64,000 nt of DNA. Source: Parcubacteria group bacterium. GTDB taxonomy: Bacteria; Patescibacteriota; Minisyncoccia; Moranbacterales; UBA11712. Below the pieces are notes generated by a model. The model was not told the origin of the DNA. It saw nothing but the letters and a program-made list of their open reading frames with translations, and searched no databases. The position numbers and the translations under genes are program-made. Within the stretch, counting starts at the first letter, position 1, and each line of letters begins with the position of its first letter. This document shows positions 1-64,000 of the stretch, piece by piece. The stretch spans positions 974-64,973 of the forward strand of contig JBAZYY010000005.1 of assembly GCA_041659065.1 (NCBI GenBank), read 5' to 3'.

Positions 1-2
1 AA

Positions 3-479
3 GAAGTAATTCCCGAGCTAAAGTCCCTTTCCAAAAGCGAAGATGAAAGTTTTCCTAAAATTTCTTACCACGAGGGTAAAAAAGGCTATCTCTATATCGC
101 CGAAGATTCGCTTAAAATTCATTCTGAGACTCTACATTTCATCGGCTCGCTGACAGAACTTGATAAAATTATTTCGGATAAATACGACTGGGAATATTAT
201 GTTCCGACCCGCATGAAAAGAAAGATAAAAATTAAAATGTTGATTTTTCAGGAAGACGCGGAAAAGATAAAAGAAAAACAACACACTGAAGAACTGCGAG
301 AATTTCGGATCCTGCCAAATGAATTCCGCTTTCTGCCGGTTAAATTAGTTTATCAGGACAAGGTCGCCATCTTTAGTTCGCAGAAAGAGAAAGTCTGCGT
401 GCTGATCGAAAGTAAAGAAATATCTAAAATGGAGCTGGCTTTATTCAATTTCATCTGGGAAAAAGCCGAAAAGATTTAA
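3..479 (+). CDS. TrmB-family transcriptional regulator, C-terminal portion (5' end lies outside window)
   Basis: The frame is open from window position 3 and in phase with ORF 213..479. The C-terminal region resembles the C-terminal halves of the four other TrmB-like paralogs in this window. No N-terminal HTH is visible because the gene is truncated by the window edge. Confidence 0.45.
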   Translation, partial: EVIPELKSLSKSEDESFPKISYHEGKKGYLYIAEDSLKIHSETLHFIGSLTELDKIISDKYDWEYYVPTRMKRKIKIKMLIFQEDAEKIKEKQHTEELREFRILPNEFRFLPVKLVYQDKVAIFSSQKEKVCVLIESKEISKMELALFNFIWEKAEKI

Positions 480-555
480 TTTTATTTTTCTATACAACGA
501 AACCGGGTTTTCTCTTGAAAAACCCGGTTTCTTATCCAATAACAATTTTATAAAT

Positions 556-1887
556 CTAGTAATCTTTCAACTTTTCGATCAGCCCGCTTTCACGAATTTT
601 ATCGAGGGCTTTAGCTTCAATCTGCCTGATTCTTTCGCGGGTGACGCCAAATTCGTGTCCCACCTCCTCAAGAGTATGCGTGACGCCGTCCTCAAGGCCA
701 AAACGAATCTTCAGTATTTTCTGTTCACGGGGGGTCAGATCTCTCAGCACTTCATCCACGTGGTCCATGAGAAGTTTTCTGGCCGCGGATTGATGCGGCA
801 TAACAGTTTCTGTATCTTCGATGAAATCACCCAGGATGCTGTCATCCTCACTGTCGCCCACCGGCGTTTCAATGGAAACCGTTTCCTGGGAAATCTTCAT
901 GATATGCCGAATTTTCTCGACCTCAATTCCCATCTCTGCCGCGATTTCCTCCGGCAATGGATCACGTCCCAGCTCCTGCACGAGGCGCCGCGTAGCTTGC
1001 GTATATTTATTGATAGTTTCCACCATATGCACTGGAATGCGGATCGTTCTGGACTGGTCCGCGAGCGCCCTTGTGATCGCTTGCCGGATCCACCAAGTGG
1101 CGTAAGTTGAAAATTTATAGCCTTTCCGATAATCGAATTTTTCAACCGCCCTGAACAGGCCTATATTTCCCTCTTGGATCAGGTCTAAAAGAGACAGGTT
1201 CGTGCTGCGCCCCACGTATTTTTTAGCAATGCTGACCACCAGGCGCAAATTCGCCTCCGTAAGTTTTTGTTTAGCAGCCAAGTCTCCTTTTTCGTTTCGC
1301 TTGGCAAGCGTTACTTCTTCTTCAGCTTTAAGCAGAGGCACGCGTCCGATTTCCCGGAGATACATTTGGACCGAATCCGAGGATACATCCCCAAGATCAA
1401 GCGGCACATCAATTTGATCCAACTTTCTCTCTGACTGATTGTCCGCTTCTCGATCAATTTCGCCTTTCATCACCTCGTCTGAGCTGATGATCTTAACCCC
1501 GGCCGAATCCAACTGCTCATACAGCGTCTCAAGCCCGCTCAAATCTTTTTCTACCTCGGGAATGACATGCAATATTTCATCTTCCGTGATGAAGCCCCTT
1601 TGTTTTCCGATTTTAATAAGCTCTTCAATTCTTTCTTTGTTTTTATCTTGACCGGCTGAGGCTCCAGGAGCCGCTGATTTAGCCAATCCTTTTTTTCTCT
1701 TTCCGCGAGAAGCAGCTTGTTTTTTTGCCGCTGCGGCCTTTTTGCTTCCGGCTATTTTCCTGACTTTGGATGCTCCGGTTTTTTTTCCAGCCTTCTGCGA
1801 AGATGCCTTCTTAGGCGCCTTTTTTTTAACCACGGCTTTTTTCTTAACCGTCCCAGTCTTTTTCTTTTTTAAACTCTTTCTTGCCAT
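556..1887 (-). CDS. rpoD: RNA polymerase sigma factor RpoD (sigma-70), with a Lys/Ala-rich N-terminal extension
   Basis: Region 2 motifs [40 protein letters not shown] are present. The region 3/4 helix-turn-helix is near the C-terminus. The gene sits immediately upstream of dnaG, the classic macromolecular-synthesis operon arrangement. Confidence 0.9.
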
Positions 1888-1910
1888 ATGCTTATCCCTT
1901 TTTTATCATT

Positions 1911-3764
1911 TTAATCATTTATATACGAAACTAATTTTTGAAATTCGTCTATTAATATCCTTACTGCGGCTTTGTCGCCGCTTTTTTCGGCTAATCTGAT
2001 ATCCTCCGAAATTTCCGTAATTCTTCGCTTGATATTTTTTTGCTGGAGCCTCTCCAGGTATAATTTCAGTTCATTGCCAGGATCTGTTGGGCTGCTGTTT
2101 TTGATTGAGCTGTCTTCCCCGAATTGGACTTCGGCCTCAAAAGCCGCTTCATCGGAATATTTTCTAAGTTCGTAGTCGGAAATGGCACTGTTGATTTTCT
2201 CCCGGTCATAATCCTCGCCCAGCCTTTTCACTATTTCGACTATTTTCCTTTCTTTCGCGCCGTGAAAATCTTCAAGATTTACTTTTCCTAATTTGCGCTG
2301 GCAAGTTTTGGGAAAATTTACCAGAATCCCCACGATTCTTTTTTCAAGCGCTTCATCCTTGTCGTCTGGCGTTACGGTTGGTTTCTTTTCGATCGTGCTT
2401 TGTCTTTTTTCTTTTTCTTTTGCCTTTTTCAGCACATCGAAGAGTACTTCTTCGGAGGTACCCAGCTTTTGGGCCAGTTCATTTATCCAGTGCGACTGTT
2501 CAACGGGGCTGGCAATGTCTTTTACGACATTAAGCAGTTCACTGGCTATTTTTTTCTTTCCAGCCGGATCTTTCGCGTTGTGGCGTGAAAAGGCCTCCTG
2601 AAAAAAATAGTCAACGACATTTTTCGCCTCCTCGATTGCTTTCTTCCAAATCGCTTTGTCTTGCTTTATGGCCTCCGCGGCATCTTTTCCGGAAAGCAAC
2701 AATATTATTTTAACATTTAAATCGTTTTCTAGACAGGTTTTTATGCTTCTTCTGGCAGCCGCTTGGCCGGCCGCGTCCATATCGAAACTCATCTTTACGT
2801 TTTCCGAATAACGCTTGATGATTTTCACCTGATCTTGCGTGAGGGCAGTGCCGGATACGGCAATCACATTTGGAAAACCGGCTTGGTGGCTGGCTACCAC
2901 GTCGAGATTTCCCTCGACCAAGATTGACTCATCCGCTTTTTTAATTTCAGCTTTGGCGAAATTCAGTCCATAAAGGACTTTACCCTTATCATAAATTTCG
3001 GTTTGCGGAGTATTGATATATTTCGCGTTTTTTTCATCGCCTCCCGGAGCGACTCGCGCGCTGTAGCCGACAATTCGGCCGACTACATCAAAAATCGGGA
3101 ACATTATGCGGTCGCGAAACCGATCATAGGAATTAGATTTGAGCTTTGAGATTTGAGATTTGAGATTGTTGTTAGATATTGGGTATTGGATATTGGATAT
3201 TTCTTTCTCTACCAATAGCCCAGTCTTGTTAATTTCTTCGATCGTAAACCCTTTCTTTAATAAAAACTCAAGCAAATTTCGCCAGCCATCAGGCGCATAG
3301 CCCAAGCGAAATTTTTTTATGCTCTCGTCTTGGATCCCCCGGTCATGCAGATATTTTAGTACTTTTTCTTTCCCCTTTCCTTCCCAGAGATTTTTTTCAT
3401 ACCACTTCGTCGCGAGCTCCAGAATTCCATATAGTTTAGGCTTAATATTCTCTTTTTCAACGCCTCGCTCGCCTTTTTCAAATTTTGTGAGTTTTACTCC
3501 CGCTTTTTGAGCCAGCTGCTCAAGCGCCTCCCTGAATCCTATTCCTTCCATCTCCATGACAAATGAAAGCGCGTCTCCGCCTTTCCCGCAACCAAAGCAA
3601 TGCCAGATTCCTTTTTCTTCGCTGACCATGAACGAAGGCGATTTTTCATTATGAAAAGGGCAGAGCGCCCTGTGATTGCTCCCTGCTCTTGTGAGCCGGA
3701 TATATTCCCCTATAAGATCAGCTATATTAATCCGGCTTTTTACTTCTTCAACATCCGAATTCAT
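1911..3764 (-). CDS. dnaG: DNA primase DnaG
   Basis: A CHC2 zinc finger (CPFHNEKSPSFMVSEEKGIWHCFGCGKGGD) and a TOPRIM core (VEGNLDVVASHQAGFPN) are present. The gene contains an in-frame heptamer-repeat insertion at 3135-3201. Confidence 0.9.
   Translation of the reverse strand: MNSDVEEVKSRINIADLIGEYIRLTRAGSNHRALCPFHNEKSPSFMVSEEKGIWHCFGCGKGGDALSFVMEMEGIGFREALEQLAQKAGVKLTKFEKGERGVEKENIKPKLYGILELATKWYEKNLWEGKGKEKVLKYLHDRGIQDESIKKFRLGYAPDGWRNLLEFLLKKGFTIEEINKTGLLVEKEISNIQYPISNNNLKSQISKLKSNSYDRFRDRIMFPIFDVVGRIVGYSARVAPGGDEKNAKYINTPQTEIYDKGKVLYGLNFAKAEIKKADESILVEGNLDVVASHQAGFPNVIAVSGTALTQDQVKIIKRYSENVKMSFDMDAAGQAAARRSIKTCLENDLNVKIILLLSGKDAAEAIKQDKAIWKKAIEEAKNVVDYFFQEAFSRHNAKDPAGKKKIASELLNVVKDIASPVEQSHWINELAQKLGTSEEVLFDVLKKAKEKEKRQSTIEKKPTVTPDDKDEALEKRIVGILVNFPKTCQRKLGKVNLEDFHGAKERKIVEIVKRLGEDYDREKINSAISDYELRKYSDEAAFEAEVQFGEDSSIKNSSPTDPGNELKLYLERLQQKNIKRRITEISEDIRLAEKSGDKAAVRILIDEFQKLVSYIND
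3135..3201. repeat. Degenerate heptamer tandem repeats (GATTTGA / TTGGATA units) inside dnaG, in frame
   Basis: The tract reads gatttgagctttgagatttgagatttgagatt ... gatattgggtattggatattggatatt. It encodes an extra SNIQYPISNNNLKSQISKLKSNS loop relative to E. coli DnaG. Confidence 0.7.
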
Positions 3765-3832
3765 CTAAAAAGCCAAACGCATAATTTTACCTTTAAAATG
3801 GAAAATTTATGCGGCCTGTATAATAATTTACG

Positions 3833-4111
3833 CTATATAACGACACAAGCTTTCGCCACGATTCCGTACAGCTTATTAAGCTTCTTGGTTATGGCGCTGA
3901 TTTCCCCGGCCGTTGCCTCAACTGCGACCGTGATCATGGCCGTACAGCTTTCATTGCAGTGCCTTTGGACGTTTACGCCAAGCCTGGCCATTATCAAATG
4001 GCCGCTGTCCGTGAGAATTTGATTCACCTCCGGGGCATGCATCTGCCGATCTTTGACAAGAATCGTAATTGTGGCTAAATGAAGTTTTGTTTTTTTGGTT
4101 TTATTCGGCAT
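3833..4111 (-). CDS. Small ACT/NikR-C-like domain protein resembling the TM1266 'iron-only hydrogenase system regulator' family
   Basis: The 92-aa product has the pattern ITILVKDR...VNQILTDSGHLIMARLGV...ITVAVEATAGEISAITKKL. This matches the conserved layout of the TIGR03959-type small regulators. Confidence 0.45.
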   Translation of the reverse strand: MPNKTKKTKLHLATITILVKDRQMHAPEVNQILTDSGHLIMARLGVNVQRHCNESCTAMITVAVEATAGEISAITKKLNKLYGIVAKACVVI

Positions 4112-4176
4112 AGATATCGCTTACTCCTCTCCAATACTCTAGCGGAAATATTGAATTTTGTATAGCTTTCTGCCTA

Positions 4177-4557
4177 TTAGCTTTTCCAGAGTCCGTGGAT
4201 GTTGCAGTATTCCCTTGCGCTGACATTTTCGGCCTGAGTCGGGAATTCGGCTTCTGGAACGTCTCCCGGTTTGAGAAATTTTCGGCAATTCCTGCCACCG
4301 GGCACTATGAGTTCAATCCATTCTATATAATGCGTTTCTTCCATTGGGTGGGGAATTGATCCAATCTTAACTTTGTAACCAGTCTCTGTTTTTTCAATAA
4401 TGGGTACATGCTTTTCCGTGAGCCCTTCTTCCTCATGTTTTTCCGTTAAAAGTTCCATTGGTTCCTCACAACAGACAAGATCCCCCTTTCCGCTGTGTAG
4501 GATTTCAACGATATTGCCGCATTTATTGCACTTGTAGATTTGATTTAGCTCAGCCAT
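4177..4557 (-). CDS. dfx: Desulfoferrodoxin / superoxide reductase
   Basis: An N-terminal desulforedoxin Cys cluster (CNKCGN...CCEEP) is followed by a C-terminal neelaredoxin domain with EKHVP and HPMEE..H..IEWIE ligand motifs. Confidence 0.85.
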
Positions 4558-4685
4558 GATAATTTGATTTAAGAATTATGAATTAAGAATCAAAATATTT
4601 TATATTTTTATTCTCGTGTTCCAAAAAATATAGTGTACATATTATGTGTTACGTGTTCTATGCTCTATGCTCCATGTTATGTGAT

Positions 4686-5270
4686 TCAGAATTCCTCGCA
4701 TTTTACCTGATAAAAAGCTTGCGGATGGTCGCAGGACGGGCATTTTTCCGGCGCTTCAGTCCCGAAGTGCTGATAGCCGCATTCTCGGCAGATCCACCAG
4801 ATCTCCTGATCTTTCTTGAAAACCGTTCCGGATTCAATTTCTTTCAGGAGCTTAATGTATCTTTCTTCGTGATGCTCCTCTGCTTTCGCGATTGAACGTA
4901 ATCTCTGGGCAATTCCCGAAAGGCCCTCCTTTTCGGCCACTTCTGCAAATTCAGGATACATGGAAGTATGTTCCCAGTTTTCCCCCGCGATAGCCGCTTT
5001 TAGGTTTTCGATCGTCGTGCCGTAAACCGTCGGCGCAGCGGCTTCAACTTTGATTTCACTTAAATCATCCCCGCTGTCTTTTTTAAGTTCTTGAATATGC
5101 TCGAAAAGCCGCTTGGCATGTTCCTTTTCCTGGTTGGCTGTTTCTTCAAAAATTCCTCCGATTTGTTCATAACCTTCGTTCCGAGCCACTTTGGCATAAT
5201 ATGTATAACGGTTTCTCGCCTGTGATTCCCCGATAAAGGCTTTGGCAAGGTTTTTAATTGTCTCCTGCAT
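4686..5270 (-). CDS. rbr: Rubrerythrin with C-terminal rubredoxin-like domain
   Basis: A ferritin-like diiron domain with E..H repeats is followed by a C-terminal CRECGY...CPSC rubredoxin-type tetracysteine. Confidence 0.85.
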   Translation of the reverse strand: MQETIKNLAKAFIGESQARNRYTYYAKVARNEGYEQIGGIFEETANQEKEHAKRLFEHIQELKKDSGDDLSEIKVEAAAPTVYGTTIENLKAAIAGENWEHTSMYPEFAEVAEKEGLSGIAQRLRSIAKAEEHHEERYIKLLKEIESGTVFKKDQEIWWICRECGYQHFGTEAPEKCPSCDHPQAFYQVKCEEF

Positions 5271-5349
5271 GGATTTGTTTTAATTATTAGCTGCTTAAAC
5301 TATTACGTCGTCAACTGGAATGTTTTTCCAACATTCTTAGTTAAAGTTA

Positions 5350-6195
5350 CTATTTGGCCTCGCCGCCTTTTTTCTTTTGTAAATTCTCCTTAATCGTTTC
5401 TTCCGGCAGTTCATTGGCACAAATAACCATATTTTTTCCTCTTTTTTTTGCCTCATAGTTAGCTGCATCTGCTTGCGCTACCGCTTCTTCAAATTCTTTG
5501 CCCACATTATCCTCATCAATTTCTGGCCCGACTTGGTATACAAAATAGCCCATGCTTAAAGAAGTGATCCGTTCCCCATATTTTTTTATCATAGCCTTTT
5601 CAACCGCTTCTCTTATTTTTTCGGATACTGCTGAGGCGTTTTCCTTTATGAGCCCCGGCAGAACAATAACGAACTCGTCGCCGCCCCATCGGCAAACGAT
5701 ATCTGTTTCTCTGATATTTTGCCTGATTATATCGGCGACTTCTCTTAGGATTTGGTCTCCAAACGCGTGGCCTCCATGTTCGTCATTCACCGTTTTAAAA
5801 TAATCAAGGTCGCAGAATACAAACGTGACATTGATAGGCCCTTCCTTTTTCTGCCTTCTATCCCCCCTTTTTTCTATATGCGACAGCCGCATTAAGATAT
5901 TTTGCATCCTAGGAATAAACACGCTCCTGGAAAAGGTGTCAGTTAGTTGGTCCTTCTCCAATTCTTCAATTCTCACGTCCTGGCTTACGAGCGCCTCCAT
6001 AAATATTAGATCGGAATCTGGCAAAGTACTCTCTTTTGATTCAGCTTGAGCCTCTTTATGCTCCCTTTCTGCCCGCATGGTTCCAAGCGCTTCCGTCCTC
6101 AGCTTTTTTTCCACGTCTCCTTCCCCAGCTATCCCCTTTGCAATTTTTGCTATTTCCATATTCTTTAAATATTTACATAAAAAAATATATTTCAA
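5350..6195 (-). CDS. GGDEF-domain diguanylate cyclase (N-terminal coiled-coil region)
   Basis: The active site RWGGDEFVIVLPG is intact. An RETD I-site lies just upstream and the conserved FKTVNDEHGH block is present. The true start may be the internal Met (MEIAKIAKG, about 6159). Confidence 0.75.
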   Translation of the reverse strand: MKYIFLCKYLKNMEIAKIAKGIAGEGDVEKKLRTEALGTMRAEREHKEAQAESKESTLPDSDLIFMEALVSQDVRIEELEKDQLTDTFSRSVFIPRMQNILMRLSHIEKRGDRRQKKEGPINVTFVFCDLDYFKTVNDEHGGHAFGDQILREVADIIRQNIRETDIVCRWGGDEFVIVLPGLIKENASAVSEKIREAVEKAMIKKYGERITSLSMGYFVYQVGPEIDEDNVGKEFEEAVAQADAANYEAKKRGKNMVICANELPEETIKENLQKKKGGEAK

Positions 6196-6222
6196 GATAC
6201 GCGCATCCTAGCCGAACTTCCC

Positions 6223-7875
6223 CTACTGAATCTTCAACACGGTGAAATCTGTTCCCAGCCCCGGCTGGTAATCAACAGTTTGGATTTGGCTGCTTGGAAA
6301 ATTCTCTTGAATATTGTCTATTACCCCTTGATCGAATCTCATGATAACCAATTGGGATGGAGCGATAAGCGTGGTTGGACTAAAGTCCGGCTCCAGGAAT
6401 TTAATGTTCCCGGCCTTTTGATACGTGAAAAGCTTTATCACCTCCGCTGAAGTCTGAAGGCCGTCCTCCATCTGGATTCCCGGCCCGTTGTCTACCACAT
6501 ATTTCGGCATGGCCACGGGCAGCTGATTCAAGTAATTCGAGACATTCATATAATTTTGATCAAATGCTCCGTGGACATCCTTGCTACCGCCCCAATCAAT
6601 AAAGTATTGTTTCACGGACCAGATCCCACTTCCTACTATTGCGATGATCAAGAGCCCCACGATACTTGCTTTGTATTTTTTCAGCTTCGGTGATTCCGCC
6701 CATTTCCAGGCGCCTTCAATCGCGAAAACGGCAAGCAGTACGGCAACCGGCATCGTACCGATGCTTCGCAGGGCATGCGGAAGTCCCTCCGCGCTAATGG
6801 CCTCCGGCAGAAGCATCGCGAAAAACCAGGACAAGAGAAGGGAGACAAGAATCAAGCGTTCGCTTCTTTCCCCTGGGCGGACCCTCCGCCAAACGAGATA
6901 GAAAAATTCATAGATGAAATAGAAAAATCCTGTCAGAAAAAATATTCCAATAATAGGAAAAAGCTCCGGCCACGGCGGGAGATTGTGCCTCCAATTTTGG
7001 TCGCCCCAAAACGTGTACTGGGCGAGAGAAAGGCCGAAAGTTTTTCCAAGTGTCAGGAAAAGGTGGCCTTGATTTACTTCGGGATTGAAAACCGAAACCT
7101 GACTCGTCCGTCCGCTGAAATGATCGGGATGAATATAAAAATCAACCAGCATCGGGATTGCGACTAAGACCGCCGCCGCCAAAAAAGCTGCAATTTCCTT
7201 CCAATGCGTCGCCAGAAATCTTTTGCGGCTCACAATAAACGCAAGTAAGAGGACAACTAGAATTAAAGGCGCGATGCGAAAAGCAATGTATGTATGCACG
7301 CCCAGTCCGAAAAAGACTCCCGCTAAAATATAATCAACAATTTTCTTTTTTTGAATGCCGCGGATGAGAAAGAATACCGCAAAGACTAGAATAAACGGCA
7401 GCATGATTGCCCGAAAAGAAATACGGCTGAAATTAATTGCCCAAAAAGTCGTCGCGGTGATAAATCCGGCGATTATGCCTGCCCTACGGCTAGCAAACAA
7501 TTCTTCCCCTAAGAGAACCATGCCCAAGACCGTTAGTGTCCCGAAAAGAATTGACCATATCTTGAGAGTGACGACACTAACGCCAAAAAATTGGAAACCG
7601 AGAGCGATTAAGTTCATGAAAAGCCCCTCGCGGCCGTTATTGTTTTCGTAAAAAACTTTCCAGTTATGGCTGGCATTCGCCGTAATTGCGTCCACGCCAT
7701 TTACGGCTTCATCGGGATATACGCCCGGCGGCAAAGAGTTGATGTGATACGACCGCACAAATAAAGCCAGTAAAACCACCAACGCAAAGAGAATAAAATA
7801 TGTTTTGCGGCTGATATCTTTCCTTTCTTTCTTCGCCCTTCGAAGCTTTAGCGAAGGAGGGTTTGTTTTTTTCAT
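6223..7875 (-). CDS. Polytopic membrane glycosyltransferase, GT39/GT83 (PMT/ArnT-like) family
   Basis: The 550-aa product has at least 10 predicted TM helices. Its N-terminal region has the typical ArnT/PMT topology, and the first loop carries a YPDEAVNG-type motif. No finer assignment is possible. Confidence 0.55.
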   Translation of the reverse strand: MKKTNPPSLKLRRAKKERKDISRKTYFILFALVVLLALFVRSYHINSLPPGVYPDEAVNGVDAITANASHNWKVFYENNNGREGLFMNLIALGFQFFGVSVVTLKIWSILFGTLTVLGMVLLGEELFASRRAGIIAGFITATTFWAINFSRISFRAIMLPFILVFAVFFLIRGIQKKKIVDYILAGVFFGLGVHTYIAFRIAPLILVVLLLAFIVSRKRFLATHWKEIAAFLAAAVLVAIPMLVDFYIHPDHFSGRTSQVSVFNPEVNQGHLFLTLGKTFGLSLAQYTFWGDQNWRHNLPPWPELFPIIGIFFLTGFFYFIYEFFYLVWRRVRPGERSERLILVSLLLSWFFAMLLPEAISAEGLPHALRSIGTMPVAVLLAVFAIEGAWKWAESPKLKKYKASIVGLLIIAIVGSGIWSVKQYFIDWGGSKDVHGAFDQNYMNVSNYLNQLPVAMPKYVVDNGPGIQMEDGLQTSAEVIKLFTYQKAGNIKFLEPDFSPTTLIAPSQLVIMRFDQGVIDNIQENFPSSQIQTVDYQPGLGTDFTVLKIQ

Positions 7876-8079
7876 TGAATTTTGTTTTGTTATTTAACGC
7901 TGTCTATTATTATAGTACAAAAGAGAGCTTTTCGAAAAAGCCCTCTTGGTTTCGGATGATTTAATCTCATCAAAATGAGTGCTACTGATTTAAATCCGTA
8001 TTACATCCTTAATTTTTGCATTTTGAATTTGTATATATCCATGTCTTAATTTTTTCTTCGCCAACAAATTCTCCCGAGA

Positions 8080-8547
8080 TTATTCATCCTTTGGAATCAA
8101 TCCAATTCTTTGCATAAATTCTTTTCCCCCGGGAATTTGCTTGACGTTCGGCAGTTCCTCTAAATTGAACCAATGAAATTCTACTAGATCGTCATTGAGA
8201 TTCACCTCGATCTCGCTTGCCAGCTTATCCTTGATATCAACCCTAAATATATTAAATTCCATTTTGCACAAAACATTCTCGCCCGAGGCTAAAGTTTTTT
8301 CAGCGATACCGCTGCCTTTTTCCGGAATTAAAATAGCTTTATAGAAAGAGATATCGATACCAACTTCTTCTTTTATTTCTCTTCGCAGAGCTTGTTCCAA
8401 TGTCTCTCCTTCATCAGTTCCCCCACCTGGGATATGCCAACAATCAGGATAAACACCGCCCTTGCCAGGATCTTTTTTGCCCATAAGAAGTTTCCCGTCT
8501 TTCGAAAAAATCAAAGCTGAAACTATTGTTCTTTGGATTTCTCTCAT
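8080..8547 (-). CDS. NUDIX hydrolase
   Basis: The NUDIX box GGGTDEGETLEQALRREIKEEVGI fits the GX5EX7REUXEEXGU pattern. Confidence 0.8.
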   Translation of the reverse strand: MREIQRTIVSALIFSKDGKLLMGKKDPGKGGVYPDCWHIPGGGTDEGETLEQALRREIKEEVGIDISFYKAILIPEKGSGIAEKTLASGENVLCKMEFNIFRVDIKDKLASEIEVNLNDDLVEFHWFNLEELPNVKQIPGGKEFMQRIGLIPKDE

Positions 8548-8632
8548 GCAAATATTCCTGTGATTTATATTAATTAGTTCTTTTATGGCAGCTTTATGAA
8601 CTCATGTGATTTTTACTCTCATCAAAAAAAGG

Positions 8633-9082
8633 TCAAATCCTCTTCGAAAACTGTACGATAATATCCGTTTCTTTATAGCCCATTTTTTTGTGGAACGCTC
8701 GGCTGGTTTTATTTTGCGGCTTGGTATCCGATCCCATTTCTTTGCAGCCTTTTTCCTTCGCCCACTTTTCGGCCATTTTGATTAATTCCTTTGCAACTCC
8801 CATTTTACGATAGGTATATTTCACAAAAATTCCTTCGATGTATCCGATTGATCTGGCAATTGAACCAACTTCATAATCATTTCTAACGGATACTTCCACA
8901 AAACCGGCATATTCGTCTTTTGGATCAACACAAATAAATACTTCTTGCCTTTTTGAAGAAAAGATGTTTTTCATCTCTGTCTTTAATTCTTTTTCGGTGT
9001 TCTTCGGCCAGAGAGTTTTCCTCATCCTAAGCCATTCTCCAAAATCTTCTTTCTCGATTTTGCGATACTTTATATTTTTCAT
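8633..9082 (-). CDS. GNAT family N-acetyltransferase
   Basis: An acetyl-CoA binding motif IFVKYTYRKMGVAKELIKMAEKWAKEKG is present (the Q/RxxGxG/A-like segment). Confidence 0.7.
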   Translation of the reverse strand: MKNIKYRKIEKEDFGEWLRMRKTLWPKNTEKELKTEMKNIFSSKRQEVFICVDPKDEYAGFVEVSVRNDYEVGSIARSIGYIEGIFVKYTYRKMGVAKELIKMAEKWAKEKGCKEMGSDTKPQNKTSRAFHKKMGYKETDIIVQFSKRI

Positions 9083-9097
9083 ATATCTAGCTAATTA

Positions 9098-9685
9098 TCA
9101 CATTCCTAATTTATCACTAATCCCCTGCAGCGCCATGAGCCCAATTTCGAGAAATTGCTCGAGGGGAATTCCGACAAGCTCGCATTCACGGACAAGTCCC
9201 CGGTCACATTTGGCAGCGAAAGATTTGTCTTTGAATTTTTTCTTTAAAGATTTCAATTTAACGCTGGCAAGTTTTTTGTCAGGCTGGACCAACGCTGACG
9301 CAATAATAATTCCAGTGAGAGTTTCAGCCGCCACGAGGCAATGCTGGATCTTGGTTTCACGTTCTTTTTCTAGAAGATCAGGAATCATTTCATTTCCATA
9401 GCCATGTGATTGGATTGTTTCAATCAAATAATCACTCGCGCCAGCCTTTTGCAATATTTCCTCCGCCATAACGCAATGCTGGCTCTGATTTTCTTTGGTC
9501 AGATCCCAATCAATATCATGCAGTAGCCCAAGGATGCCCCATTCTTCTTCATCCTCTCCTAAATGCTTCGCCACTGCGCGCATAATCACCTCCGATTCCA
9601 GAAGATGCAACTTCGTTACCGGATCCTTGATATGCTCCTCAACCAATTTATCCGCCTGTTCTTTTGTAATTCCAAGTTTATCCAT
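9098..9685 (-). CDS. HD-domain phosphohydrolase
   Basis: The metal-binding residues H...HD (GLLHDIDW) are present in a protein of typical HD-superfamily size. Confidence 0.6.
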   Translation of the reverse strand: MDKLGITKEQADKLVEEHIKDPVTKLHLLESEVIMRAVAKHLGEDEEEWGILGLLHDIDWDLTKENQSQHCVMAEEILQKAGASDYLIETIQSHGYGNEMIPDLLEKERETKIQHCLVAAETLTGIIIASALVQPDKKLASVKLKSLKKKFKDKSFAAKCDRGLVRECELVGIPLEQFLEIGLMALQGISDKLGM

Positions 9686-9716
9686 TTTAAAAATATTATA
9701 TTCTTAAGGTTTCTCC

Positions 9717-11123
9717 CTAATACCTATAAAGGTCTGATTTAAACGGTCCATTTTCCGGAATTCCAAGATATTGCGCCTGTTCTTTGGAGAGTTTCGTGAG
9801 CTTCACTCCGATTTTTTCGAGGTGGAGCCTGGCTACTTCTTCGTCCAGCTTTTTGGGTAGAGTATAGACCCCGATTTTATATTTTTTCGTCCAAAGTTCG
9901 ATTTGGGCCAGCACTTGGTTTGAAAAACTGTTACTCATCACAAAGCTCGGATGTCCCGTCGCGCAGCCGAGGTTCATTAGCCGCCCTTCAGCTAGAATAT
10001 ATATCTCACGTCCGTCCGAAAAAACATATTTATCGACTTGCGGTTTGATATTTTCTTTTTTGACGCCAGGAGCTTTATTAAGATTGTCAACTTGTATCTC
10101 GTTATCGAAGTGCCCAATGTTGCACACAACCGCCTGATCCTTCATTTTTTTCATATGCGCGAGCGTGATGACGTGGAGGCTGCCAGTGGCAGTGACATAT
10201 ATGTCTCCTTCGCCAAGAGTTTCTTCGATGGTTTTCACTTCATATCCTTCCATTGCCGCCTGAAGCGCGCAGATCGGGTCAATTTCAGTGACAATCACTC
10301 TTGCTCCCTGCCCGCGAAGAGCCTGAACGCAGCCTTTCCCCACCTCCCCATAGCCACAAACAACAGCGGTTTTTCCCGAGATCATGACATCCATCGCCCG
10401 ATTAAGCCCGTCAATGACTGAATGGCGGCAGCCATAAATATTGTCGAATTTGCTTTTGGTCACCGAATCGTTGACATTGATTGCCGGAAAAAGAAGTCCG
10501 CCTTTTTCAAAGCGCTGATAAAGCCGATGCACGCCGGTCGTTGTTTCTTCCGAAACGCCTTTGATGCTTTTTGTGACGCCCGTCCACCGGTTCGGGCTTT
10601 TTTGGTATTCTTTTTTCAATATTTTCATGAGCTCCTGAAAATCAACCTCTTTGTCACTGTAATCCTTTTGGAGCAATTTTGGATTTTTTTCAACTTCCGT
10701 CCCAAGATGAACCAAAAGCGTCGCGTCCCCGCCGTCATCGACAATTAAGTTCGGGCCTGTTCCGCCTCCGAAGTCGAGGGATCGCTCGAGACACCACCAA
10801 TATTCTTCGAGGGTTTCGCCTTTCCACGCGAATACGGGAATACCCGCTTTGGCTATCGCTGCTGCCGCATGATCCTGCGTTGAAAAAATATTACAGCTTG
10901 ACCACCGGACTTTAGCGCCCAGTGCGACGAGCGTTTCAATGAGCACTGCTGTTTGGATCGTCATATGGAGTGAACCGGTAATCTTCACGTTCTTTAGGGG
11001 CTTCTTATCTGCATACTTTTTTCTAATTGCCATCAGGCCCACCATTTCCTTTTCGGCAATTATAATTTCTTTGCGCCCCCACTCGGCGAGCTTGATATCT
11101 GCAATTTTGTAATCTACTTTCAT
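9717..11123 (-). CDS. ahcY: S-adenosyl-L-homocysteine hydrolase (adenosylhomocysteinase)
   Basis: The canonical N-terminus [28 protein letters not shown] is present. An NAD-binding region GYGEVGKG and the conserved C-terminal block are also found. Confidence 0.9.
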
Positions 11124-11157
11124 AGAATTTTAAAATTGAATAATTTAATAATTTGTT

Positions 11158-11190
11158 TGAAAATTGAAAATTAGAAATTGAAAATTGAAC
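11158..11190. repeat. Heptamer tandem repeat (GAAAATT x4), intergenic between ahcY and the kinase
   Basis: The tract reads gaaaattgaaaattagaaattgaaaattgaa. Confidence 0.7.
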
Positions 11191-11199
11191 CAACATTGA

Positions 11200-12144
11200 T
11201 TATAGTTGCACATTTTCTCTGTAAGAAGCTTTGTATCTTTTCCTGAACTCTGCTAGCGAAAAATGGTGTTCTTGCGTCCCATACTTTTCAATCGCAAAAC
11301 TTGACGCAACGCTTCCGATCCTCGCGCACATTCTTAAATTATATCCCTTTTCAAGACCTAGCAAAAATCCCGCCCGGTAGGCGTCCCCCGCGCCGGTCGG
11401 ATCTTCAATTTTTTCCGGCCGACATGCCGAAACCAAGATTTTCTGCTTGCCGCGAGATTCAATCCGAGATCCTTGTTTGCCGCAAGTCGTCACTAGCGTT
11501 ACCACTTGCTTCAAAATTTCTTGTTTATCCCAGCCCATCCTTTTTTGAACCATTTTTATTTCATAATCATTGCCAATTAGAATGTCCGCCTGGCTAATAG
11601 CCGCTTCCAATTCTTTTTCTGAAAAAGCCGGAATTTGTTGACCTGGGTCAAAAATTGTATTTATGCCGCTTTTTGAACATTCAGCCAAGTGCTTAAGCAT
11701 CACGCCTTTCTCTGTTGGAGATATTATGGCCCATTTTGGCTTTTTGCCTTTCTCACCAGAAAGAATGTCCGGCGCAAAACCAAGCGCGCCATTGTAGAAA
11801 GCGGTAATTTGATTATCATCGAGATCGGTCGTGATATAGCATGAAGCGGTAAAAAGTTTTCTGTCTTTTAATATTTTACTAGTTTTGATGCCGAGTCTTT
11901 TCAAATAATTAATGTATTCGTCCCCGTCCTGACCAACAGACGAAACGATGATCGGATCTGCTCCGAGCTTTTTCAGATTATAGGCAATATTTCCCGCAGT
12001 TCCACCCTTGCTTTTTCCCAGCTTTTCCACCGTGAAACAAACATTCAGGATATGAATATTGTCGGGCAGAATATGATTTTTGAAACGATCCGGAAAGTCC
12101 ATGATGTTGTCATAGACCAACGACCCGGAAACAAGAATTGACAT
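11200..12144 (-). CDS. PfkB-family carbohydrate/nucleoside kinase, adenosine-kinase-like
   Basis: The PfkB signature DPTGAGDAYRAGFLLG is present. The start is placed at the internal Met (MSILVSGSLVYD) so that the CDS does not run through the tRNA-Ser gene. Adjacency to ahcY suggests a role in adenosine salvage. Confidence 0.7.
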   Translation of the reverse strand: MSILVSGSLVYDNIMDFPDRFKNHILPDNIHILNVCFTVEKLGKSKGGTAGNIAYNLKKLGADPIIVSSVGQDGDEYINYLKRLGIKTSKILKDRKLFTASCYITTDLDDNQITAFYNGALGFAPDILSGEKGKKPKWAIISPTEKGVMLKHLAECSKSGINTIFDPGQQIPAFSEKELEAAISQADILIGNDYEIKMVQKRMGWDKQEILKQVVTLVTTCGKQGSRIESRGKQKILVSACRPEKIEDPTGAGDAYRAGFLLGLEKGYNLRMCARIGSVASSFAIEKYGTQEHHFSLAEFRKRYKASYRENVQL

Positions 12145-12162
12145 AGTATTGGTTTTTAATAG

Positions 12163-12247
12163 CGGAGAGGGAGGGAGTCGAACCCTCGATACCTTGCGGT
12201 ATACCCGCTTTCCAAGCGAGCGCACTAGGCCACTATGCGACCTCTCC
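12163..12247 (-). tRNA. tRNA-Ser (anticodon GGA)
   Basis: The reverse complement folds as a cloverleaf. It has a GGAGAGG/CCTCTCC acceptor stem, an anticodon loop UUGGAAA (GGA), a long variable stem-loop (GUAUACC-GCAA-GGUAUC), and a T-arm GAGGG-UUCGACU-CCCUC. The discriminator is G and there is no encoded CCA. Confidence 0.8.
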
Positions 12248-12256
12248 AGCTTTTGT

Positions 12257-12285
12257 ATAATATCCCATTATAAAGCTAAAATCAA
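12257..12285 (-). promoter_or_regulatory. Candidate sigma-70 promoter for tRNA-Ser (TTGATT-N17-TATTAT), with the -35 embedded in a hairpin
   Basis: On the minus strand, TTGATT (plus 12280-12285) and TATTAT (plus 12257-12262) are separated by 17 nt, about 9 nt upstream of the tRNA 5' end. The -35 lies within the 11-bp-stem palindrome at 12278-12303. Confidence 0.35.
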
Positions 12286-12433
12286 GCTTTTTAGCTTGAT
12301 TTTATGCAGCTTATTATGATACGGATTGCTTTTAATAGGATTAAATAAAAAAACAACCCCCCATCATCACTTGAAACTTGCGTGTTACACACAAGTGACG
12401 ACGGGAGGCAGAAAGAGCACCGGAAACGCAAGT

Positions 12434-13309
12434 TTACGCCTTGCGCCTCCAGAAGAAAAGGCCGATCAAACCAGAGCCCAGGAGCATCATCGTCCCTGGG
12501 ATTGGGATCGGTGGCGGCGGAGGGGGAGGAGGATATGGTGGGGGTGGAAAGGGTGGGGGTGGAAAGGATGGGGGTGGGTATTCCGGAGGACTGCCTCCAC
12601 CTCCTCCACTGGAAACTCCTCCCGGACTGCATATTCCCGCATAATACGACGGAACACCAGTAACTGAAGATCCGGTTGGGGGAATATATCCCGCTGGTCC
12701 GCCAGGACCCCAACCTCCCTCGGGAAAAATAAGAGTATACTCCGCCTTAACCTTTGAATTCCCACAAAATGCAGTCGCCCATCTGAATTTCAGCAGACCG
12801 CTTATTCCAAGCCTGCGAAAGATTTCCTGGGGAATCCTAATGGTGATAAGATACTCACCATTTTTAAGGTCGGCCCAATCAACCTCTGCTTGACCCACCG
12901 GAATTCCTCGCCTAGCCTGAACTTTAATAAAGCTCCCGTCTGGATTCCTGCCATAATCAAGACCGGGAATTTGGGCAAACATTTCTGAGGTCGCCCAAGC
13001 GGAGTCAAACAAAACCAGCCCACGTCTATACTCCGATAACTTCACGGCAAGAATGCCGGATTCAGATTCAATCCGAAGATCCGCGATATTATCGCGAATC
13101 CCTGCATGCGGTCCAGGGTAGTTTGTTTTCATTCGAGGCACGACATAGCCATTCTCCTCACATACAACTATGTCGTGAGTCCGAAAAATATCGGGTCCAA
13201 GATATTTTTCCAATGTCCCTTCCCGAGAGAGAACATCCGCCATTGTTACGTTAACCCCTGTATACGGAAAGAGCGACAGTGCCAAAACGAAAATGACTAT
13301 AGGGCGCAT
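12434..13309 (-). CDS. Secreted hypothetical protein with a Pro/Gly-rich C-terminal region and a C-terminal sorting-signal-like TM+RRK tail
   Basis: An N-terminal signal peptide is followed by a globular region and then PPPPFPPPPYPPPPPPPPIPIPG. The protein ends ...PGTMMLLGSGLIGLFFWRRKA, which is like a PEP-CTERM/PGF-CTERM-type anchor. The GC-rich PPPxP coding repeats create spurious antisense ORFs. Confidence 0.5.
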   Translation of the reverse strand: MRPIVIFVLALSLFPYTGVNVTMADVLSREGTLEKYLGPDIFRTHDIVVCEENGYVVPRMKTNYPGPHAGIRDNIADLRIESESGILAVKLSEYRRGLVLFDSAWATSEMFAQIPGLDYGRNPDGSFIKVQARRGIPVGQAEVDWADLKNGEYLITIRIPQEIFRRLGISGLLKFRWATAFCGNSKVKAEYTLIFPEGGWGPGGPAGYIPPTGSSVTGVPSYYAGICSPGGVSSGGGGGSPPEYPPPSFPPPPFPPPPYPPPPPPPPIPIPGTMMLLGSGLIGLFFWRRKA

Positions 13310-13432
13310 CCTGCTCCCTCCTTTAACTATGATTTTTAAGGTTGCAATCCTGAAGAGCTATCTTGGCACAATAAAAAAGCTTTGTCAAACTGAAGTTAAC
13401 ATTCCAAAAACGCTAAAAGAAGCTAATATTGG

Positions 13433-15862
13433 CTATTTCTCTATCTTCGCGATCTCAATCATTGTCTTGATGACCGTGTCGGGATTGAGAGAGATGGAAT
13501 CGATTTTTTCAACTACCAAAAATTTGGCAAAATCCAAGAAGTCCGACGGCGCTTGGCCGCAGATTCCAACCTTTCTTCGCGCTTTATGAGCTTTGAAGAT
13601 TACTTGTCGGATGAGTTCTTTTACGGCTTCGTTTCGTTCATCATAGACATGCGAAACTTTGGCGCTGTCGCGGTCAACTCCGAGCGTAAGCTGGGTGAGA
13701 TCGTTCGAACCAATTGAAAAGCCGTCAAAAATCTTAGAATATTCACTCGCAAGAATTACATTCGAGGGAATTTCACACATTACATAGACCTGAAGCCCAT
13801 TCTGACCCCGTTTAAGCCCATGTTTTTCCATCTCCGCCAATACTTTTTTGCCTTCTTCGACTGTACGGCAAAAGGGAATCATCGCTTTAAGGTTCGTAAG
13901 CCCCATCACTTCCCGAACTTTTTTAAAAGCCAAGCATTCGAGGCGAAACCCTTCCATATAGTCCGGATCGTAATATCTCGAAGCCCCTCGCCAGCCGATC
14001 ATCGGATTTTCTTCCGCCGGCTCAAAATATCTTCCACCAACCAAAGTCGCGTACTCGTTTGTTTTAAAATCGGACATCCTAACAATTACATCTTTGGGAT
14101 AAAAAGCCGCGCAGATCCTTCCGATTCCTTCAGCCAATTTGTCCACGAAGAATTCCTCTTTGTTTTTGTATCCATAAGTCAGCTCATTGATTTTTTTCTT
14201 CTCATCCTTGTCTTTCACCTTTTCAAAATGCACCAGCGCCATCGGGTGGACCTTGATGTATTCGGTGATAATAAATTCTTCACGCGCGAGCCCCACTCCG
14301 TCATTGGGGATAAATGATAGGTCAAAAGCCTGATCAGGGTTGCCGACATTCATCATAATCCTGGTTTTGGTCTTTTTAATCTCTTTGAGATTAGTCGTCT
14401 TGATTTCGTATTTCAATATTCCTTCATAAACTTTTCCTTCTTCGCCTTCGGCGCAGCTGATCGTCACGGACTTTGTGTCTTTAATGGCGCTGGTTGCGTT
14501 TCCCGTTCCAACAATGCACGGAATACCAAGTTCGCGTGAAACAATCGCCGCGTGCGAAGTCCGTCCACCGGAATTTGTGACAATCGCTGACGCAATTTTC
14601 ATTATCGGCTCCCAATCCGGATCTGTCATTTCCGTGACAAGCACTTCTCCTTTTTTAAATTCTGAAATTTTTGCGACATCCTTGATGACATTGGCGCGTC
14701 CCGCTCCAATTTTTCCTCCCACGGCCGCTCCGACACACAAAACTTTGCTTTTATCCTTCAAAATATATTCCTCCAACACATTTTTCTTTTTCTGCGATTG
14801 AACCGTTTCCGGCCGCGCTTGCACAATGAAAAGCTGGCCGCTTCTACCGTCTTTCGCCCACTCGATATCCATCGGTTTTTTATAGTGCTCTTCGATCAGA
14901 ACCCCCCAATCCGCAAGTTCGACTGCTTCACTGTCCGTGAGGCAGAACCGGCGCCGGTCTTCTTGGGAGACAATCGCGTTTTGAGTCGAAGAAGTTCCCC
15001 CAACGCTGTACACCAGCTTACTTTCCTTGCTACCTAGTTTTTTCCCGATGATTGATTTAAATCCCTTTTTAAGCGTTGGCTTATGCACGATGAATTCATC
15101 CGGGTTTACCTTACCTTTCACTATATTTTCTCCGAGCCCCCAAGATCCATTAATGATGATGGCGTCCTGAAAACCCGATTCGGTGTCAATCGTAAACATA
15201 ACTCCGCTTGAAGCTTCATCCGAACGCACCATTTTTTGCACGCCGACGGAAAGCGCCACGCTGAACTGGTCAAATCCTTTATCGTACCGATAAGAAATCG
15301 CCCGATCCGTAAAAAGGGAAGAAAAACATTTTTTTATGGACTCAAGCAATTGGTATTCCCCCGTAACATTAAGATACGATTCCTGCTGCCCGGCGAATGA
15401 AGCGTCAACCAGATCCTCGGCTGTCGCACTCGAGCGCACTGCGACATCGACACCGCCTGCAAAATGATTAGTATGGTCAAGCTTGTCCCAGCTTATCCTA
15501 AAACTTTTGCGCGGACTGTAAGCATGGGAAAGCTTGGAGTAGGCTTCTATAATTTGATTTCTGAGATCAACCGGAAATTCAGCCGAAAGAATCACCTGGC
15601 GGACCCGATAACCCCGCTCCGCGAGATTGCGCATGTTGGACGTATCCAGCCCCTTGAGTATTTTCTTTATCTCCTGGTCCAGCTCGTTTTGGGAGATGAA
15701 ATAGCGATAGGCCTCCGCGGTAACAGAAAAACCATCCGGGACTCGAATACCCTTCTTCTTCAAATTGGTATACATCTCGCCAAGCGAAGCGTTTTTCCCG
15801 CCAACGAGTTCAATGTCGGCTATTCCCGTTCCTTTGAACGGAAGAATATATTTTTGTTTCAT
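13433..15862 (-). CDS. ppsA: Phosphoenolpyruvate synthase (pyruvate, water dikinase)
   Basis: The N-terminus MKQKYILPF..GGKNASLGEM matches PpsA. A phosphohistidine domain GGRTSHAAIVSRELGIPCIVG and a C-terminal PEP-utilising TIM domain are present. The length of 809 aa fits. Confidence 0.85.
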   Translation of the reverse strand: MKQKYILPFKGTGIADIELVGGKNASLGEMYTNLKKKGIRVPDGFSVTAEAYRYFISQNELDQEIKKILKGLDTSNMRNLAERGYRVRQVILSAEFPVDLRNQIIEAYSKLSHAYSPRKSFRISWDKLDHTNHFAGGVDVAVRSSATAEDLVDASFAGQQESYLNVTGEYQLLESIKKCFSSLFTDRAISYRYDKGFDQFSVALSVGVQKMVRSDEASSGVMFTIDTESGFQDAIIINGSWGLGENIVKGKVNPDEFIVHKPTLKKGFKSIIGKKLGSKESKLVYSVGGTSSTQNAIVSQEDRRRFCLTDSEAVELADWGVLIEEHYKKPMDIEWAKDGRSGQLFIVQARPETVQSQKKKNVLEEYILKDKSKVLCVGAAVGGKIGAGRANVIKDVAKISEFKKGEVLVTEMTDPDWEPIMKIASAIVTNSGGRTSHAAIVSRELGIPCIVGTGNATSAIKDTKSVTISCAEGEEGKVYEGILKYEIKTTNLKEIKKTKTRIMMNVGNPDQAFDLSFIPNDGVGLAREEFIITEYIKVHPMALVHFEKVKDKDEKKKINELTYGYKNKEEFFVDKLAEGIGRICAAFYPKDVIVRMSDFKTNEYATLVGGRYFEPAEENPMIGWRGASRYYDPDYMEGFRLECLAFKKVREVMGLTNLKAMIPFCRTVEEGKKVLAEMEKHGLKRGQNGLQVYVMCEIPSNVILASEYSKIFDGFSIGSNDLTQLTLGVDRDSAKVSHVYDERNEAVKELIRQVIFKAHKARRKVGICGQAPSDFLDFAKFLVVEKIDSISLNPDTVIKTMIEIAKIEK

Positions 15863-15962
15863 GTTTTTTATATTTGTTTAATCAAAAAGTACTCTTTGTT
15901 TAATTATAACATAAAAAAAGAATGTAAGAAACATTCTTTGATTGATCAGTAATTTTCAGCCT

Positions 15963-17447
15963 TTATTTTATTTCATCCACCTTGACCAAGCTCATGTGTT
16001 CTTTTTTTACATGCGGGCGTCCGGCAACCATTACCACCCTTTCGCCTTTTTTCAGCATCTTGTTTTTCTTTAAAGTTTCGATGGATCTGTCAATCAGCTC
16101 GTCCAAGTCCCGACAGTTGGGCAATATGAAGCTATGTACTCCCCAGACCAAAGAAAGTTGACTGTGCGTCTTGGGATTATTGGTCATCACATATATTTCC
16201 TGCTCTGGGCGATGGCGCGTAATCATTCTGGCCGTGAAACCGCTCATGCTGGCCACTACAATCGCCTTAGCTCCGCTGTCTTTTAGAAGCTCATGCGCCG
16301 CCTGCGCTACTGCCGCTGAAACAGATGCGGTCTGATCACCTAAAAATCCATGGGCCAAATCGTCAAAAGGCGATTCCTCAGTCCGCTCGATGATTTTTTT
16401 CATTGTTCTGACTGCCTCTACTGGGTATTTCCCACTCGCTGTTTCTCCGGAAAGCATGACTGCATCGGCATGGTCAACAACCGCATTCGCGACATCACTA
16501 ACCTCTGCTCTAGTAGGCCGCGGATTTCTAATCATCGAATCCAGCATTTGAGTCGCAACAATCACGGGCTTAGCCGCCCTGACGCACTTGGCAACCATTT
16601 CTTTCTGGAGTATCGGCAAATTTTCTTGCGGCATTTCTATCCCCAGATCCCCGCGCGCTACCATCACGGCATCAGTCGCTTTTAATATCTCATCAAAATT
16701 TTTCATGGCTTCACGCCGTTCTATTTTCGCGATTACTTGCGGGAGTCCTTTTTTGTTTTTGGATCTTTTCTGAATTATTTTTTTAAGATTCTTGATTTCC
16801 TTCGCGTTTCTTACGAAAGACAGGGCGATAAAATCCACCTCCTGGGCCAGGGCGAAATCCAGCACCTCTTTGTCCTGCTCAGTGAGCGCGCCCAATTTCG
16901 CGGATATACCGGGAATATTAACGCCCTTTCTGGGTTTTATTACTCCGTCGTCAGCCGCCCGACACTCGATTAAATTATTTTTTTTATTTACCGCTTTGAG
17001 CTTGATTAATCCGTCTTCAATCAGGATTTCATTGTCTTTTTTTATCAGCTTTGAACCATCCGGAAAATCCAGGAAGATAATTTTACGGTTTTCTTTCTTT
17101 TTATCGGAATGCGTTTTGGGCTGTTCGGACGTCACATACACCGTTTCCCCTTTTTTTATTTTCATTTCCTTTTTATTCGCAATCCTGATTCGAGGACCCT
17201 GCAGATCCGCCATTATCCCGATTGGCTGCTTTGTTCTTTTGCTGATTTCCCGCAGCATTTTAATAACTCTCTGGTGCGATAAAAAATCCCCGTGCGAGAA
17301 GTTGAGCCGCGCAACGTCCATCCCGCCTTTTAGCATATCCTCAAGTACTTTTTTCTTGTCAGACGCCGGACCGATTGTGGCTATAATTTTTGTCTTTTTC
17401 CCGCCGTAAGCGGATCTGCCCCTTGCAGACATGTTGCCATTCATCAT
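15963..17447 (-). CDS. pyk: Pyruvate kinase
   Basis: The sequence KTKIIATIGPASD is followed by MVARGDLGIEM and an Lys/Glu-rich insertion. A C-terminal regulatory domain is present. Confidence 0.9.
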   Translation of the reverse strand: MMNGNMSARGRSAYGGKKTKIIATIGPASDKKKVLEDMLKGGMDVARLNFSHGDFLSHQRVIKMLREISKRTKQPIGIMADLQGPRIRIANKKEMKIKKGETVYVTSEQPKTHSDKKKENRKIIFLDFPDGSKLIKKDNEILIEDGLIKLKAVNKKNNLIECRAADDGVIKPRKGVNIPGISAKLGALTEQDKEVLDFALAQEVDFIALSFVRNAKEIKNLKKIIQKRSKNKKGLPQVIAKIERREAMKNFDEILKATDAVMVARGDLGIEMPQENLPILQKEMVAKCVRAAKPVIVATQMLDSMIRNPRPTRAEVSDVANAVVDHADAVMLSGETASGKYPVEAVRTMKKIIERTEESPFDDLAHGFLGDQTASVSAAVAQAAHELLKDSGAKAIVVASMSGFTARMITRHRPEQEIYVMTNNPKTHSQLSLVWGVHSFILPNCRDLDELIDRSIETLKKNKMLKKGERVVMVAGRPHVKKEHMSLVKVDEIK

Positions 17448-17563
17448 TTTTATATTAAATCAAGCATATTATTAACTCGCTCCTTACACTCCGATTATAC
17501 ACTAAAACAGACAGCCTCAAAAGGGCTGCCTGTTTTATAAAAAGCACTACTGCGCGAAACACT

Positions 17564-17911
17564 TTAGCTTATTAGTTTGAATCCTCCGATAAGAGGAAGT
17601 TCTTTCATTTCGCCTTTCGCTCCGTTAATTATTCCCATGATAGCAACTACGATAAGAAAGATTGAGCCCAAAGGCAGAATAATAAACCAGCCAATAAAAG
17701 GTATAACTCCGCCAACAATATTCACTACAATAGCGGCCAAGAGAAGATTTAGTTGCTGGTTGGCGTGGAATTTCGCGAATGGGCTATTCTTGGCGTCTGT
17801 TACAAGCGGAATGAAAAAAAGAATCGGAATGATATACCCAATAATTGCCATGGCTTTGTTTTTTTCCACATCCCCGGCCTCAGCCTTTGTTTCTTTTTTT
17901 TCTTCGGTCAT
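17564..17911 (-). CDS. DUF4870-like small membrane protein
   Basis: The product has two TM helices and an HANQQLNL motif. The start is placed at MTEEKK; the upstream part of the longer ORF lacks coding character. Confidence 0.5.
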   Translation of the reverse strand: MTEEKKETKAEAGDVEKNKAMAIIGYIIPILFFIPLVTDAKNSPFAKFHANQQLNLLLAAIVVNIVGGVIPFIGWFIILPLGSIFLIVVAIMGIINGAKGEMKELPLIGGFKLIS

Positions 17912-17988
17912 TTTTTCACCTCGCTTTCTGTTTTGAAGATTTTTATTTATCCGAATAACCTCTAAGTTTTCTGGTTTCCTTGATTGTA

Positions 17989-18432
17989 TTAAAGCATACT
18001 TTCCAGCTCCCGCAAAATATCCTCCGGAATAGGATCTCTTTTGGGACTCACGCCCGGATAGCGCCACGCGCTGATTATGCGTATTTTCGGTGTTTCAAAA
18101 CTTTTGACTTTTGATTTTTGACCTTTGACTTTTTTTTCGTACATCGCCCAAATTTCGCTACTCCAGACTCGTTTCCCCTCCTTTGTGCGGAGTGATGTCG
18201 GCCCGCCTCGCGTCGACTCTCCTTGATTCGGCGAAGCAGGCAAGCGGACAAAGCGAGTCGAGGCGGGCTGCATAACTGCGATTGTGTTTTTTACGATTCC
18301 TTCTTCCGTTCTTTTCGGATTTTTCACCACCCGCAAAATCCTTTGCGCCGTGAGGCCGTATTGCTTCATCTTGTATGCCGCGTGTTGCGTCCACTCGTAT
18401 TTTTCCGTGTTTTTTGGAATCTTGAACCGCAT
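17989..18432 (-). CDS. Hypothetical protein
   Basis: The start is chosen at MRFKIPKN to avoid overlap with the TrmB gene. The coding region contains a heptamer repeat tract (18101-18138). Confidence 0.4.
   Translation of the reverse strand: MRFKIPKNTEKYEWTQHAAYKMKQYGLTAQRILRVVKNPKRTEEGIVKNTIAVMQPASTRFVRLPASPNQGESTRGGPTSLRTKEGKRVWSSEIWAMYEKKVKGQKSKVKSFETPKIRIISAWRYPGVSPKRDPIPEDILRELESML
18101..18138. repeat. Heptamer tandem repeat (CTTTTGA-like x5) inside hypothetical CDS
   Basis: The tract reads cttttgacttttgatttttgacctttgactttttttt. Confidence 0.65.
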
Positions 18433-18436
18433 AGAA

Positions 18437-19189
18437 TCACTTCTTATTTTTCTCCGTCGGCAGCAGCTCCCACAAAGTTTCAAAAACAGCTTTGAAAGTG
18501 TCGACCATCGGCTGGAGCGAAATGAGCACTGCTAAGGAGCTCAGATTTGTATCAACGACGAGCACCTTGTCGTGATAAATATCAATCGAACTTTTGAGAT
18601 TATATGTTTTTGGCAAAAATTTGTATTCGCGCAAAGGCTCAGTTGTTTTTTTAACGTTTTCCCGCGAATCCTCGGAAAAAAGCATGCGCGTTTTGATGCC
18701 GAGCCTGGCGCGGTCCTTTCTGTATTGCCTGACAAACTCCGGATCCAGGCTTTCCCAAGAAATATCGCTTGAGATCACGTAGTATCGATCCCTTTTTCGA
18801 TTTTTGTATTCTGCCTGGATGTCCAGATAGAGCTGTTTTAATTCTTCTTTTGTTTCAATGAAGCGCATACCAAACAGTTGAGCCTGCTTTTTTTCCATTG
18901 ATTCAAGCGTTGGAATAAGCTTGTTAAAAACATCCAGCTTTTTTTCAAACAAGCTTGCTAATTTCTTAGGCGAGACAGGATGATAGTATTTTCGACTTTT
19001 GCGAAAATAAACTAAAACCAGATTTTTGCTCGCCAGCGACTGCAAAATAGCATAGACAGTCGTTCTTTTAACCCCCATTTCGCGCGCCACCGTGCTGGCT
19101 AATCCTCCACCCAACTTCAAAAGCGCAAGATACGCCTCAACTTCCTGCTCCGGCAGCCCCAAGTCTTTGATTATTTTCACATTGTCCAT
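18437..19189 (-). CDS. TrmB-family transcriptional regulator
   Basis: The N-terminal winged HTH EAYLALLKLGGGLASTVAREMGVKRTTVYAILQSLASKNLV is present. The C-terminal domain is shared with the paralogs at 35307, 40244 and 62584. Confidence 0.7.
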   Translation of the reverse strand: MDNVKIIKDLGLPEQEVEAYLALLKLGGGLASTVAREMGVKRTTVYAILQSLASKNLVLVYFRKSRKYYHPVSPKKLASLFEKKLDVFNKLIPTLESMEKKQAQLFGMRFIETKEELKQLYLDIQAEYKNRKRDRYYVISSDISWESLDPEFVRQYRKDRARLGIKTRMLFSEDSRENVKKTTEPLREYKFLPKTYNLKSSIDIYHDKVLVVDTNLSSLAVLISLQPMVDTFKAVFETLWELLPTEKNKK

Positions 19190-19277
19190 ACGGTGTCTAA
19201 AATATACAACACTTATATTAAGTATGATTATTTTATCATTTATAAGCTAAATTGTCAACATGTATAGTCCTCTATTA

Positions 19278-19305
19278 TTGACGATTATGTTCATCAGGCT
19301 ATAAT
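19278..19305 (+). promoter_or_regulatory. Candidate sigma-70 promoter TTGACG-N16-TATAAT for ORF 19364
   Basis: The promoter reads ttgacg attatgttcatcaggc tataat, about 60 nt upstream of the ATG. A GGAG-like ribosome-binding site (aaaaggagatttcctaaaATG) follows. Confidence 0.45.
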
Positions 19306-19363
19306 TACGGGTCAAAATAAAAACAAAGGGCGCAAGCTCTTTTAAAAAAGGAGATTTCCTAAA

Positions 19364-20002
19364 ATGAATTCCTCCATTTCCAACATTATGCCTTGGAAAC
19401 TCGACGAGCTCGTCAACAATTTGATGAACCAAGTGGGCGTAAATAATCCGACGCAAGGCGTAGAGCTTTTCAATTCCGGAGCGTGGCAAGCCTGCAAAGT
19501 TCTCCCCCGCTGGAAAGAACGTGAGGGTATATTCTATTTCTCTGTAGCTTCAGATAGAACCAGCGGCAGACAATGGATCAAGCGGTTGGAGAAAAATGGT
19601 CTTAAGATCTACGAAAAAGCGAAAGAAATACTTTGCTCTCCCGGCTTCAAAGCCACCGGCGGCATTGAATATGGCATTGCCGTGATCAAACCCTCGCTGA
19701 TTCGTGAATATGGATGTACAATCAAGGATCTTCTCGTTGAGATGAATCATCGATTCCTAAAACGGCCGGGTGTCGAAATTGCATGCCTTATTCGCGAATA
19801 CCTATCCGACAAAGAGATTGGGGAGATGGGCTTGGACTCAATCGTCACTCTGCATGAGCCAGTCGATGGGATCTTACTCGGAATTACCTTGGGACATTGG
19901 CGGTTATCAAGTTATGGCTATGATCTCGATTTCTGTTACTGGGATCTCAAAACCGCATTTGCCTTTATCGTTTGGGAAGCAATTCTGGGAGAAATAGAAT
20001 AA
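19364..20002 (+). CDS. Hypothetical protein
   Basis: This 212-aa ORF has a good ribosome-binding site and promoter. No recognisable motif was found. Confidence 0.5.
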   Translation: MNSSISNIMPWKLDELVNNLMNQVGVNNPTQGVELFNSGAWQACKVLPRWKEREGIFYFSVASDRTSGRQWIKRLEKNGLKIYEKAKEILCSPGFKATGGIEYGIAVIKPSLIREYGCTIKDLLVEMNHRFLKRPGVEIACLIREYLSDKEIGEMGLDSIVTLHEPVDGILLGITLGHWRLSSYGYDLDFCYWDLKTAFAFIVWEAILGEIE

Positions 20003-20084
20003 CTTTCCAAGCTTCCGATGTTCAAAAAATAAAACGACCTTGGGAAATCCCTAGGCCGTTTTTCTTTTGTGAAAAATATAATTT

Positions 20085-20981
20085 TCACACATCCATCCCC
20101 CTGAGGCGTTTCACACGCTCGGCAATCGGCGGATGGGTCTGAAAAAGATTGGAAACTTTTTTTCCTTTGAAGGGATTGGCGATGAAAAGATGGGCTGTGG
20201 CTTCGTTGGCATGCCGCATCGGCGTCGGATCAGCCGATATTTTTTCAAGCGCGCTGGCCAAGCCTTCGGGATATCTTGTGAGGAGCGCTCCATCCGCATC
20301 AGCCAAATATTCACGCTTGCGCGAGATTGCCAGCTGGATAAGCATGGCGGCAATAGGAGCAAGAATTGACAATACTATTCCTGCGATCAGCAGTATCATG
20401 CCTAGCTGTCCCTCTTCCCGATCATTCGATCTCCTTCCTCCCCCGAAAAAACTCCATTGGCGAAAAAATCCCGCCAGAAGCGCCACGAAACCGACCAAAA
20501 CAACAATGACTGTCGAGAGGAGAATATCCCGATTCCCGACATGAGACAGCTCATGCGCAATAACCCCTTCAAGCTCCGGCTTGTCGAGTTTTTCAATGAT
20601 TCCTGTTGTAAGACAAATTACCGCGTGCTTCGGATCGCGTCCGGTCGCGAAAGCATTTGGAGAAAAATCTTGGATGATATAAATCTTGGGAACGGGAAGA
20701 CCAGCCGTGATGCAGAGATTCTCGACTATGTGATAAATTTCTTTCGCGTTCTCGTGCGTCACTTCCTTGGCCCCGCTCATTGCAAGCACAATTTTATCAC
20801 TCCACCAGTAAGAGGCAAAGCTCATCCCCACGCTGAAAATCACAGCTACAACCAAAATTAAGGAGTTGCTCATGGCGCCCGCGAATACATAACCGACTCC
20901 AATCACGAATAGCAAAAAGCCCGTGATATAAACCCAGGTAAGACGAGTATTTTTATCAGCTTGGTTGTAGATCGTTACCAT
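20085..20981 (-). CDS. htpX: Zinc metalloprotease HtpX (M48 family)
   Basis: The HELSHVGNRD (HExxH) motif is present with N-terminal TM helices. The start is placed at MVTIYNQ. Confidence 0.8.
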   Translation of the reverse strand: MVTIYNQADKNTRLTWVYITGFLLFVIGVGYVFAGAMSNSLILVVAVIFSVGMSFASYWWSDKIVLAMSGAKEVTHENAKEIYHIVENLCITAGLPVPKIYIIQDFSPNAFATGRDPKHAVICLTTGIIEKLDKPELEGVIAHELSHVGNRDILLSTVIVVLVGFVALLAGFFRQWSFFGGGRRSNDREEGQLGMILLIAGIVLSILAPIAAMLIQLAISRKREYLADADGALLTRYPEGLASALEKISADPTPMRHANEATAHLFIANPFKGKKVSNLFQTHPPIAERVKRLRGMDV

Positions 20982-20984
20982 AAA

Positions 20985-21105
20985 TTTAAATCCAAAACCC
21001 AAAGTTCAAATATCAAATCAAGTTCAAAGCCCAAAATCCAAACTTTGACATTTGGATTTTGGATTTTATTTGTCTTTTAGATCTTGATATTTGGATTTTC
21101 CGCTA
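20985..21105. repeat. Heptamer-periodic repeat region with inverted symmetry (AAATCCA.../...TTTGGAT) between lemA and htpX
   Basis: The left part aaatccaaaacccaaagttcaaatatcaaatcaagttcaaag faces the right part tttgacatttggattttggatttta. The two are reverse complements and could form a large hairpin. Confidence 0.6.
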
Positions 21106-21651
21106 GAATTCCACTTTAACAGGTTCTTTCTCTCCGCCTTCTGCCTCGAAAAACTCACGGGCAGTGAATCCCAACATACCGGCGAAAACGTTATTGGGGA
21201 AGACTTGAATTTTAGTATTAAAGTCGCGCACATTTCCATTGTAAAAGCGGCGCGATGCCTGAATCTTGTCCTCCGTGTCAGTGAGTTCGCGTTGCAGCTC
21301 CAAGAAGTTCTGGTTGGCTTTGAGGTCAGGATATGCCTCCGCTACGGCAAACAAGCTTTTAAGTGTTTGCGAAAGCGCGTTTTCAGCCTGAGCCTTATCG
21401 GCAGCCGACTGCGCTCCCATCGCCCTCGTTCTGGCTTCGGTTACTTTCTCAAAAACTTCTTTTTCGTGCGAGGCGTAGCCTTTGACCGTATTCACTAAGT
21501 TCGGGATAAGGTCATATCTTCTTTTCAGCTGGACATCAATATCGGACCAAGCTTCATCCACTCTGTTTTTAAGCCGGACTAGACCGTTGTAAATCGCAAT
21601 CAGCCAAACGACAGCGATCACGACTACAGCCAAAATTATTAGCGATACCAT
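21103..21651 (-). CDS. lemA: LemA family protein
   Basis: An N-terminal TM helix is followed by the conserved IAIYNGLVRLKNRVDEAWSDIDVQLKRRYDLIPNLV block. Confidence 0.85.
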   Translation of the reverse strand: MVSLIILAVVVIAVVWLIAIYNGLVRLKNRVDEAWSDIDVQLKRRYDLIPNLVNTVKGYASHEKEVFEKVTEARTRAMGAQSAADKAQAENALSQTLKSLFAVAEAYPDLKANQNFLELQRELTDTEDKIQASRRFYNGNVRDFNTKIQVFPNNVFAGMLGFTAREFFEAEGGEKEPVKVEF

Positions 21652-21693
21652 ATTATTTTATTAATGCTTAAAAGCCTAAAACTGACTCACTTG

Positions 21694-22914
21694 CTACTCC
21701 TGAACCGCTGATTCGATAATTACTCTAGAAAGCGAGATGTTTTCTCTAATCTTATTGTTTATGCTGCCAATGTAGCTGTCGACCGAGGGTTCAATCAGTG
21801 CCACGCCAGAAACCCCATTTGTGGCCGCGCCAGCAACGACAGAATATAATGCACCCGCTCCTCGGCCAACCCGGCTATCGCTCGCGCCAGCTACCCGCCC
21901 CGCGTCAGTTGCGGCTGTTTCTCGAAGGTCTTTTTGAAATATTAATCCTCCCGAGAGTACCACTAATAGTAGCAAAACCACGAAAGAAATAGCAAGTTTT
22001 GAGAAAAGGGACTGCCAAACCATGTCTGCCGCTTCCTGTAAGCCAAAGTTGGGAGAATGGAAATGAGAGTCTTTCTTAACCTGACTTTTAGGCGCTCCTT
22101 TACTATCGTAGTACTGGCTGCTGAAGGATAATGTTTCCTTTTCCCTGCGAACGGCCGGGGCAAGAATAGCCTGACGCGTTTTTTCTGCCCGTCTTTCCCC
22201 TTGCACTGTTTTCACTGAAATATTTTTTTCACCGGATGAGATCATTTTTCTCAAATCGATTACCTCTCCGTGCGCTTTTTTCTGTCTGCTATTTGGCAAA
22301 ATCTGTTTTTCATATCGAGCTTTTTCGTAAACCTGCGTTGGTGCTTGAAATTCAACTATTCTCTCTTCTTGAAAAACTTTATCTTCGACTACCGGCGAAA
22401 TAACTTCTCTTTTTGTTTCCGGCTTGGCTTCCTCCGGAACATATTTGCTGAGCACTGCTTCTGCATGCAGGGTCTGCGCTTCTTTCCTGGGCTGAAAAAA
22501 TTCCTCTCTCGCGGGAACAGCCTCCTTTTCAAAAAATGATTCTTTGACCTTAAGTTTTTCCTCTTCCAAATCCAAAACAGTTTCCTCTTTTGCCTCCGAG
22601 ATTTTCACAGATGAAACCCTGGCTTCGGAAGGCGTGCCAATCTTTTCTATCAATTTTTCAACCGGTTTATCGATTTTTTCAATTTGAGAAAATTTCATGG
22701 GATTGGCAATTTCTTCTTTTCGACGCGCTGTTTCTTCTATAAATTCATCCATCCATTGCGCCGTCGTGTACCAACGCTTTCCGATCCTGATTGACCCAAG
22801 ATCTCCGCGCCGCGCCAAAAGGCTTAGATACTCTTGAGCATACTTCCTCTCCTTTGCTATTTTTGACAACAGAATATATTTCTGTTTTTCCTGGCTATTC
22901 ATGCCTCTGCGCAA
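21694..22914 (-). CDS. Hypothetical protein with an N-terminal excisionase/MerR-like HTH and a C-terminal TM helix
   Basis: The N-terminus KYILLSKIAKERKYAQEYLSLLARRGDLGSIRIGKRWY has an HTH-like pattern. A long charged middle region follows. A TM segment ISFVVLLLLVVLSGGLIF lies near the C-terminus. Confidence 0.4.
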   Translation of the reverse strand: MRRGMNSQEKQKYILLSKIAKERKYAQEYLSLLARRGDLGSIRIGKRWYTTAQWMDEFIEETARRKEEIANPMKFSQIEKIDKPVEKLIEKIGTPSEARVSSVKISEAKEETVLDLEEEKLKVKESFFEKEAVPAREEFFQPRKEAQTLHAEAVLSKYVPEEAKPETKREVISPVVEDKVFQEERIVEFQAPTQVYEKARYEKQILPNSRQKKAHGEVIDLRKMISSGEKNISVKTVQGERRAEKTRQAILAPAVRREKETLSFSSQYYDSKGAPKSQVKKDSHFHSPNFGLQEAADMVWQSLFSKLAISFVVLLLLVVLSGGLIFQKDLRETAATDAGRVAGASDSRVGRGAGALYSVVAGAATNGVSGVALIEPSVDSYIGSINNKIRENISLSRVIIESAVQE

Positions 22915-23109
22915 TTAATAAATTTATTTCTGAAACTTGACTGGAGTTCTCTTTGGGCAATTGAGCGCCCCGCAAGCTAACGGATATATTGTACAATAAA
23001 ATTAAAACTTGCACCAACCCGATATTGTGGATATTCATGCCTGATATTCATATATTATGGAAGAGGTTGAGCTATTCAACATTTTCTTAAAATAGTGTAG
23101 AATATAAGC

Positions 23110-23550
23110 ATGAATGTTTTAGAAAACTACTACATAGTCGCACTTCCTGTCATCGTCGGGCTTACAGCCCAAGCAATAAAGTTTATTCTTTTCGCGATGA
23201 AGCATGGCTGGAAGTTTGAGTATTTTTTTACGCATGGGCATATGCCCAGCGCCCATACGGCTTTTGTAATAGCCGCTATCACATCGATTGGATATTACTC
23301 CGGCACTAATTCTCCCGCATTCGCACTCGCAGTCGTTTTCGCAATCCTCATTATAGATGATGCTTTGCGGCTCCGGATGTATCTCGGCGATCAAGGCCGA
23401 TATTTAAACATGCTGATTAATCAGCTGCCTATAGATAAAAAACAATTCCCTCGGCTTAAGGAGAGAATCGGTCATCGTTTGAGTGAAGTAATTGTCGGGG
23501 GAATCTTTGGTTTCGTTCTCACCCTAGCTCTCGCAAAACTTCTCGGATAA
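23110..23550 (+). CDS. Divergent PAP2 / DUF212 family membrane protein (acid phosphatase/vanadium haloperoxidase-related)
   Basis: The KFEYFFTHGHMPSAHTAF and LIIDDALRLR blocks are typical of PF02681 proteins. Confidence 0.65.
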   Translation: MNVLENYYIVALPVIVGLTAQAIKFILFAMKHGWKFEYFFTHGHMPSAHTAFVIAAITSIGYYSGTNSPAFALAVVFAILIIDDALRLRMYLGDQGRYLNMLINQLPIDKKQFPRLKERIGHRLSEVIVGGIFGFVLTLALAKLLG

Positions 23551-24832
23551 CTTTCGGGTCATTCCAAGGAATCCTTTTCGCACCGATAACCATTATTTCC
23601 TCTGCGCCTTTCCCGGTTATGACTACGATGCCTCCCGGCTCCGCTAACTCGAGAGCTTTTTTTATAGCTTCGCGCCGATCCATAATCCGCCAAGCGTCCT
23701 TGAATTCCTCTTTTTTACCAAGTACTCCTTCGAAGACCTCGTCGATAATTTGCTGAGGGTCTTCATTGTAGGGATCTTCATTGGTCACTATGCATAAATC
23801 AGCATAGCTTGCGACAATTTCTCCCATGATAGGGCGCTTACCGCGATCGCGCTCTCCGCAGGAGCCAAAGACAGCAATGATTTTGGAGCCGCTACTTTTT
23901 AGTTTGCTTACATAGCTATATAATTTTTCAAGAGAATCAGGCGTTAAGGCGTAATCTACGATTACCTCAATGCCATGATCGTTCTCGATATGCTCCATCC
24001 GCCCTGGCACGCCCTTTATTTTCGAAAGCGCATTCGAAATCTTCCCAAGGCTTATGTCTTGGGATAGCCCGGCACAAATTGCCGCGAGAGCATTTTCTAT
24101 ATTAAATTCTCCAGGTAAATTTATTGAGAATTGAGAATTGAGAATTGAGAATTGAGAATGTTTGATACCTAATTTTATATTTTCAGCGATAATAGTTTTA
24201 AATTTTAAGCTGTCACTTTGAACTTTGAACTTTGAACTTTGAACTTTTATCCCATATCCATATTTCTTTTTAAAATCATAATTCAAGAAGTTATCTGCCT
24301 TCTCCATCTGCAGATTTACAACTCCTACGCTATTTTTATTTTTTACAGCCATCCTAAACAGCTTTTCTTTGGCCTGGGCATAAATATCAATGGTATTGTG
24401 ATAGTCGAGGTGCTCGCGAGTCACGTTAGTAATAACCGCGACCAGAAAATTAACACCCCACACCCGGTTTTGATCAAGCGAATGCGAGGAAACCTCAAGT
24501 ACTGCGTATTCACATTTGGCTGCAACGGCCTGGTGCAAGAATTTTTGGAGCGCGAAGCTAGAAAGAGTCGTGAATTTGCTTTTGTTCACCCACTCCTTTT
24601 CGCCCAGCTTGAAATTGATCGTCGAAGCAACAGCGATCTTATGTCCAGCTTCCTCCAAAACTTTCGCGATCATCTGAACTGTCGTCGTCTTTCCGTTCGT
24701 CCCTGTCACTCCGATTACCTTGAGACGCCGCGACGGAAAACAGTATCGGACATTCGCCAAGATGGCTTGGAAAAGATGATATATATTTTTAGCGAATTGG
24801 GGAATAAGTTTTTTTATCCAGTTAGAAATCAT
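23519..24832 (-). CDS. murE: Mur ligase, MurE-like (UDP-MurNAc-L-Ala-D-Glu:diamino-acid ligase) with a short N-terminal domain
   Basis: The central domain has VIGVTGTNGKTTT, LEVSSHSL and TNVTREHLDYH. The C-terminal domain has DYALTPDSLEKLY and FGSCGERDRGKRP. Two heptamer-repeat tracts (24124-24158, 24217-24244) lie in frame. Confidence 0.7.
   Translation of the reverse strand: MISNWIKKLIPQFAKNIYHLFQAILANVRYCFPSRRLKVIGVTGTNGKTTTVQMIAKVLEEAGHKIAVASTINFKLGEKEWVNKSKFTTLSSFALQKFLHQAVAAKCEYAVLEVSSHSLDQNRVWGVNFLVAVITNVTREHLDYHNTIDIYAQAKEKLFRMAVKNKNSVGVVNLQMEKADNFLNYDFKKKYGYGIKVQSSKFKVQSDSLKFKTIIAENIKLGIKHSQFSILNSQFSINLPGEFNIENALAAICAGLSQDISLGKISNALSKIKGVPGRMEHIENDHGIEVIVDYALTPDSLEKLYSYVSKLKSSGSKIIAVFGSCGERDRGKRPIMGEIVASYADLCIVTNEDPYNEDPQQIIDEVFEGVLGKKEEFKDAWRIMDRREAIKKALELAEPGGIVVITGKGAEEIMVIGAKRIPWNDPKVIREVLRELG
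24124..24248. repeat. Two heptamer tandem tracts inside murE (TTGAGAA x5 at 24124-24158; TTTGAAC x4 at 24217-24244)
   Basis: Both tracts were read directly. They encode SQFSILNSQFSI and KFKVQSSKFKVQS in the MurE frame. The 35-nt tract length is not a multiple of 3. Confidence 0.75.
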
Positions 24833-24913
24833 GATATTAAAAATTTCAATTATTCTTTAATTATAAAATGCTTTCTCTCGCCTTATCGTTCAAAAAATAA
24901 TTTCTAATAGGGT

Positions 24914-25957
24914 TTATAGGATTATTTTTTTAGCTTTCTGAATCGCTCTGTATAGATTGTATTTTACCGGATTTAAAATAATATCATAACTTCCTGGAAA
25001 TTCAATCGGTTTCGTCTCCGGCGCAAAACCGGTTTTGAATTTGGTGATCCCAGACCAAGAATTGTTCCTTGTTATGTGTTTCGTGCTGTGTGTCTTGACT
25101 CCGCCAAAGTCGTATCGCGCACATCCATCCTTATTTGCGTCGAGAATCTGCCGCCATTGCAAAAGATACGGCGCCATGACATTCCTATGGTCATTATCAG
25201 AAGCTCCGTGCATATATGTCGCAGTTTTCCCGAAAAACAGAACAAGGTTGGCCGCAATTATCTTTCCCTCATACTCTGCGATATATAGCTTTAAAATATC
25301 AGATGGGATAATCTCAAACATCCGGCGGTAATAATTTTCGGGGTGAGGCGTTATTTTATCCCTTTCCGCCGTGATTTTTACTAATTGACAAAATCCATCA
25401 ATATATTTTTTATCTCGAGAAGTAAAGACTTCAACATTCTTCTTCTCAGCTAATCTAATGTTATAGCGAGTTTTCTGCTTCATCTGTCTTAGCAGCTCAT
25501 CTTTGCTTTTTGAAATATCCAAAACTAAAATTTCCCTAGGCTGCATGTCCACTGCTGATTTTTTCATTTTCAGACTCCCCGGTAAATTCTCTTTAACAGC
25601 TTGCAAAATATCCTCGCTCGCTGGATCAATTCTCACCCATCCAATATTATTTTTTTTAGACAGATCAAGTAAATCAGGAAAAAAAGTTTTGAATTTTTCG
25701 CTGTAGTTTTTCGCTTTTCGCTTTTCGCTTTTCGCTTCAAAAACCGGTCCGCGCGGAATATAAAAATATTTTCCCACTATCGGCAATTTATGCTCAACTA
25801 TATTTGCGAAAGCAATCAGCCCTTCACTACCATCGCTAGCTGAAATATTATAAGTTTCTCGCCCAACGCTTTCCTGAAATTTTCGCCAATACTCCGACTG
25901 CAAAAAGCCCCCATCGGGGGAATTGAATTGAATAAAATTTCTCATATTATCTTCCAT
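24914..25957 (-). CDS. FemAB-family peptidyltransferase (peptidoglycan interpeptide bridge formation)
   Basis: The size and conserved blocks fit the FemAB family (YFYIPRGPV, ...YLLQWRQILDANKDGCARYDFGG). It is adjacent to murE. It contains a TTTTCGC x4 repeat tract in frame. Confidence 0.6.
   Translation of the reverse strand: MEDNMRNFIQFNSPDGGFLQSEYWRKFQESVGRETYNISASDGSEGLIAFANIVEHKLPIVGKYFYIPRGPVFEAKSEKRKAKNYSEKFKTFFPDLLDLSKKNNIGWVRIDPASEDILQAVKENLPGSLKMKKSAVDMQPREILVLDISKSKDELLRQMKQKTRYNIRLAEKKNVEVFTSRDKKYIDGFCQLVKITAERDKITPHPENYYRRMFEIIPSDILKLYIAEYEGKIIAANLVLFFGKTATYMHGASDNDHRNVMAPYLLQWRQILDANKDGCARYDFGGVKTHSTKHITRNNSWSGITKFKTGFAPETKPIEFPGSYDIILNPVKYNLYRAIQKAKKIIL
25707..25737. repeat. 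Heptamer tandem repeat TTTTCGC x4 inside the FemAB-family gene
   Basis: The tract reads ttttcgcttttcgcttttcgcttttcgc and encodes AKSEKRKAKSEK-like residues on the minus strand. Confidence 0.7.
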
Positions 25958-25999
25958 GGAATAATTCTTCTTTTGCTAAAACGACCAACAGTCCCGATA

Positions 26000-26374
26000 T
26001 TAGCCCATGCCACGAAGGAAAGACCAGGCTACGAGAAAAAGAACCAGGGGAATCAATCCGACTATTGCCAGCACCATTCCCGCATTTGCCTGATTTCGAT
26101 TCGAAGAATACATTCCAATCCAACTGCAGAAAAACGCTGCTATGGGAAATATGACCGCCGCGAAAAAAAGTGCGACCCTTCCTGTGTTCACTACCAGTAT
26201 GCGGAACAAATCTGCGTTATTTTGATCAATCCAGCCAGTGCCGGTTACGGATATTAAAAAGATAAGGCAGAACAATAAGAACTCTGCAATTACCAAATAA
26301 ATAGAGTAGAAAGCGCATCTTTCTCTAAGACCTACTTTTTCCGCCGCCCACTTGCGCCCCAAGATTATTTTCAT
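26000..26374 (-). CDS. Hypothetical polytopic membrane protein
   Basis: The 124-aa product has four hydrophobic segments and no motif. Confidence 0.4.
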   Translation of the reverse strand: MKIILGRKWAAEKVGLRERCAFYSIYLVIAEFLLFCLIFLISVTGTGWIDQNNADLFRILVVNTGRVALFFAAVIFPIAAFFCSWIGMYSSNRNQANAGMVLAIVGLIPLVLFLVAWSFLRGMG

Positions 26375-26413
26375 CCTTTGAATGAATCAATTTTTATTTA
26401 CGATTCAGATTTA

Positions 26414-27166
26414 TCAATAAGTCTGCTCCTTATATTTCCTGTATCTTCGCCAAAACCAGAATCCTAACCCTCCGACAAATAGTATTATCCCAAATACTGT
26501 GATTATTATCCAGCTTGCTGACTTCCCAGATAATTTTTGAGAATCGTTTTGCGCTGCGCTGGCTTTTTCCACCACAACTGGATCGAGTTTCGGCTCCTGA
26601 TTTTTGCAGTCCTGCGGACAATTTTCGCTGTCTTCAACTGGCCGTTCGCACTGATCGTTTTCATTGCAGGTGGCTTTCGAGGAAAGGTCAATCGTCAAAA
26701 CCTTTTTGCCATAAGAGTCAAAGATGTCGGCGTATTTCCCGTTGGGGAAATATGGCATTTGAACAATAATCTTTCCTTCCGGCAGCTCCTCGCATCCGCC
26801 GCTCATCTCACCTTCCTCGTCCGCAAAGTCACTGCAATATATAGGACTAAGATTATAATTCACAACAAAATATCCCAAGACTGTATTTTTAAATGAAACG
26901 ACTCTCCCATTAGCTGAATTTCCTTTCCAGTTTTTATAGTCGGTTTGATAAGCGAACTCTCCCGTAGTTATTTCAAGTCCTCTGACTTCATAATTTCCAT
27001 CTTTTTTATAAAGATTAGCGTTCAATGTTTTGGACGATATTTTATAGATCGAATTTTCACTTAATGGTTCCAACTGGCTGTTCGCCCAAGAGAAACTAAA
27101 CAGCAAACAAGCAACGCTTAAAAATATTTTAAAAATTATAGTTTTATATATTTTTTCTTTTTTCAT
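26414..27166 (-). CDS. Hypothetical secreted/anchored protein (signal peptide plus C-terminal TM)
   Basis: An N-terminal signal-like segment is followed by a Cys-containing ectodomain. The C-terminus has a TM helix and basic tail (WIIITVFGIILFVGGLGFWFWRRYRKYK). The start overlaps the stop of the downstream partner. Confidence 0.45.
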   Translation of the reverse strand: MKKEKIYKTIIFKIFLSVACLLFSFSWANSQLEPLSENSIYKISSKTLNANLYKKDGNYEVRGLEITTGEFAYQTDYKNWKGNSANGRVVSFKNTVLGYFVVNYNLSPIYCSDFADEEGEMSGGCEELPEGKIIVQMPYFPNGKYADIFDSYGKKVLTIDLSSKATCNENDQCERPVEDSENCPQDCKNQEPKLDPVVVEKASAAQNDSQKLSGKSASWIIITVFGIILFVGGLGFWFWRRYRKYKEQTY

Positions 27167-28719
27167 CTTTCTCCTTTGTTTTTTAGTAACTCGGAAATTT
27201 TTCCGCTCAAAATATTTCTGTAATCATCTTTATTTCCTCTATTTTCCTCGATCAGCTCCAAGAGGACTACGGCATGCATTTTTGCCCATTTAATTTGATA
27301 AGGTTGACTTTCATAATCAAGCCCGGATTCTAAATCTGCCGACGCTAACCCGGCTTCTTGTCGACATTTTTTGTCATGAATTCTCCAGGCCTTCAAAATT
27401 TCGTTGGTCAGATATTGTAGTCTCGCACCGTCATTCGTGAAATAATCATAGCGCCTTTGAACATCATCTGTGATTTTTCTGTAATCCAAACCGCGCCTCA
27501 CGGTATCTTTCGCATCAAAAAACGTCCCAAGATCATCAATTATGGTTCTTTCTCGGATATCTTGATATTCGGCTGAATTTTCAGGAGGCAAATCAGTATT
27601 TTTAACCGTAGGTGCTATCGATAAAACTCTTTTTCTCGTTTCTCTTTTACGAATAAGCCAGGGTATAGATATACTAATAATGATCGGGAGCAATGGGATA
27701 GGAATCAAAACTCTTCTAGATCGGCTTCCCTCATAATGTATCGTTATTTCAACCATTCTTTTGGACAGCAACATTTCTTCAAGCAGTCTCTTGCTGCTCC
27801 TGTCTTCGACGCTTTCCTCGTTGTATCTTTTTATCAAATTATAAATTTTTTCCATGTCATCGCTCCCGGGCATTTCAGCAGCCAATGTTTTCAGTTCGAA
27901 AAGCTCTATTTTTGAAAATTGGATCTCCTTCGCCTTAATCCGGGAGGCAGCTTCTTCGATTTTCTTAAGATCGACTCCGCTCCTCGCAAGCCATTCTTTT
28001 GAAAGGAAAAGGGCGGTTCGCCCTCGCATCAAAGCAAGATCCAGGTTTTCTCTGTCGATTTTTCCGGGTTTGATTGATTCGGGACTTGATCCTTCAGGTG
28101 AGGCCGTTCCGGTAATTTCAATGCTTTTTATTTCCAGACCTTCGGGCGCTTTTTCGCGAGAATTATTATAAACTTTTTTGTTCCAATCCCACCCGTAGAG
28201 AATTTCCGCAAATTTCTTCTTCAGGTCCCGATCGATATATCTTTCCATCGCCGGAAAATGGTCCGGATTCATCGGCTTGCCGGCTTTTCCATCGCCAGCG
28301 AAAAGACGAGCATATTCAAATGGAATCTGAAAGGTCATTTTACCGTCTTTTTTTTCAAGATATGAAAATTCCGTTTGCAGTATCGCAACGAGAGACCATA
28401 TATTAAATTTGGGATTGCCGTTTTCATCCACACCTTCAAAAAAAGTGCATCCTGCTTCCGGCCATTGGATTTCTCCCGACCGGAATTTTTCTGCAGTCTT
28501 AATATGCATATCGGACCAGTCTCTTTGCATTTGTGTTTCGGGATTATTTTTTCCCGAATTAGAAATTTTTTCCCGGTTTTCCGCTTTTGTGGAATTATCC
28601 ATTGGGAGAGAAAAAGCCAGCATCGCAAGACCAGTACTCATAGCCCGGTAGAGTTCTGGGAAATATTTTTTCTTTTCTTCGCCTTCTTTATTTTCCCCAG
28701 AACTTTCAATTTTTACCAT
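27163..28719 (-). CDS. Hypothetical protein with a central TM helix
   Basis: This 518-aa product has a 4-nt stop/start overlap with 26414..27166. No motif was recognised. Confidence 0.45.
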   Translation of the reverse strand: MVKIESSGENKEGEEKKKYFPELYRAMSTGLAMLAFSLPMDNSTKAENREKISNSGKNNPETQMQRDWSDMHIKTAEKFRSGEIQWPEAGCTFFEGVDENGNPKFNIWSLVAILQTEFSYLEKKDGKMTFQIPFEYARLFAGDGKAGKPMNPDHFPAMERYIDRDLKKKFAEILYGWDWNKKVYNNSREKAPEGLEIKSIEITGTASPEGSSPESIKPGKIDRENLDLALMRGRTALFLSKEWLARSGVDLKKIEEAASRIKAKEIQFSKIELFELKTLAAEMPGSDDMEKIYNLIKRYNEESVEDRSSKRLLEEMLLSKRMVEITIHYEGSRSRRVLIPIPLLPIIISISIPWLIRKRETRKRVLSIAPTVKNTDLPPENSAEYQDIRERTIIDDLGTFFDAKDTVRRGLDYRKITDDVQRRYDYFTNDGARLQYLTNEILKAWRIHDKKCRQEAGLASADLESGLDYESQPYQIKWAKMHAVVLLELIEENRGNKDDYRNILSGKISELLKNKGER

Positions 28720-28736
28720 GACTTTTTTGCAAATAT

Positions 28737-30584
28737 TTAGGGATATTTAATTGGGTCAAATTGTTCACTGAAATCATCCGGCGATTTTTCCGCGCCAAGT
28801 GGCCAATCGCCAACCCTCAGATCTATGATTTTTGAATCGACAGCACCAAATTCCGTTGCCTCTCTGTGATCATTCATTATTCCATTTACAATAGACCGAT
28901 ATAAGCCATTTGTCGTGTACAAGCATCCTTTTTCACAACTTGCGCCAAGGCCATTCCATTTGCTTTGGCATTTCCTTCCCCAATCATAAGAAATTGGAAC
29001 AGAATCAGACATAAGTGGAGGAGGTCCCCACTTTGGTTTACCCTGTGTGCAATTATAATGCGAACCGCCAATAAACTTATTTGGATCCATTAAAGTACTC
29101 GTATATTCATCATCCAGAGCCCCAAGTATATGACCCCCCTGTTCATGCGCAAGTGAATTAGCTGTCGCTATCTCGCCGCCGCTGCAATATTCCGCTGCTA
29201 TGCCATCATTGCCGGCAAATCCTGCTGCTTTCATGGGTACCTGAGCCCACGCATGACCCCCAAAAAAAATTCCTGCATGAACATAACCATAGCTTGTAAA
29301 TATATTTCCGGTTGGGCAGTTATAGTCCCTCGCGCCTATTCTGTCAGACTTATATATGGCCAATTTGCTTTGGGTAAATTTTGGCATACGTTCATATCCT
29401 TGAGCCAGGCCTGAGGCTAACTCAGAAAATATCAAAAGTTCTTCGTCGTTGTTCCAATCATATTTCCAAACCATATTGGGATCACAAGGGGTCTCACCTT
29501 CTCGCATATATTCATTATTTCTCATAAGAATGAAAACAAAATCAGCGCCAGGGTCTCCTTTGAGAAGATGGCAGGTGTTGACTATTCCGCACTGGACGCA
29601 AGCATTTTTTATTGTGCTCACTATCCCAGCTTTGTTATTTTCATTGTTCGAATTTGTGCTTTCACTTGCATTAAATTTTGCTGAATCTGGTTCGGCGTAA
29701 GCCTTTGGAATCAAAAAACTATCAAGCCGTAAAGAAAATTTGTCATTTGTTTCGATACTGGCAGTCGTATTTGGACAAGAATTGATATAAACCTTTGCTT
29801 GATTGGAATTTTTATCCTGAAATTTAGCTTCGACATACGGAGCGCTTTCGGATGATGACCCAAGCGAGGTTGTCACAGCTTGGACAAGGCCTTTGGCGAC
29901 TTTGATTTGCGTCTCGTCGCTGGCTTTCCATTCGGCTTGGGAAGTGATATCTTCTTCGCTGGTTGTTCCGTCGCAGTAATATTTCCCAATGGCTTTCAGT
30001 TGTTTTGTTTTGCCTTTCTCGTCTCCGGACAAAGTGTCGAGAGCGACATAAAATCCGACTCCGTTATCTTTGATATTTTCGGTTTGTTCAGCGCACTGGA
30101 TGACAACCGATTCCAGTTTTTTGTTTTTCGAATCGCATTTACTTCCATTATTGGTATCACTACCTACCGTTTGATTACTTCCTTTTCCTGAACAATCGTG
30201 CTGCCACCAGTTCGCGCCTTTCCAGCCGGCGATATTCATAACCGCGTTCACAATCAGCCAGCCGCAAAGAGCAAAAGCAAATCCTCGCAAAGACCCTAGC
30301 AAAGCTTGCTGTGCAAAGGCGAGAGCCTTGGGAAATACACCAGCAATAATATATGACAATCCGCCTACAGTGATTCCAAGCACCGTCGCGGTAATGAGAA
30401 GCGACCCGGAGAGCCATTGAAAAATATTTGAAAAACCGACCAGGAGATAGCACAGGTTGCAGTCATTTTTACAAGGCACCAGCCCATCGGCGCAAGTTGA
30501 TTGCGAAGAAAAATAAAAAGCTAGGGCTACAGCCGCAATAGCCACAAGAATAATAACTTTATATTTTTTGATTTTTCCTTTCAA
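28737..30584 (-). CDS. Large hypothetical exported protein with an N-terminal double-helix hydrophobic module
   Basis: An N-terminal TM is followed by a Cys-rich linker and two further hydrophobic helices, in a VirB2/TrbC-pilin-like arrangement. The C-terminal region contains HEQGGH, which is not a canonical HExxH motif. Confidence 0.45.
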   Translation of the reverse strand: MKGKIKKYKVIILVAIAAVALAFYFSSQSTCADGLVPCKNDCNLCYLLVGFSNIFQWLSGSLLITATVLGITVGGLSYIIAGVFPKALAFAQQALLGSLRGFAFALCGWLIVNAVMNIAGWKGANWWQHDCSGKGSNQTVGSDTNNGSKCDSKNKKLESVVIQCAEQTENIKDNGVGFYVALDTLSGDEKGKTKQLKAIGKYYCDGTTSEEDITSQAEWKASDETQIKVAKGLVQAVTTSLGSSSESAPYVEAKFQDKNSNQAKVYINSCPNTTASIETNDKFSLRLDSFLIPKAYAEPDSAKFNASESTNSNNENNKAGIVSTIKNACVQCGIVNTCHLLKGDPGADFVFILMRNNEYMREGETPCDPNMVWKYDWNNDEELLIFSELASGLAQGYERMPKFTQSKLAIYKSDRIGARDYNCPTGNIFTSYGYVHAGIFFGGHAWAQVPMKAAGFAGNDGIAAEYCSGGEIATANSLAHEQGGHILGALDDEYTSTLMDPNKFIGGSHYNCTQGKPKWGPPPLMSDSVPISYDWGRKCQSKWNGLGASCEKGCLYTTNGLYRSIVNGIMNDHREATEFGAVDSKIIDLRVGDWPLGAEKSPDDFSEQFDPIKYP

Positions 30585-30601
30585 TGATTGTTTTCCTTTT
30601 T

Positions 30602-31174
30602 TTATTTTTTTCCCAAATTTTTTAGAGCCGCCCGCACTCTTTCCGAAACATCTTTCATGCTTTCCGGAACGACCTTGAGGGCATCGCGGGCTTGAGCATT
30701 CGTGTAGCCCAATGAAATCAGAGCCTCGATTGCTTCGGAATCCGCTTTAGCTGTTCCTTGATCTTCTCCTGGCAAATCCGCAATCCTGTTTTTAAGCTCA
30801 AGGATTACCCGCTCGGCGGTTTTTCTCCCCACGCCCGAAACACGCGTGAGAATCGAAGAATCTCCGCTAATGACTGCCGTGCGGATTGTTTTTGGTTCGG
30901 CAATCGACAGGATGCCAATCGCGGCCTTAGGCCCAATTCCCGAAATCGAGATCAGAAGCTCGAACATTTCGAGCTCCTCCAGGCTCAAAAATCCATAGAG
31001 CGCCAAGGTATCTTCGCGAACGTAGGTATGGGTGAAAAGTTCTATTTCATCTTTTCCGGCAATTTTTCCCATCGCAAAATCAGTAACGAATATCTTGTAT
31101 CCGATCCCGCCAACATTCACTACGACATAATTATCCCTGAAAAAGGCGATTTTCCCCGCTATTCTAGCAATCAT
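30602..31174 (-). CDS. ruvA: Holliday junction DNA helicase RuvA
   Basis: The N-terminus MIARIAGKI...VVVNVGGIGYKIFV matches RuvA. The HhH motif ISGIGPKAAIGIL and a C-terminal domain III are present. Confidence 0.85.
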   Translation of the reverse strand: MIARIAGKIAFFRDNYVVVNVGGIGYKIFVTDFAMGKIAGKDEIELFTHTYVREDTLALYGFLSLEELEMFELLISISGIGPKAAIGILSIAEPKTIRTAVISGDSSILTRVSGVGRKTAERVILELKNRIADLPGEDQGTAKADSEAIEALISLGYTNAQARDALKVVPESMKDVSERVRAALKNLGKK

Positions 31175-31270
31175 ATTTTGTATCTTGTATATAGTATCTA
31201 GTATTTAGTATATTATTTCAATAGCAGCTCCCATTTACAAAAGTTGATTATCATGTTAGAAATATAAGGT

Positions 31271-31332
31271 AATTTTCAACAATTTTTAATTTTCAACTGC
31301 AACTTTCAACTTTTAACTTTGAACTTTGCACT
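31271..31332. repeat. Heptamer-periodic repeats (AACTTTN units) upstream of rpsT
   Basis: The tract reads ttttcaacaatttttaattttcaactgcaactttcaacttttaactttgaactttgcacttga. Confidence 0.65.
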
Positions 31333-31346
31333 TGAGTATAACGAAC

Positions 31347-31616
31347 GTGCCAATCAAACAGAACGCCAAGAAATACATGCGTGCGTCAGCAAAACGCAAG
31401 GGGCAGAACCAAAAAACCAAGAAAGCTTTTCGCTCAGCGGTTAAGAAAACAATGGAGCTGGTAAGCGCCAGCAAATTTGACGAGGCGAAAGAAGCCCTGA
31501 AGTCGGCCGTGAAAGCCATCGACAAAGCCGCGCAGAAAAAAGCGATTGAGAAAAACACCGCGGCGAGAAAAAAATCCCGTTTGATGAAGATAATAAACAA
31601 AGCTTCAAAAAAATAG
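31347..31616 (+). CDS. rpsT: 30S ribosomal protein S20
   Basis: The sequence PIKQNAKKYMRASAKRKGQNQKTKKAFRSAVKK matches S20. The ORF track starts at ATG 31326, but a GTG at 31347 gives the canonical S20 N-terminus. Confidence 0.85.
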   Translation: MPIKQNAKKYMRASAKRKGQNQKTKKAFRSAVKKTMELVSASKFDEAKEALKSAVKAIDKAAQKKAIEKNTAARKKSRLMKIINKASKK

Positions 31617-31697
31617 TTTTCTCTTGTGAAATATAAAAGACCGCCCAGATTCTCACGAGAAGCTAGGCGGTCTTTTACTACACTGCGAACAGTTTCA

Positions 31698-32144
31698 TTA
31701 CTTTTTAAGTTTCCGCCGGAATATGCTCGTGTCCCGTTTTTCAAAATCAAGCTTTTGGTAAAACTTATGCGCTTTCACCCGATCATTGCGGCTCGAGAGG
31801 TCAATATGCTTCACTCTCTTTTTCTTCGCCTCGGAGATTAGATGCTCGGTTATCTTTTTCCCATGACCCTTCCCTTGGTGCTCCGGATGAACTACCACGT
31901 CTTCTATCCAGACAGATTTTTTTACCAAGGTATTAAAATAATGCAAGCTGCCCATACCGACGATTTTTCCATCGATATCAAAGAGATATATTTCCAGCAG
32001 CGGGTTATTTAATAATTCCTTGAGCCTTTTTTGATCCACACTGTAATTATTTGGCGATAGATGTCCTAACAAATTGTTAATCGAGTCAATCAGCTCATTT
32101 GTCAATTTAGTGTTATTTCTAAGTTTATATATTTTATGTTTCAT
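31698..32144 (-). CDS. GNAT family N-acetyltransferase
   Basis: The sequence WIEDVVVHPEHQGKGHGKKITEHLI carries the GNAT motif A. The start is set at MKHKIYK to avoid overlap with holA. Confidence 0.65.
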   Translation of the reverse strand: MKHKIYKLRNNTKLTNELIDSINNLLGHLSPNNYSVDQKRLKELLNNPLLEIYLFDIDGKIVGMGSLHYFNTLVKKSVWIEDVVVHPEHQGKGHGKKITEHLISEAKKKRVKHIDLSSRNDRVKAHKFYQKLDFEKRDTSIFRRKLKK

Positions 32145-32166
32145 TTCGTGTTTTATGCTATGTGAA

Positions 32167-33132
32167 TTATACCGCCGCAATGAACTTATCAAGCGCCAGT
32201 TCAATATCAATCTTGCCGGTTTTCACTTCAAAGTCCATGTTGCAAAGCTGCTGATATAGATTTTTCAAGCCCTCCCAAGAAAAACCTGCCCCTTGTTCCA
32301 AGCTTTTTCTCGCGACGAAAGGATGAATTTTCAGCATTCCCGCGATATCTTTTTGCGTAAAGCCCTTGTCCAAAAGAGGCTTTACTTTCACCAGATTTCT
32401 GAACTGATAAAAAAACATTGAGAGAATGTAGAAGGGATCATCGCCGGAGCTCAAGTGGTTATGCAGCAATCTCAACGCTTCTTTTTTGTCCCGGCGCGCG
32501 AGAGCGTCAACCGTCCTGAAAACATCACTTTCGATTTTTGCCTTGACCAGACGATCAATGTTGTCCTCTGATATCTCACCTTGGCTGACATAATCCACCA
32601 GCTTTTCTATCTCGTTACTCATGAGATATAAGTTGCTGCCTACGTATACTTCCAATTTGGCGATTGCTTTGGCATTGATTTTTACTTTCCCCCCGCTTCT
32701 CGAATCAACCTCTTCTTTGATCCAGTTTAGAAGTTTTACTCCCTCCAAGGATCCGAATTCCTGTGATTTGGCGATTTTTAAAAGCAACTTATATATCTTG
32801 TCTCTTTTATCGATCTTTTTCCCCTCCCAAAAGACTAGGATCAAATCCTTAGAATTTTCCTTGGCTTTTTCTTTTAAGAAGGAAATAAAGGCGTCATTTT
32901 CTGCCGCTAATCGGCTTGCGATTAAATTTTTCGCTATCACCAAACGTTTTTTGGAAAAAAGGCCTTCCGAGGAAGCGCTCATCGTGATAGCGCTTAAATC
33001 CTTTTTCTCTTCCGTCAGGTCAAAAACATCCAATGCGAAATTTTCCCGATTTTTTTCGAGGAACTTTTCTTTGATTTCGGAAATTTTCCGGAGCGAACGA
33101 AACTCGTCCTCCCCATATAAAAATATAATCAT
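32167..33132 (-). CDS. holA: DNA polymerase III delta subunit
   Basis: The N-terminus MIIFLYGEDEF and the overall length of about 320 aa fit HolA, as does the conserved C-terminal helical domain. The start is set at the MIIFLYGED Met. Confidence 0.65.
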   Translation of the reverse strand: MIIFLYGEDEFRSLRKISEIKEKFLEKNRENFALDVFDLTEEKKDLSAITMSASSEGLFSKKRLVIAKNLIASRLAAENDAFISFLKEKAKENSKDLILVFWEGKKIDKRDKIYKLLLKIAKSQEFGSLEGVKLLNWIKEEVDSRSGGKVKINAKAIAKLEVYVGSNLYLMSNEIEKLVDYVSQGEISEDNIDRLVKAKIESDVFRTVDALARRDKKEALRLLHNHLSSGDDPFYILSMFFYQFRNLVKVKPLLDKGFTQKDIAGMLKIHPFVARKSLEQGAGFSWEGLKNLYQQLCNMDFEVKTGKIDIELALDKFIAAV

Positions 33133-33182
33133 CGCAAAGCTTGCCCGCAATACCACGCAATGCGAGACGACAGGCAATACCT

Positions 33183-33214
33183 AAACTTCACACTTTTAAC
33201 TTTGCACTTTTAAC
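33183..33214. repeat. Heptamer repeats (ACTTTTAAC-type) between holA and the DUF3048 gene
   Basis: The tract reads aacttcacacttttaactttgcacttttaactag. Confidence 0.6.
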
Positions 33215-34335
33215 TAGCTTTGCGGTTCCCACTTCAGTGCTTGGCCCGGCTCCAGAACTTCAACCCAAAGTTGGCCAGGAACAAATTTAACTTCCTGCCC
33301 TTGGTCGTCATATAGAAAAAGCTTAGAAGCCCATTTGGACTTGTCTTTCTTCCAGCGCCCCTTGATCTCTTTACCGTTAAAATAGTAATAAGCATCCCCT
33401 TCGCTGACAGTATCAAACTGCGGGTCTCCGATCTGAACATTGTTATATTGTCCTTCAATCTGTTCGGAAGACGCAATCACTACAGCGATATTTTTAGGGG
33501 CGTTTCTTTTGCCGTTATTGGCGTCCACATCCGCGACTTTGTTCCAGGTACGAAGATAAGTGTTAGTGGCTTTGTCATAGTCGTAATCCACCGCGTAGGG
33601 ACCTGCAAATCCGACACGTAAATGCCCGCCATTTGGTCTCTGGTCAACCGGTGCCTCAGCTTGATGCGGATACCCCGTAAATTTGTCCGTCATATCATAG
33701 CCAGCGTCTTTGGCGCATTGAAGCAGCTTATCAAATTTGGCAAATCCGTTGTCCGGGGGTGCGATCCCTTCTTTCCTAAAACCACATTGCGGAGCCTTGT
33801 GCCCGAAACTCCCGTTCAGATCCAGATTATCAACTGCTCCTTTGTTCAGAATATCCCCCGCGAAGTGCGACCCTCCCCAATGGGTGAGAATTGCGTCCCA
33901 GCCGGCCGCAAGCGCGATATAATCATGCCGAGTAGAACGAATGGAGCCTACCTCGGTCGGATCATTGCAGACATAGAGCGCCATAAGACGCGTAATGCTC
34001 GCGGTTATGGCCGGCATCTCAAGGACCAAATCCGCGTCTGAGAAACCGCTATCCGGTCGCACGCTAAGATCGGCAGCCTCCATCACCGCAATCGGCCTTC
34101 GATTCCAATTCGCGCATTGCAGTCCCGAAAACGGACTTACATCGCCGGAATTCGCCGGAGCTCCCGTATCAACCTGGCCTTTCAGCGAATCCGTAAGAAG
34201 ATCATTCGCCTTTCTGTTGCCAAACCATCCCGAAAAATATCCGACAACCAAAATAATAACCGCTACTGCCACAATGCCCAGGATAGTCTTTTGTTTACCG
34301 CCCATCATGGCGATTTTGTTTATTAGCCCCTTCAT
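33214..34335 (-). CDS. DUF3048 (YerB-like) exported protein
   Basis: An N-terminal TM/signal is followed by the conserved PIAVMEAADLSVRPDSG...EMPAITASITRLMALY blocks typical of DUF3048. Confidence 0.55.
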   Translation of the reverse strand: MKGLINKIAMMGGKQKTILGIVAVAVIILVVGYFSGWFGNRKANDLLTDSLKGQVDTGAPANSGDVSPFSGLQCANWNRRPIAVMEAADLSVRPDSGFSDADLVLEMPAITASITRLMALYVCNDPTEVGSIRSTRHDYIALAAGWDAILTHWGGSHFAGDILNKGAVDNLDLNGSFGHKAPQCGFRKEGIAPPDNGFAKFDKLLQCAKDAGYDMTDKFTGYPHQAEAPVDQRPNGGHLRVGFAGPYAVDYDYDKATNTYLRTWNKVADVDANNGKRNAPKNIAVVIASSEQIEGQYNNVQIGDPQFDTVSEGDAYYYFNGKEIKGRWKKDKSKWASKLFLYDDQGQEVKFVPGQLWVEVLEPGQALKWEPQS

Positions 34336-34355
34336 AATTCGTTAGAAATAAAAAA

Positions 34356-35213
34356 TTATTTTTGGCACTTCGGGCAATAGAAGGTGCTTCTTTGCCCAAT
34401 CACCTTTCTTTGGATTATTGTACCACAAACCGCGCATTTTTTTCCAGCTCGGCGATAAACCTTGAGCGCTTTTTGAAAATTCCCGGGAGCCCCGCTCGTA
34501 TCCCGATAATCACTATCTGACGTTCCACGCATCCGAATGGCTTTTTTAAGTATTTTTTTGATTGCGGAATACAGCTTCTTGCGTTCAGCTAAGACCAGGC
34601 TTTGGGACGCACGATCCGGCAAAATACCGGCTTCGTGCAAAATTTCACTGGCGTAAATATTTCCAATGCCGGCAATAACAGTTTGATTTAGCAAAAGCTC
34701 CTTTATTTTTGTCTTGCGACCGTCTAGTATCTTATTCAGCTTAAGCAGATCGAAAGAAGAGCTCATGGCATCAACCCCTAAATCTTTAATGCCCTTCACC
34801 TGATACAGTTTTCCTGCGTCGGCTAATATTAATTTTCCAAATTTTCGCACGTCTGAAAATTCAATTGTCTTCCCGCCTTTCAAATAGAAGATATGACGAA
34901 CATACTGATTCACCCTGTCCTCAAAATAATCCCTTCCATAACTTTTCACTTTTAACTTTTCACTTTTAACTAGTAAGTGTCCTGTCATCCTGAGATGCAT
35001 GGCAATTGCCTTCCCGCCGTCCAAATTCAAGATAATATACTTCCCTTTCCTCTCAACATTAATAATTTTTTTGTTTTTAATGGCTTCCCTGAATTTTGCG
35101 ACAGGATTATTCAGACCTTTCGCCCAAGCACTCCAAAAACTGACGATAGTCTCGCCTTTAATTTTGCGGTTCAAATCGTCGACAATTGTCTGCACTTCGG
35201 GAAGTTCCGGCAT
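34356..35213 (-). CDS. mutM: Formamidopyrimidine-DNA glycosylase
   Basis: The catalytic N-terminus MPELPEVQT is present, with an H2TH motif and a C-terminal zinc finger CAVCGTIIQRKVIGQRSTFYCPKCQ. A heptamer-repeat tract (34941-34973) lies in frame. Confidence 0.9.
   Translation of the reverse strand: MPELPEVQTIVDDLNRKIKGETIVSFWSAWAKGLNNPVAKFREAIKNKKIINVERKGKYIILNLDGGKAIAMHLRMTGHLLVKSEKLKVKSYGRDYFEDRVNQYVRHIFYLKGGKTIEFSDVRKFGKLILADAGKLYQVKGIKDLGVDAMSSSFDLLKLNKILDGRKTKIKELLLNQTVIAGIGNIYASEILHEAGILPDRASQSLVLAERKKLYSAIKKILKKAIRMRGTSDSDYRDTSGAPGNFQKALKVYRRAGKKCAVCGTIIQRKVIGQRSTFYCPKCQK
34941..34973. repeat. Heptamer tandem repeat (TTTTCAC/TTTTAAC x4) inside mutM
   Basis: The tract reads acttttcacttttaacttttcacttttaactag and encodes KVKSEKLKVKS. 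Confidence 0.7.
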
Positions 35214-35227
35214 ATTCGCTATCGCTC

Positions 35228-35296
35228 AAATTAAAAGTTAAAAATGTCATGCCCTAGGCAGATCAGCCTATGGCTGAAAAAGTTAAAAGTTTTTAG
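35228..35296. repeat. AAAAGTT-type heptamer repeats flanking a CCTAGG-centred segment, between mutM and the TrmB gene
   Basis: The two flanks are aaattaaaagttaaaaatg ... gaaaaagttaaaagttttt. Confidence 0.5.
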
Positions 35297-35306
35297 ATTC
35301 AATCAC

Positions 35307-36089
35307 TTAGCTCTCGCTTTCGTATTGCTTAGCAATCTTCCACAAAGTTTCAAAAAATTGCTTGTAGCTACCAGCAATAACACGGCTTGATATAGTGAAA
35401 TTTGTCACTGGTTCTCCAAAAATGTTGAACCCGATCGCTTCCGGCCAGATGTTGGTGTTAACCATTCCGGTGAATAACCCTGGCAAGACCCGATAATCAA
35501 AAATCTTTCGGCTTCTTTTACTTTTTCCCAGATATTCCTTTTGATCCTCGCTTCCAATGTACCGAGTGGATATTTTTTTAGCGAGGCGCAGTTTTTCATA
35601 CGTTTTAATTTCTTCTCCCATATTTTCGGAAAATTTATCCCCAGCGCCGCCGATAATAAGGAGTTCCGAATTTCCCGGAGCTAAATTCAGCAGGTCAAAT
35701 TCGTGAGTAGTATATGACTCTTTCCCTTGAAATACTTCGAATTCATTCCGAGTTGGAATCAAAATCATTTCATTTAATTTTTCCGCGACTTCTTCCGCCA
35801 TTCTTTTTTGACGGTCGATCATCCCCACTAAGGTTTTTGGATTTTTCGCGCTGAATTTTTTGCGGCCGTGCTTCACTATATGCTGTACCAGTCCTTTTTG
35901 CTCGAGAGTCTCCAAAGAATTATAGATAAATTGGCCATGCAGGCCGGTTTTCTTCACAATTTTTGAACTCCCAACTTCCCCCAGCTCCAAAAGCGCCAGA
36001 TAGACCAAAGCCTCTTTTTCCTTGAGCCCCAGCTCTTTTAGACTGGCCTTAATTCCACTATTATCATTTTTATCAATATTTATTGACAT
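35307..36089 (-). CDS. TrmB-family transcriptional regulator
   Basis: The N-terminal wHTH KEALVYLALLELGEVGSSKIVKKTGLHGQFIYNSLETLEQKGLV is present. The gene is divergent from the carbamoyltransferase operon. Confidence 0.7.
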   Translation of the reverse strand: MSINIDKNDNSGIKASLKELGLKEKEALVYLALLELGEVGSSKIVKKTGLHGQFIYNSLETLEQKGLVQHIVKHGRKKFSAKNPKTLVGMIDRQKRMAEEVAEKLNEMILIPTRNEFEVFQGKESYTTHEFDLLNLAPGNSELLIIGGAGDKFSENMGEEIKTYEKLRLAKKISTRYIGSEDQKEYLGKSKRSRKIFDYRVLPGLFTGMVNTNIWPEAIGFNIFGEPVTNFTISSRVIAGSYKQFFETLWKIAKQYESES

Positions 36090-36150
36090 TATTCACAATA
36101 TTAGCCTTTTTATAGCTCCATTGTATCACATATTTTATCATCAATCAATA

Positions 36151-36179
36151 TTGACATTATCCCATTTTTATTATATACT
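36151..36179 (+). promoter_or_regulatory. Candidate sigma-70 promoter TTGACA-N17-TATACT for the carbamoyltransferase operon
   Basis: The promoter reads ttgaca ttatcccatttttatta tatact. It lies about 155 nt upstream of ATG 36335, so a long 5' leader is implied. Confidence 0.45.
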
Positions 36180-36334
36180 TTAGCGTCACAGTAGAAAACT
36201 CGACTTTGAGAGTGAGAATATTAATAAAGCTTATACTCCACGATAATCTAAAGTAAAATCAGAGAGTTTTTTCGAGATCACCGTAATCACTGAAAATCAC
36301 CTATTCTCGAAAAATTTACAAATAATTAGAGACT

Positions 36335-38749
36335 ATGAAAATTATCGGCTTCAATTTAGCTAGAACTTCCTACGGGCTACCGCTTGATAATGGCGGCGCT
36401 TGTTTGATTGTGGACGGAAAAGTCAAAATGCTAATCAGCGAGGAAAGACTTAATAGAAAACAATATTCTCCTGGGTTTAAAAGAAGCTTCAGCTATATTT
36501 TGGAAAATAATAAACTTTCAATAAATGATATTGATTATTTTGTAGCCAGCTCTTGTTTGGAACCGTTAACCAATCCAAAAATAGTGCAGGTACAATTAAA
36601 GCGCTATGGATTCAACATGCCATTACGTAAAATCAAAGTGAGCGATCATCATTTGTCGCATGCTTTTTCTGCTTATTATCCATCCGGATTTAATGAGGCA
36701 ATTGTTTTGGTGTTGGACGGAGATGGAAATGTGTTGACGGAAAAAATGAAATCTGGAACGGATAACACAAAGAAATATTGGCAAAACAAGATAGAGCATA
36801 ATAGTTATTACGTCGCCAAAGGAAATAAGATAAATTTTCTCGAAAGAGACGAGGTTGAAGCTGGTGAAAATGGTTTTGGCGGGGCATATAGATACTTCAC
36901 TTATTTTTGCGGGTTTCCCGGCTATAAATACGCCGGAAAATTAATGGGTTTATCAGCCTATGGAAGCAAGAGAAATAAGTTCAAAGATATAAAATTATTT
37001 GATTTACTTCCCAACGGCCAAATTAAATGTCTGCTTCCGGATTCCGACAGATTGAATTCCCCAAAAGTTGTTGAAAACTGGCTGAAGAAACAGGGAATCA
37101 AAATTAAAGCTCGAAATCCGCAGGATCCCATTACGGAGGATACTGAAGATATTGCTTTTCTGATGCAAAAGGAATTGGACAGGGCGTTGATTCATAAAGT
37201 CAATTATTTGGTGAAAAAAACGGGAATAACTAATCTTTGCATTGCAGGCGGCGTGGGCTTAAACGCAGTGACTAATAGAGCTATCTTAGATAACACAAAA
37301 ATAAAAAATATCTTCATCCAGCCAGCGGCTGGGGACACTGGACAAGCGCTAGGGAATGCATATTTTGGAGTTTTTAATTTTGATAAAAAAAATATCAAAA
37401 GGAATTTAATTTCTGTGTATCAGGGGAAAGAATATTCGGAAAAAGAAATTAAAAACGCTCTCAATAATGAAAAACTAGTAATTGATTATCAGAAAATGTC
37501 TTTTGATGAGTTATCCAAATTAGCCGCAAAAAAAATAAAGGAAAATTATATCATTGGCTGGTTTCAAGGCCGTTCTGAAATGGGTCCGCGAGCGCTGGGA
37601 AATCGAAGTATTCTCGCAAGTCCGGCCAGCAGCAAGATGAAAGACGCTCTTAATCTCAAAGTCAAACACAGAGAAAACTTTCGGCCGTTTGCCCCAAGTG
37701 TTTTGCGAGAAAAAGTAAGCGAATGGTTTGATATTGATTTCGATGCTCCATATATGATATTCAACGCGCAGGTCAAGCAGCCAAAAATTATTCCGGCCGT
37801 GACCCATAAGGACGGCAGTGCCAGATTGCAAACGGTGAGCAAAAAAGATAACGAGCATTACTATAAGTTAATTAAAGAGTTTGAAAAACTGACAAAAATT
37901 CCGGTTGTCATAAATACATCCTTTAACGATAACGAGTCAATTGTGGAAACGCCGCAGGATGCTTTGAATTGTTTTTTGCGAACCGGCATAGATTATCTTT
38001 TCTTGGGAGACTATTTCGTTTCGAAAAAATCCGGGTTGATAGATCCGGCAAAAAATCTGAAAGAGATTGACAATGCCTGGAGTAAAATTGCCTCGCAAAC
38101 CAGCAAGATCCAAAATGCGAAAAACAAAGTGCTAAATTCGAAGATTTTATCGCTGACGAAAAAATATATTTCAAAAGGAGGGAATATATTCGATTACACC
38201 TGCGAATGGGGGGAGTACGCTAATCTGTTGGCTGAAAATGGATACGAAGTCAACGCCCTGAATGAATCCAACCAGATGATTCTTGGGGCCAGAAAAAAAT
38301 TCACAAAGCCAACATTTTATACCAAAAAAGAATTTCGAAAGAATTTTCCAATCTTGCGGGAAAAGTTTGATCTTGTCATGTCGAATCTCTGGCTGTGCAT
38401 TTTGGAAGAAAAATATCACGGAAAATTCATAGAAAATCTAAAAAAGATGGCGAAAAAAGATGGCTTGATTATGCTAAGTTTCTGCCATCCTGCTTTTGAC
38501 TATATGCGAGACAGTATTGTGACGCGCAGGATAGTCGACTATTCTCAAGCCCGCTACGATAAAAAATTCAAGCACAAAAAAATTGTCCATGAAAATGGTT
38601 TGGCGTTCGACGATTATCACCGCCCTCTGCCCTATTATATTTCGTTATTCAAAAAACATGGATTAAGAATTGTAGATATCGCTGAAAGTAAAACACTGAA
38701 TACGAATTATTATCCCGATTTTATTATTTTTGTACTAAAAGTTAAATGA
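36335..38749 (+). CDS. NodU/CmcH-family carbamoyltransferase fused to a C-terminal class-I SAM-methyltransferase-like domain
   Basis: The N-terminal region has a Kae1/ASKHA-like Carbam_trans_N pattern (KIIGFNLARTSYGLPLDNGGACLIVDGKVKMLISEERLNRKQY). The central region carries the Carbam_trans_C hallmark AVTHKDGSARLQTV. The C-terminal roughly 230 aa are paralogous to the stand-alone methyltransferase at 39429..40151. In the fused copy the SAM motif I is degenerate: DYTCEWG versus DYGCGWG in the stand-alone copy. Confidence 0.8.
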   Translation: MKIIGFNLARTSYGLPLDNGGACLIVDGKVKMLISEERLNRKQYSPGFKRSFSYILENNKLSINDIDYFVASSCLEPLTNPKIVQVQLKRYGFNMPLRKIKVSDHHLSHAFSAYYPSGFNEAIVLVLDGDGNVLTEKMKSGTDNTKKYWQNKIEHNSYYVAKGNKINFLERDEVEAGENGFGGAYRYFTYFCGFPGYKYAGKLMGLSAYGSKRNKFKDIKLFDLLPNGQIKCLLPDSDRLNSPKVVENWLKKQGIKIKARNPQDPITEDTEDIAFLMQKELDRALIHKVNYLVKKTGITNLCIAGGVGLNAVTNRAILDNTKIKNIFIQPAAGDTGQALGNAYFGVFNFDKKNIKRNLISVYQGKEYSEKEIKNALNNEKLVIDYQKMSFDELSKLAAKKIKENYIIGWFQGRSEMGPRALGNRSILASPASSKMKDALNLKVKHRENFRPFAPSVLREKVSEWFDIDFDAPYMIFNAQVKQPKIIPAVTHKDGSARLQTVSKKDNEHYYKLIKEFEKLTKIPVVINTSFNDNESIVETPQDALNCFLRTGIDYLFLGDYFVSKKSGLIDPAKNLKEIDNAWSKIASQTSKIQNAKNKVLNSKILSLTKKYISKGGNIFDYTCEWGEYANLLAENGYEVNALNESNQMILGARKKFTKPTFYTKKEFRKNFPILREKFDLVMSNLWLCILEEKYHGKFIENLKKMAKKDGLIMLSFCHPAFDYMRDSIVTRRIVDYSQARYDKKFKHKKIVHENGLAFDDYHRPLPYYISLFKKHGLRIVDIAESKTLNTNYYPDFIIFVLKVK

Positions 38750-39432
38750 TTACTATGGAAACAAATGAAAAAGTGGAGACAAGCAATCTTCAGAAGGTAT
38801 CGTTCGAACAAATAGAAAAAGCTTTTATGGAATTCAAGGAAAAAGCTAACAATCCATACTATGTGGCTATTTTCGGAAAAACATTTTTGGATGAAACTAC
38901 TGATGAATATAAACTTACCAAAGAAGTCGCGCGAAAAGTGATTGAAAATGATCTGGGAGTTATTCACGGCGCCTATACCGGTGTTATGAAAGCCGCCAGC
39001 CAAGGAGCTGATGCGGCGATTCAAAAATCCAATAAAAGCGAGTATCTAAATATTGGAGTACCGATGAAAACTTTTGACGAAGAATTGCCAAAGGCGTCAA
39101 GGATTAATTTGCCGGCCGCTGAAACAATCGGGGATAGAAAGAAAGCTCTGATTGAGTTTTGCGATGTCTGCGTCGTTATGCCTTCTGGCGGTTTTGGGAC
39201 AATGCTGGAATCATTGGAGATTTTCCATATGAACCAATTAGCTGAAAAGTTTGGAGGAAAAGTACGGCCGCTGATTTTTGTTGGCGAGAGATGGAATATA
39301 ATATTCAAGGCACTATATGATAATTTGGATATGAACAAACAAAAGACTGGAGAAAGTTTTTGTCATTTTATCAAAAATATCGAGCAATTGGAGTTGATAT
39401 TAAACGAAATAGAACTAAAAAAGGAAATATGA
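38746..39432 (+). CDS. LOG-family protein (TIGR00730 Rossmann-fold nucleotide 5'-monophosphate N-glycosidase / 'lysine decarboxylase-like')
   Basis: The GAYTGVMKAASQGA and PSGGFGTMLE (PGGxGTxxE) signatures are present. The start overlaps the upstream stop in an ATGA arrangement. Confidence 0.75.
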   Translation: MITMETNEKVETSNLQKVSFEQIEKAFMEFKEKANNPYYVAIFGKTFLDETTDEYKLTKEVARKVIENDLGVIHGAYTGVMKAASQGADAAIQKSNKSEYLNIGVPMKTFDEELPKASRINLPAAETIGDRKKALIEFCDVCVVMPSGGFGTMLESLEIFHMNQLAEKFGGKVRPLIFVGERWNIIFKALYDNLDMNKQKTGESFCHFIKNIEQLELILNEIELKKEI

Positions 39433-40151
39433 AAAACCAATGGGGGGAAATAGCAAAAAAGGAGAAGGAGATTCAGGATGTTAAAAATAAAATCCTGAAT
39501 GATAAACTTCTCAAGCTGATTTCGAAATATTCTAGGAAAAGAGGAAAAGTTCTTGACTATGGTTGCGGATGGGGTGAGTTTGCGGATATTTTAAGCCAGA
39601 AGGATTTCACGGTATCAGCGTACGATGACGCCGAGGAAATGGTTGCACGTGCGAAAGAAAAATTTGAAAAACCGAAATTTTATACCAAGAAAAAATTTCA
39701 CAAAAATATTCATAGCTTGAAAAGCAAGTTTGATTTAGTTGTTTCCAATCTTGTACTATGTATACTAAAAAAACCGCAACAGGATGTTTTATTGAAAAAT
39801 GTCAAAATGTTATTAAAAAAAGACGGTACAATAATCGTCAGTTTCTGCCATCCATGCTTTGATTATATTACCGAGAGCGTGCTGGCAAGAAGGATTAGAC
39901 CCTATACATACAATCCAAAATACGAAAAAGAATTTAAGTACAGAAAGATAATTCATGAAAACAGAATTCAATTCAACGACTATCATCGCCCACTAGAATA
40001 TTACACATCGTTATTTAATGAGCATAACCTGGAAATAATAGATATTGCCGAGAGTGATGTTATAAAATCCGAATTTTATCCTGATTTTATTATATTTGTA
40101 CTGAAAAATAGAAAAGCCGCAAAATCGACAAAACAAATACTAATATCTTGA
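39429..40151 (+). CDS. Class-I SAM-dependent methyltransferase, paralog of the C-terminal domain of 36335..38749
   Basis: Motif I VLDYGCGWGEF is intact. The start is placed at MKNQWGE, which has an AAGGAA ribosome-binding site and an ATGA overlap with the LOG stop. The ORF track gives an upstream ATG at 39360 inside LOG. Confidence 0.7.
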   Translation: MKNQWGEIAKKEKEIQDVKNKILNDKLLKLISKYSRKRGKVLDYGCGWGEFADILSQKDFTVSAYDDAEEMVARAKEKFEKPKFYTKKKFHKNIHSLKSKFDLVVSNLVLCILKKPQQDVLLKNVKMLLKKDGTIIVSFCHPCFDYITESVLARRIRPYTYNPKYEKEFKYRKIIHENRIQFNDYHRPLEYYTSLFNEHNLEIIDIAESDVIKSEFYPDFIIFVLKNRKAAKSTKQILIS

Positions 40152-40243
40152 TGTATGCAATATTATTGCTGCTCAAAAAAAGATTTATGAAATATTTTTT
40201 TATCTTATTGCCGGCCATCTAGCCTGCTAATGCCGTGAGCAAA

Positions 40244-40969
40244 TTACCTTATTCCATTCCAGCACATTTTGAAGATCATTCTCATCGCTGAAGAAATGGG
40301 CTCTGATTCCATAATGACAGCCATCTTGTCTCGCACTGAAAATAAAGCGACTCGATTGGCATAAACATTAATTTCAATTTTAAAAGGATATTCTTCGGCA
40401 TCTATGACTTTTAATTTTCTTAACTGATGGCTGGCACTTTTAATGAAGGCCTGTGCTTCCTTGTCTCCGGTCATAATTAATGTTTCCAAGATTTTTTTTC
40501 GTTGCCTCTTGGCCACATACCGCTCAACTTCTTTCCAGTTGAACATTTTCAAAACTTCGCCCGATGCCCAGCCAGTCACTTCCATATTGGGATAATTCAA
40601 AATATCTTCATAGGCCTCCAAAATTCCTGCTTTGCCGTGATAAAACCATACCTTCGGCTTAAGTTCACTGACATTGTTAATAGAAATCAAATCGGGAAGT
40701 ATTTGGTCAATGAGTGATTCTTTTTTTCTTATCAGCTCCTTTAGATCGTGAGGATCTATTGCTACATAATGCCTTCTCTTGCCTTTTGTGGTCACTCGCA
40801 TATAGCCCAAATCGACCATTTCGTTGATATTTTCATATACCGTTGTTCTCTTAATGCTGGTTTTCCGAGATATTTCGACAATGGTTGTTTCCCCGAGCTC
40901 AAGAGCTGCCAGATATATTCTGGCTTTTTTATCTTCTAAGCCTATTTTTTTGAGTGTTTCGAGTATAAT
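40244..40969 (-). CDS. TrmB-family transcriptional regulator with an apparent non-AUG start
   Basis: The ORF track begins at Met 40819. However, the frame stays open upstream and encodes a complete TrmB-like wHTH (KIILETLKKIGLEDKKARIYLAALELGETTIVEISRKTSIKRTTVYENINEMV). This region has no ATG/GTG/TTG. An AGGAGA Shine-Dalgarno lies 3-6 nt before ATT/ATA codons (40967-40969 / 40964-40966). Confidence 0.5.
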   Translation of the reverse strand: MILETLKKIGLEDKKARIYLAALELGETTIVEISRKTSIKRTTVYENINEMVDLGYMRVTTKGKRRHYVAIDPHDLKELIRKKESLIDQILPDLISINNVSELKPKVWFYHGKAGILEAYEDILNYPNMEVTGWASGEVLKMFNWKEVERYVAKRQRKKILETLIMTGDKEAQAFIKSASHQLRKLKVIDAEEYPFKIEINVYANRVALFSVRDKMAVIMESEPISSAMRMIFKMCWNGIR

Positions 40970-41088
40970 TTTCTCCTAAATGTCGCTTTTTTCGACGATA
41001 TTATTATAATATTATTCTTTAATACTTTAGTCAAATACAGCTAAAAAAAGCCAATATTTTATTACCATGCAAATAATCTTCCTATTAT

Positions 41089-41116
41089 TTGACGTTTTTT
41101 ACGAAAAAGCTATAAT
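41089..41116 (+). promoter_or_regulatory. Candidate sigma-70 promoter TTGACG-N16-TATAAT for the radical SAM gene
   Basis: The promoter reads ttgacg ttttttacgaaaaagc tataat, about 100 nt upstream of ATG 41218. Confidence 0.4.
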
Positions 41117-41217
41117 GGTGAGTCATTTCGATTCAAGAAATGGCGCGAACCTTACCAACTAATTCATCAAATCAGACTTTAATAGGATCACTCAAGACCG
41201 CCAAAGGAGATATCGCT

Positions 41218-42807
41218 ATGTTTACGAGAGTCGCCCTGATTCAACCCGTTGTCCCTGCCGGAAAATCTTTGGGAGTTCACAAATCTCCGGAGTCAATCCA
41301 GGCTTTGGCCGGTCAGCTGCAAAAACTGGGCTGCGAGGTCAAAATGTTTCATGCGACCGATAGCAACACTCTCTACTCGGCTATCCACGGATTCATGCCA
41401 CGGGTTGTTTGTATTTCAACCATGACGGCTAATTTTCCCGAAGGCCGCAAAATTGCCCAGGCTATCAAAAATTCCAAGCGCGGCCGCTATATTAAAATTA
41501 TTTTGGGCGGCTGGCATGCCTCCGGGTGCGTGAAAGCTTACGAGTCTGGTCAGGAAAAAGAAAGTCTCGAGGAAATCCTCAATCCTAGTTCTCCGTTTGA
41601 CTATGTTGTCGCCGGTGAGGGAGAAAAAGTGCTGCCAAAGCTAATCAAGGCTATCCAGAATAATTCTGGGATTATGTCACTCAAAGGAGTGAGCAATTTT
41701 AGCGGTGGATCTATCCAACTTGGCGGCTTTGCTCCAAGAGTAAAGGATCTTAGCCAGCTGGCACAGCCGTCGTGGGATGAATTGAACGTTAACCAATACC
41801 GGGATAAAAGGAATGACGCGCTTGATTTGAGTGTTCACTTTAATCGCGGCTGCCGGTTCAACTGTTCTTTCTGCGCAACAGCCTCGATTTATGGCCACGG
41901 CGTCCGGACTACTCCAGCTCAACAGGCGTTCGAGTATATCGAATTCCTGGCGCAAAAATTCCAACCGCAAGTAATCACTTTCACGGATGAAGATTTCTTT
42001 GCCAATCTTCCCTGGGTGAAACAACTGGTGCGATTGCTGCAACAGGCGGACTTTCATCACAAGTATGGGATTTTCTTTGACACCTTTGCCAGCATCGTCG
42101 ATCTGAATCGTTTGTTTAGGCATAACCAGATGCAATTGCTTCGTCAAATGAAATCAGTCGGATTCAATTCCTTCACGATTGGAATAGAATCCTTATGTAT
42201 CCCCATATTGAAAAAGTACAATAAGGAACAGATGATCCTGTCGACCATGCTTCCAGGGCAAAAGAAACTTTACAAAGAGAGGAAAGAGTCCGCTCTCGAC
42301 GGGCTAAGGCTCTATAGACACAACTTTTCAACTGTTCAACGTGCCGTAAATTTCGCCCACGGGCTCGGATTTCTGGTAGTGGGTGACTATATTCTTGGCA
42401 ACTTGGAGGAATCCGCCACTGATGTGGTGTTTAGCTTCCGGCTTTTGGAGAAAATCCGGAATCTGATGATGGCTTATCTGCCAGTCTACACGCCCTTTCC
42501 GGGAACCGCGCTTTGGCCCGAAGCTTACACTTCCGGCTGGCTGGCCCGAAAGTCTGATGGGAGAATCGATTGGGAAAAATTTGACGCCAATGGCGGCGCC
42601 TTGAATCTTGGCTACGACATCGCCTCGCTGCGCAATCAGCTGGAAATCGAGTTTTACACTTCCAAGCGCTATGCCGATGACATGCTAGCAATGATCGAGC
42701 AGGATTCTCGGCGGAAAAAGTTCTTTCTCAATCGGTTCAATTACCTCGATCGGATTTATCCTGGCGACCCGCAAATAATCCAACGACTCGCGTATTTACG
42801 AGGCTAA
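41218..42807 (+). CDS. Cobalamin-binding-domain radical SAM enzyme (class B radical SAM family)
   Basis: An N-terminal B12-binding-like Rossmann domain (VVCISTMTANFPEGRKIAQAIK...IILGGWHASG) is followed by the radical SAM cluster motif HFNRGCRFNCSFCAT (CxxxCxxC). The start is chosen at MFTRVALIQ, which is preceded by an AAAGGAGA ribosome-binding site; the ORF track gives 41140. Confidence 0.8.
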   Translation: MFTRVALIQPVVPAGKSLGVHKSPESIQALAGQLQKLGCEVKMFHATDSNTLYSAIHGFMPRVVCISTMTANFPEGRKIAQAIKNSKRGRYIKIILGGWHASGCVKAYESGQEKESLEEILNPSSPFDYVVAGEGEKVLPKLIKAIQNNSGIMSLKGVSNFSGGSIQLGGFAPRVKDLSQLAQPSWDELNVNQYRDKRNDALDLSVHFNRGCRFNCSFCATASIYGHGVRTTPAQQAFEYIEFLAQKFQPQVITFTDEDFFANLPWVKQLVRLLQQADFHHKYGIFFDTFASIVDLNRLFRHNQMQLLRQMKSVGFNSFTIGIESLCIPILKKYNKEQMILSTMLPGQKKLYKERKESALDGLRLYRHNFSTVQRAVNFAHGLGFLVVGDYILGNLEESATDVVFSFRLLEKIRNLMMAYLPVYTPFPGTALWPEAYTSGWLARKSDGRIDWEKFDANGGALNLGYDIASLRNQLEIEFYTSKRYADDMLAMIEQDSRRKKFFLNRFNYLDRIYPGDPQIIQRLAYLRG

Positions 42808-42926
42808 CGGCACCCTCATGATTATTCATTACCAACCTCCCCCGGTGACAGCACTCATCGGGGGTTTCTTTATAAAAAAACCGCGCAAGCGATACCTTAA
42901 TTTTTCACTTTAAACTTTTAACTTCT

Positions 42927-45638
42927 TCAGATTTCGCCCCAATTGTCACCGACTTTGATATTGGCCGCGAGAGGGACGGAAAGCTGATAGACATTTTCCA
43001 TCAATTCCTTAACGTCTTTCGCGAAGGCATCCGCCTCTTTCTCGGGGACTTCGAAAAGAAGTTCATCGTGAATTTGAAGAACCATTTTCGCTTTTGGATA
43101 TTTTTCCACGATAAATTTATCAACTTCAATCATGGCCAGTTTGATAATATCTGCCGCAAGTCCCTGGATGGGCATATTAACCGCCATGCGCTCAGCCTGA
43201 TTGCGCAACTGGATATTGGAAGAATTTATTTCCGGGATATAGCGCCTTCTGCCAAGTTCCGTTTCTACATATCCTTTTTCACGAACTAAGATTTTCACTT
43301 CATCCAAAAACTGCGCGACCTGTGGATAATTCTCGAAATATTTTCGGATAAATTGTTTAGCCTCTTCCTGGGCGACTCCCGCACTCTGCGCAAACCCAAA
43401 CGTGCTCATGCCATAAATTATCCCAAAATTCAAAGCTTTAGCCGCGCTACGCATCTTCCCGGTCACTTTATCAAGCGGCACCTTATTGACCCGAGCGGCT
43501 GTCGCGGTATGGATGTCCTCGCCGTTAAGAAACGTGGTAATCATCTTCACGTCTCCGGAGAGATGCGCTGCAATACGCAGCTCAACCTGTGAATAATCAG
43601 CCCCGACCAGGCGAAAACCTTCCTCCGCCTCAAAAGCCGTCCGGATCACTTGGCCCAATTCGGTCCGAATGGGAATATTTTGAAGATTCGGATCGGATGA
43701 AGACAACCTACCGGTCGCAGTAATGGCTTGGTTGAATGTCGTGTGGAGCCGCGATTTATCGTCCGTTAATTCCGGGAGAGTATCAAGATAAGTTGTCTTT
43801 AGTTTGAAGAGCTCCCTGTATTCTTCAACCTTTTCAATTATCGGATGGTGAGATCTTATTTTTTCGAGCTCCGAAGAGGCAGTCGAAAGGCCGGTTTTCC
43901 CCTTTTTTACCTCTCCCGACGGAATCTTCAGCTTTTCAAATAATATTTCACGCAGTTGAACCGACGAATTTACGTTGAATTTTTTGCCAGCCAATTTTTG
44001 GATGTTCTTTTCGAGCGTGGTAATACGGCCGTTGAGTTTTTCGGAAATTCCCCGAAGCACGATTTTATTAATCTTGATCCCGTCCTGCTCCATGCCGGAT
44101 AGAATGCGGATGAGTGGAATCTCAATATCCCAAAAAACATTGCGGAGAGTTGACTTTTTGCCTTGCTGGAACTGATCCTTGCTAATTTCTTCTATTTTAT
44201 CGTTGAGAATCTCCACAAGAGAAATGTTATGAGCCGCCTTTTCACAGATCGCTTTAAGATCTTTTTCGTCTTTTTCAAAAATCAAACTGCTTTGCCCGGA
44301 GGTTTTTTCCGCTTTCGCGGTCATGATCCCCAGATACTCCAGGGCCAGATTCTCCCACTCGACTTTGGTTCCCGGATTCAGCACATAAGCAGCGAGCATC
44401 AAGTCGAAGTCGAGTCCTCTCAAATCAATTCCTTGTGATTGCCAAAGCTTCCGCTCATACTTCAAATTAAAACCAATTTTCTTTATTTTCTCATCCTGGA
44501 GAACATCCTTCAGAAAAGACAGTTTCGTTTGAAATATTTTTTTAGAAATATAGAAAGCTTCCTGGGAAGCCGTTGAAAAAGCTATCCCTTTTATCCCGCC
44601 CTCTTCTCCGGCATCGGTGGCTATCGAGATGCTAATGCCTGGTTTAATCTTTTTTAAGACCGATTCGTAATTTTCCGGTTTTACCTCTCTGCAAAAAACT
44701 ATGTTATTCACCTTTGTTTTTTTTTCTTCACTCTCTAGATTATTCCCGCTCTTCGCAAAATCATCATAACCCGGAAGCCGCCGCAACAGGCTGAAAAATT
44801 CCAGCTCGCGAAAAAGATTAATCGCCTTCACTCGATCGAATTTTTCCCAGCCGGATTCTTCGAGATTTAGCTTGACTGGAACATCTTCAATCAAGATCGC
44901 AAGACGTTTGCTAAAATACGCTTGCACCTTGTCTTTCTCGAGCTTTTTGCGCACACCCTCTTTTATTTCCGGAAGATTCTTATAGATTTCTTCTATTGAT
45001 TTATATTTTTTGAGAAGTTCAATTGCTGTTTTTTCCCCCACGCCCTTTACACCCGGAAGATTGTCCGATGGATCGCCTCGTAGGCCTTTATAATCGTTCA
45101 TCTGCTCTGGCGAAAGCCCGTACCTTTCCATAATCGCTTTTTCATCATAGATAATCGTGTCGCTCATTCCTCGCCGCAGGGCATAAACTTTGGTCTTGTC
45201 ATTCACAAGTTGCAGCGTATCAAGATCGCCGGTGACAATGATGTTTTCCACTTCCGGATGCAATGTCTCGGATTGTTTCGCAAAAGTCGCGATGATATCA
45301 TCGGCTTCGTAGCCCTCTTTCTCAAAGATAGGGATATTGAGAGCCCCCAAAATCTCCTTTACTCTGGGAATTTGTTCATAGAGGTCGTCAGGCGCTTTCA
45401 CGCGAGTCGCTTTATAATCCTTGAATTCCTTGTGGCGAAAGGTCGGCTCTTTGAGATCGAAAGTTGCCACGATGTAGTCCGGTTTTAGTTTCGCAATCAC
45501 GTTTAATAGCACTGAGGTAAAACCATAAACCGCGTTCATGAGCTCGCCCTTTTTCGTCGTAAGGGGGGGCAGCGCGTGATAAGCGCGATGGACTATGGCA
45601 TTGGAGTCGATGAGAATTAGCTTTTTTTTGATTGGCAT
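42927..45638 (-). CDS. polA: DNA polymerase I
   Basis: The 903-aa product has a 5'-3' exonuclease N-terminus (LILIDSNAIVHRAYHAL), a central 3'-5' exo-like region, and C-terminal polymerase motifs (RRxAKxxNFGxxYG and QIHDELLFEV). Confidence 0.9.
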   Translation of the reverse strand: MPIKKKLILIDSNAIVHRAYHALPPLTTKKGELMNAVYGFTSVLLNVIAKLKPDYIVATFDLKEPTFRHKEFKDYKATRVKAPDDLYEQIPRVKEILGALNIPIFEKEGYEADDIIATFAKQSETLHPEVENIIVTGDLDTLQLVNDKTKVYALRRGMSDTIIYDEKAIMERYGLSPEQMNDYKGLRGDPSDNLPGVKGVGEKTAIELLKKYKSIEEIYKNLPEIKEGVRKKLEKDKVQAYFSKRLAILIEDVPVKLNLEESGWEKFDRVKAINLFRELEFFSLLRRLPGYDDFAKSGNNLESEEKKTKVNNIVFCREVKPENYESVLKKIKPGISISIATDAGEEGGIKGIAFSTASQEAFYISKKIFQTKLSFLKDVLQDEKIKKIGFNLKYERKLWQSQGIDLRGLDFDLMLAAYVLNPGTKVEWENLALEYLGIMTAKAEKTSGQSSLIFEKDEKDLKAICEKAAHNISLVEILNDKIEEISKDQFQQGKKSTLRNVFWDIEIPLIRILSGMEQDGIKINKIVLRGISEKLNGRITTLEKNIQKLAGKKFNVNSSVQLREILFEKLKIPSGEVKKGKTGLSTASSELEKIRSHHPIIEKVEEYRELFKLKTTYLDTLPELTDDKSRLHTTFNQAITATGRLSSSDPNLQNIPIRTELGQVIRTAFEAEEGFRLVGADYSQVELRIAAHLSGDVKMITTFLNGEDIHTATAARVNKVPLDKVTGKMRSAAKALNFGIIYGMSTFGFAQSAGVAQEEAKQFIRKYFENYPQVAQFLDEVKILVREKGYVETELGRRRYIPEINSSNIQLRNQAERMAVNMPIQGLAADIIKLAMIEVDKFIVEKYPKAKMVLQIHDELLFEVPEKEADAFAKDVKELMENVYQLSVPLAANIKVGDNWGEI

Positions 45639-45647
45639 CCAGTTGAG

Positions 45648-45746
45648 CTAAAAACTAAAATCGAAAAGCGAAAAACAACAGCTAAAAGGTAAAAGATTTT
45701 CGTTTTTAGTTTTTGCTTTTACATTTTAGATTTTCGCTTTTAGCTA
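45648..45746. repeat. About 100-bp heptamer-periodic tract with large inverted symmetry, spanning the tsaE stop codon and the polA upstream region
   Basis: The tract runs gctaaaaactaaaatcgaaaagcgaaaaac ... gattttcgtttttagtttttgcttttacattttagattttcgcttttagc. The first seven units are reverse-complementary to the last seven. Confidence 0.6.
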
Positions 45747-46248
45747 TTGAAATTTTGCGCGTATTTTCTTTATTGTACTCAAACTTCATCCACACTGCAT
45801 CTTTTGGAACGATAGATCTGATTCTTTCCGCCCATTCGGCAATCACAATATTATTTCTGCCGGCAATAATTTCTTCCCATCCCAAATCCAAAATATCTTT
45901 CGCGCCGACTCGGTAGGCATCAATGTGATAAATATTTTGTATCTGGTATCTTGTATCTAGCATTTGGTATTTTTTTTGAAATTGGGATTTCGATATTTTG
46001 AATTTATTTGGAATTTGGGTTTTGGAATTTGTGATTTCTTTCTTGTAATGCTTCATTACAAGAAAGGTAGGGCTTGTATACGGACCTTTTGCGCCTAGTC
46101 CCTTTAATACGCCTTGAGCAAACGTCGTCTTCCCGCTCCCTAGTTCCCCTGAAAGACAAATGATCTCTCCGCCCCGAAGTTCCTGAGCCAGCATTTCACC
46201 AAGTTTTCCAGTCTGTGCGGCGTTTATTGTATCAAAAATTTTTTGCAT
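45706..46248 (-). CDS. tsaE: tRNA threonylcarbamoyladenosine biosynthesis protein TsaE (YjeE ATPase), with a repeat-encoded insertion
   Basis: The P-loop LSGELGSGKTTFAQGV, SPTF and HIDAYRV blocks are present. An insertion of about 30 aa between SPTF and HIDAYR is encoded by the heptamer-repeat tract 45934-46040. Confidence 0.75.
   Translation of the reverse strand: MQKIFDTINAAQTGKLGEMLAQELRGGEIICLSGELGSGKTTFAQGVLKGLGAKGPYTSPTFLVMKHYKKEITNSKTQIPNKFKISKSQFQKKYQMLDTRYQIQNIYHIDAYRVGAKDILDLGWEEIIAGRNNIVIAEWAERIRSIVPKDAVWMKFEYNKENTRKISIAKSENLKCKSKN
45934..46040. repeat. Heptamer-periodic tract (TATCTNG / TTTGGAA-like units) inside tsaE
   Basis: The tract reads ttttgtatctggtatcttgtatctagcatttggtattttttttgaaattgggatttcgatattttgaatttatttggaatttgggttttggaatttgtgatttc. 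Confidence 0.65.
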
Positions 46249-46263
46249 TTAACTTTAATAAAA

Positions 46264-46314
46264 TTTTGAGTTTTGAGTTGTAGCTTTAAGCTTTGCGTTT
46301 TGACTTTTAAGCTT
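46264..46314. repeat. Heptamer repeats (TTTTGAG / TTTAAGC units) upstream of tsaE
   Basis: The tract reads ttttgagttttgagttgtagctttaagctttgcgttttgacttttaagcttga. Confidence 0.6.
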
Positions 46315-46422
46315 GATTTTATTGTCGCATAAATAAGATTTTTTGCAAAAGAAAAGCCGTTCACGCTGAAACATAAGCGCGAACGGCTGATTGCCCTAAT
46401 GCTTTTCTCCTAAACCGCTGCT

Positions 46423-46668
46423 TCAGCGACAGGGATTACAATAGGGGCAACGAACCGCAGGTGATGGCAAGTATCCTGTGACAGGGTTGCGCCAGACACG
46501 AAGGATAAGCCGATCGCACCCATCACAGTAATAATCCCTATAGTCACACGGCCTTGGCGCATAATAGCCATAGGGACGCCCATATTGATCCACCGGGATA
46601 GCTACACACCCCACCGTTAATCCCGCCAGTAATCCAACCGCTAAAAGAACCATACAAAATCGCGTCAT
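46423..46668 (-). CDS. Small Cys/Tyr/Pro-rich exported protein (signal peptide, possible lipobox)
   Basis: The 81-aa product begins MTRFCMVLLAVGLLAGLTVGC, followed by 9 Cys. Local GC (about 50%) is clearly above the window average. Confidence 0.4.
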   Translation of the reverse strand: MTRFCMVLLAVGLLAGLTVGCVAIPVDQYGRPYGYYAPRPCDYRDYYCDGCDRLILRVWRNPVTGYLPSPAVRCPYCNPCR

Positions 46669-46974
46669 CGAATTCCTCCCGGCCGCAGGCTTGATTACCC
46701 CGACCTAATCGTAATTTTTTTCGCCTAGTCTAGAATCTAGACATGTCAGTTGAGCCAAAATGGCTCTTTTTTCTTTTTCTTTTAAGCCTTTTATAATAGC
46801 CATAAATGGACTATTTGTCAACCCTTAAACACCCCTTCGAAGATTATCCCCATTTTATCCCCAATTCGGATATCTAATAAAATAACAAATTTTGTTGACG
46901 TTAATCATCTCTTTTGATATGTTGATATACTGGCCTCACAAAACACGAAACATGTAGCACAGAAAGAATTAAAG

Positions 46975-48126
46975 GTGTGTTACATGCTATATGTTACATT
47001 GCTATATATGACCCTTTCCCCTAAAGAACAAATTAAAAACCAAGTTGAATCAGCCGAGGGCATTTTAATTCTCGTCGGTGAAAAAGCCGAGCGTGACGCG
47101 ACTGCAGCTGCCTGGGGAATGACCCATCTTCTTGAAAGTCTGGGAAAGAAAACTACGCTTTTGGAAAATTATTCAAATGGAAAAGATCTTGATTTTCTTA
47201 AAAAACCAAAGCACGTGGAAAAAGAGATTAAGGGCGCGCGTGATTTTGTCTTATCTTTTAATACGAAATATAACAAAATTATTGACTTCCGGACGGAAGA
47301 CAAGGACGGCAATTTTGAAATCTACATCACTCCCGAAAAAGAAGCTATCGATCCCAGGGATTTTTCTTTTATCCCGGCTAAATTCAAGTACGATCTTATT
47401 TTCATCCTAGGCTGTTCGGATCTTGAGAAGCTCGGAGATGTTAAAAATAAAAACAGCGACTTGTTTTTTGAGGTTCCCGTGGTAAATATCGACAACTCAA
47501 GCACTAACGAAAATTTCGGTCAGATTAATCTCATTGATATTACAGCACCCTCAGTTTCGGAAATCACCGCTGAACTCTCAAAATCTCTCTGGGAAAAATA
47601 TTTGGGCAAAGATATCGCGCAATGTTATCTGGCAGGCATTGTTTCGGCTACCTCCAATTTTCAGTCCCCAAAAACCGCGCCGCGCACTTTTCTCACCGCT
47701 TCCTGGCTCATCGAAAAAGGCGCCAACCAACACGAGATTATCAAACATCTCCTGAAAACCAATTCCTTTCCCTTTATGAAATTATGGGGACGAGTAATGG
47801 CCCGCCTCAATTGGGACGAAGACCTGAAGCTGGCTTGGTCGCTGGTTTCAATCGAGGACTTTGTACAGAGCCGGTCCAATCCGCAAGACCTCGCCTTAAT
47901 TCTGGAAAAAATTAAGGACAATTTCTCGCGCGGAAAGATTTTCGCCGTCTTGTATTCCGAAAAACTGGATCAAAGTATCGCGTTTGTCAGAAACGGCGAT
48001 TCCGAATCCCTGAAAAGCCTCCAAAAAAATCTAGGAGGAGAGATTAAAGGCGGAAACCTGGAAATTGTTTTTGATAAAAAAAATATCCTCGAAGCAGAGA
48101 AAGAACTGTTGGGGAAATTGAAATAG
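46975..48126 (+). CDS. DHH/DHHA1-like phosphoesterase (NrnA-like architecture), motifs divergent
   Basis: The two-domain layout and length resemble NrnA/RecJ-core proteins, but canonical DHH and GGGH motifs are not evident. The true start may be the Met at about 47008. Confidence 0.4.
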   Translation: MCYMLYVTLLYMTLSPKEQIKNQVESAEGILILVGEKAERDATAAAWGMTHLLESLGKKTTLLENYSNGKDLDFLKKPKHVEKEIKGARDFVLSFNTKYNKIIDFRTEDKDGNFEIYITPEKEAIDPRDFSFIPAKFKYDLIFILGCSDLEKLGDVKNKNSDLFFEVPVVNIDNSSTNENFGQINLIDITAPSVSEITAELSKSLWEKYLGKDIAQCYLAGIVSATSNFQSPKTAPRTFLTASWLIEKGANQHEIIKHLLKTNSFPFMKLWGRVMARLNWDEDLKLAWSLVSIEDFVQSRSNPQDLALILEKIKDNFSRGKIFAVLYSEKLDQSIAFVRNGDSESLKSLQKNLGGEIKGGNLEIVFDKKNILEAEKELLGKLK

Positions 48127-48981
48127 TTATTTGTTATTTTTATTAGACAAAGAGGGAAGTCTTTTGCCTTTTAAAATTTTTGCATTCTTGGCATTTATAA
48201 CGCTTTCGCCTGTTTGTTTTTCTATTTCAAGTCTGGCTTTTTTTGCCGCAAAGCCGCCTCTTCGCGCCACTTTTTTATTTTCTTCCAGTCCTTTAGGTTT
48301 TTGTTTCTTGGATATTTCTGTTGTTGAAACTTCGGCAAGCATATTTAAAACCAATTCGAGATTGGTCATATTGTCTCTCAAATTTTCTTTTTTCAGTCCC
48401 TTGAACTTTTTATAGTCTCTCACGCTTCTGTCCGCCCATGCCCTTGTGATCTCATCCGTCAATATCGCGTATTCCAGTCCTTCTTTCATTTCCCGTTCTT
48501 GCCATTCATCGGTCAATTCTTTTCGCACTTCAATGCTTTTCAAGCGCTGGTTTATCCATTCCTTTGAATAGCCTTTTCGCAAATATGTTTTCATCGCTCT
48601 GTCAAAAGCCAGCTCGGGATCTTCCATTTCTTCTATTCGCTCATATCCAACGCGCGCCAGCCAAAGCTTGATCGGCTCGACTTTCGGGCTGGGGACAGAT
48701 TGGATGAGGCGCAACAATGTTTCAACATCCGCAACATCGGTCATTCTCATTTTTCCATCTGGAGCGACCATTTTCAAACCGTTACATTTTGTAACGGTTT
48801 CATTTGATCCCTCGTCAATCAGGCGTTTTTTGAGTACACGCCAATATACTTGTGGATTTTCGCTATCCGTCAGTACAGCAATAATATCAACGACCGAAAA
48901 ATACCAAAGTTCTTTTTCCTCGTCCCAAAGCCGGCGGATTTCTTTGTTTTCAAAAATGGCAATGCGTTTTTCTTTTTTCAT
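48127..48981 (-). CDS. Bro-N domain protein (DinD / phage antirepressor-like)
   Basis: The N-terminus RIAIFENKEIRRLWDEEKELWYFSVVDIIAVLTDSENPQVYWRVLKKRL is a typical Bro-N/KilA-N-like module. A long helical C-terminal region follows. Confidence 0.6.
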   Translation of the reverse strand: MKKEKRIAIFENKEIRRLWDEEKELWYFSVVDIIAVLTDSENPQVYWRVLKKRLIDEGSNETVTKCNGLKMVAPDGKMRMTDVADVETLLRLIQSVPSPKVEPIKLWLARVGYERIEEMEDPELAFDRAMKTYLRKGYSKEWINQRLKSIEVRKELTDEWQEREMKEGLEYAILTDEITRAWADRSVRDYKKFKGLKKENLRDNMTNLELVLNMLAEVSTTEISKKQKPKGLEENKKVARRGGFAAKKARLEIEKQTGESVINAKNAKILKGKRLPSLSNKNNK

Positions 48982-49003
48982 GCGGATAGTTTTTTATTTT
49001 ACC

Positions 49004-49022
49004 CCCAACATTCAATGTTGGG
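49004..49022. promoter_or_regulatory. Perfect 19-bp palindrome CCCAACATTcAATGTTGGG (candidate operator), 23 bp upstream of the Bro-N gene start
   Basis: The palindrome was read directly from the sequence. It is a near-identical copy of the palindrome at 49151-49171. Confidence 0.5.
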
Positions 49023-49150
49023 TTTGATTAAATGGTATATTATCACTATATCACTATCTTTACCCCTGTCAAGTACTTTGGCGCAAATTCCCCCGCAAAA
49101 AAATCCCGTTCGTTGCAAAACAAAGACGCAGAAGATTTTATTTTCCATTT

Positions 49151-49171
49151 TCCCAATATTCAATATTGGGA
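49151..49171. promoter_or_regulatory. Perfect 21-bp palindrome TCCCAATATTcAATATTGGGA (candidate operator), abutting a TTGCAA-N17-TATACT promoter for the MT/RibA-PRAI operon
   Basis: The palindrome was read directly. The putative promoter is -35 TTGCAA 49181-49186 and -10 TATACT at about 49204-49209, ahead of ATG 49244. Confidence 0.5.
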
Positions 49172-49243
49172 AGTGATAATTTGCAAAAGCAAATATATCC
49201 TATATACTTTAATTACACAAAACATTAAAAAATCGACTACACA

Positions 49244-49927
49244 TTGATGCAATTCAAGCCGAACGATGTCAAAAAATTTAAAGACGTTTGTGATGAAAAC
49301 GATATTATCCCAGTGATTTTAAAGGAAAATCTGGCAAAATATTTTGTTGAACCGATTCTTGACGTCGGCTCCGGGAAAGGAGAAATCATGAGTCAATCTT
49401 TTCCTGAAAAAAGAGTTATACATATTGATATTCAAGATTTCTCCGAATTTAAAATTTCCCAAAATCATACGAGAGAAATAACTGATTTTTTTAGCTACGA
49501 GCCGCAAGAAAAAATTGGCACGGTTTTTTTGTCCCACGCTCTTCAATTCATCGACGATGACATCGTGCTGCTCAACAAAAAATTATCAGAAATATCACCA
49601 GATTATTTGGTTGTTGTCGCAAACACGAATAAGGATTTCATGGGCGATTTGCTGACATGGATTGAAAAGAACTTCAAAAACTCAAATCCCGAGATTGAAT
49701 TGCTAGATTTTCCACGGGGATACGTCCCTGTCGAATCTGCGCCTTTCACGGCAAAAGTTGAATTGCCAGATTACGATCAACTGGCACTGCAAATTGCATA
49801 TTTATTTGATATTCGTTTGAAACAAGCAGAATCAAGTTTATTGGCAAATTATTTGAGTCAAAAGTTAAGCGCTCCGTCTTTTACGATTGATCAGGAGATA
49901 AAAGTTTATAGAAAAATAAATTCATGA
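49244..49927 (+). CDS. SAM-dependent methyltransferase-like protein
   Basis: Motif I ILDVGSGKGE is present. Its stop overlaps the start of the next gene (ATGA at 49924-49927). Confidence 0.6.
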   Translation: MMQFKPNDVKKFKDVCDENDIIPVILKENLAKYFVEPILDVGSGKGEIMSQSFPEKRVIHIDIQDFSEFKISQNHTREITDFFSYEPQEKIGTVFLSHALQFIDDDIVLLNKKLSEISPDYLVVVANTNKDFMGDLLTWIEKNFKNSNPEIELLDFPRGYVPVESAPFTAKVELPDYDQLALQIAYLFDIRLKQAESSLLANYLSQKLSAPSFTIDQEIKVYRKINS

Positions 49928-51222
49928 AAGAAACAGCTTCCGCTAATCTCCCAACAAAATACGGCAACTTTATTATAAAAGCCTGGCCCGAAAAACTCGG
50001 TTTTGAGCCAGTCGCTTTGATGACTCAAAAAATAAATACGAGCAAGCCTGTGCTTGTGAGGGTTCACAGCGAGTGCTTGACCGGCGACACATTCGGGAGT
50101 TACAAATGCGATTGCGGCGTCCAGAAAGAAGAGGCCTTGAAGCTGATTTCAAAATCAAGCACGGGTGGAGTGTTTATTTATTTGAAACAGGAAGGCAGAG
50201 GGATTGGTTTATATGAAAAAATAAAAACATATCATCTTCAAGAACAGGGATATGACACGCACGAAGCAAATATCATGCTCGGCCACAAGCCAGACTTGCG
50301 GGAATATAAATGGGTCAAAAAAATTCTCGACGATTTGGGTATTAAAAAAATCAAATTGATAACCAACAATCCGTCAAAAATCAGCGAGATCTCAAATTTG
50401 GGAGTTGATGTTGCCGAAAGGATTCCTCTTGTGATGAAAAGCAACGAATACAACCGGAAATATTTTGAAAGCAAAAAGGCAAAATTTAAACATTTTTTCG
50501 GAAAAGATATCAGTAATTATTTTTTTGGCATTTCGGGTGTGACGAATTCCACAGAAGTTGAATCTATTGGAGATTTTATGAAAGGCAGAAAGAGGGATCC
50601 CCTTCTGAAAATTTGTTTGGGCATAGCGTTGAATAGAAAATTACTATCAAACGAAAATTTAATAAAAAATATAGAAAAAACGTTCAAAGCCGCGGAATAC
50701 TATGAAGGCTTTGTCCCTATCCTGCACTATTCTTTCCGCTATTCCAAAAATCCCCTCGATGATCTTTTGTTGATCCGAAAATCAATGCCCTTTGTCCAAT
50801 ATATTCAGCTTAATGATCTTTCTTCCAGCTTTTTGAAAGTTTTGAATTATGCAACTAAATATTTCCTTGTTGATTTTCCCCTTTCAAATAATAATTTTAA
50901 CTTGGTCGATAATAGTAAATTTATCGATTTGACAATAAAAAATAAAGTTTTTGTTTTGCTGGATAATAGCGGAGGGAAAGGGAAAAAAGAAAAAGCGGAT
51001 GTTTATCTTTCAAAAATCGGGAAATGTCTTCAAAAAGGAATAAACGATATCGCGCTCGCCGGTGGTTTTGGTCCGGATAACCTTCGCGCCTACCTTGAAG
51101 CAAAAGATTATTTTAAAATAAATTTCTCAATTGATGCCGAAACCGGCCTCAAAACAAACCGGAAACTCGATATGAAGAAAGTAAAGAAATACCTAACAAA
51201 GCTATTAATCAATAAGGGGTGA
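49924..51222 (+). CDS. GTP cyclohydrolase II (RibA) fused to a C-terminal TrpF/PRAI-like (phosphoribosyl-isomerase TIM-barrel) domain
   Basis: Residues 1-200 align throughout with RibA: ANLPTKYGNF, RVHSECLTGD, CDCG, QEGRGIGL, QGYDTHEAN, LITNNPSK and ERIPL. Residues of about 205-432 follow the TrpF pattern: FFGISGVTN (cf. KICGIT), VLLDNSGGKGK (cf. LLD..GGSGK.FDW), LAGGFGPDNL (cf. LSGGLNPENV), and INFSIDAETGLKTNRKLDMKKVKKYL (cf. VDVSSGVE..G.KD..KI..F). Confidence 0.8.
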   Translation: MKETASANLPTKYGNFIIKAWPEKLGFEPVALMTQKINTSKPVLVRVHSECLTGDTFGSYKCDCGVQKEEALKLISKSSTGGVFIYLKQEGRGIGLYEKIKTYHLQEQGYDTHEANIMLGHKPDLREYKWVKKILDDLGIKKIKLITNNPSKISEISNLGVDVAERIPLVMKSNEYNRKYFESKKAKFKHFFGKDISNYFFGISGVTNSTEVESIGDFMKGRKRDPLLKICLGIALNRKLLSNENLIKNIEKTFKAAEYYEGFVPILHYSFRYSKNPLDDLLLIRKSMPFVQYIQLNDLSSSFLKVLNYATKYFLVDFPLSNNNFNLVDNSKFIDLTIKNKVFVLLDNSGGKGKKEKADVYLSKIGKCLQKGINDIALAGGFGPDNLRAYLEAKDYFKINFSIDAETGLKTNRKLDMKKVKKYLTKLLINKG

Positions 51223-51333
51223 ATAACCGCTTAAGACATCTTTGAAGCAAACCCTACAAGGTTTGTTTTTTTATTTTAGATAGAATAAAATAAGATTGCC
51301 TTTCATAAAATATTTCTTCCAATAAAAAACAAA

Positions 51334-54300
51334 ATGGCAAATAAAAACGGGCCGAATCCAGCCCTTCACGGAGCGCACGAAGAAGACGTCCAGAGAGTGC
51401 TGGCAAAAATGAAACACGAATCCGAGGAACAGCAAGCCGCCAATCTGGCCGGTAGTTTAGGTATACCCTATGTCGACCTCAATATTTTTCCGATTGACCC
51501 GGAAACTTTGCGGACAATTCCCAAAGAAAAAGCACTGGAACACCAGATCGTATGCATCCAAAAATTCGGAAAGAATATCAGCGTGGCACTTGCTAATCCG
51601 GCAGATGAACTAGCAGCAAAATATCTTGAGCAACTAGAAAAATCCGAGGGATATAAAATCAAAATCTATGTTTGTTCGAGCACGGGCCTCCAAAAGACAG
51701 TTGAGCGCTACAAACATATAGCTTTGTCGGAAAATCTCGAAGAACTGCGTTTGACCTTGTCCGGATCCGACCTTGAGGAATTTGAAAAAAACCTTAAAGA
51801 TGTCATTGACCTGCAAAAAAGAATCAATGAAATCCCCACCACGGAGGTCATTAATATTGTTATGGCCGGAGCCGTAAAGATGGAAGCGAGCGATATTCAT
51901 TTTGAGCCTCAAGCAGAGGGTATCCGTTTGCGTTTTCGCCTCGATGGCGTACTGCAAAACATATCCATTCTCCCTTCCTCGGTCTATCACTATATCTTAT
52001 CTCGGGTCAAAGTCCTTTCGGGGATGAAAATAAACATCCGTGATATCTCGCAAGACGGGCATTTTTCCATAAATCTAGAAGGAAATGAAATTGATGTTAG
52101 AGTTTCGATCTTGCCGGGAAACTACGGCGAAAATATCGTAATGCGGCTCCTCAACCAGGCGGTGGTGGCACTCAAATTTGACGACTTGGGCCTTAAAGGC
52201 CTGGCTTACGATAAACTGCGAGAGGAAATCAAAAAACCAAACGGCATGGTCCTCAACACAGGCCCGACCGGGTCAGGAAAAACCACCACACTCTACGCCA
52301 TTATCAACCAGCTTAACTCTCCAGAAGTAAAGATAATTACAGTAGAAGATCCGATTGAATATAAGATCAAGGATATTTCCCAAACTCAAGTATCCCGTTC
52401 TCGTGGATACACTTTTGCCAACGCCTTGCGCGCTATTGTGCGTCAGGATCCGGATGTTATTCTTGTTGGAGAAATTAGAGATGATGAAACAGCCAGCATA
52501 GCGCTTCACGCGTCCCTAACCGGGCACCTCGTACTTTCAACCCTACATACCAACAGTGCTATTGAAACAATTCCGCGCCTCATTGATATGGGGGTTAAGC
52601 CTTCGCTCCTGCCAGCCGCGGTCAACGCGTTCATCGCTCAACGACTGGTGCGAAAACTTTGTCCGCATTGCAGAGAAGAATATGCTCCCGCCCGGGAAAC
52701 CGTGGAAAGCGTCAAAAAAATACTAGCTGTTATATCCCCAAAGGCCAAACTTACCATTCCAAAAGAAATTAATAAATTCTACCGTGCCGGGGGCTGTTCC
52801 AAATGTCATGGGCTGGGCTATAAAGGACGCGTCGGTATCTTTGAAATTTTTACTCTAACAGAAGAGATCAGCAAAAGGGTGACTGAAATGGCGCCTGAGG
52901 CGGAAATTTTGTCGTTAGCGCTTGAAGCTGGCATGATTACAATGCTCCAGGATGGAATTCTCAAGGCGCTTGACGGTGTCACTTCGCTTGAAGAAGTGCA
53001 ACGCGTCACGGGGGAAGGTAAATTTTTGGAAGAGCTCTACGAAAAAATCATATCGCAGCTACTGCTGCGTTCGATTGTAATTACCGTAGATGATGGAACT
53101 GAAATCGAAACACTCAAGAGTGACCTACCGAAATTGAGAGAGCTGGTAAAAGCATCCCCCCCGGAAAAATCTCTGCGCCTCATCCTGGCTGGCGGTCTAA
53201 AGCTCGCTGCAGGAGATATTCACATCGAACCGGAGGAGGAATCGGTGAAAATACGCTACCGTATTGACGGAATATTACAGGACGCAGCCGAAATTCCCAT
53301 CACTGAATACCCTCAGCTATTGGGAAACCTCAAAATTCTCAGTGGTTTCAAGGCCAGTGATACCGAGCAAGGAGTAAGAGACAGTCGATTTGGAATAAGC
53401 CTTGAAGAAGGCGCAATGCCTGAAATCAAAGAGAGAGAGATTGATGTCCGTATTTCGATAATCTTAGGCGGTTACGGCGAAACAGTCGTCATGCGGCTCC
53501 TTAACCAGTCAGCGCAAGCTCTCGAGATTGAAAAACTGGGAATCAGGCAGCAGACTCTCGATAAGATACTCAATAAAATTCGAAAGCCTAACGGCATCAT
53601 CCTGAATACCGGCCCGACTGGATCCGGAAAATCGACTACGCTTTATTCCATCTTAAGCATTTTAAACAAACCTGGAGTGAAAATTATAACCGTTGAGGAT
53701 CCGATTGAATACCGCCTCAAAGGGATTTTGCAAACGCAGGTTGACGACAAAAAGGGCTATACTTTCCCAAAAGCCCTCCGCGCGCTTCTTCGCCAAAATC
53801 CAGACATTATGATGATTGGCGAAATTAGAGATGGCGAAACCGCTCAAATTGCCGTCCAGGCGGCTCTCACCGGCCATTTGGTTCTTTCTACGCTGCATAC
53901 TAATAATGCCGCCGGATCTGTGCAGAGGTTGATCAATATGGAAGTCAGCTCTACTGATATTGCATCTTCAGTCAATGCATTCATGGCGCAAAGGTTAGTG
54001 CGACTTCTATGTCCAGACTGCAAGAAACCAGTGCCTCTCGATGAAAAGACAAGGGAACATTTCACAAAGATACTGGAAACGATTTCGGATAAGACGGGGG
54101 TTGAAATCCCCGGCCTGGACAAAATAACAAATATTTACGCAGCGCAAGGTTGCGAGAAGTGCAACAGAATTGGCTATAAAGGCCGAACAACAGTAAGTGA
54201 AATTCTCGAAGTCACCAAAGAAATGGAAGAACTTATCACGCGCGGTCCGACAACATCCGAAGTTGAGGACCTTGCGATCAAACAGGGAATGCTAACCATG

Positions 54301-54375
54301 ACTCAGGACGGAATTCTGAAAGTGCTGGAAGGCATAACCAGCCTCGAAGAAATTGGCCGAGTCACGGAAGAATAA
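51334..54375 (+). CDS. Tandem-duplicated (double) GspE/PilB-type secretion ATPase with N-terminal GspE-N domain
   Basis: There are two complete N1+ATPase units. The first has Walker A LNTGPTGSGKTTT (about 52264), VEDPIE, ILVGEIRD, GHLVLSTLHTN and CPHC...CSKCHGLGYKGR. The second has LNTGPTGSGKSTT (about 53608), VEDPIE, IMMIGEIRD, GHLVLSTLHTNN and CPDC...CEKCNRIGYKGR. Both end ...LEE(V/I)(Q/G)RVT(G)E. Confidence 0.85.
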   Translation: MANKNGPNPALHGAHEEDVQRVLAKMKHESEEQQAANLAGSLGIPYVDLNIFPIDPETLRTIPKEKALEHQIVCIQKFGKNISVALANPADELAAKYLEQLEKSEGYKIKIYVCSSTGLQKTVERYKHIALSENLEELRLTLSGSDLEEFEKNLKDVIDLQKRINEIPTTEVINIVMAGAVKMEASDIHFEPQAEGIRLRFRLDGVLQNISILPSSVYHYILSRVKVLSGMKINIRDISQDGHFSINLEGNEIDVRVSILPGNYGENIVMRLLNQAVVALKFDDLGLKGLAYDKLREEIKKPNGMVLNTGPTGSGKTTTLYAIINQLNSPEVKIITVEDPIEYKIKDISQTQVSRSRGYTFANALRAIVRQDPDVILVGEIRDDETASIALHASLTGHLVLSTLHTNSAIETIPRLIDMGVKPSLLPAAVNAFIAQRLVRKLCPHCREEYAPARETVESVKKILAVISPKAKLTIPKEINKFYRAGGCSKCHGLGYKGRVGIFEIFTLTEEISKRVTEMAPEAEILSLALEAGMITMLQDGILKALDGVTSLEEVQRVTGEGKFLEELYEKIISQLLLRSIVITVDDGTEIETLKSDLPKLRELVKASPPEKSLRLILAGGLKLAAGDIHIEPEEESVKIRYRIDGILQDAAEIPITEYPQLLGNLKILSGFKASDTEQGVRDSRFGISLEEGAMPEIKEREIDVRISIILGGYGETVVMRLLNQSAQALEIEKLGIRQQTLDKILNKIRKPNGIILNTGPTGSGKSTTLYSILSILNKPGVKIITVEDPIEYRLKGILQTQVDDKKGYTFPKALRALLRQNPDIMMIGEIRDGETAQIAVQAALTGHLVLSTLHTNNAAGSVQRLINMEVSSTDIASSVNAFMAQRLVRLLCPDCKKPVPLDEKTREHFTKILETISDKTGVEIPGLDKITNIYAAQGCEKCNRIGYKGRTTVSEILEVTKEMEELITRGPTTSEVEDLAIKQGMLTMTQDGILKVLEGITSLEEIGRVTEE

Positions 54376-54378
54376 ATA

Positions 54379-54545
54379 AAAAATCTCTAATCTGTAGACA
54401 AATCCCGCAACTAGGGAATCGCGGGGGCAGGAACAGTGTCGAGGAACAAGTCAGCCGAGACCGACCTGCCCAGATCTGGACAAAAAAGTTCCCAGGAAGG
54501 AAAGTTACGAGCTCCCCTTATTGTCTACAGGTTAGAGATTTTAGA
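54379..54545 (+). ncRNA. Candidate structured RNA or miniature inverted-repeat element: 22-bp closing stem enclosing about 118 nt of GC-rich sequence
   Basis: The left arm aaaaatctctaatctgtagacaa (54379-54401) pairs with the right arm ttgtctacaggttagagatttt (54520-54541), with one G-U. The interior is about 60% GC versus about 40% background. It contains local stems CCCGC/GCGGG and GGCAGG/CCTGCC. The strand is uncertain. Confidence 0.3.
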
Positions 54546-54722
54546 GCAAACTGAAATTTTTCTACTATCAGCTTGACTGGATAGATTAGCACAAGCTGAT
54601 TTTTTTGTCAATATCGGCTTTTTTTGCTAAGATACCCCCACAGGAAGACTTCCTCTTTCATGAACAATCCACCATCTTTTTGGTAAAGTCACGTTGGAGC
54701 GAGATAATTCATAAATATTCTC

Positions 54723-55730
54723 ATGATCACCTCAACTTCCGAAAAAACCGAAGATACAAAGCTTGATGCCACTCTTCGCCCGCAAAGTTTCCCCGAATAT
54801 GTCGGGCAGCAGCAAATAAAGAAAAACTTGGGAATTTTGATCGAGGCCGCTAAAAAAAGGTCCGAACCGATTGAACACGTTTTGCTTTACGGACCCGCCG
54901 GACTTGGAAAAACAACTCTCGCCCACATTATCGCGAATGAAATGAAGGCAAGTATTCGGGCGACATCCGGACCTGCCATTGAGAAGGTAGGCGATCTTGG
55001 CTCAATTTTGACCAACCTTAGTGACGGAGATATTCTTTTTATTGATGAAATTCACCGCCTGAACAAGCTTATTGAAGAAGTGCTCTACCCCGCTATGGAA
55101 GATTTCAAACTCGACATAATTATCGGCAAAGGCCCATCTGCCAAAACTTTGCAACTTGATCTACCTCGCTTTACTCTCATTGGAGCCACCACCCGCTTAG
55201 GTTCAATTTCTTCTCCTCTCCGCAACCGCTTCGGAGTTATCCATCGCCTTGATTTCTACGGAAACGAGGATATGGAAAAAATAATCCACCGCTCGTCAAA
55301 CATTCTTTCTGTGCCAATTGATAGCGCGGGAGCTAAAATTATCTCCAAATGCAGCCGCAGCACTCCGCGCGTAGGCAACCGCCTCCTGAAACGTGTCCGC
55401 GATTTCACTCAGGTTGAAAACTGTGATCTGATCACCGAAGACCTTTCGAGGCGCGCGCTCAAAATGCTTGAGATTGACGAGCTCGGGCTTGAACCCACGG
55501 ACAGAAGAATCCTCCTTACGATGATTGAAAAATTCGACGGGGGACCAGTAGGAATCCAGACTCTGGCGGCAGCTACTTCCGAAGAAGTTGAGACAATTGA
55601 AGACGTATACGAACCCTATCTTATGCAGTTAGGTTTCCTAGCCAGGACTCCTCGTGGCAGAGTCGTAACCGAGTTAGCTTACAAACATCTCAACTTGCCT
55701 TATAATAAGAATCAGGCAAAGCTAATCTGA
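54723..55730 (+). CDS. ruvB: Holliday junction DNA helicase RuvB
   Basis: The sequence [19 protein letters not shown]...[21 protein letters not shown] matches RuvB. Walker B DEIHRL and the sensor/arginine finger regions are present. Confidence 0.9.
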
Positions 55731-55757
55731 GCTGCGGCTAAATTTTAATACCCCAAA

Positions 55758-55979
55758 ATGCAGCAAATAATTTCTCTGGCCTATCTATTGCTAATTTTTG
55801 TATTCCTCGCTATGGGCGGGGCAATAATCTTTCATTTACTCTTTTACAGAATCAACCGCCATGTCGCTAGCATTATGTCAATTATTTACATCATTGGTTC
55901 CATAGCCCTTCTGATCTCAAACTTCACGATGTTCAGGGCAGTGGATTGGTACCACTTGGCTTTTAGCACGGGGCTCTAA
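55758..55979 (+). CDS. Small hypothetical membrane protein (2 TM)
   Basis: The 73-aa product has two hydrophobic helices. Confidence 0.35.
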   Translation: MQQIISLAYLLLIFVFLAMGGAIIFHLLFYRINRHVASIMSIIYIIGSIALLISNFTMFRAVDWYHLAFSTGL

Positions 55980-55994
55980 AATTAATTAGACTTT

Positions 55995-56564
55995 ATGTAC
56001 GGAGAAATTAGCTTTCCGGGGCAGCACGACAACGAGAATATTATCCTTTTTTTACGAAGACACTGGTTCATCTTTCTCAAACGTTTCCTGATTGTGCTGG
56101 CCGCGATAATCGCGCTAGGCGTGATTTATATTTTAATAAATGTCGCGACACCTAACTTAAGAGAAAGCGAATTTAACAACTTGCTTCTTTTTGGGGAAAG
56201 CCTGGCCACGCTTTTCATCTGGAATATGTTTTTTATCTTGTGGCTTGATTTCTACCTTGACGCGTGGATCGTCACGAATGAAAGAATAATCAACATTGAG
56301 CAAAAAGGTTTTTTTTCGAGAAACATTTCAGAGCTCAAGCTCACAAAAGTTCAGGATGTCACTTCCGAAATCATCGGTGTAATCCCTACGCTCTTGGATT
56401 ACGGCAATATCTACGTCCAAACCGCCGGCGAGATAGAACGCTTCACTTTTTATGAAATTCCCAACCCGAATTTCGTCAAAAACACGATCGTCCAACTTCA
56501 GGAAAAAGAAAAAAAATCCGAAGAATCCGAGCTGGGAAAAGCTATCCGGGGGGAGCTAAATTGA
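55995..56564 (+). CDS. Membrane protein with bacterial PH domain (bPH_2, YdbS/YdbT-like)
   Basis: Two TM helices are followed by the DAWIVTNERIINIEQKGFFSRNISELKLTKVQDV pattern typical of bPH_2. Confidence 0.55.
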   Translation: MYGEISFPGQHDNENIILFLRRHWFIFLKRFLIVLAAIIALGVIYILINVATPNLRESEFNNLLLFGESLATLFIWNMFFILWLDFYLDAWIVTNERIINIEQKGFFSRNISELKLTKVQDVTSEIIGVIPTLLDYGNIYVQTAGEIERFTFYEIPNPNFVKNTIVQLQEKEKKSEESELGKAIRGELN

Positions 56565-56565
56565 A

Positions 56566-57771
56566 ATGATTTTCAAACACAAACATTTCAGGCTGAACGT
56601 CGAAAGCAAAAGGGTCTTCGACGAAAACGGCAAAGAGCTGGCACTCACGGGCAACGCTTATCGTTTGCTCGTTTTTTTGTGTGACAAGAAAAACGCTACC
56701 CTCACTGACATAAACGTATTTTTTGATCCGGCCGGAGCCAAAGAATACACCGAAAACCATGTCAGGCAATACCGTTATAGGATAAATTCACTCATCGGCC
56801 ACAACGTTGTCGCGTACAAAAACAATGTTTATTCAATAGACGGCCCGATATCCACCGAGGAGAACCGGAAAAAGTGGAAAAAATTTTCCACCAAAGAAAA
56901 GGCGGTCATCCCGTTATCGGTTTTTTTGCTGATAATTTATGGCACATTTACCCTTGGTGAAAAAAAACAGGCCGCCGCCCCGGTTGCAGAGATACATTCA
57001 TCCGAGCAAACTTCGCAAGACTCCGCTCCTATGCCTCAAGACGATATGATTTTGATCCCTGCGGGCGAGTTTCTCATGGGCAGTACTGAGCAAGAGATTC
57101 TCGAGACCTGGCGCCAAAACGACGGAGGATGGGAGAAAGAGGATTATATTTCGGCGTATCCCCAACGAAAAATCACGCTCGGCGATTTTTACATCGACAA
57201 AAAGGAAGTATCAAACGGTGATTACAAAATGTTCGCCGAAGCAACCAAGCGCGCCGCTCCGTCCATGTGGGACGACTATACGCTCAATCTGTCGAACCAG
57301 CCTGTGGTCGGAGTCGACTGGAACGACGCCGATACCTATTGCCGCTGGCTTGGCAAGAGATTGCCCGCTGAAGCCGAATGGGAAAAAGCGGCGCGCGGAA
57401 CGGATGGAAGAAACTGGCCCTGGGGAAATGTTTGGGATCCGACAAAAGACAATCACGGAAATGGCACGGGCTACGGATTTGATGAAAGCGACGGCTGGGA
57501 ATATACGGCGCCCGTGGGCGCGAAACTCGGCGTGAGTCCGTATGGCGTTTTGAATATAGCAGGCAATGTTTATGAATGGACAGCCGATGATTTCAACGCC
57601 TATCCGGAAAATGACAAATACATCCCCGAAGATTCCGAAAAGGGCTTCAAGACACTGCGAGGAGGAGCCTACGACGACGGGATAAGTGAGCAACGCACGT
57701 CCACAAGATGCGGCTTCCGGAAAGATTACAAAGACGTGGATGTCGGCTTCCGCTGCGCGCGGGATAAGTAA
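56566..57771 (+). CDS. Transmembrane one-component regulator: N-terminal OmpR/PhoB-type winged-helix DNA-binding domain, TM helix, C-terminal FGE-sulfatase (SUMF1-like) domain
   Basis: The wHTH pattern is LTGNAYRLLVFLCDKKNATLTDINVFF...VRQYRYRINSLIGHNVVAYKNNVYSI. A TM helix AVIPLSVFLLIIYGTFTL follows. The FGE blocks are PAGEFLMGS, PVVGVDWNDADTYCRWLGKRLPAEAEWEKAARG, GNVYEWTADDF, LRGGAY and RCGFRKD. Confidence 0.7.
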   Translation: MIFKHKHFRLNVESKRVFDENGKELALTGNAYRLLVFLCDKKNATLTDINVFFDPAGAKEYTENHVRQYRYRINSLIGHNVVAYKNNVYSIDGPISTEENRKKWKKFSTKEKAVIPLSVFLLIIYGTFTLGEKKQAAAPVAEIHSSEQTSQDSAPMPQDDMILIPAGEFLMGSTEQEILETWRQNDGGWEKEDYISAYPQRKITLGDFYIDKKEVSNGDYKMFAEATKRAAPSMWDDYTLNLSNQPVVGVDWNDADTYCRWLGKRLPAEAEWEKAARGTDGRNWPWGNVWDPTKDNHGNGTGYGFDESDGWEYTAPVGAKLGVSPYGVLNIAGNVYEWTADDFNAYPENDKYIPEDSEKGFKTLRGGAYDDGISEQRTSTRCGFRKDYKDVDVGFRCARDK

Positions 57772-57878
57772 ATTTACAGGTGTCGGGCACCTGCAAAACT
57801 CTTAAAAAGATCGTAATACGAATTTATTACGGTCTTTTTTATATAATGTGCGTGTAATTTATTTTTTAATGAAAAACC

Positions 57879-60428
57879 ATGCACAACAAAAAATTATCTT
57901 CTCTCGTGGCTATTTTTGCAGCCGCAATCGCCGTTTTTTTCGCTATAAATTCCGCCTGCGCAACAGACAGTGATCTGACCATAACTGAAATAATGTATAA
58001 TCCCGTTGAGAATTCAACCGGCGAAAAAACAGAGTGGCTTGAACTTTATACTAAGGCTGATTTGTATATCGACCCGAAATCAACAAGTTGCACGGTAAAT
58101 TGCCAACTGAAAGATTTTTATGTTTGCACAAAAAAGGGCTGTGCCACCTCATATGTTTCGCCGATATATTTATCCGCTGAAGAAAACAACCTGGATATTA
58201 CGCACGGAGAATTTATTATCTTGGCAAAAGATCCAGAAATATTTCGTAAAACCTATCCGGAGAAAAGCGGCTTACCGATAATCAGGGCGGGATCAAATTT
58301 CAATCTCCTTGAAGATGAAAACGGGTTTATTGCAATCAGTAAGGATAATAAATCATCTTGGATTGAAGAAATTGAATATGGAAAATATAATTTGCAGGCT
58401 TCCGCTGGTCTGTCTATTGAAAAAATGAAATTAGACGACGAAAATGAGGGCAAAAATTGGCAAAAAAGTTGCAATTCCGGCGGATCACCCGGAGAAAAAC
58501 CCAAAGAATGCGAAACTGACCCCGCGCTCCCGATCCCAGTTCCTGAACCGGCAGATCTCGATGATCAAACTGAGGATCCTGCTCTGCCAAGTGCCGAAGA
58601 TTCCGATGACATTCCAGTTGGTTCGCCGGAAATAGTTTATTCGAAAAACCTCAAGCTATCCGAAGTCCTTCCGAATCCTTCGGCTAATGAAGATACTGGT
58701 GAGTTCACGGAAATATATAATTCCGATCCAAAGGAAATTATTGAATTATCCGGATGGAAGCTCGAAGACAAAAGCGGAAATTCCTATCCTCTTCCTGACA
58801 TTCCGCTGAAACCCGGCGAATATCACGCCTTTTACAGAAATAATTCCAAATTTTCACTGAATAACACCGGCAGCGAGGACGTTTTTCTGAAAAATCCGGA
58901 CGGCGAAATTGTCGACCACATCTCCTATTCCGGAACCGCAAAAGAAAATTCCGCATATGCACTCAAAGACGGCGAATTCCAATGGACTTCCACCCCGACT
59001 CCCGGAGCAGAAAATATGGTTGAATCAGATTCAAAAACAAATAGCCCGGTTGAAAATAAAGTCGCGGCAGAAGATGAAGATGAAAAAAATTTCTTGAACA
59101 TTGAGGGAATCCATCTCAGTGAGATCCTCCCCAATCCTAAAAAAGGATCTGATGAATATATTGAAATCGCGAACAGCGGAAAAGAACCGACGAATCTCGC
59201 TGGCTGGCGCGTCAAAGACGCTTCCAAAAGTAAAGGTTATCAATTTAAAGAATCAACCGTTATAAACCCCGGCGATTATCTTGTTATTTATCGCCTCGAT
59301 TCAAAAATAACGCTCAATAATTCGGGTGAGTCGGTATATTTGTACAATCCGAAAGGTGAAATCGTCTCAAGCGTTTCGTTTGATAAATCTTCGAAAAATT
59401 CTTCGTACAACTTCGATGGCGGAGAGTGGAAATGGAGTAAATATCTCACTCCCGGAAAAGAAAACAAATTCGATTCGGAGCCTTCAGTAAAAGTCACCAA
59501 ACCGAAGCATGCTTACAAAGACCTTCCTACCGAGTTTTCTGCCAAAGCTAAAGATAAGGAGACAAAAAAACTAAAATACGCTTGGGATTTCGGCGATGGA
59601 AAGAAAAGCTATCTCAAATCTGCCTCGCACAAATATCTTGATACGGGAAAATACACGGTCACACTTTCAGTCGCAGACGAATCGCAGACCGTCGAAAAAA
59701 GTTTCGTCGTCACTGTGAAAAAATATCCCCGCCCAGACCTTGAAATCGTGAGACTCGTTCCCAACCCCTCAGGTAAAGATGAAGGAGGAGAAATTATCGA
59801 TATAAAGAATAACTCCAGCAAAAAAGTGGATATGAAAAGTTGGAAAATCGCGACGGGCCCGGGCGGAAAAATGTACAACCACCCGATCAGCGGCGAATTG
59901 TCCATCATCCCGGGCGAAACCAAAACTGTCACGCGGGAATTTTCCAAATTCTCCCTCAACAACAAGGCTGGGGAAGTGCAGATAGTGATGCCAGACGGAA
60001 AAATTGTCGATGATGTCGAATACATGAAAGACCCGCCCGACTCGCTTCACGATTCGAAACGGGCGGAAAAAATCGCCGAGGATGAAGCCTACGCGAAAAT
60101 CAACGGGCAGTGGCAATGGCTCACAAATAATGTGATGGAGGCTAGCGAGAATACTGATACAGAAACCGAATTCGTCGACGATCCCACCGGTGAAATCGAA
60201 GCCGCAGCAGAAGAAAATAGTGAAAACAACGATGAAGATGGAGAAGTTTTGGGAGCCGTAAATAAAAACATTCCAATTCTTGCTCCGAAAATGAATAATT
60301 ACACTTCTGAAGACGCTTATATATTTTTGAGCAAGATTGGATTTATTAGACCCAGCAGGGAATTAAATTATTGCCCGTTGAAAAACACAACCGCATCGCT
60401 CGAATATATTCTTATTTCTTCAATCTGA
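57879..60428 (+). CDS. Exported multi-domain surface protein with repeated lamin-tail domains (LTD) and a PKD domain
   Basis: A signal peptide is followed by at least four LTD-like units (LTITEIMYNP..EWLELY, LSEVLPNP..EFTEIYN..LSGWKLED, LSEILPNP..EYIEIAN..LAGWRVKD, IVRLVPNP..IIDIKN..MKSWKI). A PKD motif KYAWDFGDGKK...KYTVTLSV is also present. Confidence 0.7.
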   Translation: MHNKKLSSLVAIFAAAIAVFFAINSACATDSDLTITEIMYNPVENSTGEKTEWLELYTKADLYIDPKSTSCTVNCQLKDFYVCTKKGCATSYVSPIYLSAEENNLDITHGEFIILAKDPEIFRKTYPEKSGLPIIRAGSNFNLLEDENGFIAISKDNKSSWIEEIEYGKYNLQASAGLSIEKMKLDDENEGKNWQKSCNSGGSPGEKPKECETDPALPIPVPEPADLDDQTEDPALPSAEDSDDIPVGSPEIVYSKNLKLSEVLPNPSANEDTGEFTEIYNSDPKEIIELSGWKLEDKSGNSYPLPDIPLKPGEYHAFYRNNSKFSLNNTGSEDVFLKNPDGEIVDHISYSGTAKENSAYALKDGEFQWTSTPTPGAENMVESDSKTNSPVENKVAAEDEDEKNFLNIEGIHLSEILPNPKKGSDEYIEIANSGKEPTNLAGWRVKDASKSKGYQFKESTVINPGDYLVIYRLDSKITLNNSGESVYLYNPKGEIVSSVSFDKSSKNSSYNFDGGEWKWSKYLTPGKENKFDSEPSVKVTKPKHAYKDLPTEFSAKAKDKETKKLKYAWDFGDGKKSYLKSASHKYLDTGKYTVTLSVADESQTVEKSFVVTVKKYPRPDLEIVRLVPNPSGKDEGGEIIDIKNNSSKKVDMKSWKIATGPGGKMYNHPISGELSIIPGETKTVTREFSKFSLNNKAGEVQIVMPDGKIVDDVEYMKDPPDSLHDSKRAEKIAEDEAYAKINGQWQWLTNNVMEASENTDTETEFVDDPTGEIEAAAEENSENNDEDGEVLGAVNKNIPILAPKMNNYTSEDAYIFLSKIGFIRPSRELNYCPLKNTTASLEYILISSI

Positions 60429-60571
60429 AAAAACTGATTACACTAACTTAAGGTACCAATTTGGCACCTCAAAGAAAATATAAACTGCCAGAACTTGATA
60501 TGCCAAATTGGAATATCAAGTTTCAAGGTCACAAATTGTAATCTTGAACGATAAATATTAAGAAATACAAA

Positions 60572-61096
60572 ATGAAAAACATTATCGTACCAAGTGAATT
60601 AATCGAAAATCGTATCTTCTTGATCCGAGGAAAAAAAGTAATGTTCGACAGGGACTTGGCGAGACTTTACGGTGTCCCCACCAAAGTTCTTAATCAATCC
60701 GTAAGTAGAAATATAGCACGATTTCCCGAAGATTTTATGTTTCAATTATCAAAGCAGGAAACTAATATTTGGAGGTCACAAATTGTGACCTCCAAGAGTG
60801 CTGCCAAGGGATTGCGGAGAAGTCCTTATGTTTTCACCGAGCAGGGCGTAGCGATGCTTTCATCAGTTCTAAAAAGCAAACAGGCGATCCGGGTCAACAT
60901 CCAGATCATGCGGACATTCACAAAAATCCGCGAGATGATTGTGAGCAACAAAACTTTGCGTGAAACAATTGAAGCTATGGAGCGAAAACATGACAGTAAA
61001 TTCAAAGTCATCTTTGATGTAATCAAGCACCTTATTGAAAAAGATAAAATAGACCCAACAAAAATCATCGGCTTTCGGGACAGAAAGAAAAAATAA
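60572..61096 (+). CDS. ORF6N-domain protein (phage/RhuM-associated putative DNA-binding protein)
   Basis: The product has an N-terminal SELIENRIFLIRGKKVMFDRDLARLYGV...NQSVSRNIARFPEDFMFQLSKQE ORF6N-like pattern. A perfect 23-bp palindrome lies inside the gene at 60773-60795. Confidence 0.55.
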   Translation: MKNIIVPSELIENRIFLIRGKKVMFDRDLARLYGVPTKVLNQSVSRNIARFPEDFMFQLSKQETNIWRSQIVTSKSAAKGLRRSPYVFTEQGVAMLSSVLKSKQAIRVNIQIMRTFTKIREMIVSNKTLRETIEAMERKHDSKFKVIFDVIKHLIEKDKIDPTKIIGFRDRKKK

Positions 61097-61181
61097 CTTG
61101 TCATTCCGAAGCTTTAGCGAAGGATGAAAAAACCCGAGCGATCGCAATGAACCGCTCGGGGGAAATTTATTCTCAGGGTTT

Positions 61182-61631
61182 TTAGCAAGACTGGATATGC
61201 CGATAGGATGATTTTCTCCTCGGTTTTTTCCTGGCAATTCTCCTCGAGATTGCCTTCCAAATTATCATGGCAAGCGGATTTACCTGATTCCCACCGACAT
61301 CATTCAGTACACAGTTGAATTTACTCACCAGGTTGCCGAAGAATGTGGAGCCGAAATCAACTGAGCATTTTCCTTTGCGCCACCTCTCAAGGTTCATCTG
61401 TATTTCCATGATGAACGAAATTCCGCTCTCGAGGCAGCTAAACTGCATCTTGATTTCTCTGCATTGCTCCCTGAAAGAGCTGGGATCTTCACCTCGATAT
61501 GCGATTGAATCATCTGTAATTTTAAGGCATTCAAATGGCGGCATATAACGAAAATCTTTTCGCACCGTTTTTACAAATTCAACCAGAATTTCCTGAACCA
61601 ATTCGGCAAAATCTCGCTCGCTCATTTCCAT
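61182..61631 (-). CDS. Hypothetical protein
   Basis: The 149-aa product has no recognisable motif. Confidence 0.35.
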   Translation of the reverse strand: MEMSERDFAELVQEILVEFVKTVRKDFRYMPPFECLKITDDSIAYRGEDPSSFREQCREIKMQFSCLESGISFIMEIQMNLERWRKGKCSVDFGSTFFGNLVSKFNCVLNDVGGNQVNPLAMIIWKAISRRIARKKPRRKSSYRHIQSC

Positions 61632-61754
61632 AATTTTCTCCTTCTAGAAAAAGATCAATTTTCTTTCTCAAAGCCCACCAAAATGATGAGTTCATTTGAA
61701 GGGGAGTTTTTCGTGCTTTGGCGGAAAACCTCCAAAACATTAGCTTCTCCATTA

Positions 61755-62342
61755 TTACTTTCCAAAATCTTTCAACCAGCCATTAAGACGATCAACTCTT
61801 TGCGATGGAACATAAGCGACAAACTTGTTGGGAAATTTACCAGTCATCATAATAATGCCTGGATTCATTGGATGAGCAAAAACAAAGACTATTTTCCCTG
61901 CAGCAATAAGCACCCCGGCGATGATTTCGCTCCACTTATGATATTCCGAGGAAAAACTGTAAGGGATAGCCATGCAGACTACGTCTGCTTCGGGAAGATT
62001 GTCTTCAATCAACATAGTTGTATATGGATCCGCATTTATTCCGCATATCTCTTCTCTTTTTTCGGACGAGGTGTAAACTCTTTTTGCTCGCTTAGCCATT
62101 AGTGCTAAGATTTCCTCTTGGATAAGATCGCTGTGATCCAAAAAGATCATACTGTATTCCTCCTCTTTTAAGAGGGACGAGAGCAGTTTTCTCTGATCAA
62201 CCCCCTTGTTCCAATTCAGACCAACAATTCTATGCTCGTTTGTTTTGCATAAACTTAGTGAGGAGTCACAGGACCCTTCGTTTTTGACAGAATTGCGCAT
62301 AAAAGCATCTACAGTCTGAATAATTTCTCCCAGCATTAACAT
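61755..62342 (-). CDS. Hypothetical protein
   Basis: The 195-aa product has no recognisable motif. Confidence 0.35.
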   Translation of the reverse strand: MLMLGEIIQTVDAFMRNSVKNEGSCDSSLSLCKTNEHRIVGLNWNKGVDQRKLLSSLLKEEEYSMIFLDHSDLIQEEILALMAKRAKRVYTSSEKREEICGINADPYTTMLIEDNLPEADVVCMAIPYSFSSEYHKWSEIIAGVLIAAGKIVFVFAHPMNPGIIMMTGKFPNKFVAYVPSQRVDRLNGWLKDFGK

Positions 62343-62583
62343 GGTTTTTCTTCCTTCTCAAAGAGCTTGTTTTTGATTTCGATTAAGCCTCTTAAGCTTA
62401 ACAATATAGCCTATAGCTACTCGCGCATTATGTCAATATATAACGTCATATTATCAGAATATTAATATGGCCTATTTACTAATATTCTTTATTTTAAGCC
62501 TCTATTGACAATTTATTGGCTAGATGATATAATGTGAATGTTGACGAATTATATCGACATATATCCATATAACAATTCTGTTC

Positions 62584-63348
62584 GTGGAACTCAAGCAACA
62601 GCTTCAACAATTAGATCTCACAGGCAAAAAGGCGGATGTGTATCTCGCCTGTCTTGAGCTTGGGTCAGCCACCGTCATTGAAATCGCCAAAAAAGCCGGT
62701 ATCAAACGGACTACGGCCTATGATATTTTGATGGATCTCGCACAACGTGGCTTGGTTTCCGAAACGGTGAAAGGTAAAAAGCGGCTATTTGTCGGTGAAG
62801 ACCCAGAAAAGATCAGGAAAGATCTACAGCGAAAAGAAAATCTCATTTCTGAAATTTTACCCATGCTCAAATCGGTATATAATGTGAGAGGCGTAAAGCC
62901 GAAGATCCGATTCTATGAAGGTATTGAGGGACTCAAGGAAACTTACAACGACACTTTGAAATATTCGGGAGAAATTTTTGCTTTCGCTTCCGAAGATGTG
63001 GTGAAAATATTGGGCAATGAGTGGACGACGGAATACGTGCTGAAAAGAGCGAAGAAAGGGATTCATGCTAAGGCGATCATGCCGGCGAGCGAAATAGTTT
63101 CCGGTTATGCGGAAAAAGATCCAGAACACCTCAGAACTTCAAAATTAATCGATCCAAAAAAATATCCGTTTTCAATGGAAATTAATATTTACGGCCACAG
63201 CAAAGTTTCCTTGATGTCTTCCAAAGAACAGTTGGGACTTGTCATTGAAAGCACGGAGATATATAATACGATGAAGCTAATTTTTGAATTACTCTGGGAT
63301 AACTTACCAGAAGTTAAAGTCACGAAACATGTGACCCAAAACATATAA
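62584..63348 (+). CDS. TrmB-family transcriptional regulator (GTG start)
   Basis: The wHTH is KKADVYLACLELGSATVIEIAKKAGIKRTTAYDILMDLAQRGLV. The C-terminal domain matches the other paralogs. The start codon is GTG at 62584. Confidence 0.7.
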   Translation: MELKQQLQQLDLTGKKADVYLACLELGSATVIEIAKKAGIKRTTAYDILMDLAQRGLVSETVKGKKRLFVGEDPEKIRKDLQRKENLISEILPMLKSVYNVRGVKPKIRFYEGIEGLKETYNDTLKYSGEIFAFASEDVVKILGNEWTTEYVLKRAKKGIHAKAIMPASEIVSGYAEKDPEHLRTSKLIDPKKYPFSMEINIYGHSKVSLMSSKEQLGLVIESTEIYNTMKLIFELLWDNLPEVKVTKHVTQNI

Positions 63349-63396
63349 CGCGATTTTTAAAATCTTGCGTTACATGTTTCGTGATATATAAACGAC

Positions 63397-64000
63397 ATGT
63401 CAGGACACTCACATTTCGCAGGTATAAAACACAAAAAAGCCGCCCAGGATGCCAAGCGGGCTAATGTTTTCACGAAAGTTGCGCGAATCGTCACTTTAGC
63501 TGCCAAGGAAGGCGGCGGCAATCCGGATATGAATTTTAAATTACGTCTCGCAGTCGATCAGGCGCGCGCAGTGAATATGCCAAAAGACAACATTGATCGC
63601 GCCATCAAGCGCGGAACTGGCGAGCTCAAGGATCAAGCGGTAATTGAGGAGGTTGTCTACGAGGCATTGGCATTTGGGAATATCGCTATGTTAATCAAAG
63701 CCGCCACTGACAATAAAAACCGGACCATATCCGAGTTAAAAGGAGTTTTTGCGAAGAATAACGCCAAGCTTGTTCCCGCCAGAAGTCTCGCGCATCTCTT
63801 CAAGAATGTCGGCGTAATCTACGTCGACACCGCAGAAAAAGATGCCGATGAAATTGAACTCGCGGCAATTGAAGCTGGAGCGATTGACACGAGTTTCCAA
63901 GCTGAAATCCTGCAGGCGTACACAGATCCTCGTGATCTTCGAGAAATAAAAGACAATCTTGAAAAAAAAGGAATCTCAGTCGAAAGTGCCGGCTTGATCT
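63397..64000 (+). CDS. yebC: YebC/PmpR-family transcriptional regulatory protein (3' end outside window)
   Basis: The protein begins MSGHSHFAGIKHKKAAQDAKRANVFTKVARIVTLAAKEGGGNPDMNFKLRLAVDQARAVNMPKDNIDRAIKRG, the canonical YebC N-terminus. The frame is open to the window end. Confidence 0.8.
   Translation, partial: MSGHSHFAGIKHKKAAQDAKRANVFTKVARIVTLAAKEGGGNPDMNFKLRLAVDQARAVNMPKDNIDRAIKRGTGELKDQAVIEEVVYEALAFGNIAMLIKAATDNKNRTISELKGVFAKNNAKLVPARSLAHLFKNVGVIYVDTAEKDADEIELAAIEAGAIDTSFQAEILQAYTDPRDLREIKDNLEKKGISVESAGLI

What the first reader, a model, noticed from the sequence alone, without database searches (positions are those of the whole stretch)
3135..46314. Pervasive family of degenerate heptanucleotide tandem repeats, including in-frame insertions in essential genes
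At least 14 tracts in this window share a strict 7-bp period with T-rich units. They occur in intergenic spacers and inside the coding regions of dnaG, murE (two tracts), a FemAB gene, mutM, tsaE and a hypothetical gene. The units are:
- GATTTGA and TTGGATA (3135-3201)
- GAAAATT (11158)
- CTTTTGA (18101)
- TTGAGAA x5 and TTTGAAC x4 (24124-24248)
- TTTTCGC x4 (25707)
- AACTTTN (31271)
- TTTTMAC (33183, 34941)
- a roughly 100-bp palindromic array (45648-45746)
- TATCTNG and TTTGGAA types (45934-46040)
- TTTTGAG (46264)

In the essential genes the tracts translate as extra low-complexity loops relative to E. coli homologs. These include SNIQYPISNNNLKSQISKLKSNS in DnaG, SQFSILNSQFSI and KFKVQSSKFKVQS in MurE, and a roughly 30-aa insert in TsaE. 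Seven is not a multiple of three, so a single-unit slippage would frameshift these genes. The murE TTGAGAA tract is 35 nt. The system is therefore either held in frame by selection or constitutes an unusual contingency or mutational mechanism. The consistent unit length across unrelated loci argues for a specific generating process (templated insertion or a selfish mini-satellite) rather than independent slippage events.
Basis: seen in the sequence. Interest (0 to 1): 0.65.

Follow-up and report, generated by a model that had tools for sequence, protein, structure and literature searches.

The report
Seven-base repeats inside essential genes
An uncultured ultra-small bacterium (Moranbacteria, candidate phyla radiation) and its relatives carry many short tandem repeats of exactly seven bases, mostly translated in frame inside housekeeping genes such as murE, dnaG, mutM and tsaE; these repeats change by whole units between near-identical strains, so they show how repeat slippage reshapes essential proteins.

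Summary
Period 7 is the only tandem period enriched in the window: 8-11 strict tracts against 0 in shuffles, and 24 of 63 TRF rows. The same holds across 733 kb of related Moranbacteria loci, with 135 period-7 tracts against at most 8 for any other period. About 73% of tracts lie in frame inside genes. They sit at orthologous positions in MurE, the FemAB-family protein, MutM and a hypothetical protein, but the unit differs between species with all copies changed together. At one MurE site the array has the same length as the native beta-hairpin it replaces, so it is an in-place overwrite and not an insertion. DnaG and TsaE carry true insertions. Near-identical strains differ by swaps of adjacent units, by one 21-nt (3-unit) in-frame indel, and in three assemblies by a 7-nt deletion that splits murE (real or assembly artefact: unresolved). 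The best reading is a lineage-wide slippage process with a 7-nt step, filtered by selection to stay in frame and stop-free. This is a coding-rich variant of the known heptanucleotide repeat excess in bacteria (cyanobacterial STRR, TAACTGA, neuO). Adaptive phase variation and a mobile-element origin are not supported. The reason for the 7-nt step is unexplained.

The parts
3135..3201 (-). Two adjacent heptamer arrays inside dnaG (1911-3764, - strand). Sense units are CAAATCT x4.7 and CAATATC x3.9. They encode ...ISNIQYPISNNNLKSQISKLKSNS...
   Evidence: TRF; periodicity scan; DnaG family match. The segment is about 18 aa longer than in S. aureus primase 4e2k.
4569..4676 (.). Two short arrays (TTAAGAA x3.1; TCTATGC x2.9) in the spacer between rubrerythrin (4686-5270) and desulfoferrodoxin (4177-4557). 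The second ends 8 nt before the desulfoferrodoxin start.
11157..11189 (-). Array with sense unit AATTTTC x4.7, filling much of the pfkB-ahcY spacer. The spacer sequence is conserved in L081 and L083.
18100..18133 (-). Array with sense unit AAAAGTC x4.9 inside a 147-aa hypothetical gene (17989-18432), encoding KKVKGQKSKVKSF. Orthologous arrays occur in L081 (same unit) and L084 (AAAAGTK).
21051..21067 (.). Weak array (TTTGGAT x2.4) in the LemA-M48 peptidase spacer. The same spacer in L084 holds an inverted pair of arrays.
24123..24159 (-). murE site 2: perfect array, sense unit ATTCTCA x5.3, encoding HSQFSILNSQFSI. This is the beta-hairpin just before the conserved LPGEFN motif. It replaces the native hairpin in place, with no change in length.
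   Evidence: The AF2 model places strands at 225-230 and 236-240.
24215..24247 (-). murE site 1: perfect array, sense unit AAAGTTC x4.7, encoding KVQSSKFKVQS in a low-confidence surface loop.
   Evidence: pLDDT is below 50 for residues 198-207.
25708..25737 (-). Perfect array, sense unit GCGAAAA x4.3, in the FemAB-family gene (24914-25957), encoding EAKSEKRKAKN. Arrays sit at the same position in five relatives, with units AAAAGTG, AAAAACG, AAAACGC, AAATCCC and ACATGAA/GCATGAA.
27151..27184 (-). Weak A-rich array (74% matches) across the junction of two unannotated genes (26414-27166 and 27163-28719).
31180..31211 (-). Array with sense unit about AGATACT, x4.6, running up to the ruvA start codon (31174). 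Orthologous arrays lie upstream of ruvA in L083 and L084.
31280..31333 (+). Array (CAACTTT x7, degenerate) in the divergent ruvA/rpsT spacer, directly upstream of rpsT (S20, 31326-31616, + strand). It is not inside a real gene.
33192..33215 (-). Array with sense unit AAAAGTK, filling the 36-nt DUF3048-holA spacer. It matches, with 3 mismatches, the 32-mer found in mutM.
34939..34971 (-). mutM array: sense (AAAAGTT AAAAGTG) x2.4, a perfect 14-mer, encoding KSEKLKVKS in a loop. The T/G alternation avoids TAA and TGA as the reading frame rotates through the units. The DNA is identical over 32 nt in L084 mutM.
42897..42924 (-). Array (AAGTTAA type, x4) directly after the polA stop codon, followed by GC-rich terminator-like hairpins.
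45648..45745 (-). Inverted pair of arrays (sense ...AGCTAAAAGCGAAAATCT... then ...TTTTCGCTTTTCGATTTTAG...). They form a hairpin of about 45 bp that spans the last 12 codons and the stop codon of tsaE and the tsaE-polA spacer.
   Evidence: RNA fold -26.3 kcal/mol, z = -3.1, 0 of 200 shuffles as stable. Inverted partner scores 18/21.
45934..46031 (-). Degenerate compound arrays inside tsaE (45706-46248), encoding KEITNSKTQIPNKFKISKSQFQKKYQMLDTRYQIQNI. This is a true insertion of about 32 aa in a loop whose length varies among relatives.
46264..46308 (-). Array with sense unit CTCAAAA, x6.6 (74% matches), ending 16 nt upstream of the tsaE start codon.

Best explanation
The window comes from a Moranbacteria (Parcubacteria/Patescibacteria) genome whose lineage has a mutational process that duplicates, deletes and homogenises DNA in steps of exactly 7 nt.

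How it works:
- Short arrays of 3-7 units arise from local sequence wherever a few bases recur at 7-nt spacing. They then evolve in concert: one substitution spreads over all units.
- In intergenic DNA the arrays persist in both orientations. They often lie directly upstream of start codons or occur as inverted pairs that fold into long hairpins.
- Inside genes, selection passes only arrays that keep the frame and are free of stop codons in all three phases. Net length changes of 0 or 21 nt (3 units, 7 codons) keep the frame.
- The stop-codon filter explains why the sense strand is rich in A and C and poor in G, and why arrays encode 7-residue periodic K/N/Q/S/I/F peptides.
- Surviving arrays sit in tolerant loops (DnaG, TsaE, MutM, MurE site 1). 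At MurE site 2 an array replaces a beta-hairpin whose native 7-residue spacing the repeat can mimic.

Shown: period-7 specificity, orthologous persistence with unit turnover, strain-level unit swaps and a 21-nt indel, and the equal-length replacement at MurE site 2.

Inferred: that the process is replication slippage or template switching, that the coding arrays have no function of their own, and the selective filter. The reason for the 7-nt step is unknown.
For: - Period 7 is the only enriched period in the window.
- The same holds in 733 kb of Moranbacteria loci: 135 tracts, against at most 8 for any other period from 4 to 12.
- Period-7 tracts also occur in Kuenenbacteria and in Uhrbacteria (GC 56-60%). 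They are near zero in about 55 loci from Saccharibacteria and from bacteria outside the candidate phyla radiation.
- Arrays lie at orthologous sites in MurE, the FemAB-family protein, MutM, the hypothetical protein and the spacers, but with different units.
- Differences between orthologous arrays cluster on the same unit phase: 78 same-phase pairs against 40 expected, 0 of 10,000 simulations as high.
- Units at MurE site 2 form a network linked by single substitutions (ATTCTCA, ATTCACA, ATTCAAA, ATACAAA, ATACTCA). Native orthologs carry one copy of the unit in their E-F-S codons.
- Array and native forms of MurE site 2 have the same length. Array bearers were monophyletic in 0 of 60 bootstrap trees.
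- L085 and L132 are 99.97% identical outside one divergent patch. Two of their 7 remaining mismatches are a swap of adjacent units at MurE site 2.
- That species has four haplotypes at the site. The two sequences seen on most contigs (29 and 27) carry different haplotypes.
- L097 and L100 have no other resolved base differences over 11.8 kb (three further differing columns are N's in L097); they differ by one 21-nt, 3-unit indel in a murE array.
- Sense-strand composition of coding arrays is A 53%, C 18%, G 6%, T 23%. The T/G alternation in AAAAGTK avoids TAA and TGA as the frame rotates (sequence read).
- The AF2 model shows MurE array 1 as a low-confidence loop and array 2 as hairpin strands.
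- Prior literature reports a heptanucleotide excess in many prokaryotes and proposes polymerase slippage as the cause.
Against: - Nothing here shows why the step is 7 nt. A plain slippage model would predict repeats with periods of 3, 6 or 9 to be the best tolerated in genes, and they are not enriched.
- One 32-mer (AGTTAAAAGTGAAAAGTTAAAAGTGAAAAGTT) recurs at five places in four non-orthologous contexts across three genomes. The mutM array is identical over 32 nt between genomes whose MutM proteins are 67% identical. This hints at copying between loci or constraint at the nucleotide level.
- All 78 dereplicated coding arrays lie in genes co-oriented with murE. None lies in 81 kb of opposite-strand coding sequence. 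Selection on peptides alone does not predict this.
- Some spacer arrays are conserved in sequence (pfkB-ahcY), and 20 of 37 abut a start codon, so a function for that subset is possible.
- The phase-clustering test does not separate homogenisation from unequal constraint among unit positions.
Confidence: 0.6

Rival explanations
1. The arrays are functional nucleic-acid elements. Tandem heptads would be bound one protein per unit (for example by a cold-shock or OB-fold protein or another heptad reader), or would act as leader, promoter or terminator structures. The coding copies would be tolerated spill-over or a second use of the same signal.
For: - 20 of 37 intergenic or edge arrays end within about 16 nt of a downstream start codon.
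- About 40% have an inverted partner array and fold into long hairpins, against 3-5% of coding arrays.
- The pfkB-ahcY spacer array is conserved in three genomes, and ruvA-upstream arrays in three.
- Similar placement next to ORF ends is reported for TAACTGA and GGGNATC heptamers, and CspB is reported to bind heptamer repeats.
Against: - Unit sequences differ widely between loci and between orthologous sites, which argues against one sequence-specific reader.
- 73% of arrays are inside genes.
- The hairpins are AT-rich and do not resemble classical terminators. Classical GC-rich terminator-like hairpins stand beside some arrays.
- No Rfam family matches any array.
Confidence: 0.15
2. This is a contingency or diversity system. 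Unit slippage would switch genes off and on or diversify surface loops adaptively, or frameshifted alleles would be rescued by recoding during expression.
For: - Three independent one-unit (-7 nt) deletions split murE in assemblies of three different species.
- One species has four haplotypes of the MurE hairpin.
- neuO of E. coli K1 is a proven phase-variable gene with an in-frame heptanucleotide repeat.
Against: - The genes are housekeeping genes (dnaG, murE, mutM, tsaE), for which an off state has no evident benefit.
- Arrays have only 3-7 units, against 3-53 in neuO.
- All three frameshift alleles are x4 to x3 collapses of perfect arrays in one series of MEGAHIT assemblies, so an assembly artefact cannot be excluded.
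- All other orthologs are intact.
Confidence: 0.07
3. The arrays are copies of a mobile or templated element: a selfish minisatellite, ectopic gene conversion between arrays, or synthesis from an RNA template by a reverse transcriptase.
For: - The same 32-mer occurs at non-orthologous loci in three genomes.
- Certain unit types recur: CAAA occurs in 46% of coding units against 7% of background 7-mers.
- Reverse transcriptase and bAvd genes are present in relatives.
- Other small palindromic inserts are shared between TsaE and MurE loops.
Against: - Most units are specific to their locus.
- Neighbouring species differ by single in-phase substitutions.
- The MurE unit pre-exists in the native sequence.
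- Arrays have no terminal signatures or target duplications.
- The 32-mer is absent from viral contigs.
- Avoidance of stop codons can produce the AAAAGTK pattern by convergence.
Confidence: 0.08
4. This is ordinary low-complexity protein evolution or an assembly artefact, with no DNA-level process involved.
For: The peptides are hydrophilic and of low complexity, as is common in loops. At MurE site 1 the loop is predicted to be disordered.
Against: - The periodicity is 7 nt, not 21 nt, and is equally present in non-coding spacers.
- The same arrays appear in independent assemblies from different samples, including 100% identical contigs.
- No other period is enriched.
Confidence: 0.02

Closest known systems
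Heptanucleotide long simple-sequence repeats of prokaryotes (Mrazek, Guo and Shah 2007, as summarised in PMC4679880 and PMC4692102)
   Same: Tandem 7-nt units are the over-represented class of longer simple repeats. They are dispersed over many loci, occur in phylogenetically scattered lineages, and polymerase slippage with a 7-nt contact length has been proposed as the cause.
   Different: That survey is described as finding repeats whose units are multiples of three to be the most likely class within coding regions, and the later heptamer studies found their repeats mainly intergenic. Here 73% are in frame inside conserved housekeeping genes. I found no report for Patescibacteria.
Cyanobacterial STRR repeats (Calothrix/Nostoc heptamers) and GGGNATC repeats of Xanthomonas and Nostoc (PMC4692102)
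   Same: Short arrays, typically about 4 units, of 7-nt repeats at many loci, often within 50 bp of ORF ends. Function and origin are unknown.
   Different: [quoted passage not shown] The GGGNATC type is G-rich and forms quadruplexes. Here units are diverse, rich in A and C, and mostly coding. Arrays of STRR1-3 and GGGAATC units are absent.
TAACTGA direct repeats of marine Beggiatoaceae, cyanobacteria and Bacteroidetes (MacGregor 2015, PMC4679880)
   Same: Heptamer arrays of 2-6 copies lie directly upstream of start codons. Occasional copies inside ORFs are read as 7-residue repeats (LSVISYQ) that are predicted to form beta structure.
   Different: That family has one fixed unit and is mostly intergenic; the ORF cases are small hypothetical proteins. 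Here there is no TAACTGA, and the arrays lie in essential enzymes at orthologous sites.
Geobacter metallireducens four-heptamer elements (GGACCGG consensus, 49 copies; PMC2700814)
   Same: [quoted passage not shown]
   Different: That is a single GC-rich consensus, interpreted as a regulatory RNA element. No unit turnover or in-frame logic is described.
neuO of E. coli K1 and the hmw1A/hmw2A promoters of Haemophilus influenzae (heptanucleotide contingency loci)
   Same: A 7-nt repeat inside a coding sequence (neuO, AAGACTC) is translated only when the copy number is divisible by three. Copy number changes by strand slippage (hmw).
   Different: Those are single loci in surface or virulence functions, with long tracts (3-53 units) and demonstrated on/off switching. 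Here there are many loci with 3-7 units in housekeeping genes, and switching is not demonstrated.
In-frame selfish or slippage inserts in housekeeping proteins (Rickettsia palindromic elements; Plasmodium low-complexity inserts). This comparison is from my own knowledge and was not checked in the library.
   Same: DNA-level processes place extra low-complexity peptides into surface loops of essential proteins without destroying their function.
   Different: Rickettsia palindromic elements are copies of one 100-150-nt element, and Plasmodium inserts are mostly triplet-based. Neither has a 7-nt register or overwrites a structural hairpin at equal length.

Membership tests
Heptanucleotide long simple-sequence repeats (prokaryotic LSSR class) | Head-to-tail tandem copies of a 7-nt unit, three or more copies | tested here: met
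   TRF gives 24 period-7 rows, several with 100% matches. Sequences were read.
Heptanucleotide long simple-sequence repeats (prokaryotic LSSR class) | Period 7 over-represented relative to chance and to other periods | tested here: met
   Window: 8-11 tracts against 0 in shuffles, and at most 2 for any other period. Relatives: 135 tracts against at most 8.
Heptanucleotide long simple-sequence repeats (prokaryotic LSSR class) | Copy number or unit order varies between close strains (slippage behaviour) | tested here: met
   A 21-nt indel, unit swaps and four haplotypes, and three -7 nt alleles of uncertain reality. No variant of the window's own strain was available.
Cyanobacterial STRR / TAACTGA / GGGNATC fixed-unit heptamer families | One or a few fixed unit sequences reused at most loci | tested here: not met
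   Units differ from locus to locus. No doublets of STRR1-3, TAACTGA or GGGAATC occur in the window or in 721 kb of relatives.
Cyanobacterial STRR / TAACTGA / GGGNATC fixed-unit heptamer families | Predominantly intergenic, under-represented in coding sequence | tested here: not met
   98 of 135 tracts lie fully inside ORFs. Intergenic enrichment is only about 1.7-fold.
Phase-variable contingency loci | Repeat unit not divisible by three, located inside an ORF or promoter | tested here: met
   7-nt units lie inside dnaG, murE, the FemAB-family gene, mutM and tsaE, and in 5' leaders.
Phase-variable contingency loci | Frame-shifting copy-number variants present in natural populations | tested here: inconclusive
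   Three -7 nt alleles split murE, but all are x4 to x3 changes of perfect arrays in one MEGAHIT assembly series. No reads were available.
Phase-variable contingency loci | Affected genes encode surface, host-interaction or restriction functions where on/off switching is adaptive | tested here: not met
   The affected genes are the primase, a Mur ligase, a FemAB-family transferase, Fpg and TsaE.
In-frame mobile palindromic elements (Rickettsia palindromic element type) | Dispersed copies of one conserved element with palindromic arms | tested here: not met
   Coding arrays are direct repeats with locus-specific units. Inverted partners occur at 3-5 of 98 coding arrays. Separate palindromic inserts do exist in relatives but are a different feature.
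Intrinsic terminators (for the inverted array pairs) | GC-rich stem followed by a U-run at the 3' end of a transcription unit | tested here: inconclusive
   The tsaE hairpin is stable (-26.3 kcal/mol, z = -3.1) and its 3' arm is U-rich, but the stem is AT-rich and was not picked up by the terminator scan. Transcript ends were not available.
Protein-bound heptad iterons (omega/ParB-type, WATCACW) | Conserved heptad consensus shared by all arrays | tested here: not met
   AATCACA doublets occur at only 3 places in 721 kb of relatives and at none in the window. Units are otherwise diverse.

The most novel reading that the evidence does not exclude
Moranbacteria and some other Parcubacteria may possess a dedicated or highly unusual replication or repair property that rewrites DNA in a 7-nt register. 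It would be fast enough for one-unit frameshift alleles of an essential gene (murE) to reach assembly-level frequency in three species. In that case either split or recoded MurE is functional, or these cells tolerate periodic loss of peptidoglycan precursor synthesis. The same process would repeatedly convert a conserved structural hairpin of MurE into a repeat-encoded mimic and would act only on genes of one orientation.
Probability: 0.12. Interest if true: 0.85.

Novelty: new variant of a known kind. Interest (0 to 1): 0.6.

Why it matters
The excess of heptanucleotide repeats in bacteria has been known since 1990 (STRR) and 2007 (genome surveys), but its cause and function remain unexplained, and the known cases are mainly intergenic.

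This lineage offers a version in which selection on reading frame and protein fold acts as a built-in readout. Orthologous arrays in essential enzymes show:
- unit turnover;
- replacement of a beta-hairpin at equal length;
- 21-nt polymorphism between near-identical strains;
- possibly one-unit frameshift alleles.

That makes three questions directly testable with existing metagenome reads and simple reporters: the rate, the step size and the strand asymmetry of the process.

It also matters in practice. Such tracts can split essential genes in assemblies of candidate-phyla-radiation genomes. They also add low-complexity loops that confuse annotation and alignment.

Tried and rejected
- An exact look-up of the window MurE found no contig. 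The organism was identified through the homology search instead.
- DNA of the closest relative (P0003, 82% identical) could not be retrieved.
- I suspected a frameshift between the overlapping ORFs 17564-18067 and 17989-18483 at the 18100 tract. I rejected it: the tract is in frame in a 147-aa gene, and the other ORF has a later start.
- The 145-aa ORF over the 31280-31333 tract is spurious; it is antisense to rpsT.
- Literature searches combining heptanucleotide or heptamer terms with Patescibacteria, Parcubacteria or candidate phyla radiation returned nothing relevant.
- The recurrent 32-mer was not found in viral contigs.
- No Rfam family overlaps any array; the only hit is a tRNA-Ser.
- DnaA boxes are not enriched (15 matches against 13 expected), so the window gives no evidence of an origin that could explain the strand bias.
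- Protein clusters of the window's own genes contain no length variants; the one extra FemAB member differs only in its start codon.
- TsaE clusters at 90% identity show no loop-length polymorphism, only differences in the called start.
- Among 91 more distant TsaE relatives, loop lengths include an 8-15-22-29 aa series, but other lengths (26, 28, 32, 39) dominate. A strict 7-aa quantisation is therefore not supported.
- The 200-nt divergent patch between L085 and L132 lies in polA and looks like a recombination boundary, not a repeat effect.

Full report
**1. Observation**

Tandem Repeats Finder on the window returns 63 rows, of which 24 have period 7. Seven more rows, with periods 14 or 21, overlap the same arrays. 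The next commonest periods have 5-6 rows each. All period-7 rows lie between 2.4 and 48.1 kb.

I checked the excess with two scans of my own:
- Exact runs at lag 7: 5 runs (141 nt) against 0.0 in 20 shuffles that preserve dinucleotide content. No other period stands out.
- A tolerant window scan: 8 tracts (345 nt) for period 7, and none for any period from 2 to 13, either in the sequence or in shuffles. A looser threshold gives 11-16 tracts.

**2. Organism and genes**

The MurE protein is 100% identical to an NCBI entry named 'MAG: Parcubacteria group bacterium', from an 85,369-nt contig. Its nearest relatives are Candidatus Moranbacteria.

Family searches confirm these genes:
- dnaG (1911-3764)
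- murE (23519-24832)
- a FemAB-family gene (24914-25957)
- mutM (34356-35213)
- tsaE (45706-46248)
- neighbours polA, holA, ruvA, LemA, an M48 peptidase, pyruvate kinase, PPDK, pfkB and ahcY

All these genes are on the - strand. The order TsaE-PolA-MutM-DUF3048-HolA-S20-RuvA-FemAB-MurE-DUF212-hyp-LemA-M48-...-PfkB-AhcY is kept in relatives.

- The tract at 31280-31333 lies in the divergent ruvA/rpsT spacer. The ORF over it is antisense to rpsT.
- The overlapping ORFs around 18100 are not a frameshift.

**3. A property of the lineage**

I fetched syntenic loci from GTDB genomes, from metagenomes and by exact protein look-up. Over 733 kb of Moranbacteria sequence there are 135 period-7 tracts. 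The counts for periods 6, 8, 9 and 12 are 7, 7, 8 and 7.

Period-7 tracts also occur in Kuenenbacteria and in Uhrbacteria, whose GC content is 56-60% and whose units are correspondingly GC-richer (GAGTATC, AGTGAAG, GGGCAGC). They are essentially absent from about 55 loci of Saccharibacteria, Firmicutes, cyanobacteria and others. The 7-nt step therefore does not depend on base composition.

**4. Where the arrays lie**

Of the 135 tracts, 98 lie wholly inside ORFs, 12 straddle a gene end and 25 are intergenic, with 89% of the sequence coding. Most have 4-6 units; the median length is 37 nt.

On the sense strand, coding arrays are 53% A, 18% C, 6% G and 23% T. This follows from the arithmetic of the repeat. 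A 7-nt unit is read in all three frames over 21 nt, so the circular word must avoid TAA, TAG and TGA in every phase. In an AT-rich unit that penalises G.

The mutM array shows the filter directly. Its units alternate AAAAGTT and AAAAGTG so that T or G falls exactly where the other base would create TAA or TGA (sequence; translation).

**5. Orthologous arrays and unit turnover**

I marked residues encoded by 7-nt periodic DNA in alignments of the syntenic genes. Arrays appear at the same positions in several species: two sites in MurE, one in the FemAB-family protein, the MutM loop and the 147-aa hypothetical protein. The ruvA leader and the pfkB-ahcY spacer also carry arrays in several species.

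Units often differ by one to three substitutions that are carried by all copies. At MurE site 1 the unit is AAAGTTC in the window and AAAGTCC in L081. At the FemAB site the units are AAAAGCG and AAAAGTG. In MutM the units can be unrelated: AAAAGTK, AACCCAA and GAAACAA.

Across 14 array-bearing orthologs of MurE site 2:
- Within-array unit identity (77%) exceeds the identity of units at the same position in different species (63%).
- Differences between six pairs cluster on the same unit phase: 78 same-phase pairs against 40 expected, 0 of 10,000 simulations as high.

Caveat: unequal constraint among unit positions would also raise this statistic. The strain-level data in section 8 are the stronger evidence.

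**6. MurE site 2 is an overwrite, not an insertion**

Orthologs fall into two classes at this site:
- A native form, xGSEFxINGxxFxLNLPG, with no DNA periodicity.
- Array forms, with units ATTCTCA, ATTCACA, ATACTCA, ATACCAA, ATTCAAA, CTACRCA and AGTTACA.

The array forms encode [ST]-x-[FY]-x-[IL]-x-N twice. This reproduces the 7-residue spacing of the F and I positions in the two strands of the native hairpin.

The distance between flanking anchor residues is 24 aa in all 17 array forms and in 21 of 26 native forms. In a neighbour-joining analysis with the repeat region masked, array bearers were monophyletic in 0 of 60 bootstraps, and parsimony needs 3-5 changes of state. This suggests repeated conversion of the same hairpin, although the tree is only approximate.

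Native sequences already contain one copy of the unit in their E-F-S codons (GAATTCTCAAT in L088). This favours a local origin.

An AlphaFold2 model of the window MurE (mean pLDDT 79) places array 2 in two beta-strands (225-230 and 236-240) and array 1 in a loop with pLDDT below 50.

**7. Insertion or not, against solved structures**

- The DnaG segment is about 18 aa longer than in S. aureus primase.
- TsaE carries about 32 extra residues between conserved blocks.
- MutM has about 9 extra residues.
- MurE has about 8 extra residues, mostly at site 1.
- Among 91 TsaE relatives the loop ranges from 8 to 42 residues. An 8-15-22-29 series is visible, but other lengths are commoner.

**8. Variation between near-identical strains**

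(a) L085 and L132 are identical at all but 7 positions over about 19.5 kb outside one divergent patch. Two of the 7 positions are 7 nt apart in MurE site 2 and exchange adjacent units ATTCTCA and ATTCACA. The 90% protein cluster of that species holds all four combinations (FT or FS with IL or IH); the two sequences seen on most contigs (29 and 27) carry different combinations.

(b) L097 and L100 have no other resolved base differences over 11.8 kb (three further differing columns are N's in L097); they differ by a 21-nt indel that removes exactly three units (GAATCAG GAATAAG GAATAAA) from a murE array. A third sample carries the long allele. The flanking direct repeat is only 10 nt, so an assembler artefact is unlikely here (my inference from how de Bruijn assemblers work).

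(c) Three contigs from different species carry a deletion of exactly one unit, which splits murE into two ORFs:
- L165 against L167: AAAGTTC x4 to x3, at site 1
- L166 against L168 and L170: ATTCAAA x4 to x3, at site 2
- L171 against L085: AAATTTC x4 to x3, at site 1

All three come from one series of MEGAHIT assemblies, and all affect perfect arrays of about 32 nt. Such arrays can form cycles at the smallest k-mer size. I therefore cannot decide between real slippage variants and assembly collapse.

(d) In another sample the window strain is assembled as two contigs, 100% identical to the window. One of them ends 10 nt after MurE array 2.

**9. Intergenic arrays**

Intergenic arrays occur in both orientations. 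Twenty of 37 end within about 16 nt of the next start codon. Thirteen to 16 of the 37 have an inverted partner array within 90 nt, against 3-5 of 98 coding arrays.

The window example spans the tsaE stop codon. It folds into a hairpin of about 45 bp (-26.3 kcal/mol, z = -3.1), and its left arm encodes a C-terminal extension of TsaE that L084 lacks. The pfkB-ahcY spacer, which is built largely of AATTTTC units, is conserved in three genomes.

These features resemble what is reported for TAACTGA and GGGNATC heptamers. They leave room for a leader or terminator role, which I could not test.

**10. Explanation**

The evidence fits a slippage or template-switch process with an intrinsic 7-nt step. 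It creates and homogenises arrays everywhere. In ORFs, selection passes only changes that preserve the frame (net 0 or 21 nt), stay free of stop codons and remain compatible with the fold.

A two-step route could overwrite a hairpin without any frameshifted intermediate: a gain of 21 nt followed by a loss of 21 nt. The observed 21-nt polymorphism and the occasional 31-residue variant at site 2 are consistent with this route.

I put this explanation at 0.6. The rivals are:
- a function as nucleic-acid elements, 0.15 (mainly for the spacer subset);
- a mobile or templated origin, 0.08;
- adaptive contingency or recoding, 0.07;
- protein-level evolution alone or an artefact, 0.02.

**11. Unexplained**

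- Why the step is 7 nt.
- Why all 78 dereplicated coding arrays lie in genes co-oriented with murE, with none in 81 kb of opposite-strand coding sequence. In the window itself there are none in about 21 kb of + strand genes, which include ruvB and ribA-type housekeeping genes. The window gives no sign of an origin, and orthologous pseudo-replication weakens the statistic.
- Why one 32-mer recurs in mutM, the FemAB-family gene, a hypothetical gene and a spacer across three genomes.
- Whether the -7 murE alleles are real.

**12. Comparison with known systems and novelty**

The phenomenon belongs with the known excess of heptanucleotide repeats in prokaryotes. It works like slippage-prone simple repeats. 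neuO of E. coli K1 shows that an in-frame heptanucleotide repeat can be translated and can switch by unit slippage.

It is not a member of the fixed-unit families (STRR, TAACTGA, GGGNATC, the Geobacter elements). Units are diverse, those specific units are absent, and most arrays are coding.

I found no report of this in Patescibacteria. I class it as a new variant of a known kind. Its distinctive traits are that it is coding-rich, persists at orthologous sites, evolves in concert, and at one site mimics a structural element of an essential enzyme.

Noticed in passing
Relatives' proteins: TsaE loop (P0128, P0178, P0191, P0181 and others) and MurE loops (P0003, P0054, P0061/L084 about 10650-10700, P0067, P0110, L092): A second kind of in-frame insert is shared between unrelated loops of TsaE and MurE in different genomes. 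One type is a GC-rich short palindrome (peptides such as SASPAGG, PAYRTGRQ, LPTGRQE). The other is an element of about 24 aa, F[SP]K[VA]R[PL]FP...IPQ[GS]Q[TA]L, whose ends are reverse complements (CAAAGTCCGACC / GGTCAGACTTTG). Several of these sit inside heptamer arrays. They resemble Rickettsia palindromic elements.
   Followed up: partly
Window 36335-40151, 41140-42807, 46975-48126 and 49244-63348 (+ strand genes); relatives' opposite-strand genes: No period-7 array lies in any gene on the strand opposite to murE: 0 in 81 kb against 78 in 503 kb. The + strand genes include ordinary housekeeping functions such as RuvB and GTP cyclohydrolase II.
   Followed up: partly
L165 3579, L166 981, L171 3101 (relatives): One-unit (7-nt) deletions in perfect arrays split murE into two ORFs in three ENA MEGAHIT assemblies from three species. 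They are either real frameshift alleles or a systematic assembly collapse.
   Followed up: partly
Window 23519-24832 (murE) and all relatives: MurE lacks the N-terminal domain: the match starts at profile position 67 of 472. All 120 listed relatives have the same short form.
   Followed up: no
Window 26000-30584: Four genes lie between the FemAB-family gene and ruvA. In L082, L083 and L084, ruvA directly adjoins the FemAB-family gene, so this looks like a strain-specific insertion. Two of the four were scanned and have no NCBIfam match; the other two were not searched.
   Followed up: no
L081 2770-4174; L083 11393-11767: Relatives carry genes typical of a diversity-generating retroelement (a bAvd-like accessory gene plus an RVT_1 reverse transcriptase) next to the FemAB-family gene, and a bAvd/23S_rRNA_IVP-type ORF between the pyruvate kinase and PPDK genes.
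   Followed up: no
L085 835-1034 against L132 236-435 (inside polA): A 200-nt patch holds 50 mismatches in genomes that are otherwise 99.97% identical, and the alignment is lost upstream of it. It is probably the boundary of a recombination tract.
   Followed up: partly
Window 12537-12577: A G-rich 15-nt tandem repeat (GGTGGGGGTGGAAAG x2.7, 96% matches) lies in the 12434-13309 ORF region. It could form a quadruplex.
   Followed up: no
Window 12162-12247: A tRNA-Ser(GGA) gene on the - strand overlaps the 5' end of the longest pfkB ORF, so the true pfkB start must be further downstream.
   Followed up: no
Window 51334-54375: A 1013-aa protein contains two type II/IV secretion ATPase (T2SSE) stretches, which looks like a tandem fusion.
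   Followed up: no
Window about 24108-24119 (Wr 39893); L120 and L149: In sample Ga0172379 the same strain is assembled as two contigs, 100% identical to the window. One ends 10 nt after murE array 2, and 77 nt are missing between them.
   Followed up: partly

Follow-up and report, generated by a model that had tools for sequence, protein, structure and literature searches.

The locus examined here, in a 64,000-nt stretch of Parcubacteria DNA (contig JBAZYY010000005.1; hereafter the window), raises the question of what a carbamoyltransferase (CT), a LOG-family enzyme and a methyltransferase (MT) accomplish together, and of how far the unit that they form extends. An earlier note, made from the sequence alone, had proposed a small-molecule or glycan tailoring locus, to which a B12-radical SAM enzyme (rSAM), a downstream TrmB-like gene and perhaps a RibA-PRAI operon also belonged; tailoring of a nucleotide or small molecule is indeed the best reading of the evidence, whereas the glycan and RibA parts find no support and the rSAM lies outside the locus. 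No description of a CT+LOG+MT cassette was found in the literature searched.

The operon and its enzymes

The coordinates given in the earlier note for the three plus-strand reading frames match exactly (Table 1), and the ATGA overlaps on which it based their coupling were read directly at 38746-38749 and 39429-39432; the NCBI start of the LOG gene lies 9 nt later (225 aa), with coupling still tight. Profile scans with Pfam and NCBIfam agree with the enzyme classes proposed (a CT with a fused MT-like domain, a LOG enzyme and a class-I MT), and none of the three outcomes that the note had named as fatal (a HypF/Kae1-type first protein, an unconserved neighbourhood, a LOG homologue lacking catalytic residues) was found for the three-gene core. 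All three proteins are soluble and free of hydrophobic segments.

Table 1. Positions of the features of the locus within the window
Feature	Position	Strand	Basis or remark
Inserted cassette (TrmB1 and three-gene operon), ~5 kb	35247..40243	.	Absent from L109 syntenic site
TrmB-family regulator TrmB1, 260 aa, divergent from operon	35307..36089	-	PF01978 6.5e-14
Promoter/operator	36136..36179	+	TATCATCA 36136-36143, N7, -35 TTGACA 36151-36156, N17, -10 TATACT 36174-36179
5' leader, about 150 nt	36186..36334	+	
Gene 1, CT and C-terminal MT-like domain	36335-38749	+	ORF list
Class III (TobZ/NodU-type) CT module, residues 1-568, Kae1-like and YrdC-like domains	36335..38038	+	Pfam
Fused MT-like domain, residues 576-804, paralogue of gene 3	38060..38749	+	Motif comparison
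Gene 2, LOG	38746-39432	+	228 aa; alternative start 38755
Gene 3, class-I SAM MT	39429-40151	+	240 aa, small-molecule type, predicted active
TrmB-type regulator TrmB2, real extent	40244-40966	-	PF01978 2.3e-12; not the 191-aa ORF
B12-binding radical SAM gene (rSAM)	41140-42807		B12-binding 2.1e-11, Radical_SAM 2e-11

Gene 1 matches Carbam_trans_N (PF02543, 1.9e-38), Carbam_trans_C (PF16861, 3.1e-68) and Methyltransf_11 (4.3e-7), and among solved structures its CT matches TobZ (3ven, 2.6e-64), GdmN and NovN (E-values 1e-60 to 1e-64). A HypF/Kae1-type maturation factor was rejected because the HypF and TsaD scores fall far below their cut-offs (23.7 bits against 466 and 20.8 against 296), so that the NodU/CmcH/TobZ class is upheld by profile scores and structure matches alike. 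Like TobZ, GdmN, NovN, NodU and CmcH, the CT combines Kae1-like and YrdC-like domains and retains the metal ligands (H105/H106/H109, D128 and D334) and the carbamoyl-AMP-forming motifs; ligands and YrdC-like motifs are invariant across its clade. In contrast to these enzymes, Asp18 occupies the position of the catalytic His of TobZ (His20, chain numbering) and GdmN (His27), and as 73 of 75 clade members have Asp in place of this general base, acceptor chemistry is not transferable from the known members. GdmN, too, has a C-terminal appendage, a non-catalytic auxiliary domain (PMC9633730, which also describes the class III mechanism). In this clade the appendage is an MT-like or LOG domain, and the partners are nucleotide enzymes, whereas known members serve polyketide, aminoglycoside or Nod-factor pathways.

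NodU is the best NCBIfam match of the CT (2.9e-50), and this, with a weak NodS match of gene 3 (27.1 bits, Pfam) and a relative (L087) that adjoins mraY, ftsW and murG, would suit a pathway of NodU/NodS type that places carbamoyl and methyl groups on an amino-sugar oligomer, the alternative raised in the earlier note, or on a cell-wall precursor. The chances of this are slender, however: at 171.6 bits against an equivalog cut-off of 1000 the CT is not a NodU equivalog, no glycosyltransferase, deacetylase or exporter recurs beside the module across more than 20 loci, and the proteins are soluble, with a nucleotide hydrolase as the obligate partner.

That partner, gene 2, matches Lysine_decarbox/LOG (PF03641, 4.6e-10) and SLOG cluster4 (2.8e-8), and its AF2 model (pLDDT 90.8) is closest in Foldseek to type-II LOG 5zi9 (3.2e-12), YgdH and PpnN (E 3e-12 to 1e-9, TM up to 0.79). 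It shares their fold and keeps the catalytic Arg131 and the Glu155 of GGxGTxxE, R131 and GG-GT--E155 being invariant in its clade. It differs from them in being only about 22% identical, in carrying HG[GA]YxGxM for the canonical GGGxGxM loop, in the unconserved Pro of PGG, in a clade-specific FHxNQLxxKFGG motif and in always accompanying this CT. It scores 33.3 against the TIGR00730 cut-off of 96.35 and also misses that of PpnN, and its clade is small and well apart from generic LOGs (at E up to 1e-30, a search of 1.84 billion representatives gives 18 clusters). By sequence and predicted fold, gene 2 is a divergent type-II LOG-family nucleotide N-ribohydrolase.

SLOG domains occur in defence systems, e.g., in Thoeris ThsA, and the SLOG cluster4 match, together with the mobility of the cassette, could be taken to indicate an anti-phage or conflict system with a nucleotide sensor or effector. 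Such a system is the least probable of the explanations considered, as PADLOC returned nothing for the CT or LOG and a generic match for the MT only, relatives were not found on viral contigs, the catalytic LOG residues are kept and typical effector domains were not seen.

The earlier note had credited the operon with two methyltransferase domains, of which gene 3 stands as a class-I SAM MT (Methyltransf_23, 3.1e-16); its nearest relatives are small-molecule MTs acting on phospho-bases and heterocycles, and its basic lid residues are invariant. The fused domain has probably lost SAM binding, to judge from its motif I (DYTCEWGE, against DYGCGWGE in gene 3; Gly to Glu) and the replacement of the beta2 Asp by Asn, changes that go together in 27 of 38 fused domains and are absent from all 13 stand-alone MTs. 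The lid residues H141, R155, Y165, K173, H186 and R187 are retained. This degeneration, which the earlier note had missed, would leave one active MT in the operon. Every locus likewise has exactly one intact MT: loci with an intact fused MT (L104-L107) have no stand-alone MT after it, and those with a degenerate one do.

Conservation, insertion and control

Fourteen metagenome loci were anchored on LOG (about 10 of them non-redundant), and each has LOG either immediately after a CT of this clade or fused to one, nearly always with an MT next in line; no fewer than 14 additional CT and LOG matches fall on contigs of identical size. CT-anchored arrangements comprise CT-MT|LOG|MT, CT|LOG|MT, CT-LOG|MT, MT|CT-LOG and CT|LOG, and Rosetta-stone fusions exist for each of the three pairs: CT-MT (about 40 clusters), CT-LOG (P0077, P0078) and MT-LOG (P0160). 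CT, LOG and MT are a real module, hosted so far by candidate-phyla-radiation (CPR) bacteria only. LOG clade members never occur without this CT in the loci seen; CT-MT occurs without LOG (L001, L104, L105) and the CT also alone (L088), so LOG, not being universal, may be an accessory step. One LOG-less lineage has a LigT-type 2H phosphoesterase translationally coupled to CT-MT in LOG's place.

The neighbourhood conservation that the earlier note had envisaged thus holds for the CT-LOG-MT linkage, strengthened by the fusions, and fails for the genes beyond it. The downstream TrmB-like gene and the rSAM do exist as annotated, the latter being a true class-B enzyme that has CxxxCxxC at residue 238 and a separate promoter (11/12) at 41089, and their adjacency to the operon in the window would favour one extended pathway, perhaps with RibA. 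This is very improbable, since a syntenic Parcubacteria genome (L109) has Fpg-TrmB2-rSAM-PolA-TsaE without the operon (TrmB2 79% and rSAM 73% identical), with about 55 nt between Fpg and TrmB2; this rSAM family appears in no other CT/LOG locus, and its other contexts lack CT, LOG and MT. RibA lies 10 kb off, past PolA and TsaE, is never a neighbour of the module and is tied to the operon by nothing found; a PRAI domain was not detected in Pfam/NCBIfam scans of the two genes. Homology between the window and L109 ends at 35246 and resumes by 40257. Because L109 has the flanking genes without the operon, the intervening segment is an inserted cassette, and the rSAM/operon adjacency is therefore a product of the insertion. 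The cassette has a lower GC content (0.33-0.41) than Fpg, DUF3048, rSAM and PolA (0.42-0.50); no target-site duplication was found at its ends.

The regulator within the span described earlier is not the relevant one: TrmB1, the likely cognate regulator, lies upstream of that span. In L001, L002/L003/L100, L096 and L102 a TrmB1-type gene precedes the CT gene in divergent orientation, and a Pfam TrmB gene lies upstream in L086. This upstream gene did not figure in the earlier note. The TTGACA-N17-TATACT promoter that it had described is present at 36151-36179, with 11/12 agreement to a sigma-70-like consensus, and is the top match in the region, where promoter-like matches overall are about as numerous as chance predicts (21, against 19.3 expected). 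The block TATCATCA-N7-(A)TTGAC, followed after 17 nt by a -10 box, shows no variation among the window, L001, L096 and L102, and an 18-nt direct repeat containing ATTGACATTAT occurs at 36075-36092 and 36143-36160. The leader has no Rfam match and an MFE z-score of +0.60 against shuffles, giving no sign of a structured regulatory RNA, and leader length differs widely across the loci (about 35 nt to >1 kb).

A putative nucleotide-modifying pathway

The best reading, given roughly even chances, is a cytoplasmic pathway that would carbamoylate and methylate a nucleoside monophosphate, with LOG freeing the base. A nucleotide substrate is favoured because the partner LOG is a nucleotide N-ribohydrolase, and by the LigT-type phosphoesterase, the nearest matches and basic lid residues of the MT, and the solubility of the proteins. 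TrmB1 and the divergent sigma-70-type promoter would control the single coupled operon. From the family mechanism, the YrdC-like domain would convert carbamoyl phosphate and ATP to carbamoyl-AMP and the Kae1-like domain would move the carbamoyl group onto the acceptor, for which we infer a nucleoside monophosphate; in the presumed order of steps, the stand-alone MT would then add one methyl group and LOG would cut the N-glycosidic bond of the 5'-monophosphate, yielding a modified base and ribose 5-phosphate or, alternatively, a modified ribose phosphate and a base. The degenerate MT-like domain probably serves in substrate binding or assembly.

Since type-II LOG/PpnN enzymes of bacteria can act as nucleosidases on NMPs in general, activity of this LOG on ordinary NMPs is possible. 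A salvage or sanitation role, in which a PpnN-like LOG supplies a salvage-dependent CPR cell with ribose 5-phosphate and bases while CT and MT deal with damaged or foreign nucleotides, inactivating or processing them, and no product is built, would accord with the fold of LOG, with the housekeeping genes (Fpg, HolA, PolA, TsaE) around the cassette in the window and with a CT-LOG pair flanked by secY and adk and close to ndk (L004), a placement more suggestive of housekeeping than of specialised functions. It is nevertheless unlikely given the patchy, cassette-like distribution (a close relative lacks the operon), the dedicated regulator and promoter, the small LOG clade never found without this CT, and an ATP and carbamoyl phosphate cost without obvious reason. 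Modification of a tRNA or rRNA nucleotide by the Kae1-like CT and the MT, with LOG as auxiliary, is quite improbable: translation genes account for much of what the loci encode, so chance adjacency is expected, LOG enzymes use free 5'-mononucleotides, the closest matches of the MT are small-molecule enzymes, patchy presence is unexpected for a core modification, and a Pfam scan of the three proteins detected no RNA-binding domain.

The nucleotide-modifying pathway proposed here would resemble some known systems. Cytokinin biosynthesis pairs an isopentenyltransferase (IPT) with LOG, as in the Claviceps IPT-LOG fusion and the Rhodococcus fascians fas operon with its two methyltransferases; in bacimethrin biosynthesis (BcmA/BcmB/BcmC), a methyltransferase finishes a free-base antimetabolite. 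As in the cytokinin route, a group would be transferred to a nucleoside 5'-monophosphate, LOG would free the modified base (LOG chemistry: PMC8989509, PMC11228631) and SAM methyltransferases would decorate it, and in both the modifying enzyme is found fused to LOG. The cassette differs in using an ATP- and carbamoyl-phosphate-dependent class III CT rather than an isopentenyltransferase, in its separate, divergent LOG clade with an altered phosphate-binding loop, and in its CPR host, without a plant link; nothing points to adenine N6 as acceptor. With bacimethrin and the early steps of mildiomycin/blasticidin (MilA/MilB; MilB and hmCMP, PMC4081090, PMC5175136), it would share a small pathway built on the modification of an NMP and the removal of ribose 5-phosphate by an N-glycosidase, although their N-glycosidases are nucleoside 2-deoxyribosyltransferase-like rather than LOG enzymes, and a thymidylate-synthase homologue hydroxymethylates C5 there, in place of carbamoylation.

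In summary, the product is probably a modified nucleobase or nucleotide, and its genes probably form a horizontally acquired, self-contained cassette of Parcubacteria and other CPR bacteria.

The conserved carbamoyltransferase-LOG-methyltransferase module

The operon comprises genes for a carbamoyltransferase with a fused C-terminal methyltransferase-like domain (CT, gene 1), a LOG-family protein (LOG, gene 2), and a methyltransferase (MT, gene 3), and the gene coordinates proposed in the earlier note proved exact. ATGA is read directly in the sequence at both junctions, so that each start codon overlaps the stop of the preceding gene; in the NCBI annotation, gene 2 starts three codons further on and yields a protein of 225 aa (100% identical, 'LOG family protein [Parcubacteria group bacterium]'), which also marks the window as part of a Parcubacteria MAG. 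The translational coupling and the domain calls of all three ORFs were likewise borne out, as Pfam and NCBIfam scans place Carbam_trans_N (1.9e-38), Carbam_trans_C (3.1e-68), and a weak methyltransferase domain (Methyltransf_11, 4.3e-7) in gene 1, Lysine_decarbox/LOG (4.6e-10) and SLOG cluster4 (2.8e-8) in gene 2, and Methyltransf_23 (3.1e-16) in gene 3, a clear class I methyltransferase. Hydrophobic segments are absent from all three proteins.

Features of the window discussed in the text
Feature	Position	Strand	Details
TrmB1, TrmB-like gene upstream of the operon	35307-36089	-	
18-nt direct repeat, first copy	36075-36092		AATATTTATTGACATTAT; spacing 68 nt
18-nt direct repeat, second copy	36143-36160		AATCAATATTGACATTAT
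Operon promoter	36151-36179		TTGACA-N17-TATACT, 11/12 match
Gene 1, CT + MT-like domain	36335-38749	+	ORF, 804 aa
Gene 2, LOG	38746-39432	+	ORF, 228 aa
Gene 3, MT	39429-40151	+	ORF, 240 aa counted from ATG
TrmB2, TrmB-like gene downstream of the operon	40244-40966	-	
rSAM, B12-binding radical SAM gene	41140-42807	+	PF02310 2.1e-11, PF04055 2e-11; CRFNCSFC (CxxxCxxC) at residue 238
Bro-N domain protein	48127-48981	-	phage- or mobile-element-like
Region of RibA and overlapping upstream gene	49244-51222	+	upstream protein 227 aa
RibA	49924-51222		432 aa
Tandem PilB-like ATPase, near Bro-N gene	51334-54375	+	1013 aa; two T2SSE ATPase stretches and MshEN domain

Conservation of the module was surveyed in 14 LOG-anchored metagenome loci and in the contexts of CT homologues, scanned with profiles from the window proteins. 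LOG lies directly downstream of, or is fused to, a member of the CT clade in 14/14 LOG-anchored loci, and 14 further pairs of CT and LOG hits have contigs of identical length. Among the homologues of the 804-aa protein, ~40 clusters share its CT-MT fusion (57-89% identical), and CT stands alone in many proteins of ~565 aa (62-70% identical) and in more distant ones of ~555 aa (44-51% identical). Two proteins, P0077 (774 aa, Candidatus Uhrbacteria) and P0078 (739 aa), are CT-LOG fusions, and the LOG profile search returned an MT-LOG fusion (P0160, 479 aa) whose MT part is only ~22% identical to gene 3. The conserved adjacency and the occurrence of all three pairwise fusions link the CT, LOG, and MT activities, and the core module is, on these comparative grounds, real and specific; among the loci examined, the cassette is confined to CPR-type contigs.

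Gene orders of the module (hyphens mark fusions, commas separate genes)
Architecture	Loci
CT-MT, LOG, MT	window/L090, L091-L094, L087, L101, L102 (L095 partial)
CT, LOG, MT	L096, L097, L099 (L099 on 1.1-Mb contig)
CT-LOG, MT	L002/L003/L100, L098
MT, CT-LOG	L086/L103
CT, LOG, between secY and adk	L004/L005
CT-MT, LOG	L106/L107
CT-MT or CT without LOG	L001, L104, L105, L088

In the L104 lineage, which has an intact fused MT domain and lacks LOG, a LigT-type 2H phosphoesterase (188 aa) is translationally coupled to CT-MT, overlapping its start (TAATG; L104 6435-9385), and is predicted to be another nucleotide- or RNA-end-processing partner of CT. RNA modification as the role of the module is judged quite improbable. 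The LOG-less locus L001 carries a 145-aa ORF after MT that matches neither Pfam nor the LOG profile.

A probable cassette insertion and its neighbours

A related Parcubacteria locus without the operon, L109, is syntenic with the window across HolA, DUF3048, Fpg, TrmB, and rSAM, with PolA and TsaE further downstream, and its TrmB protein is 79% identical to TrmB2 but only 24% to TrmB1. The gap between Fpg and TrmB2 measures ~55 nt in L109 versus 5.0 kb in the window, where TrmB1 and the operon lie inside it; the stretch at ~35247-40243 is thus an indel, for which insertion of a cassette is the simplest explanation. GC content is 0.33-0.41 in this stretch versus 0.42-0.50 in Fpg, DUF3048, rSAM, and PolA, and neither a target-site duplication nor repeats were found at the cassette ends. 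Tyrosine-recombinase (Phage_integrase) genes closely follow the module in L087 (10877-11839) and lie a few kb from it in L001 (16010-16918), which is consistent with cassette mobility.

The operon promoter suggested in the earlier note is the top match in its region, where the total of promoter-like matches equals the shuffled expectation, and it is rendered credible by a block, TATCATCA-N7-ATTGAC(-35)-N17-(-10), that is conserved in four loci. A riboswitch or structured leader was rejected: Rfam gave no match to the operon leader, which is no more stably folded than shuffled sequences (z +0.60) and varies in length among loci. TrmB1-type genes lie divergently upstream of CT in L001, L002, L096, and L102, and TrmB1 is, on gene context, the cassette's own regulator; the two copies of the 18-nt direct repeat extend over the start codon of TrmB1 and the operon -35 box, respectively, making the repeats candidate operators for TrmB1 autoregulation and operon control. 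In L001, 1.3 kb with three small ORFs (6695-8000) separates TrmB1 from the CT gene.

The earlier note had extended the locus to TrmB2, rSAM, and perhaps a RibA-PRAI pair. Both downstream genes are present as it described them, a minus-strand TrmB-type gene and a B12-binding radical SAM gene with its CxxxCxxC motif, but their membership does not stand: L109 has TrmB2 and rSAM without the module, so that the adjacency of rSAM to the operon is accidental. No rSAM was found in other CT-LOG-MT loci, nor CT, LOG, or MT in other rSAM contexts, and the extended locus is thus very improbable indeed. By domain and motif criteria, rSAM is a class B (cobalamin-binding) radical SAM enzyme; it reaches the cut-off of no curated subfamily (best TIGR04013, 89.2 vs 251). 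Its ~55 close relatives come from Parcubacteria, Gracilibacteria, and DPANN archaea (Woesearchaeota, Micrarchaeota), the closest on a long contig being that of L109 (7001-8584, 73% identical), with further contexts in L110 and L111; other annotators place the start near Met27 (524-529 aa). In two genomes its divergent partner is TrmB2; elsewhere it is paired with PEP-utilizer-domain genes. TrmB2 has no ATG, GTG, or TTG start, and ORF calling recovers no more than a fragment of 191 aa that lacks the HTH; with AGGAG ahead, the start region reads ATT ATA CTC GAA in the window versus ATT ATG CTG GAA in L109. Apart from this, the gene is intact (79% identity to the L109 orthologue across 239 aa). 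An ATA or ATT start may be used, the start may be lost, or the sequence may be in error.

RibA is a genuine GTP cyclohydrolase II (TIGR00505, 220 bits), an oddity in a type of genome from which riboflavin synthesis is usually missing. It has a C-terminal extension of ~240 aa without a family match, and the overlapping upstream protein has only weak methyltransferase-like matches. As Pfam and NCBIfam scans found no PRAI domain in either protein, and as RibA never adjoins the module and has no positional or conservation tie to it, the proposed link was discarded.

Catalytic motifs of the three enzymes

Gene 1 passes gathering for both the Kae1-like N-domain (133.2 bits, cut-off 24) and the YrdC-like C-domain (229.1, cut-off 27) and matches the solved structures of TobZ (2.6e-64), GdmN (5.4e-63), and NovN (6.1e-60); by its domain scores it is a class III carbamoyltransferase (TobZ/NodU/CmcH class) for which transfer of a carbamoyl group to an acceptor, at the cost of carbamoyl phosphate and ATP, is predicted. 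This assignment survives the HypF/Kae1 reading that the earlier note had set against it, since HypF (23.7 bits vs 466.1, NCBIfam) and the TsaD/Kae1 t6A enzyme (20.8 vs 296.1, NCBIfam; Pfam TsaD, 16 bits vs 24.8) fall far under their cut-offs. Membership in the NodU equivalog was also rejected (NF041651, 171.6 bits vs 1000).

The CT clade invariants (H105/H106/H109, D128, D334, GPRALGNRS, K444/R446/R450, and NTSFN) align with the TobZ motifs, and CT resembles TobZ, GdmN, and NovN in conserving the metal site (His/His/Asp/Asp), whose ligand roles have been described for class III enzymes (PMC9633730), and the carbamoyl-AMP-forming YrdC-like motifs. Unlike in these enzymes, the N-terminal general-base His (GdmN His27; TobZ His, chain position 20) is matched in CT by Asp18. 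This position and the next are Asp-Asn in 73/75 CT clade members, Asn-Asp in 38 of 42 more distant relatives, and His-Asp/Glu in 43/76 generic carbamoyltransferases (crude alignment), the outgroup being NodU-like proteins, 31-41% identical and outside the CPR clade, from a contig scan with the CT alignment. With Asp18 in place of the general base, the acceptor chemistry of CT may differ from that of known O-carbamoyltransferases. One distant CT with Asn-Asp (L089 925-9337, 50% identical) belongs to a different cluster, which also encodes two radical SAM proteins, one of them B12-binding, as well as a PqqD-like protein, a pair of HisRS-like paralogues, and an MccF-like peptidase (S66); the cluster resembles a natural-product locus for a peptide or an aminoacyl-nucleotide.

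The Pfam score of LOG (PF03641, 40.2 bits; gathering cut-off 27) and the LOG Rossmann-like fold of its confident AF2 model (pLDDT 90.8) place gene 2 in the LOG family, with hydrolysis of the N-glycosidic bond of nucleoside monophosphates (NMPs) as the predicted activity. Among solved structures, Foldseek ranks type-II LOGs, YgdH, and PpnN closest (probability 1.00 to 5zi9, 5wq3, 9us2, and PpnN). LOG shares their fold and keeps the catalytic Arg and the GG-GT--Glu motif: 24 clade members all have R131 and G148/G149-x-G151-T152-x-x-E155, and the Pro of PGGxGTxxE is shifted or not conserved (PSGG); their GGGxGxM nucleotide/phosphate-binding loop, by contrast, is absent and replaced by an invariant H74-G75-x-Y77-x-G79-x-M81 (HG[GA]YxGxM). 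LOG falls short of TIGR00730 (33.3 vs 96.35) and of the PpnN subfamily (32.6 vs 450). Only 34 word-sharing relatives were returned by the homologue search, and when 1.84 billion representatives were searched exhaustively with the LOG profile, 18 clusters reached an E-value of 1e-30 or better; past these, values fall to ~1e-15 by roughly the 35th match. A 3016-aa protein, P0179, matches LOG profile positions 56-100 in 27 separate places and may be a repeat protein.

The MT copies were compared by aligning 38 fused domains with 13 stand-alone proteins. Motif I is canonical (DYGCGWGE) in all 13 stand-alone proteins, which also have the Asp of beta2, and gene 3 shows the class I signature, D/ExGxGxG plus an acidic residue at the beta2 end; the fused domain of gene 1 (residues 576-804) reads DYTCEWGE and ALNES instead. 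In 27 of the 38 fused domains, the window's included, the central Gly of motif I has become Glu/Asp and the beta2 Asp has become Asn/His, two changes that co-vary perfectly, and the 11 that retain the motif all belong to lineages without a following stand-alone MT (L104-L107). Since a locus has either a degenerate fused domain plus a stand-alone MT or an intact fused domain alone, each has exactly one intact methyltransferase. One of the two METHYLTRANSFERASE copies, the fused domain of gene 1 with its degenerate SAM-binding motif, is thus probably dead, and the two methyltransferase activities of the earlier note reduce to one; its exotic elements (radical SAM, RibA, two methylations) fail on synteny, conservation, and motif loss. 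Lid residues H141, R155, Y165, K173, H186, and R187 are kept in the degenerate copies, which suggests a substrate-binding or scaffolding role. A precedent for such an appendage is the non-catalytic C-terminal auxiliary domain of the class III enzyme GdmN (PMC9633730). The active/degenerate pair provides a clean case of pseudo-enzyme evolution following duplication and fusion.

Proposed pathway and its significance

In the proposed route, CT would carbamoylate a common nucleoside monophosphate via carbamoyl-AMP, a single methylation would follow, and LOG would release the base and ribose 5-phosphate; the order is inferred as that of the simplest pathway consistent with the partners. It is favored by the LOG partnership (the family of this invariant partner of CT cleaves the N-glycosidic bond of nucleoside 5'-monophosphates), by the LigT phosphoesterase of L104, by the resemblance of the gene 3 MT to enzymes for phosphorylated or heterocyclic small molecules, and by the lack of any recurring glycosyltransferase, transporter, or carrier protein across the module loci. 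A structure search with the gene 3 model returned generic small-molecule methyltransferase neighbours and no substrate-specific clue. Tailoring of a nucleotide-derived small molecule, with LOG as deglycosylase, is on balance held to be about evenly poised between right and wrong. Salvage or sanitation of nucleotides is unlikely; NodU/NodS-like glycan tailoring, given the partner set, is highly improbable; and a defence system is the least probable reading, as PADLOC has no matches for CT or LOG and no relatives were found on viral contigs.

The same pathway logic as in the proposed nucleotide route is found in cytokinin biosynthesis, where IPT is followed by LOG and IPT-LOG fusions and accessory methyltransferases occur, and in the bacimethrin route with its Bcm enzymes. 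It is shared, too, by the hmCMP/MilB route (PMC4081090). In the fullest version of the proposal, a mobile three-enzyme pathway of CPR bacteria, cytokinin-like in logic and with an Asp-for-His carbamoyltransferase, would turn a common NMP into a free nucleobase that is methylated as well as carbamoylated (ureido- or O-carbamoyl). Such a nucleobase would be a new class of natural product and could act as a diffusible signal or antimetabolite in episymbiosis; this version is unlikely as a whole.

All parts of the operon come from known superfamilies. Literature searches combining carbamoyltransferase and LOG, phosphoribohydrolase, or SLOG with Patescibacteria or nucleoside antibiotics returned no description of the module, and no account of its CPR-type restriction, of the CT clade with Asp for His, of LOG as a separate clade, or of the pairing of an active with a degenerate MT. 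Much of bacterial diversity belongs to CPR/Patescibacteria, and the Parcubacteria among them are usually regarded as lacking biosynthetic capacity; to our knowledge, the group has been credited with hardly any specialised metabolism. The cassette is compact, with three proteins and one regulator, and three kinds of gene fusion connect its components, which makes it an unusually tractable target. If its product is a modified nucleobase or nucleotide, a carbamoyl branch would join the 'modify NMP, deglycosylate' pathways of cytokinins, bacimethrin, and mildiomycin, the substrates of a new LOG clade and of a CT clade with a changed catalytic residue would be defined, and the compound could point to a chemical in CPR-host interactions. 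The cassette is in itself a solid and experimentally tractable finding of relevance to CPR biology.

Follow-up and report, generated by a model that had tools for sequence, protein, structure and literature searches.

The two-gene operon described here, carried by a candidate-phyla (Parcubacteria) bacterium, belongs to a protein family whose probable role is to convert GTP to a methylated compound of the pterin type and not to riboflavin. At its center is a fusion of GTP cyclohydrolase II (RibA) to a barrel resembling phosphoribosylanthranilate isomerase (PRAI or TrpF), which is tied to a SAM-dependent methyltransferase. We put the probability of the full route (GTP, Amadori rearrangement, pterin ring closure and methylation, carried out by RibA, the TrpF-like barrel and the methyltransferase) at roughly one half. 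Literature searches found no description of a RibA-barrel fusion, and the RibA-barrel-methyltransferase family is an undescribed one. The initial annotation had proposed a RibA domain, a PRAI-like barrel and a coupled SAM methyltransferase with no other riboflavin genes nearby in the window (the whole 64-kb stretch of DNA that was analysed), and this architecture is confirmed by the measurements below.

The open reading frames 49244-49927 (+ strand) and 49924-51222 (+ strand, 432 aa) are both present in the ORF list. The first had been taken to start at TTG 49244; the frame is there, but its likely start is codon 2, because the 226-aa database protein begins at ATG 49247, which places the methyltransferase gene at 49247..49927 (+). 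The start codon of the fusion gene (49924..51222, +) and the methyltransferase stop codon share the bases ATGA at 49924..49927 (+; ATG at 49924, TGA at 49925-49927), exactly as had been claimed, and this 4-base overlap predicts translational coupling of the two genes. A sigma-70-like promoter match (TTGCAA / 16 nt / TATACT; 49180..49208, +), recognized by its match to consensus only, lies 39 nt upstream of ATG 49247, and a terminator-like hairpin followed by a T-run (51244..51269, +) begins 22 nt past the fusion stop codon and is predicted to close the operon. By these signals the two genes, methyltransferase first and RibA-barrel fusion second, form a self-contained operon. Two near-identical 19-bp palindromes (no strand assigned) are candidate operators: the perfect palindrome CCCAACATTCAATGTTGGG at 49004..49022 in the divergent intergenic region, and CCCAATATTCAATATTGGG at 49152..49170 just 5' of the operon's promoter-like site. 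Their pattern occurs in the 64 kb at 49004 and 49152 only, where 0.08 occurrences are expected by chance. The palindrome at 49004..49022 also scores as a terminator-like hairpin.

Judged by profile membership and key residues, the RibA domain (aa 1-194; 49924..50505, +) is an intact GTP cyclohydrolase II. The four RibA hallmarks listed in the initial annotation (RVHSECLTGD, CDCG, EGRGIGL and LITNNPSK) are all in the translation, and the fusion protein exceeds the cutoff of every profile applied to this half: Pfam GTP_cyclohydro2 (PF00925) covers aa 4-168 with E 2.1e-55 and 187.2 bits (cutoff 23.3), the NCBIfam RibA subfamily NF001591 scores 231.7 bits (cutoff 148) and TIGR00505 scores 220 bits (cutoff 205.85). 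Alignment with E. coli RibA (2bz0; E 4e-47) shows that the Cys-Cys-Cys cluster (HSEC...CDCG) is kept, and that Tyr103 (IKTY(103)HLQ) and Arg126 (PDLR(126)EY) correspond to E. coli Tyr105 and Arg128. We take the cysteine triad of the E. coli enzyme to bind zinc and its Tyr105 and Arg128 to be catalytic.

The remaining 238 residues (aa 195-432; 50506..51222, +) follow the RibA domain with no linker between them, but are they in fact a relative of TrpF? A PDB sequence search with the barrel profile matched nothing but RibA tails, and the fold was therefore predicted. The AlphaFold2 model is a confident eight-stranded (beta-alpha)8 barrel (pLDDT 86.9), and TrpF, rather than the unrelated TIM barrel that the initial annotation had allowed for, is its top match by both structure and profile. 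The earlier statement that this region follows the TrpF pattern block by block holds for the motifs and the fold but not for a full PF00697 match: the Pfam PRAI hit is partial (aa 341-423, profile positions 117-190 of 193, E 0.0028), and its 17.8 bits fall below the gathering score of 22.7. The NCBIfam PRAI profile gave E 0.026, and the stand-alone barrel proteins have no precomputed Pfam domain. Short of the full-domain gathering threshold, the barrel does not count as a true member of Pfam PRAI. When the barrel was compared with a TrpF alignment by hhalign, the local alignment gave E 2.9e-5 over 130 columns and the global alignment E 8.5e-7 over 194 columns, with probabilities of only 62-84%. 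In these alignments the barrel segments QLND, LLD(347)NS, LAGGFGPDN and SIDAETGLK lie opposite TrpF QLHG, LLD(126)TK, LSGGLNPEN and VDVSSGVE, respectively.

Among 76 sequences of the barrel family His268, Asp347 (76 of 76), Ser349 and Asp404 are invariant, and Gly351, Gly353, Gly380-Gly381, Ser402, Ala405 and Glu406 are kept in at least 96%. The invariant residues are all found where strands 3, 4, 6, 7 and 8 have their C-terminal ends, which form the catalytic face in TIM barrels, and the phosphate-loop counterparts GG(380-381)FGP and D404-A-E-(T/S) are nearly invariant and in register with GGLNPEN and DVSSG. In T. maritima TrpF, we take Asp126 at the end of strand 6 to be the general acid and Cys7 at the end of strand 1 to be the general base. 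The alignments indicate that the general-acid Asp and both phosphate-binding loops of TrpF are retained in register. The catalytic Cys had been described as replaced by Ser (ISGVT), and the global hhalign alignment does place Ser204 of the fusion's GISGVT on the Cys7 column; across the family the position is variable (Ser in 22 sequences, Thr in 11, Cys in 2, His in 1 and a gap in 40) and the adjoining column has His in 31 sequences. It is thus Ser or Thr in the window protein's subfamily and a one-residue gap beside the His in the majority. Since the conserved general-base Cys is missing, another base would have to act, perhaps the invariant His268 or else Glu406.

These departures from TrpF leave some room for a barrel that uses the RibA product, or some other sugar phosphate, in non-Amadori chemistry (N-glycoside cleavage, epimerisation, or an aldol-type or reductive reaction), in which case the end product would be a methylated pyrimidine or other heterocycle and not a pterin. 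The absent or variable Cys, the sub-threshold Pfam PRAI score and the conserved His268 and Glu406, which have no TrpF counterpart, all favor such chemistry. Against it stand the consistent finding of TrpF as the best structural and profile match, the retained Asp and phosphate loops, and the fact that a TrpF is the sole barrel enzyme for which experiments have shown activity on the RibA product (PMC4161248). We regard it as unlikely, although it is a possibility to be taken seriously.

The Amadori route that we prefer would proceed as follows: The RibA domain would open the imidazole ring of GTP, releasing formate and pyrophosphate and yielding 2,5-diamino-6-ribosylamino-4(3H)-pyrimidinone 5'-phosphate, a step we propose because that domain is intact and above threshold. 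The barrel would then hold the 5'-phosphate at its glycine-rich strand 7 and 8 loops and carry out an Amadori rearrangement of the N-ribosylamine, with Asp347 (the equivalent of TrpF Asp126) as general acid, after which the 2'-keto and 5-amino groups would condense and so form a 7,8-dihydropterin ring, with dihydroneopterin 3'-phosphate as the product. We infer this second step from homology and from the precedent of Chlamydia, whose RibA and TrpF together convert GTP to 7,8-dihydroneopterin monophosphate (H2NMP; Adams et al. 2014, mBio, PMC4161248). Finally, the coupled methyltransferase would methylate the pterin or, if the methyl group is added before the ring closes, its open-chain precursor; this step is proposed because methyltransferase fusion or adjacency is near-universal in the family (below).

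The upstream protein is recognized only weakly by its sequence (Methyltransf_23, E 0.017), and its class I SAM-dependent assignment comes from a Rossmann-like seven-strand fold with a glycine-rich motif I (ILDVGSGKGE). Two families fill the methyltransferase role among the homologues, that of the window (MTW) and an MTS-like one (MTM). They have only the SAM-binding core in common (hhalign 88%, 71 columns), and BLASTP of MTW against P0010 gave no significant match, so homology of the two families was rejected beyond the 71 columns of that core. At least 40 GTDB loci carry the barrel in a genome scan that used a 9-sequence alignment and is biased toward close relatives. A methyltransferase is fused to or adjoins the barrel protein at 35 of the 38 informative loci: RibA-barrel-methyltransferase triple fusions of about 660 aa are found at 26, a directly adjacent methyltransferase gene at 10, and both at one, while no adjacent methyltransferase was detected at loci L031, L032, L038 and L001. 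MBN1914274.1 is an example of a 660-aa triple fusion. The barrel is also known stand-alone and fused to a methyltransferase without RibA. In one such fusion protein (P0033) the methyltransferase part is homologous to that of the window (BLASTP E 2e-38), and no RibA gene lies upstream of P0033, the upstream gene encoding an unrelated secreted protein. The search of other genomes for the same fusion and its neighbors thus makes the functional link to a methyltransferase far stronger than the window sequence alone had shown.

The barrel family is rare, with about 55 clusters at 50% identity, and its carriers (CPR/Patescibacteria, Chlamydiota including several Chlamydiales and Parachlamydiales MAGs, Bdellovibrionota, some Proteobacteria and one DPANN archaeon) are mostly host-dependent microbes. 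The profile used in the representative search held about 70 RibA-tail positions, so that below about 70 bits ordinary RibA proteins dominate and distant barrel relatives such as true TrpF are hidden. A census of 135 flanking proteins shows three recurrent kinds only: 16 methyltransferases, 6 MFS transporters and 5 TrmB regulators. At one Chlamydiales locus the module is accompanied by an MFS transporter and by two more methyltransferases, one of them an O-methyltransferase.

Pfam scans of 50 window ORFs and 4 neighborhood ORFs, with 13 of the scanned window ORFs having no Pfam match of any kind, found no RibD, RibH, RibE, RibB or RibF and no FolE, FolB, FolK, FolP or PTPS at E <= 1e-5, nor did Pfam scans find folC, folA or trp genes in the 64-kb window. 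The earlier statement that ribD, ribH and ribE are missing there is thus borne out. RibD-like (ToxE), ToxC and ToxD domains were likewise found neither in the window nor among the recurrent neighbors. With RibD-like and other pathway genes absent from the window, we rejected both a plain riboflavin reading and the toxoflavin-type reading that the initial annotation had suggested, and the comparison with toxoflavin is a loose analogy only. The lack of folate and riboflavin genes, together with the chlamydial MFS transporter and extra methyltransferases, argues for a specialised methylated pterin-type end product, which is more likely than a folate precursor.

The latter possibility is that the fusion bypasses FolE and FolQ by feeding dihydroneopterin monophosphate to folate or another pterin cofactor, with the methyltransferase unrelated or accessory. 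This has an experimental precedent in Chlamydia (PMC4161248), and the occurrence of the family in Chlamydiales and Parachlamydiales MAGs agrees with it. Evidence on the other side leads us to consider it distinctly improbable: the folB, folK, folP, folC and folA genes were not found in the window, no folate-pathway family is among the recurrent families (at least 2 members) of the 135 genes flanking homologues, and most members carry the methyltransferase in the same polypeptide, which makes methylation look integral. CPR bacteria, moreover, as far as is known mostly lack folate synthesis.

Could the operon instead make no metabolite, and deplete or modify GTP as part of a nucleotide-directed conflict system of phage defence or of a mobile element? 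The divergent gene next to the operon matches, over its full length, the PADLOC defence candidate PDC-S13 (E 7e-132) and a phage protein family, the GC3 of the operon and this neighbor is lower than that of the flanking genes, one homologue adjoins a terminase, and some members have N-terminal HTH domains. Nevertheless, we consider this very unlikely, since neither the fusion nor the methyltransferase matches PADLOC or PHROGs, the barrel has no match in 2.9 million viral contigs (IMG/VR), homologue neighborhoods otherwise consist of housekeeping genes, and the MFS transporter and extra small-molecule O-methyltransferases suit biosynthesis better. On the same database results, membership of the fusion and MTW in a known defence or phage family was rejected. 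That the protein is a normal RibA of the riboflavin pathway whose C-terminal extension has no catalytic role, as is in effect implied by NCBI and JGI, where the triple fusion too is called simply "GTP cyclohydrolase II", and as its RibA score above the equivalog-domain cutoff would allow, is scarcely credible given the invariant polar residues on the barrel's catalytic face in 76 sequences, the existence of the barrel stand-alone or methyltransferase-fused without RibA, and the absence of other rib genes from the window.

If the Amadori mechanism is true, a "promiscuous" reaction of RibA and TrpF has been hard-wired as a dedicated fusion enzyme, the fusion gives the Chlamydia chemistry independent, genomic (Rosetta-stone) support as a split form of the GTP cyclohydrolase I reaction, and one of very few biosynthetic capabilities is added to minimal CPR genomes. 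The module would also point to a new methylated pterin-type metabolite common to phylogenetically distant host-dependent microbes. We suggest tentatively, and with less assurance than for the route itself, that this is a new self-sufficient pathway, often in a single polypeptide, from GTP to a methylated pterin or pyrimidine metabolite, typical of host-dependent, predatory and episymbiotic microbes (CPR/Patescibacteria including code-25 lineages, DPANN, environmental Chlamydiota and Bdellovibrionota), whose product is in some of them moved by a dedicated MFS transporter and might serve as a signal, effector or protective compound toward the host and not as a housekeeping cofactor. We know of no earlier methyltransferases linked to pterin-type methylation, and these would be the first. 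2'-O-methylmonapterin has been reported in bacteria, and a 2026 pterin review names no methyltransferase for it (PMC4488946, PMC13259868); our literature searches likewise found no enzyme assigned to it. In addition, the plain "GTP cyclohydrolase II" label may cause metabolic reconstructions to credit carriers wrongly with the first riboflavin step.

How does this module compare with known systems? With TrpF (PF00697), HisA and PriA the barrel shares the (beta-alpha)8 fold, the strand-4 Q-L-x motif, the strand-6 LLD with its catalytic Asp, the strand-7 GG and strand-8 D-x-x-(S/T)-G phosphate loops and a C-terminal K-D-x-x-K-(I/V) helix. It differs from TrpF in having only 15-19% identity, about 30 more residues, an extra helix after strand 5, no conserved counterpart of Arg36 (which binds the anthranilate carboxylate in TrpF), no conservation at the Cys7 position, a new conserved His (strand 3) and Glu (strand 8), and no trp genes nearby. 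Bifunctional RibBA (DHBP synthase and GTP cyclohydrolase II) is also a fusion of RibA to a second enzyme, but there the partner is N-terminal, of unrelated fold and part of the riboflavin pathway, whereas here it is C-terminal and TrpF-like. Toxoflavin and fervenulin synthesis also pairs a RibA homologue (ToxB) with SAM methyltransferase (ToxA) to make a methylated GTP-derived heterocycle outside riboflavin synthesis; unlike the window locus, where ToxE, ToxC and ToxD are absent, it needs the RibD-like ToxE as well as ToxC and ToxD, and it has no TrpF-like barrel.

The predicted net chemistry (imidazole opening, formate loss, Amadori rearrangement and pterin ring closure) is that of FolE (GTP cyclohydrolase I), with which the module has no sequence or fold kinship. 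FolE, an unrelated T-fold protein, carries out every step at a single active site and retains the triphosphate, whereas here the reaction would be split over two domains and a monophosphate released. The closest parallel is Chlamydia, in which GTP cyclohydrolase II supplies 2,5-diamino-6-ribosylamino-pyrimidinone 5'-phosphate and the TrpF-fold barrel of TrpF(CtL2) opens the ribosyl ring, carries out the Amadori rearrangement and closes the new ring to give 7,8-dihydroneopterin monophosphate (PMC4161248). In Chlamydia the two are separate housekeeping proteins, TrpF is genuine and still an active PRA isomerase, and the product goes to a folBKP-folA-folC operon. The barrel of the window family is, by contrast, distinct and highly divergent, scores under the Pfam PRAI threshold and lacks the conserved Cys, and it is RibA-fused and almost always tied to a methyltransferase, with fol genes not found adjacent. 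Nonetheless, the window protein combines both of these enzyme types in a single chain, and it has relatives in environmental Chlamydiota.

The N-terminal half of the window protein is predicted to be a complete GTP cyclohydrolase II: it matches Pfam GTP_cyclohydro2 (E 2.1e-55), exceeds the cutoffs of the NCBIfam RibA subfamily and of the TIGR00505 equivalog-domain, and in alignment with E. coli RibA (2bz0; E 4e-47) retains the three zinc cysteines as well as Tyr103 and Arg126 (E. coli Tyr105 and Arg128), residues with roles in catalysis known from structural work on RibA. The RibA domain extends to about aa 194 and the first barrel strand follows from about aa 199, the two being joined head to tail without a linker. 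In the ORF listing the fusion (49924-51222, + strand) is preceded by a methyltransferase ORF (49244-49927, + strand), and the window sequence has the two overlapping in ATGA. The upstream ORF has ATG as its second codon and an identical database counterpart of 226 aa, so its true start is probably 49247. A consensus-type sigma-70-like promoter match (49180-49208), the ATGA overlap and a hairpin with a T-run (51244-51269, 22 nt past the fusion stop codon) make the pair look like a self-contained operon. The source is a Parcubacteria-group MAG, in which NCBI names the methyltransferase "hypothetical protein WC858_03500" and the fusion "GTP cyclohydrolase II". Pfam scans of 50 further and four neighbourhood ORFs found no rib or fol genes in the window. 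The initial annotation's reading of a RibA domain, an ATGA-coupled methyltransferase and no other riboflavin genes is thus borne out.

Its reading of the C-terminal half as a TrpF/PRAI-like barrel is borne out too. The Pfam PRAI match is confined to the last third of these 238 residues (E 0.0028) and scores 17.8 bits, under the 22.7-bit threshold, and a PDB sequence search with the barrel-family profile returned RibA tails and nothing else. AlphaFold2, run with a 12-sequence alignment, confidently models a canonical (beta-alpha)8 barrel (pLDDT 86.9, pTM 0.86). Aligned by hhalign to a TrpF reference of four solved structures (its T. maritima sequence is identical to 1lbm at 205 of 205 positions), the family gave E-values of 2.9e-5 locally and 8.5e-7 globally (194 columns, 76-sequence family alignment). 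The likeness runs strand by strand (barrel family/T. maritima TrpF): QLND/QLHG in strand 4, LLD(347)NS/LLD(126)TK in strand 6, GGKG/GGSG after strand 6, LAGGFGPDN/LSGGLNPEN in strand 7, SIDAETGLK/AVDVSSGVE in strand 8 and KLDMKKVKKYL/KKDHDSIKMFI in the C-terminal helix. In strand 1 the global alignment sets GIS(204)GVT opposite KIC(7)GIT, the same replacement of the catalytic Cys by Ser that had been annotated. The barrel is best described as a family of its own within the TrpF lineage, not a canonical TrpF.

Among the 76 non-identical sequences His268, Asp347, Ser349 and Asp404 are invariant, and Gly351, Gly353, Gly380-381, Ser402, Ala405, Glu406 and Tyr423 are kept in at least 96%; all lie at or just past the C-terminal ends of the strands, the catalytic face. 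No such constancy holds for the Cys7 column: the window's subfamily has Ser or Thr there, and most members have a gap of one residue beside a His. In the T. maritima enzyme Cys7 acts as general base and Asp126 as general acid. The family thus retains the acid and the phosphate-binding site but must use another base, for which we infer His268 or Glu406 as candidates. With the TrpF base missing and the profile evidence moderate, it is quite possible that the barrel performs a non-Amadori reaction.

A Bro-N domain gene (48127-48981, - strand) is divergent from the operon and matches, over its full length, both the PADLOC phage-defence candidate PDC-S13 (E 6.8e-132) and phrog_15286 (E 7e-119). Its GC3 is 0.40 and that of the operon 0.35-0.40, against 0.46-0.51 for flanking housekeeping genes. 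The segment from 48.1 to 51.3 kb may have been acquired as an islet. Only this neighbour and the lower GC3 suggest a defence or mobile-element role, and the lack of any PADLOC, PHROGs or IMG/VR match to the module itself speaks against it. The divergent promoter region holds two near-identical 19-bp perfect palindromes (CCCAAYATTCAATRTTGGG; 49004-49022 and 49152-49170), where chance would give 0.08 in the whole window; there is no further copy, and the two are candidate operator sites.

Elsewhere in the window, a low-GC (0.36) gene group at 36335-42807 looks like a further small-molecule or nucleotide modification cluster; it encodes an 804-aa carbamoyltransferase-methyltransferase fusion, a LOG/SLOG-like protein, a 263-aa methyltransferase and a B12-binding radical SAM enzyme (41140-42807). 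In a 1013-aa protein (51334-54375, + strand) two complete secretion ATPase modules of the T2SSE/PilB type follow one another (Pfam T2SSE in two stretches, E 1.6e-232). An S-adenosylhomocysteine hydrolase adjoins a PfkB-family kinase (9717-12225, - strand), which in a reduced genome would provide SAM-cycle salvage. There are also three TrmB-family regulators (18437-19189, 35307-36089 and 62584-63348) and an ORF6N/KilA-N-type protein (60572-61096).

The ORF upstream of the fusion has weak sequence-profile matches to methyltransferases, and its AlphaFold2 model (pLDDT 87.1) is that of a class I SAM methyltransferase. The solved folds closest to it belong for the most part to methyltransferases acting on small molecules (HvrF, histamine N-MT, halide MT and mitomycin 7-O-MT; also RlmA(I)). 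This family, MTW, is very rare, with only five clusters among 5.8 billion proteins. The second family, MTM, is MTS/PrmA/HemK-like (PF05175) and has only the SAM-binding core in common with MTW. One barrel-MTW fusion exists (P0033); its C-terminal half and the methyltransferase of the window share 32% identity (E 2e-38).

The barrel itself is rare (11 clusters in a word-indexed search and, at 50% identity, some 55 representatives in an exhaustive one); besides that single protein it occurs as RibA-barrel (~430 aa), RibA-barrel-MTM (~660 aa), barrel-MTM and barrel alone. Scanning one genome per GTDB species gave 40 barrel loci, going by record titles at least 17 in CPR/Patescibacteria, six in Chlamydiota, two each in Bdellovibrionota and Gammaproteobacteria MAGs, one each in an Alphaproteobacteria MAG, a Flavobacteriaceae MAG and Woesearchaeota (DPANN), and the remainder unclassified. 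One triple-fusion homologue (L034:9400-11400, on a 936-kb contig of the unclassified 'bacterium isolate 7_bin.55') contains 15 in-frame TGA codons, often at conserved glycine positions (e.g., RQE*RGI*L and FG*FGP), which indicates genetic code 25 (UGA = Gly), the code of Gracilibacteria and Absconditabacteria. The homologue P0015 has Trp at the same positions, evidently because its source database applied the wrong code in translation. The 295-aa homologue P0011 (L005:10001-10888) ends about one third into the barrel and adjoins terminase and ParB-methylase genes; it may thus represent a degraded copy within a prophage.

Using self-built domain HMMs on simple ORF calls, a methyltransferase was found linked at 35 of 38 informative loci: 26 triple fusions, five with an MTW gene directly downstream and five with an MTM gene directly adjacent, L014 being counted in two classes. 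This Nomurabacteria MAG locus has two module versions 5 kb apart (3655-5619 and 9194-11411), one a RibA-barrel-MTM triple fusion, the other an HTH-RibA-barrel gene with an MTW gene after it, so the two methyltransferase types may give different products. Three unrelated kinds of N-terminal HTH are fused to RibA-barrel members in different lineages (XRE in L010-L015 and L020, winged helix in L017 and L019, MerR/HTH_17 in P0014), and at L031, L032 and L038 it is TrmB-family regulators that flank the gene; these suggest product-linked transcriptional control. Chlamydial loci add an MFS transporter (nine loci), a third methyltransferase family (five loci) and in some cases another copy of MTM; at one Chlamydiales locus an MFS transporter is accompanied by two more methyltransferases, one a Methyltransf_2 O-methyltransferase. 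In a Woesearchaeota MAG (L035:10734-12224) the methyltransferase beside the archaeal RibA-barrel gene bears a 290-aa N-terminal extension with a phosphoribosyltransferase-like motif (LVLADDAFTSGNT), without recognition by Pfam at E <= 0.01. A Pfam census of 135 flanking proteins found only methyltransferases (16), MFS transporters (6) and TrmB regulators (5) recurring, with no folate, riboflavin or pterin family among those with at least two members.

These contexts speak against a plain folate bypass, which we disfavour. Because methylation is built into most members, fol genes do not accompany the module, and in Chlamydiota it comes with transporters and additional methyltransferases, its product is most likely a specialised metabolite. 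How the barrel is conserved, and that it exists independently of RibA, contradicts the reading of the fusion as an ordinary RibA carrying an inert tail. The RibA product is an N-ribosylamine 5'-phosphate. [quoted passage not shown] As far as computation goes, the interpretation given in the initial annotation is supported. A methylated bacterial pterin is on record (2'-O-methylmonapterin of Agrobacterium; PMC4488946), and a 2026 review of bacterial pterins mentions no methyltransferase (PMC13259868).

We found no description of the RibA-barrel fusion, labelled "GTP cyclohydrolase II" in databases, in the literature. The module forms a dedicated family, fused and linked to methyltransferases, whose distribution among host-dependent microbes is striking. 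The known precedent for its predicted chemistry is in Chlamydia, where TrpF turns the RibA product into 7,8-dihydroneopterin monophosphate (fluorescence and LC-MS) and with RibA bypasses FolE and FolQ (Adams et al. 2014; PMC4161248); there the same two enzyme types are separate proteins, whereas in the window protein they are joined head to tail.
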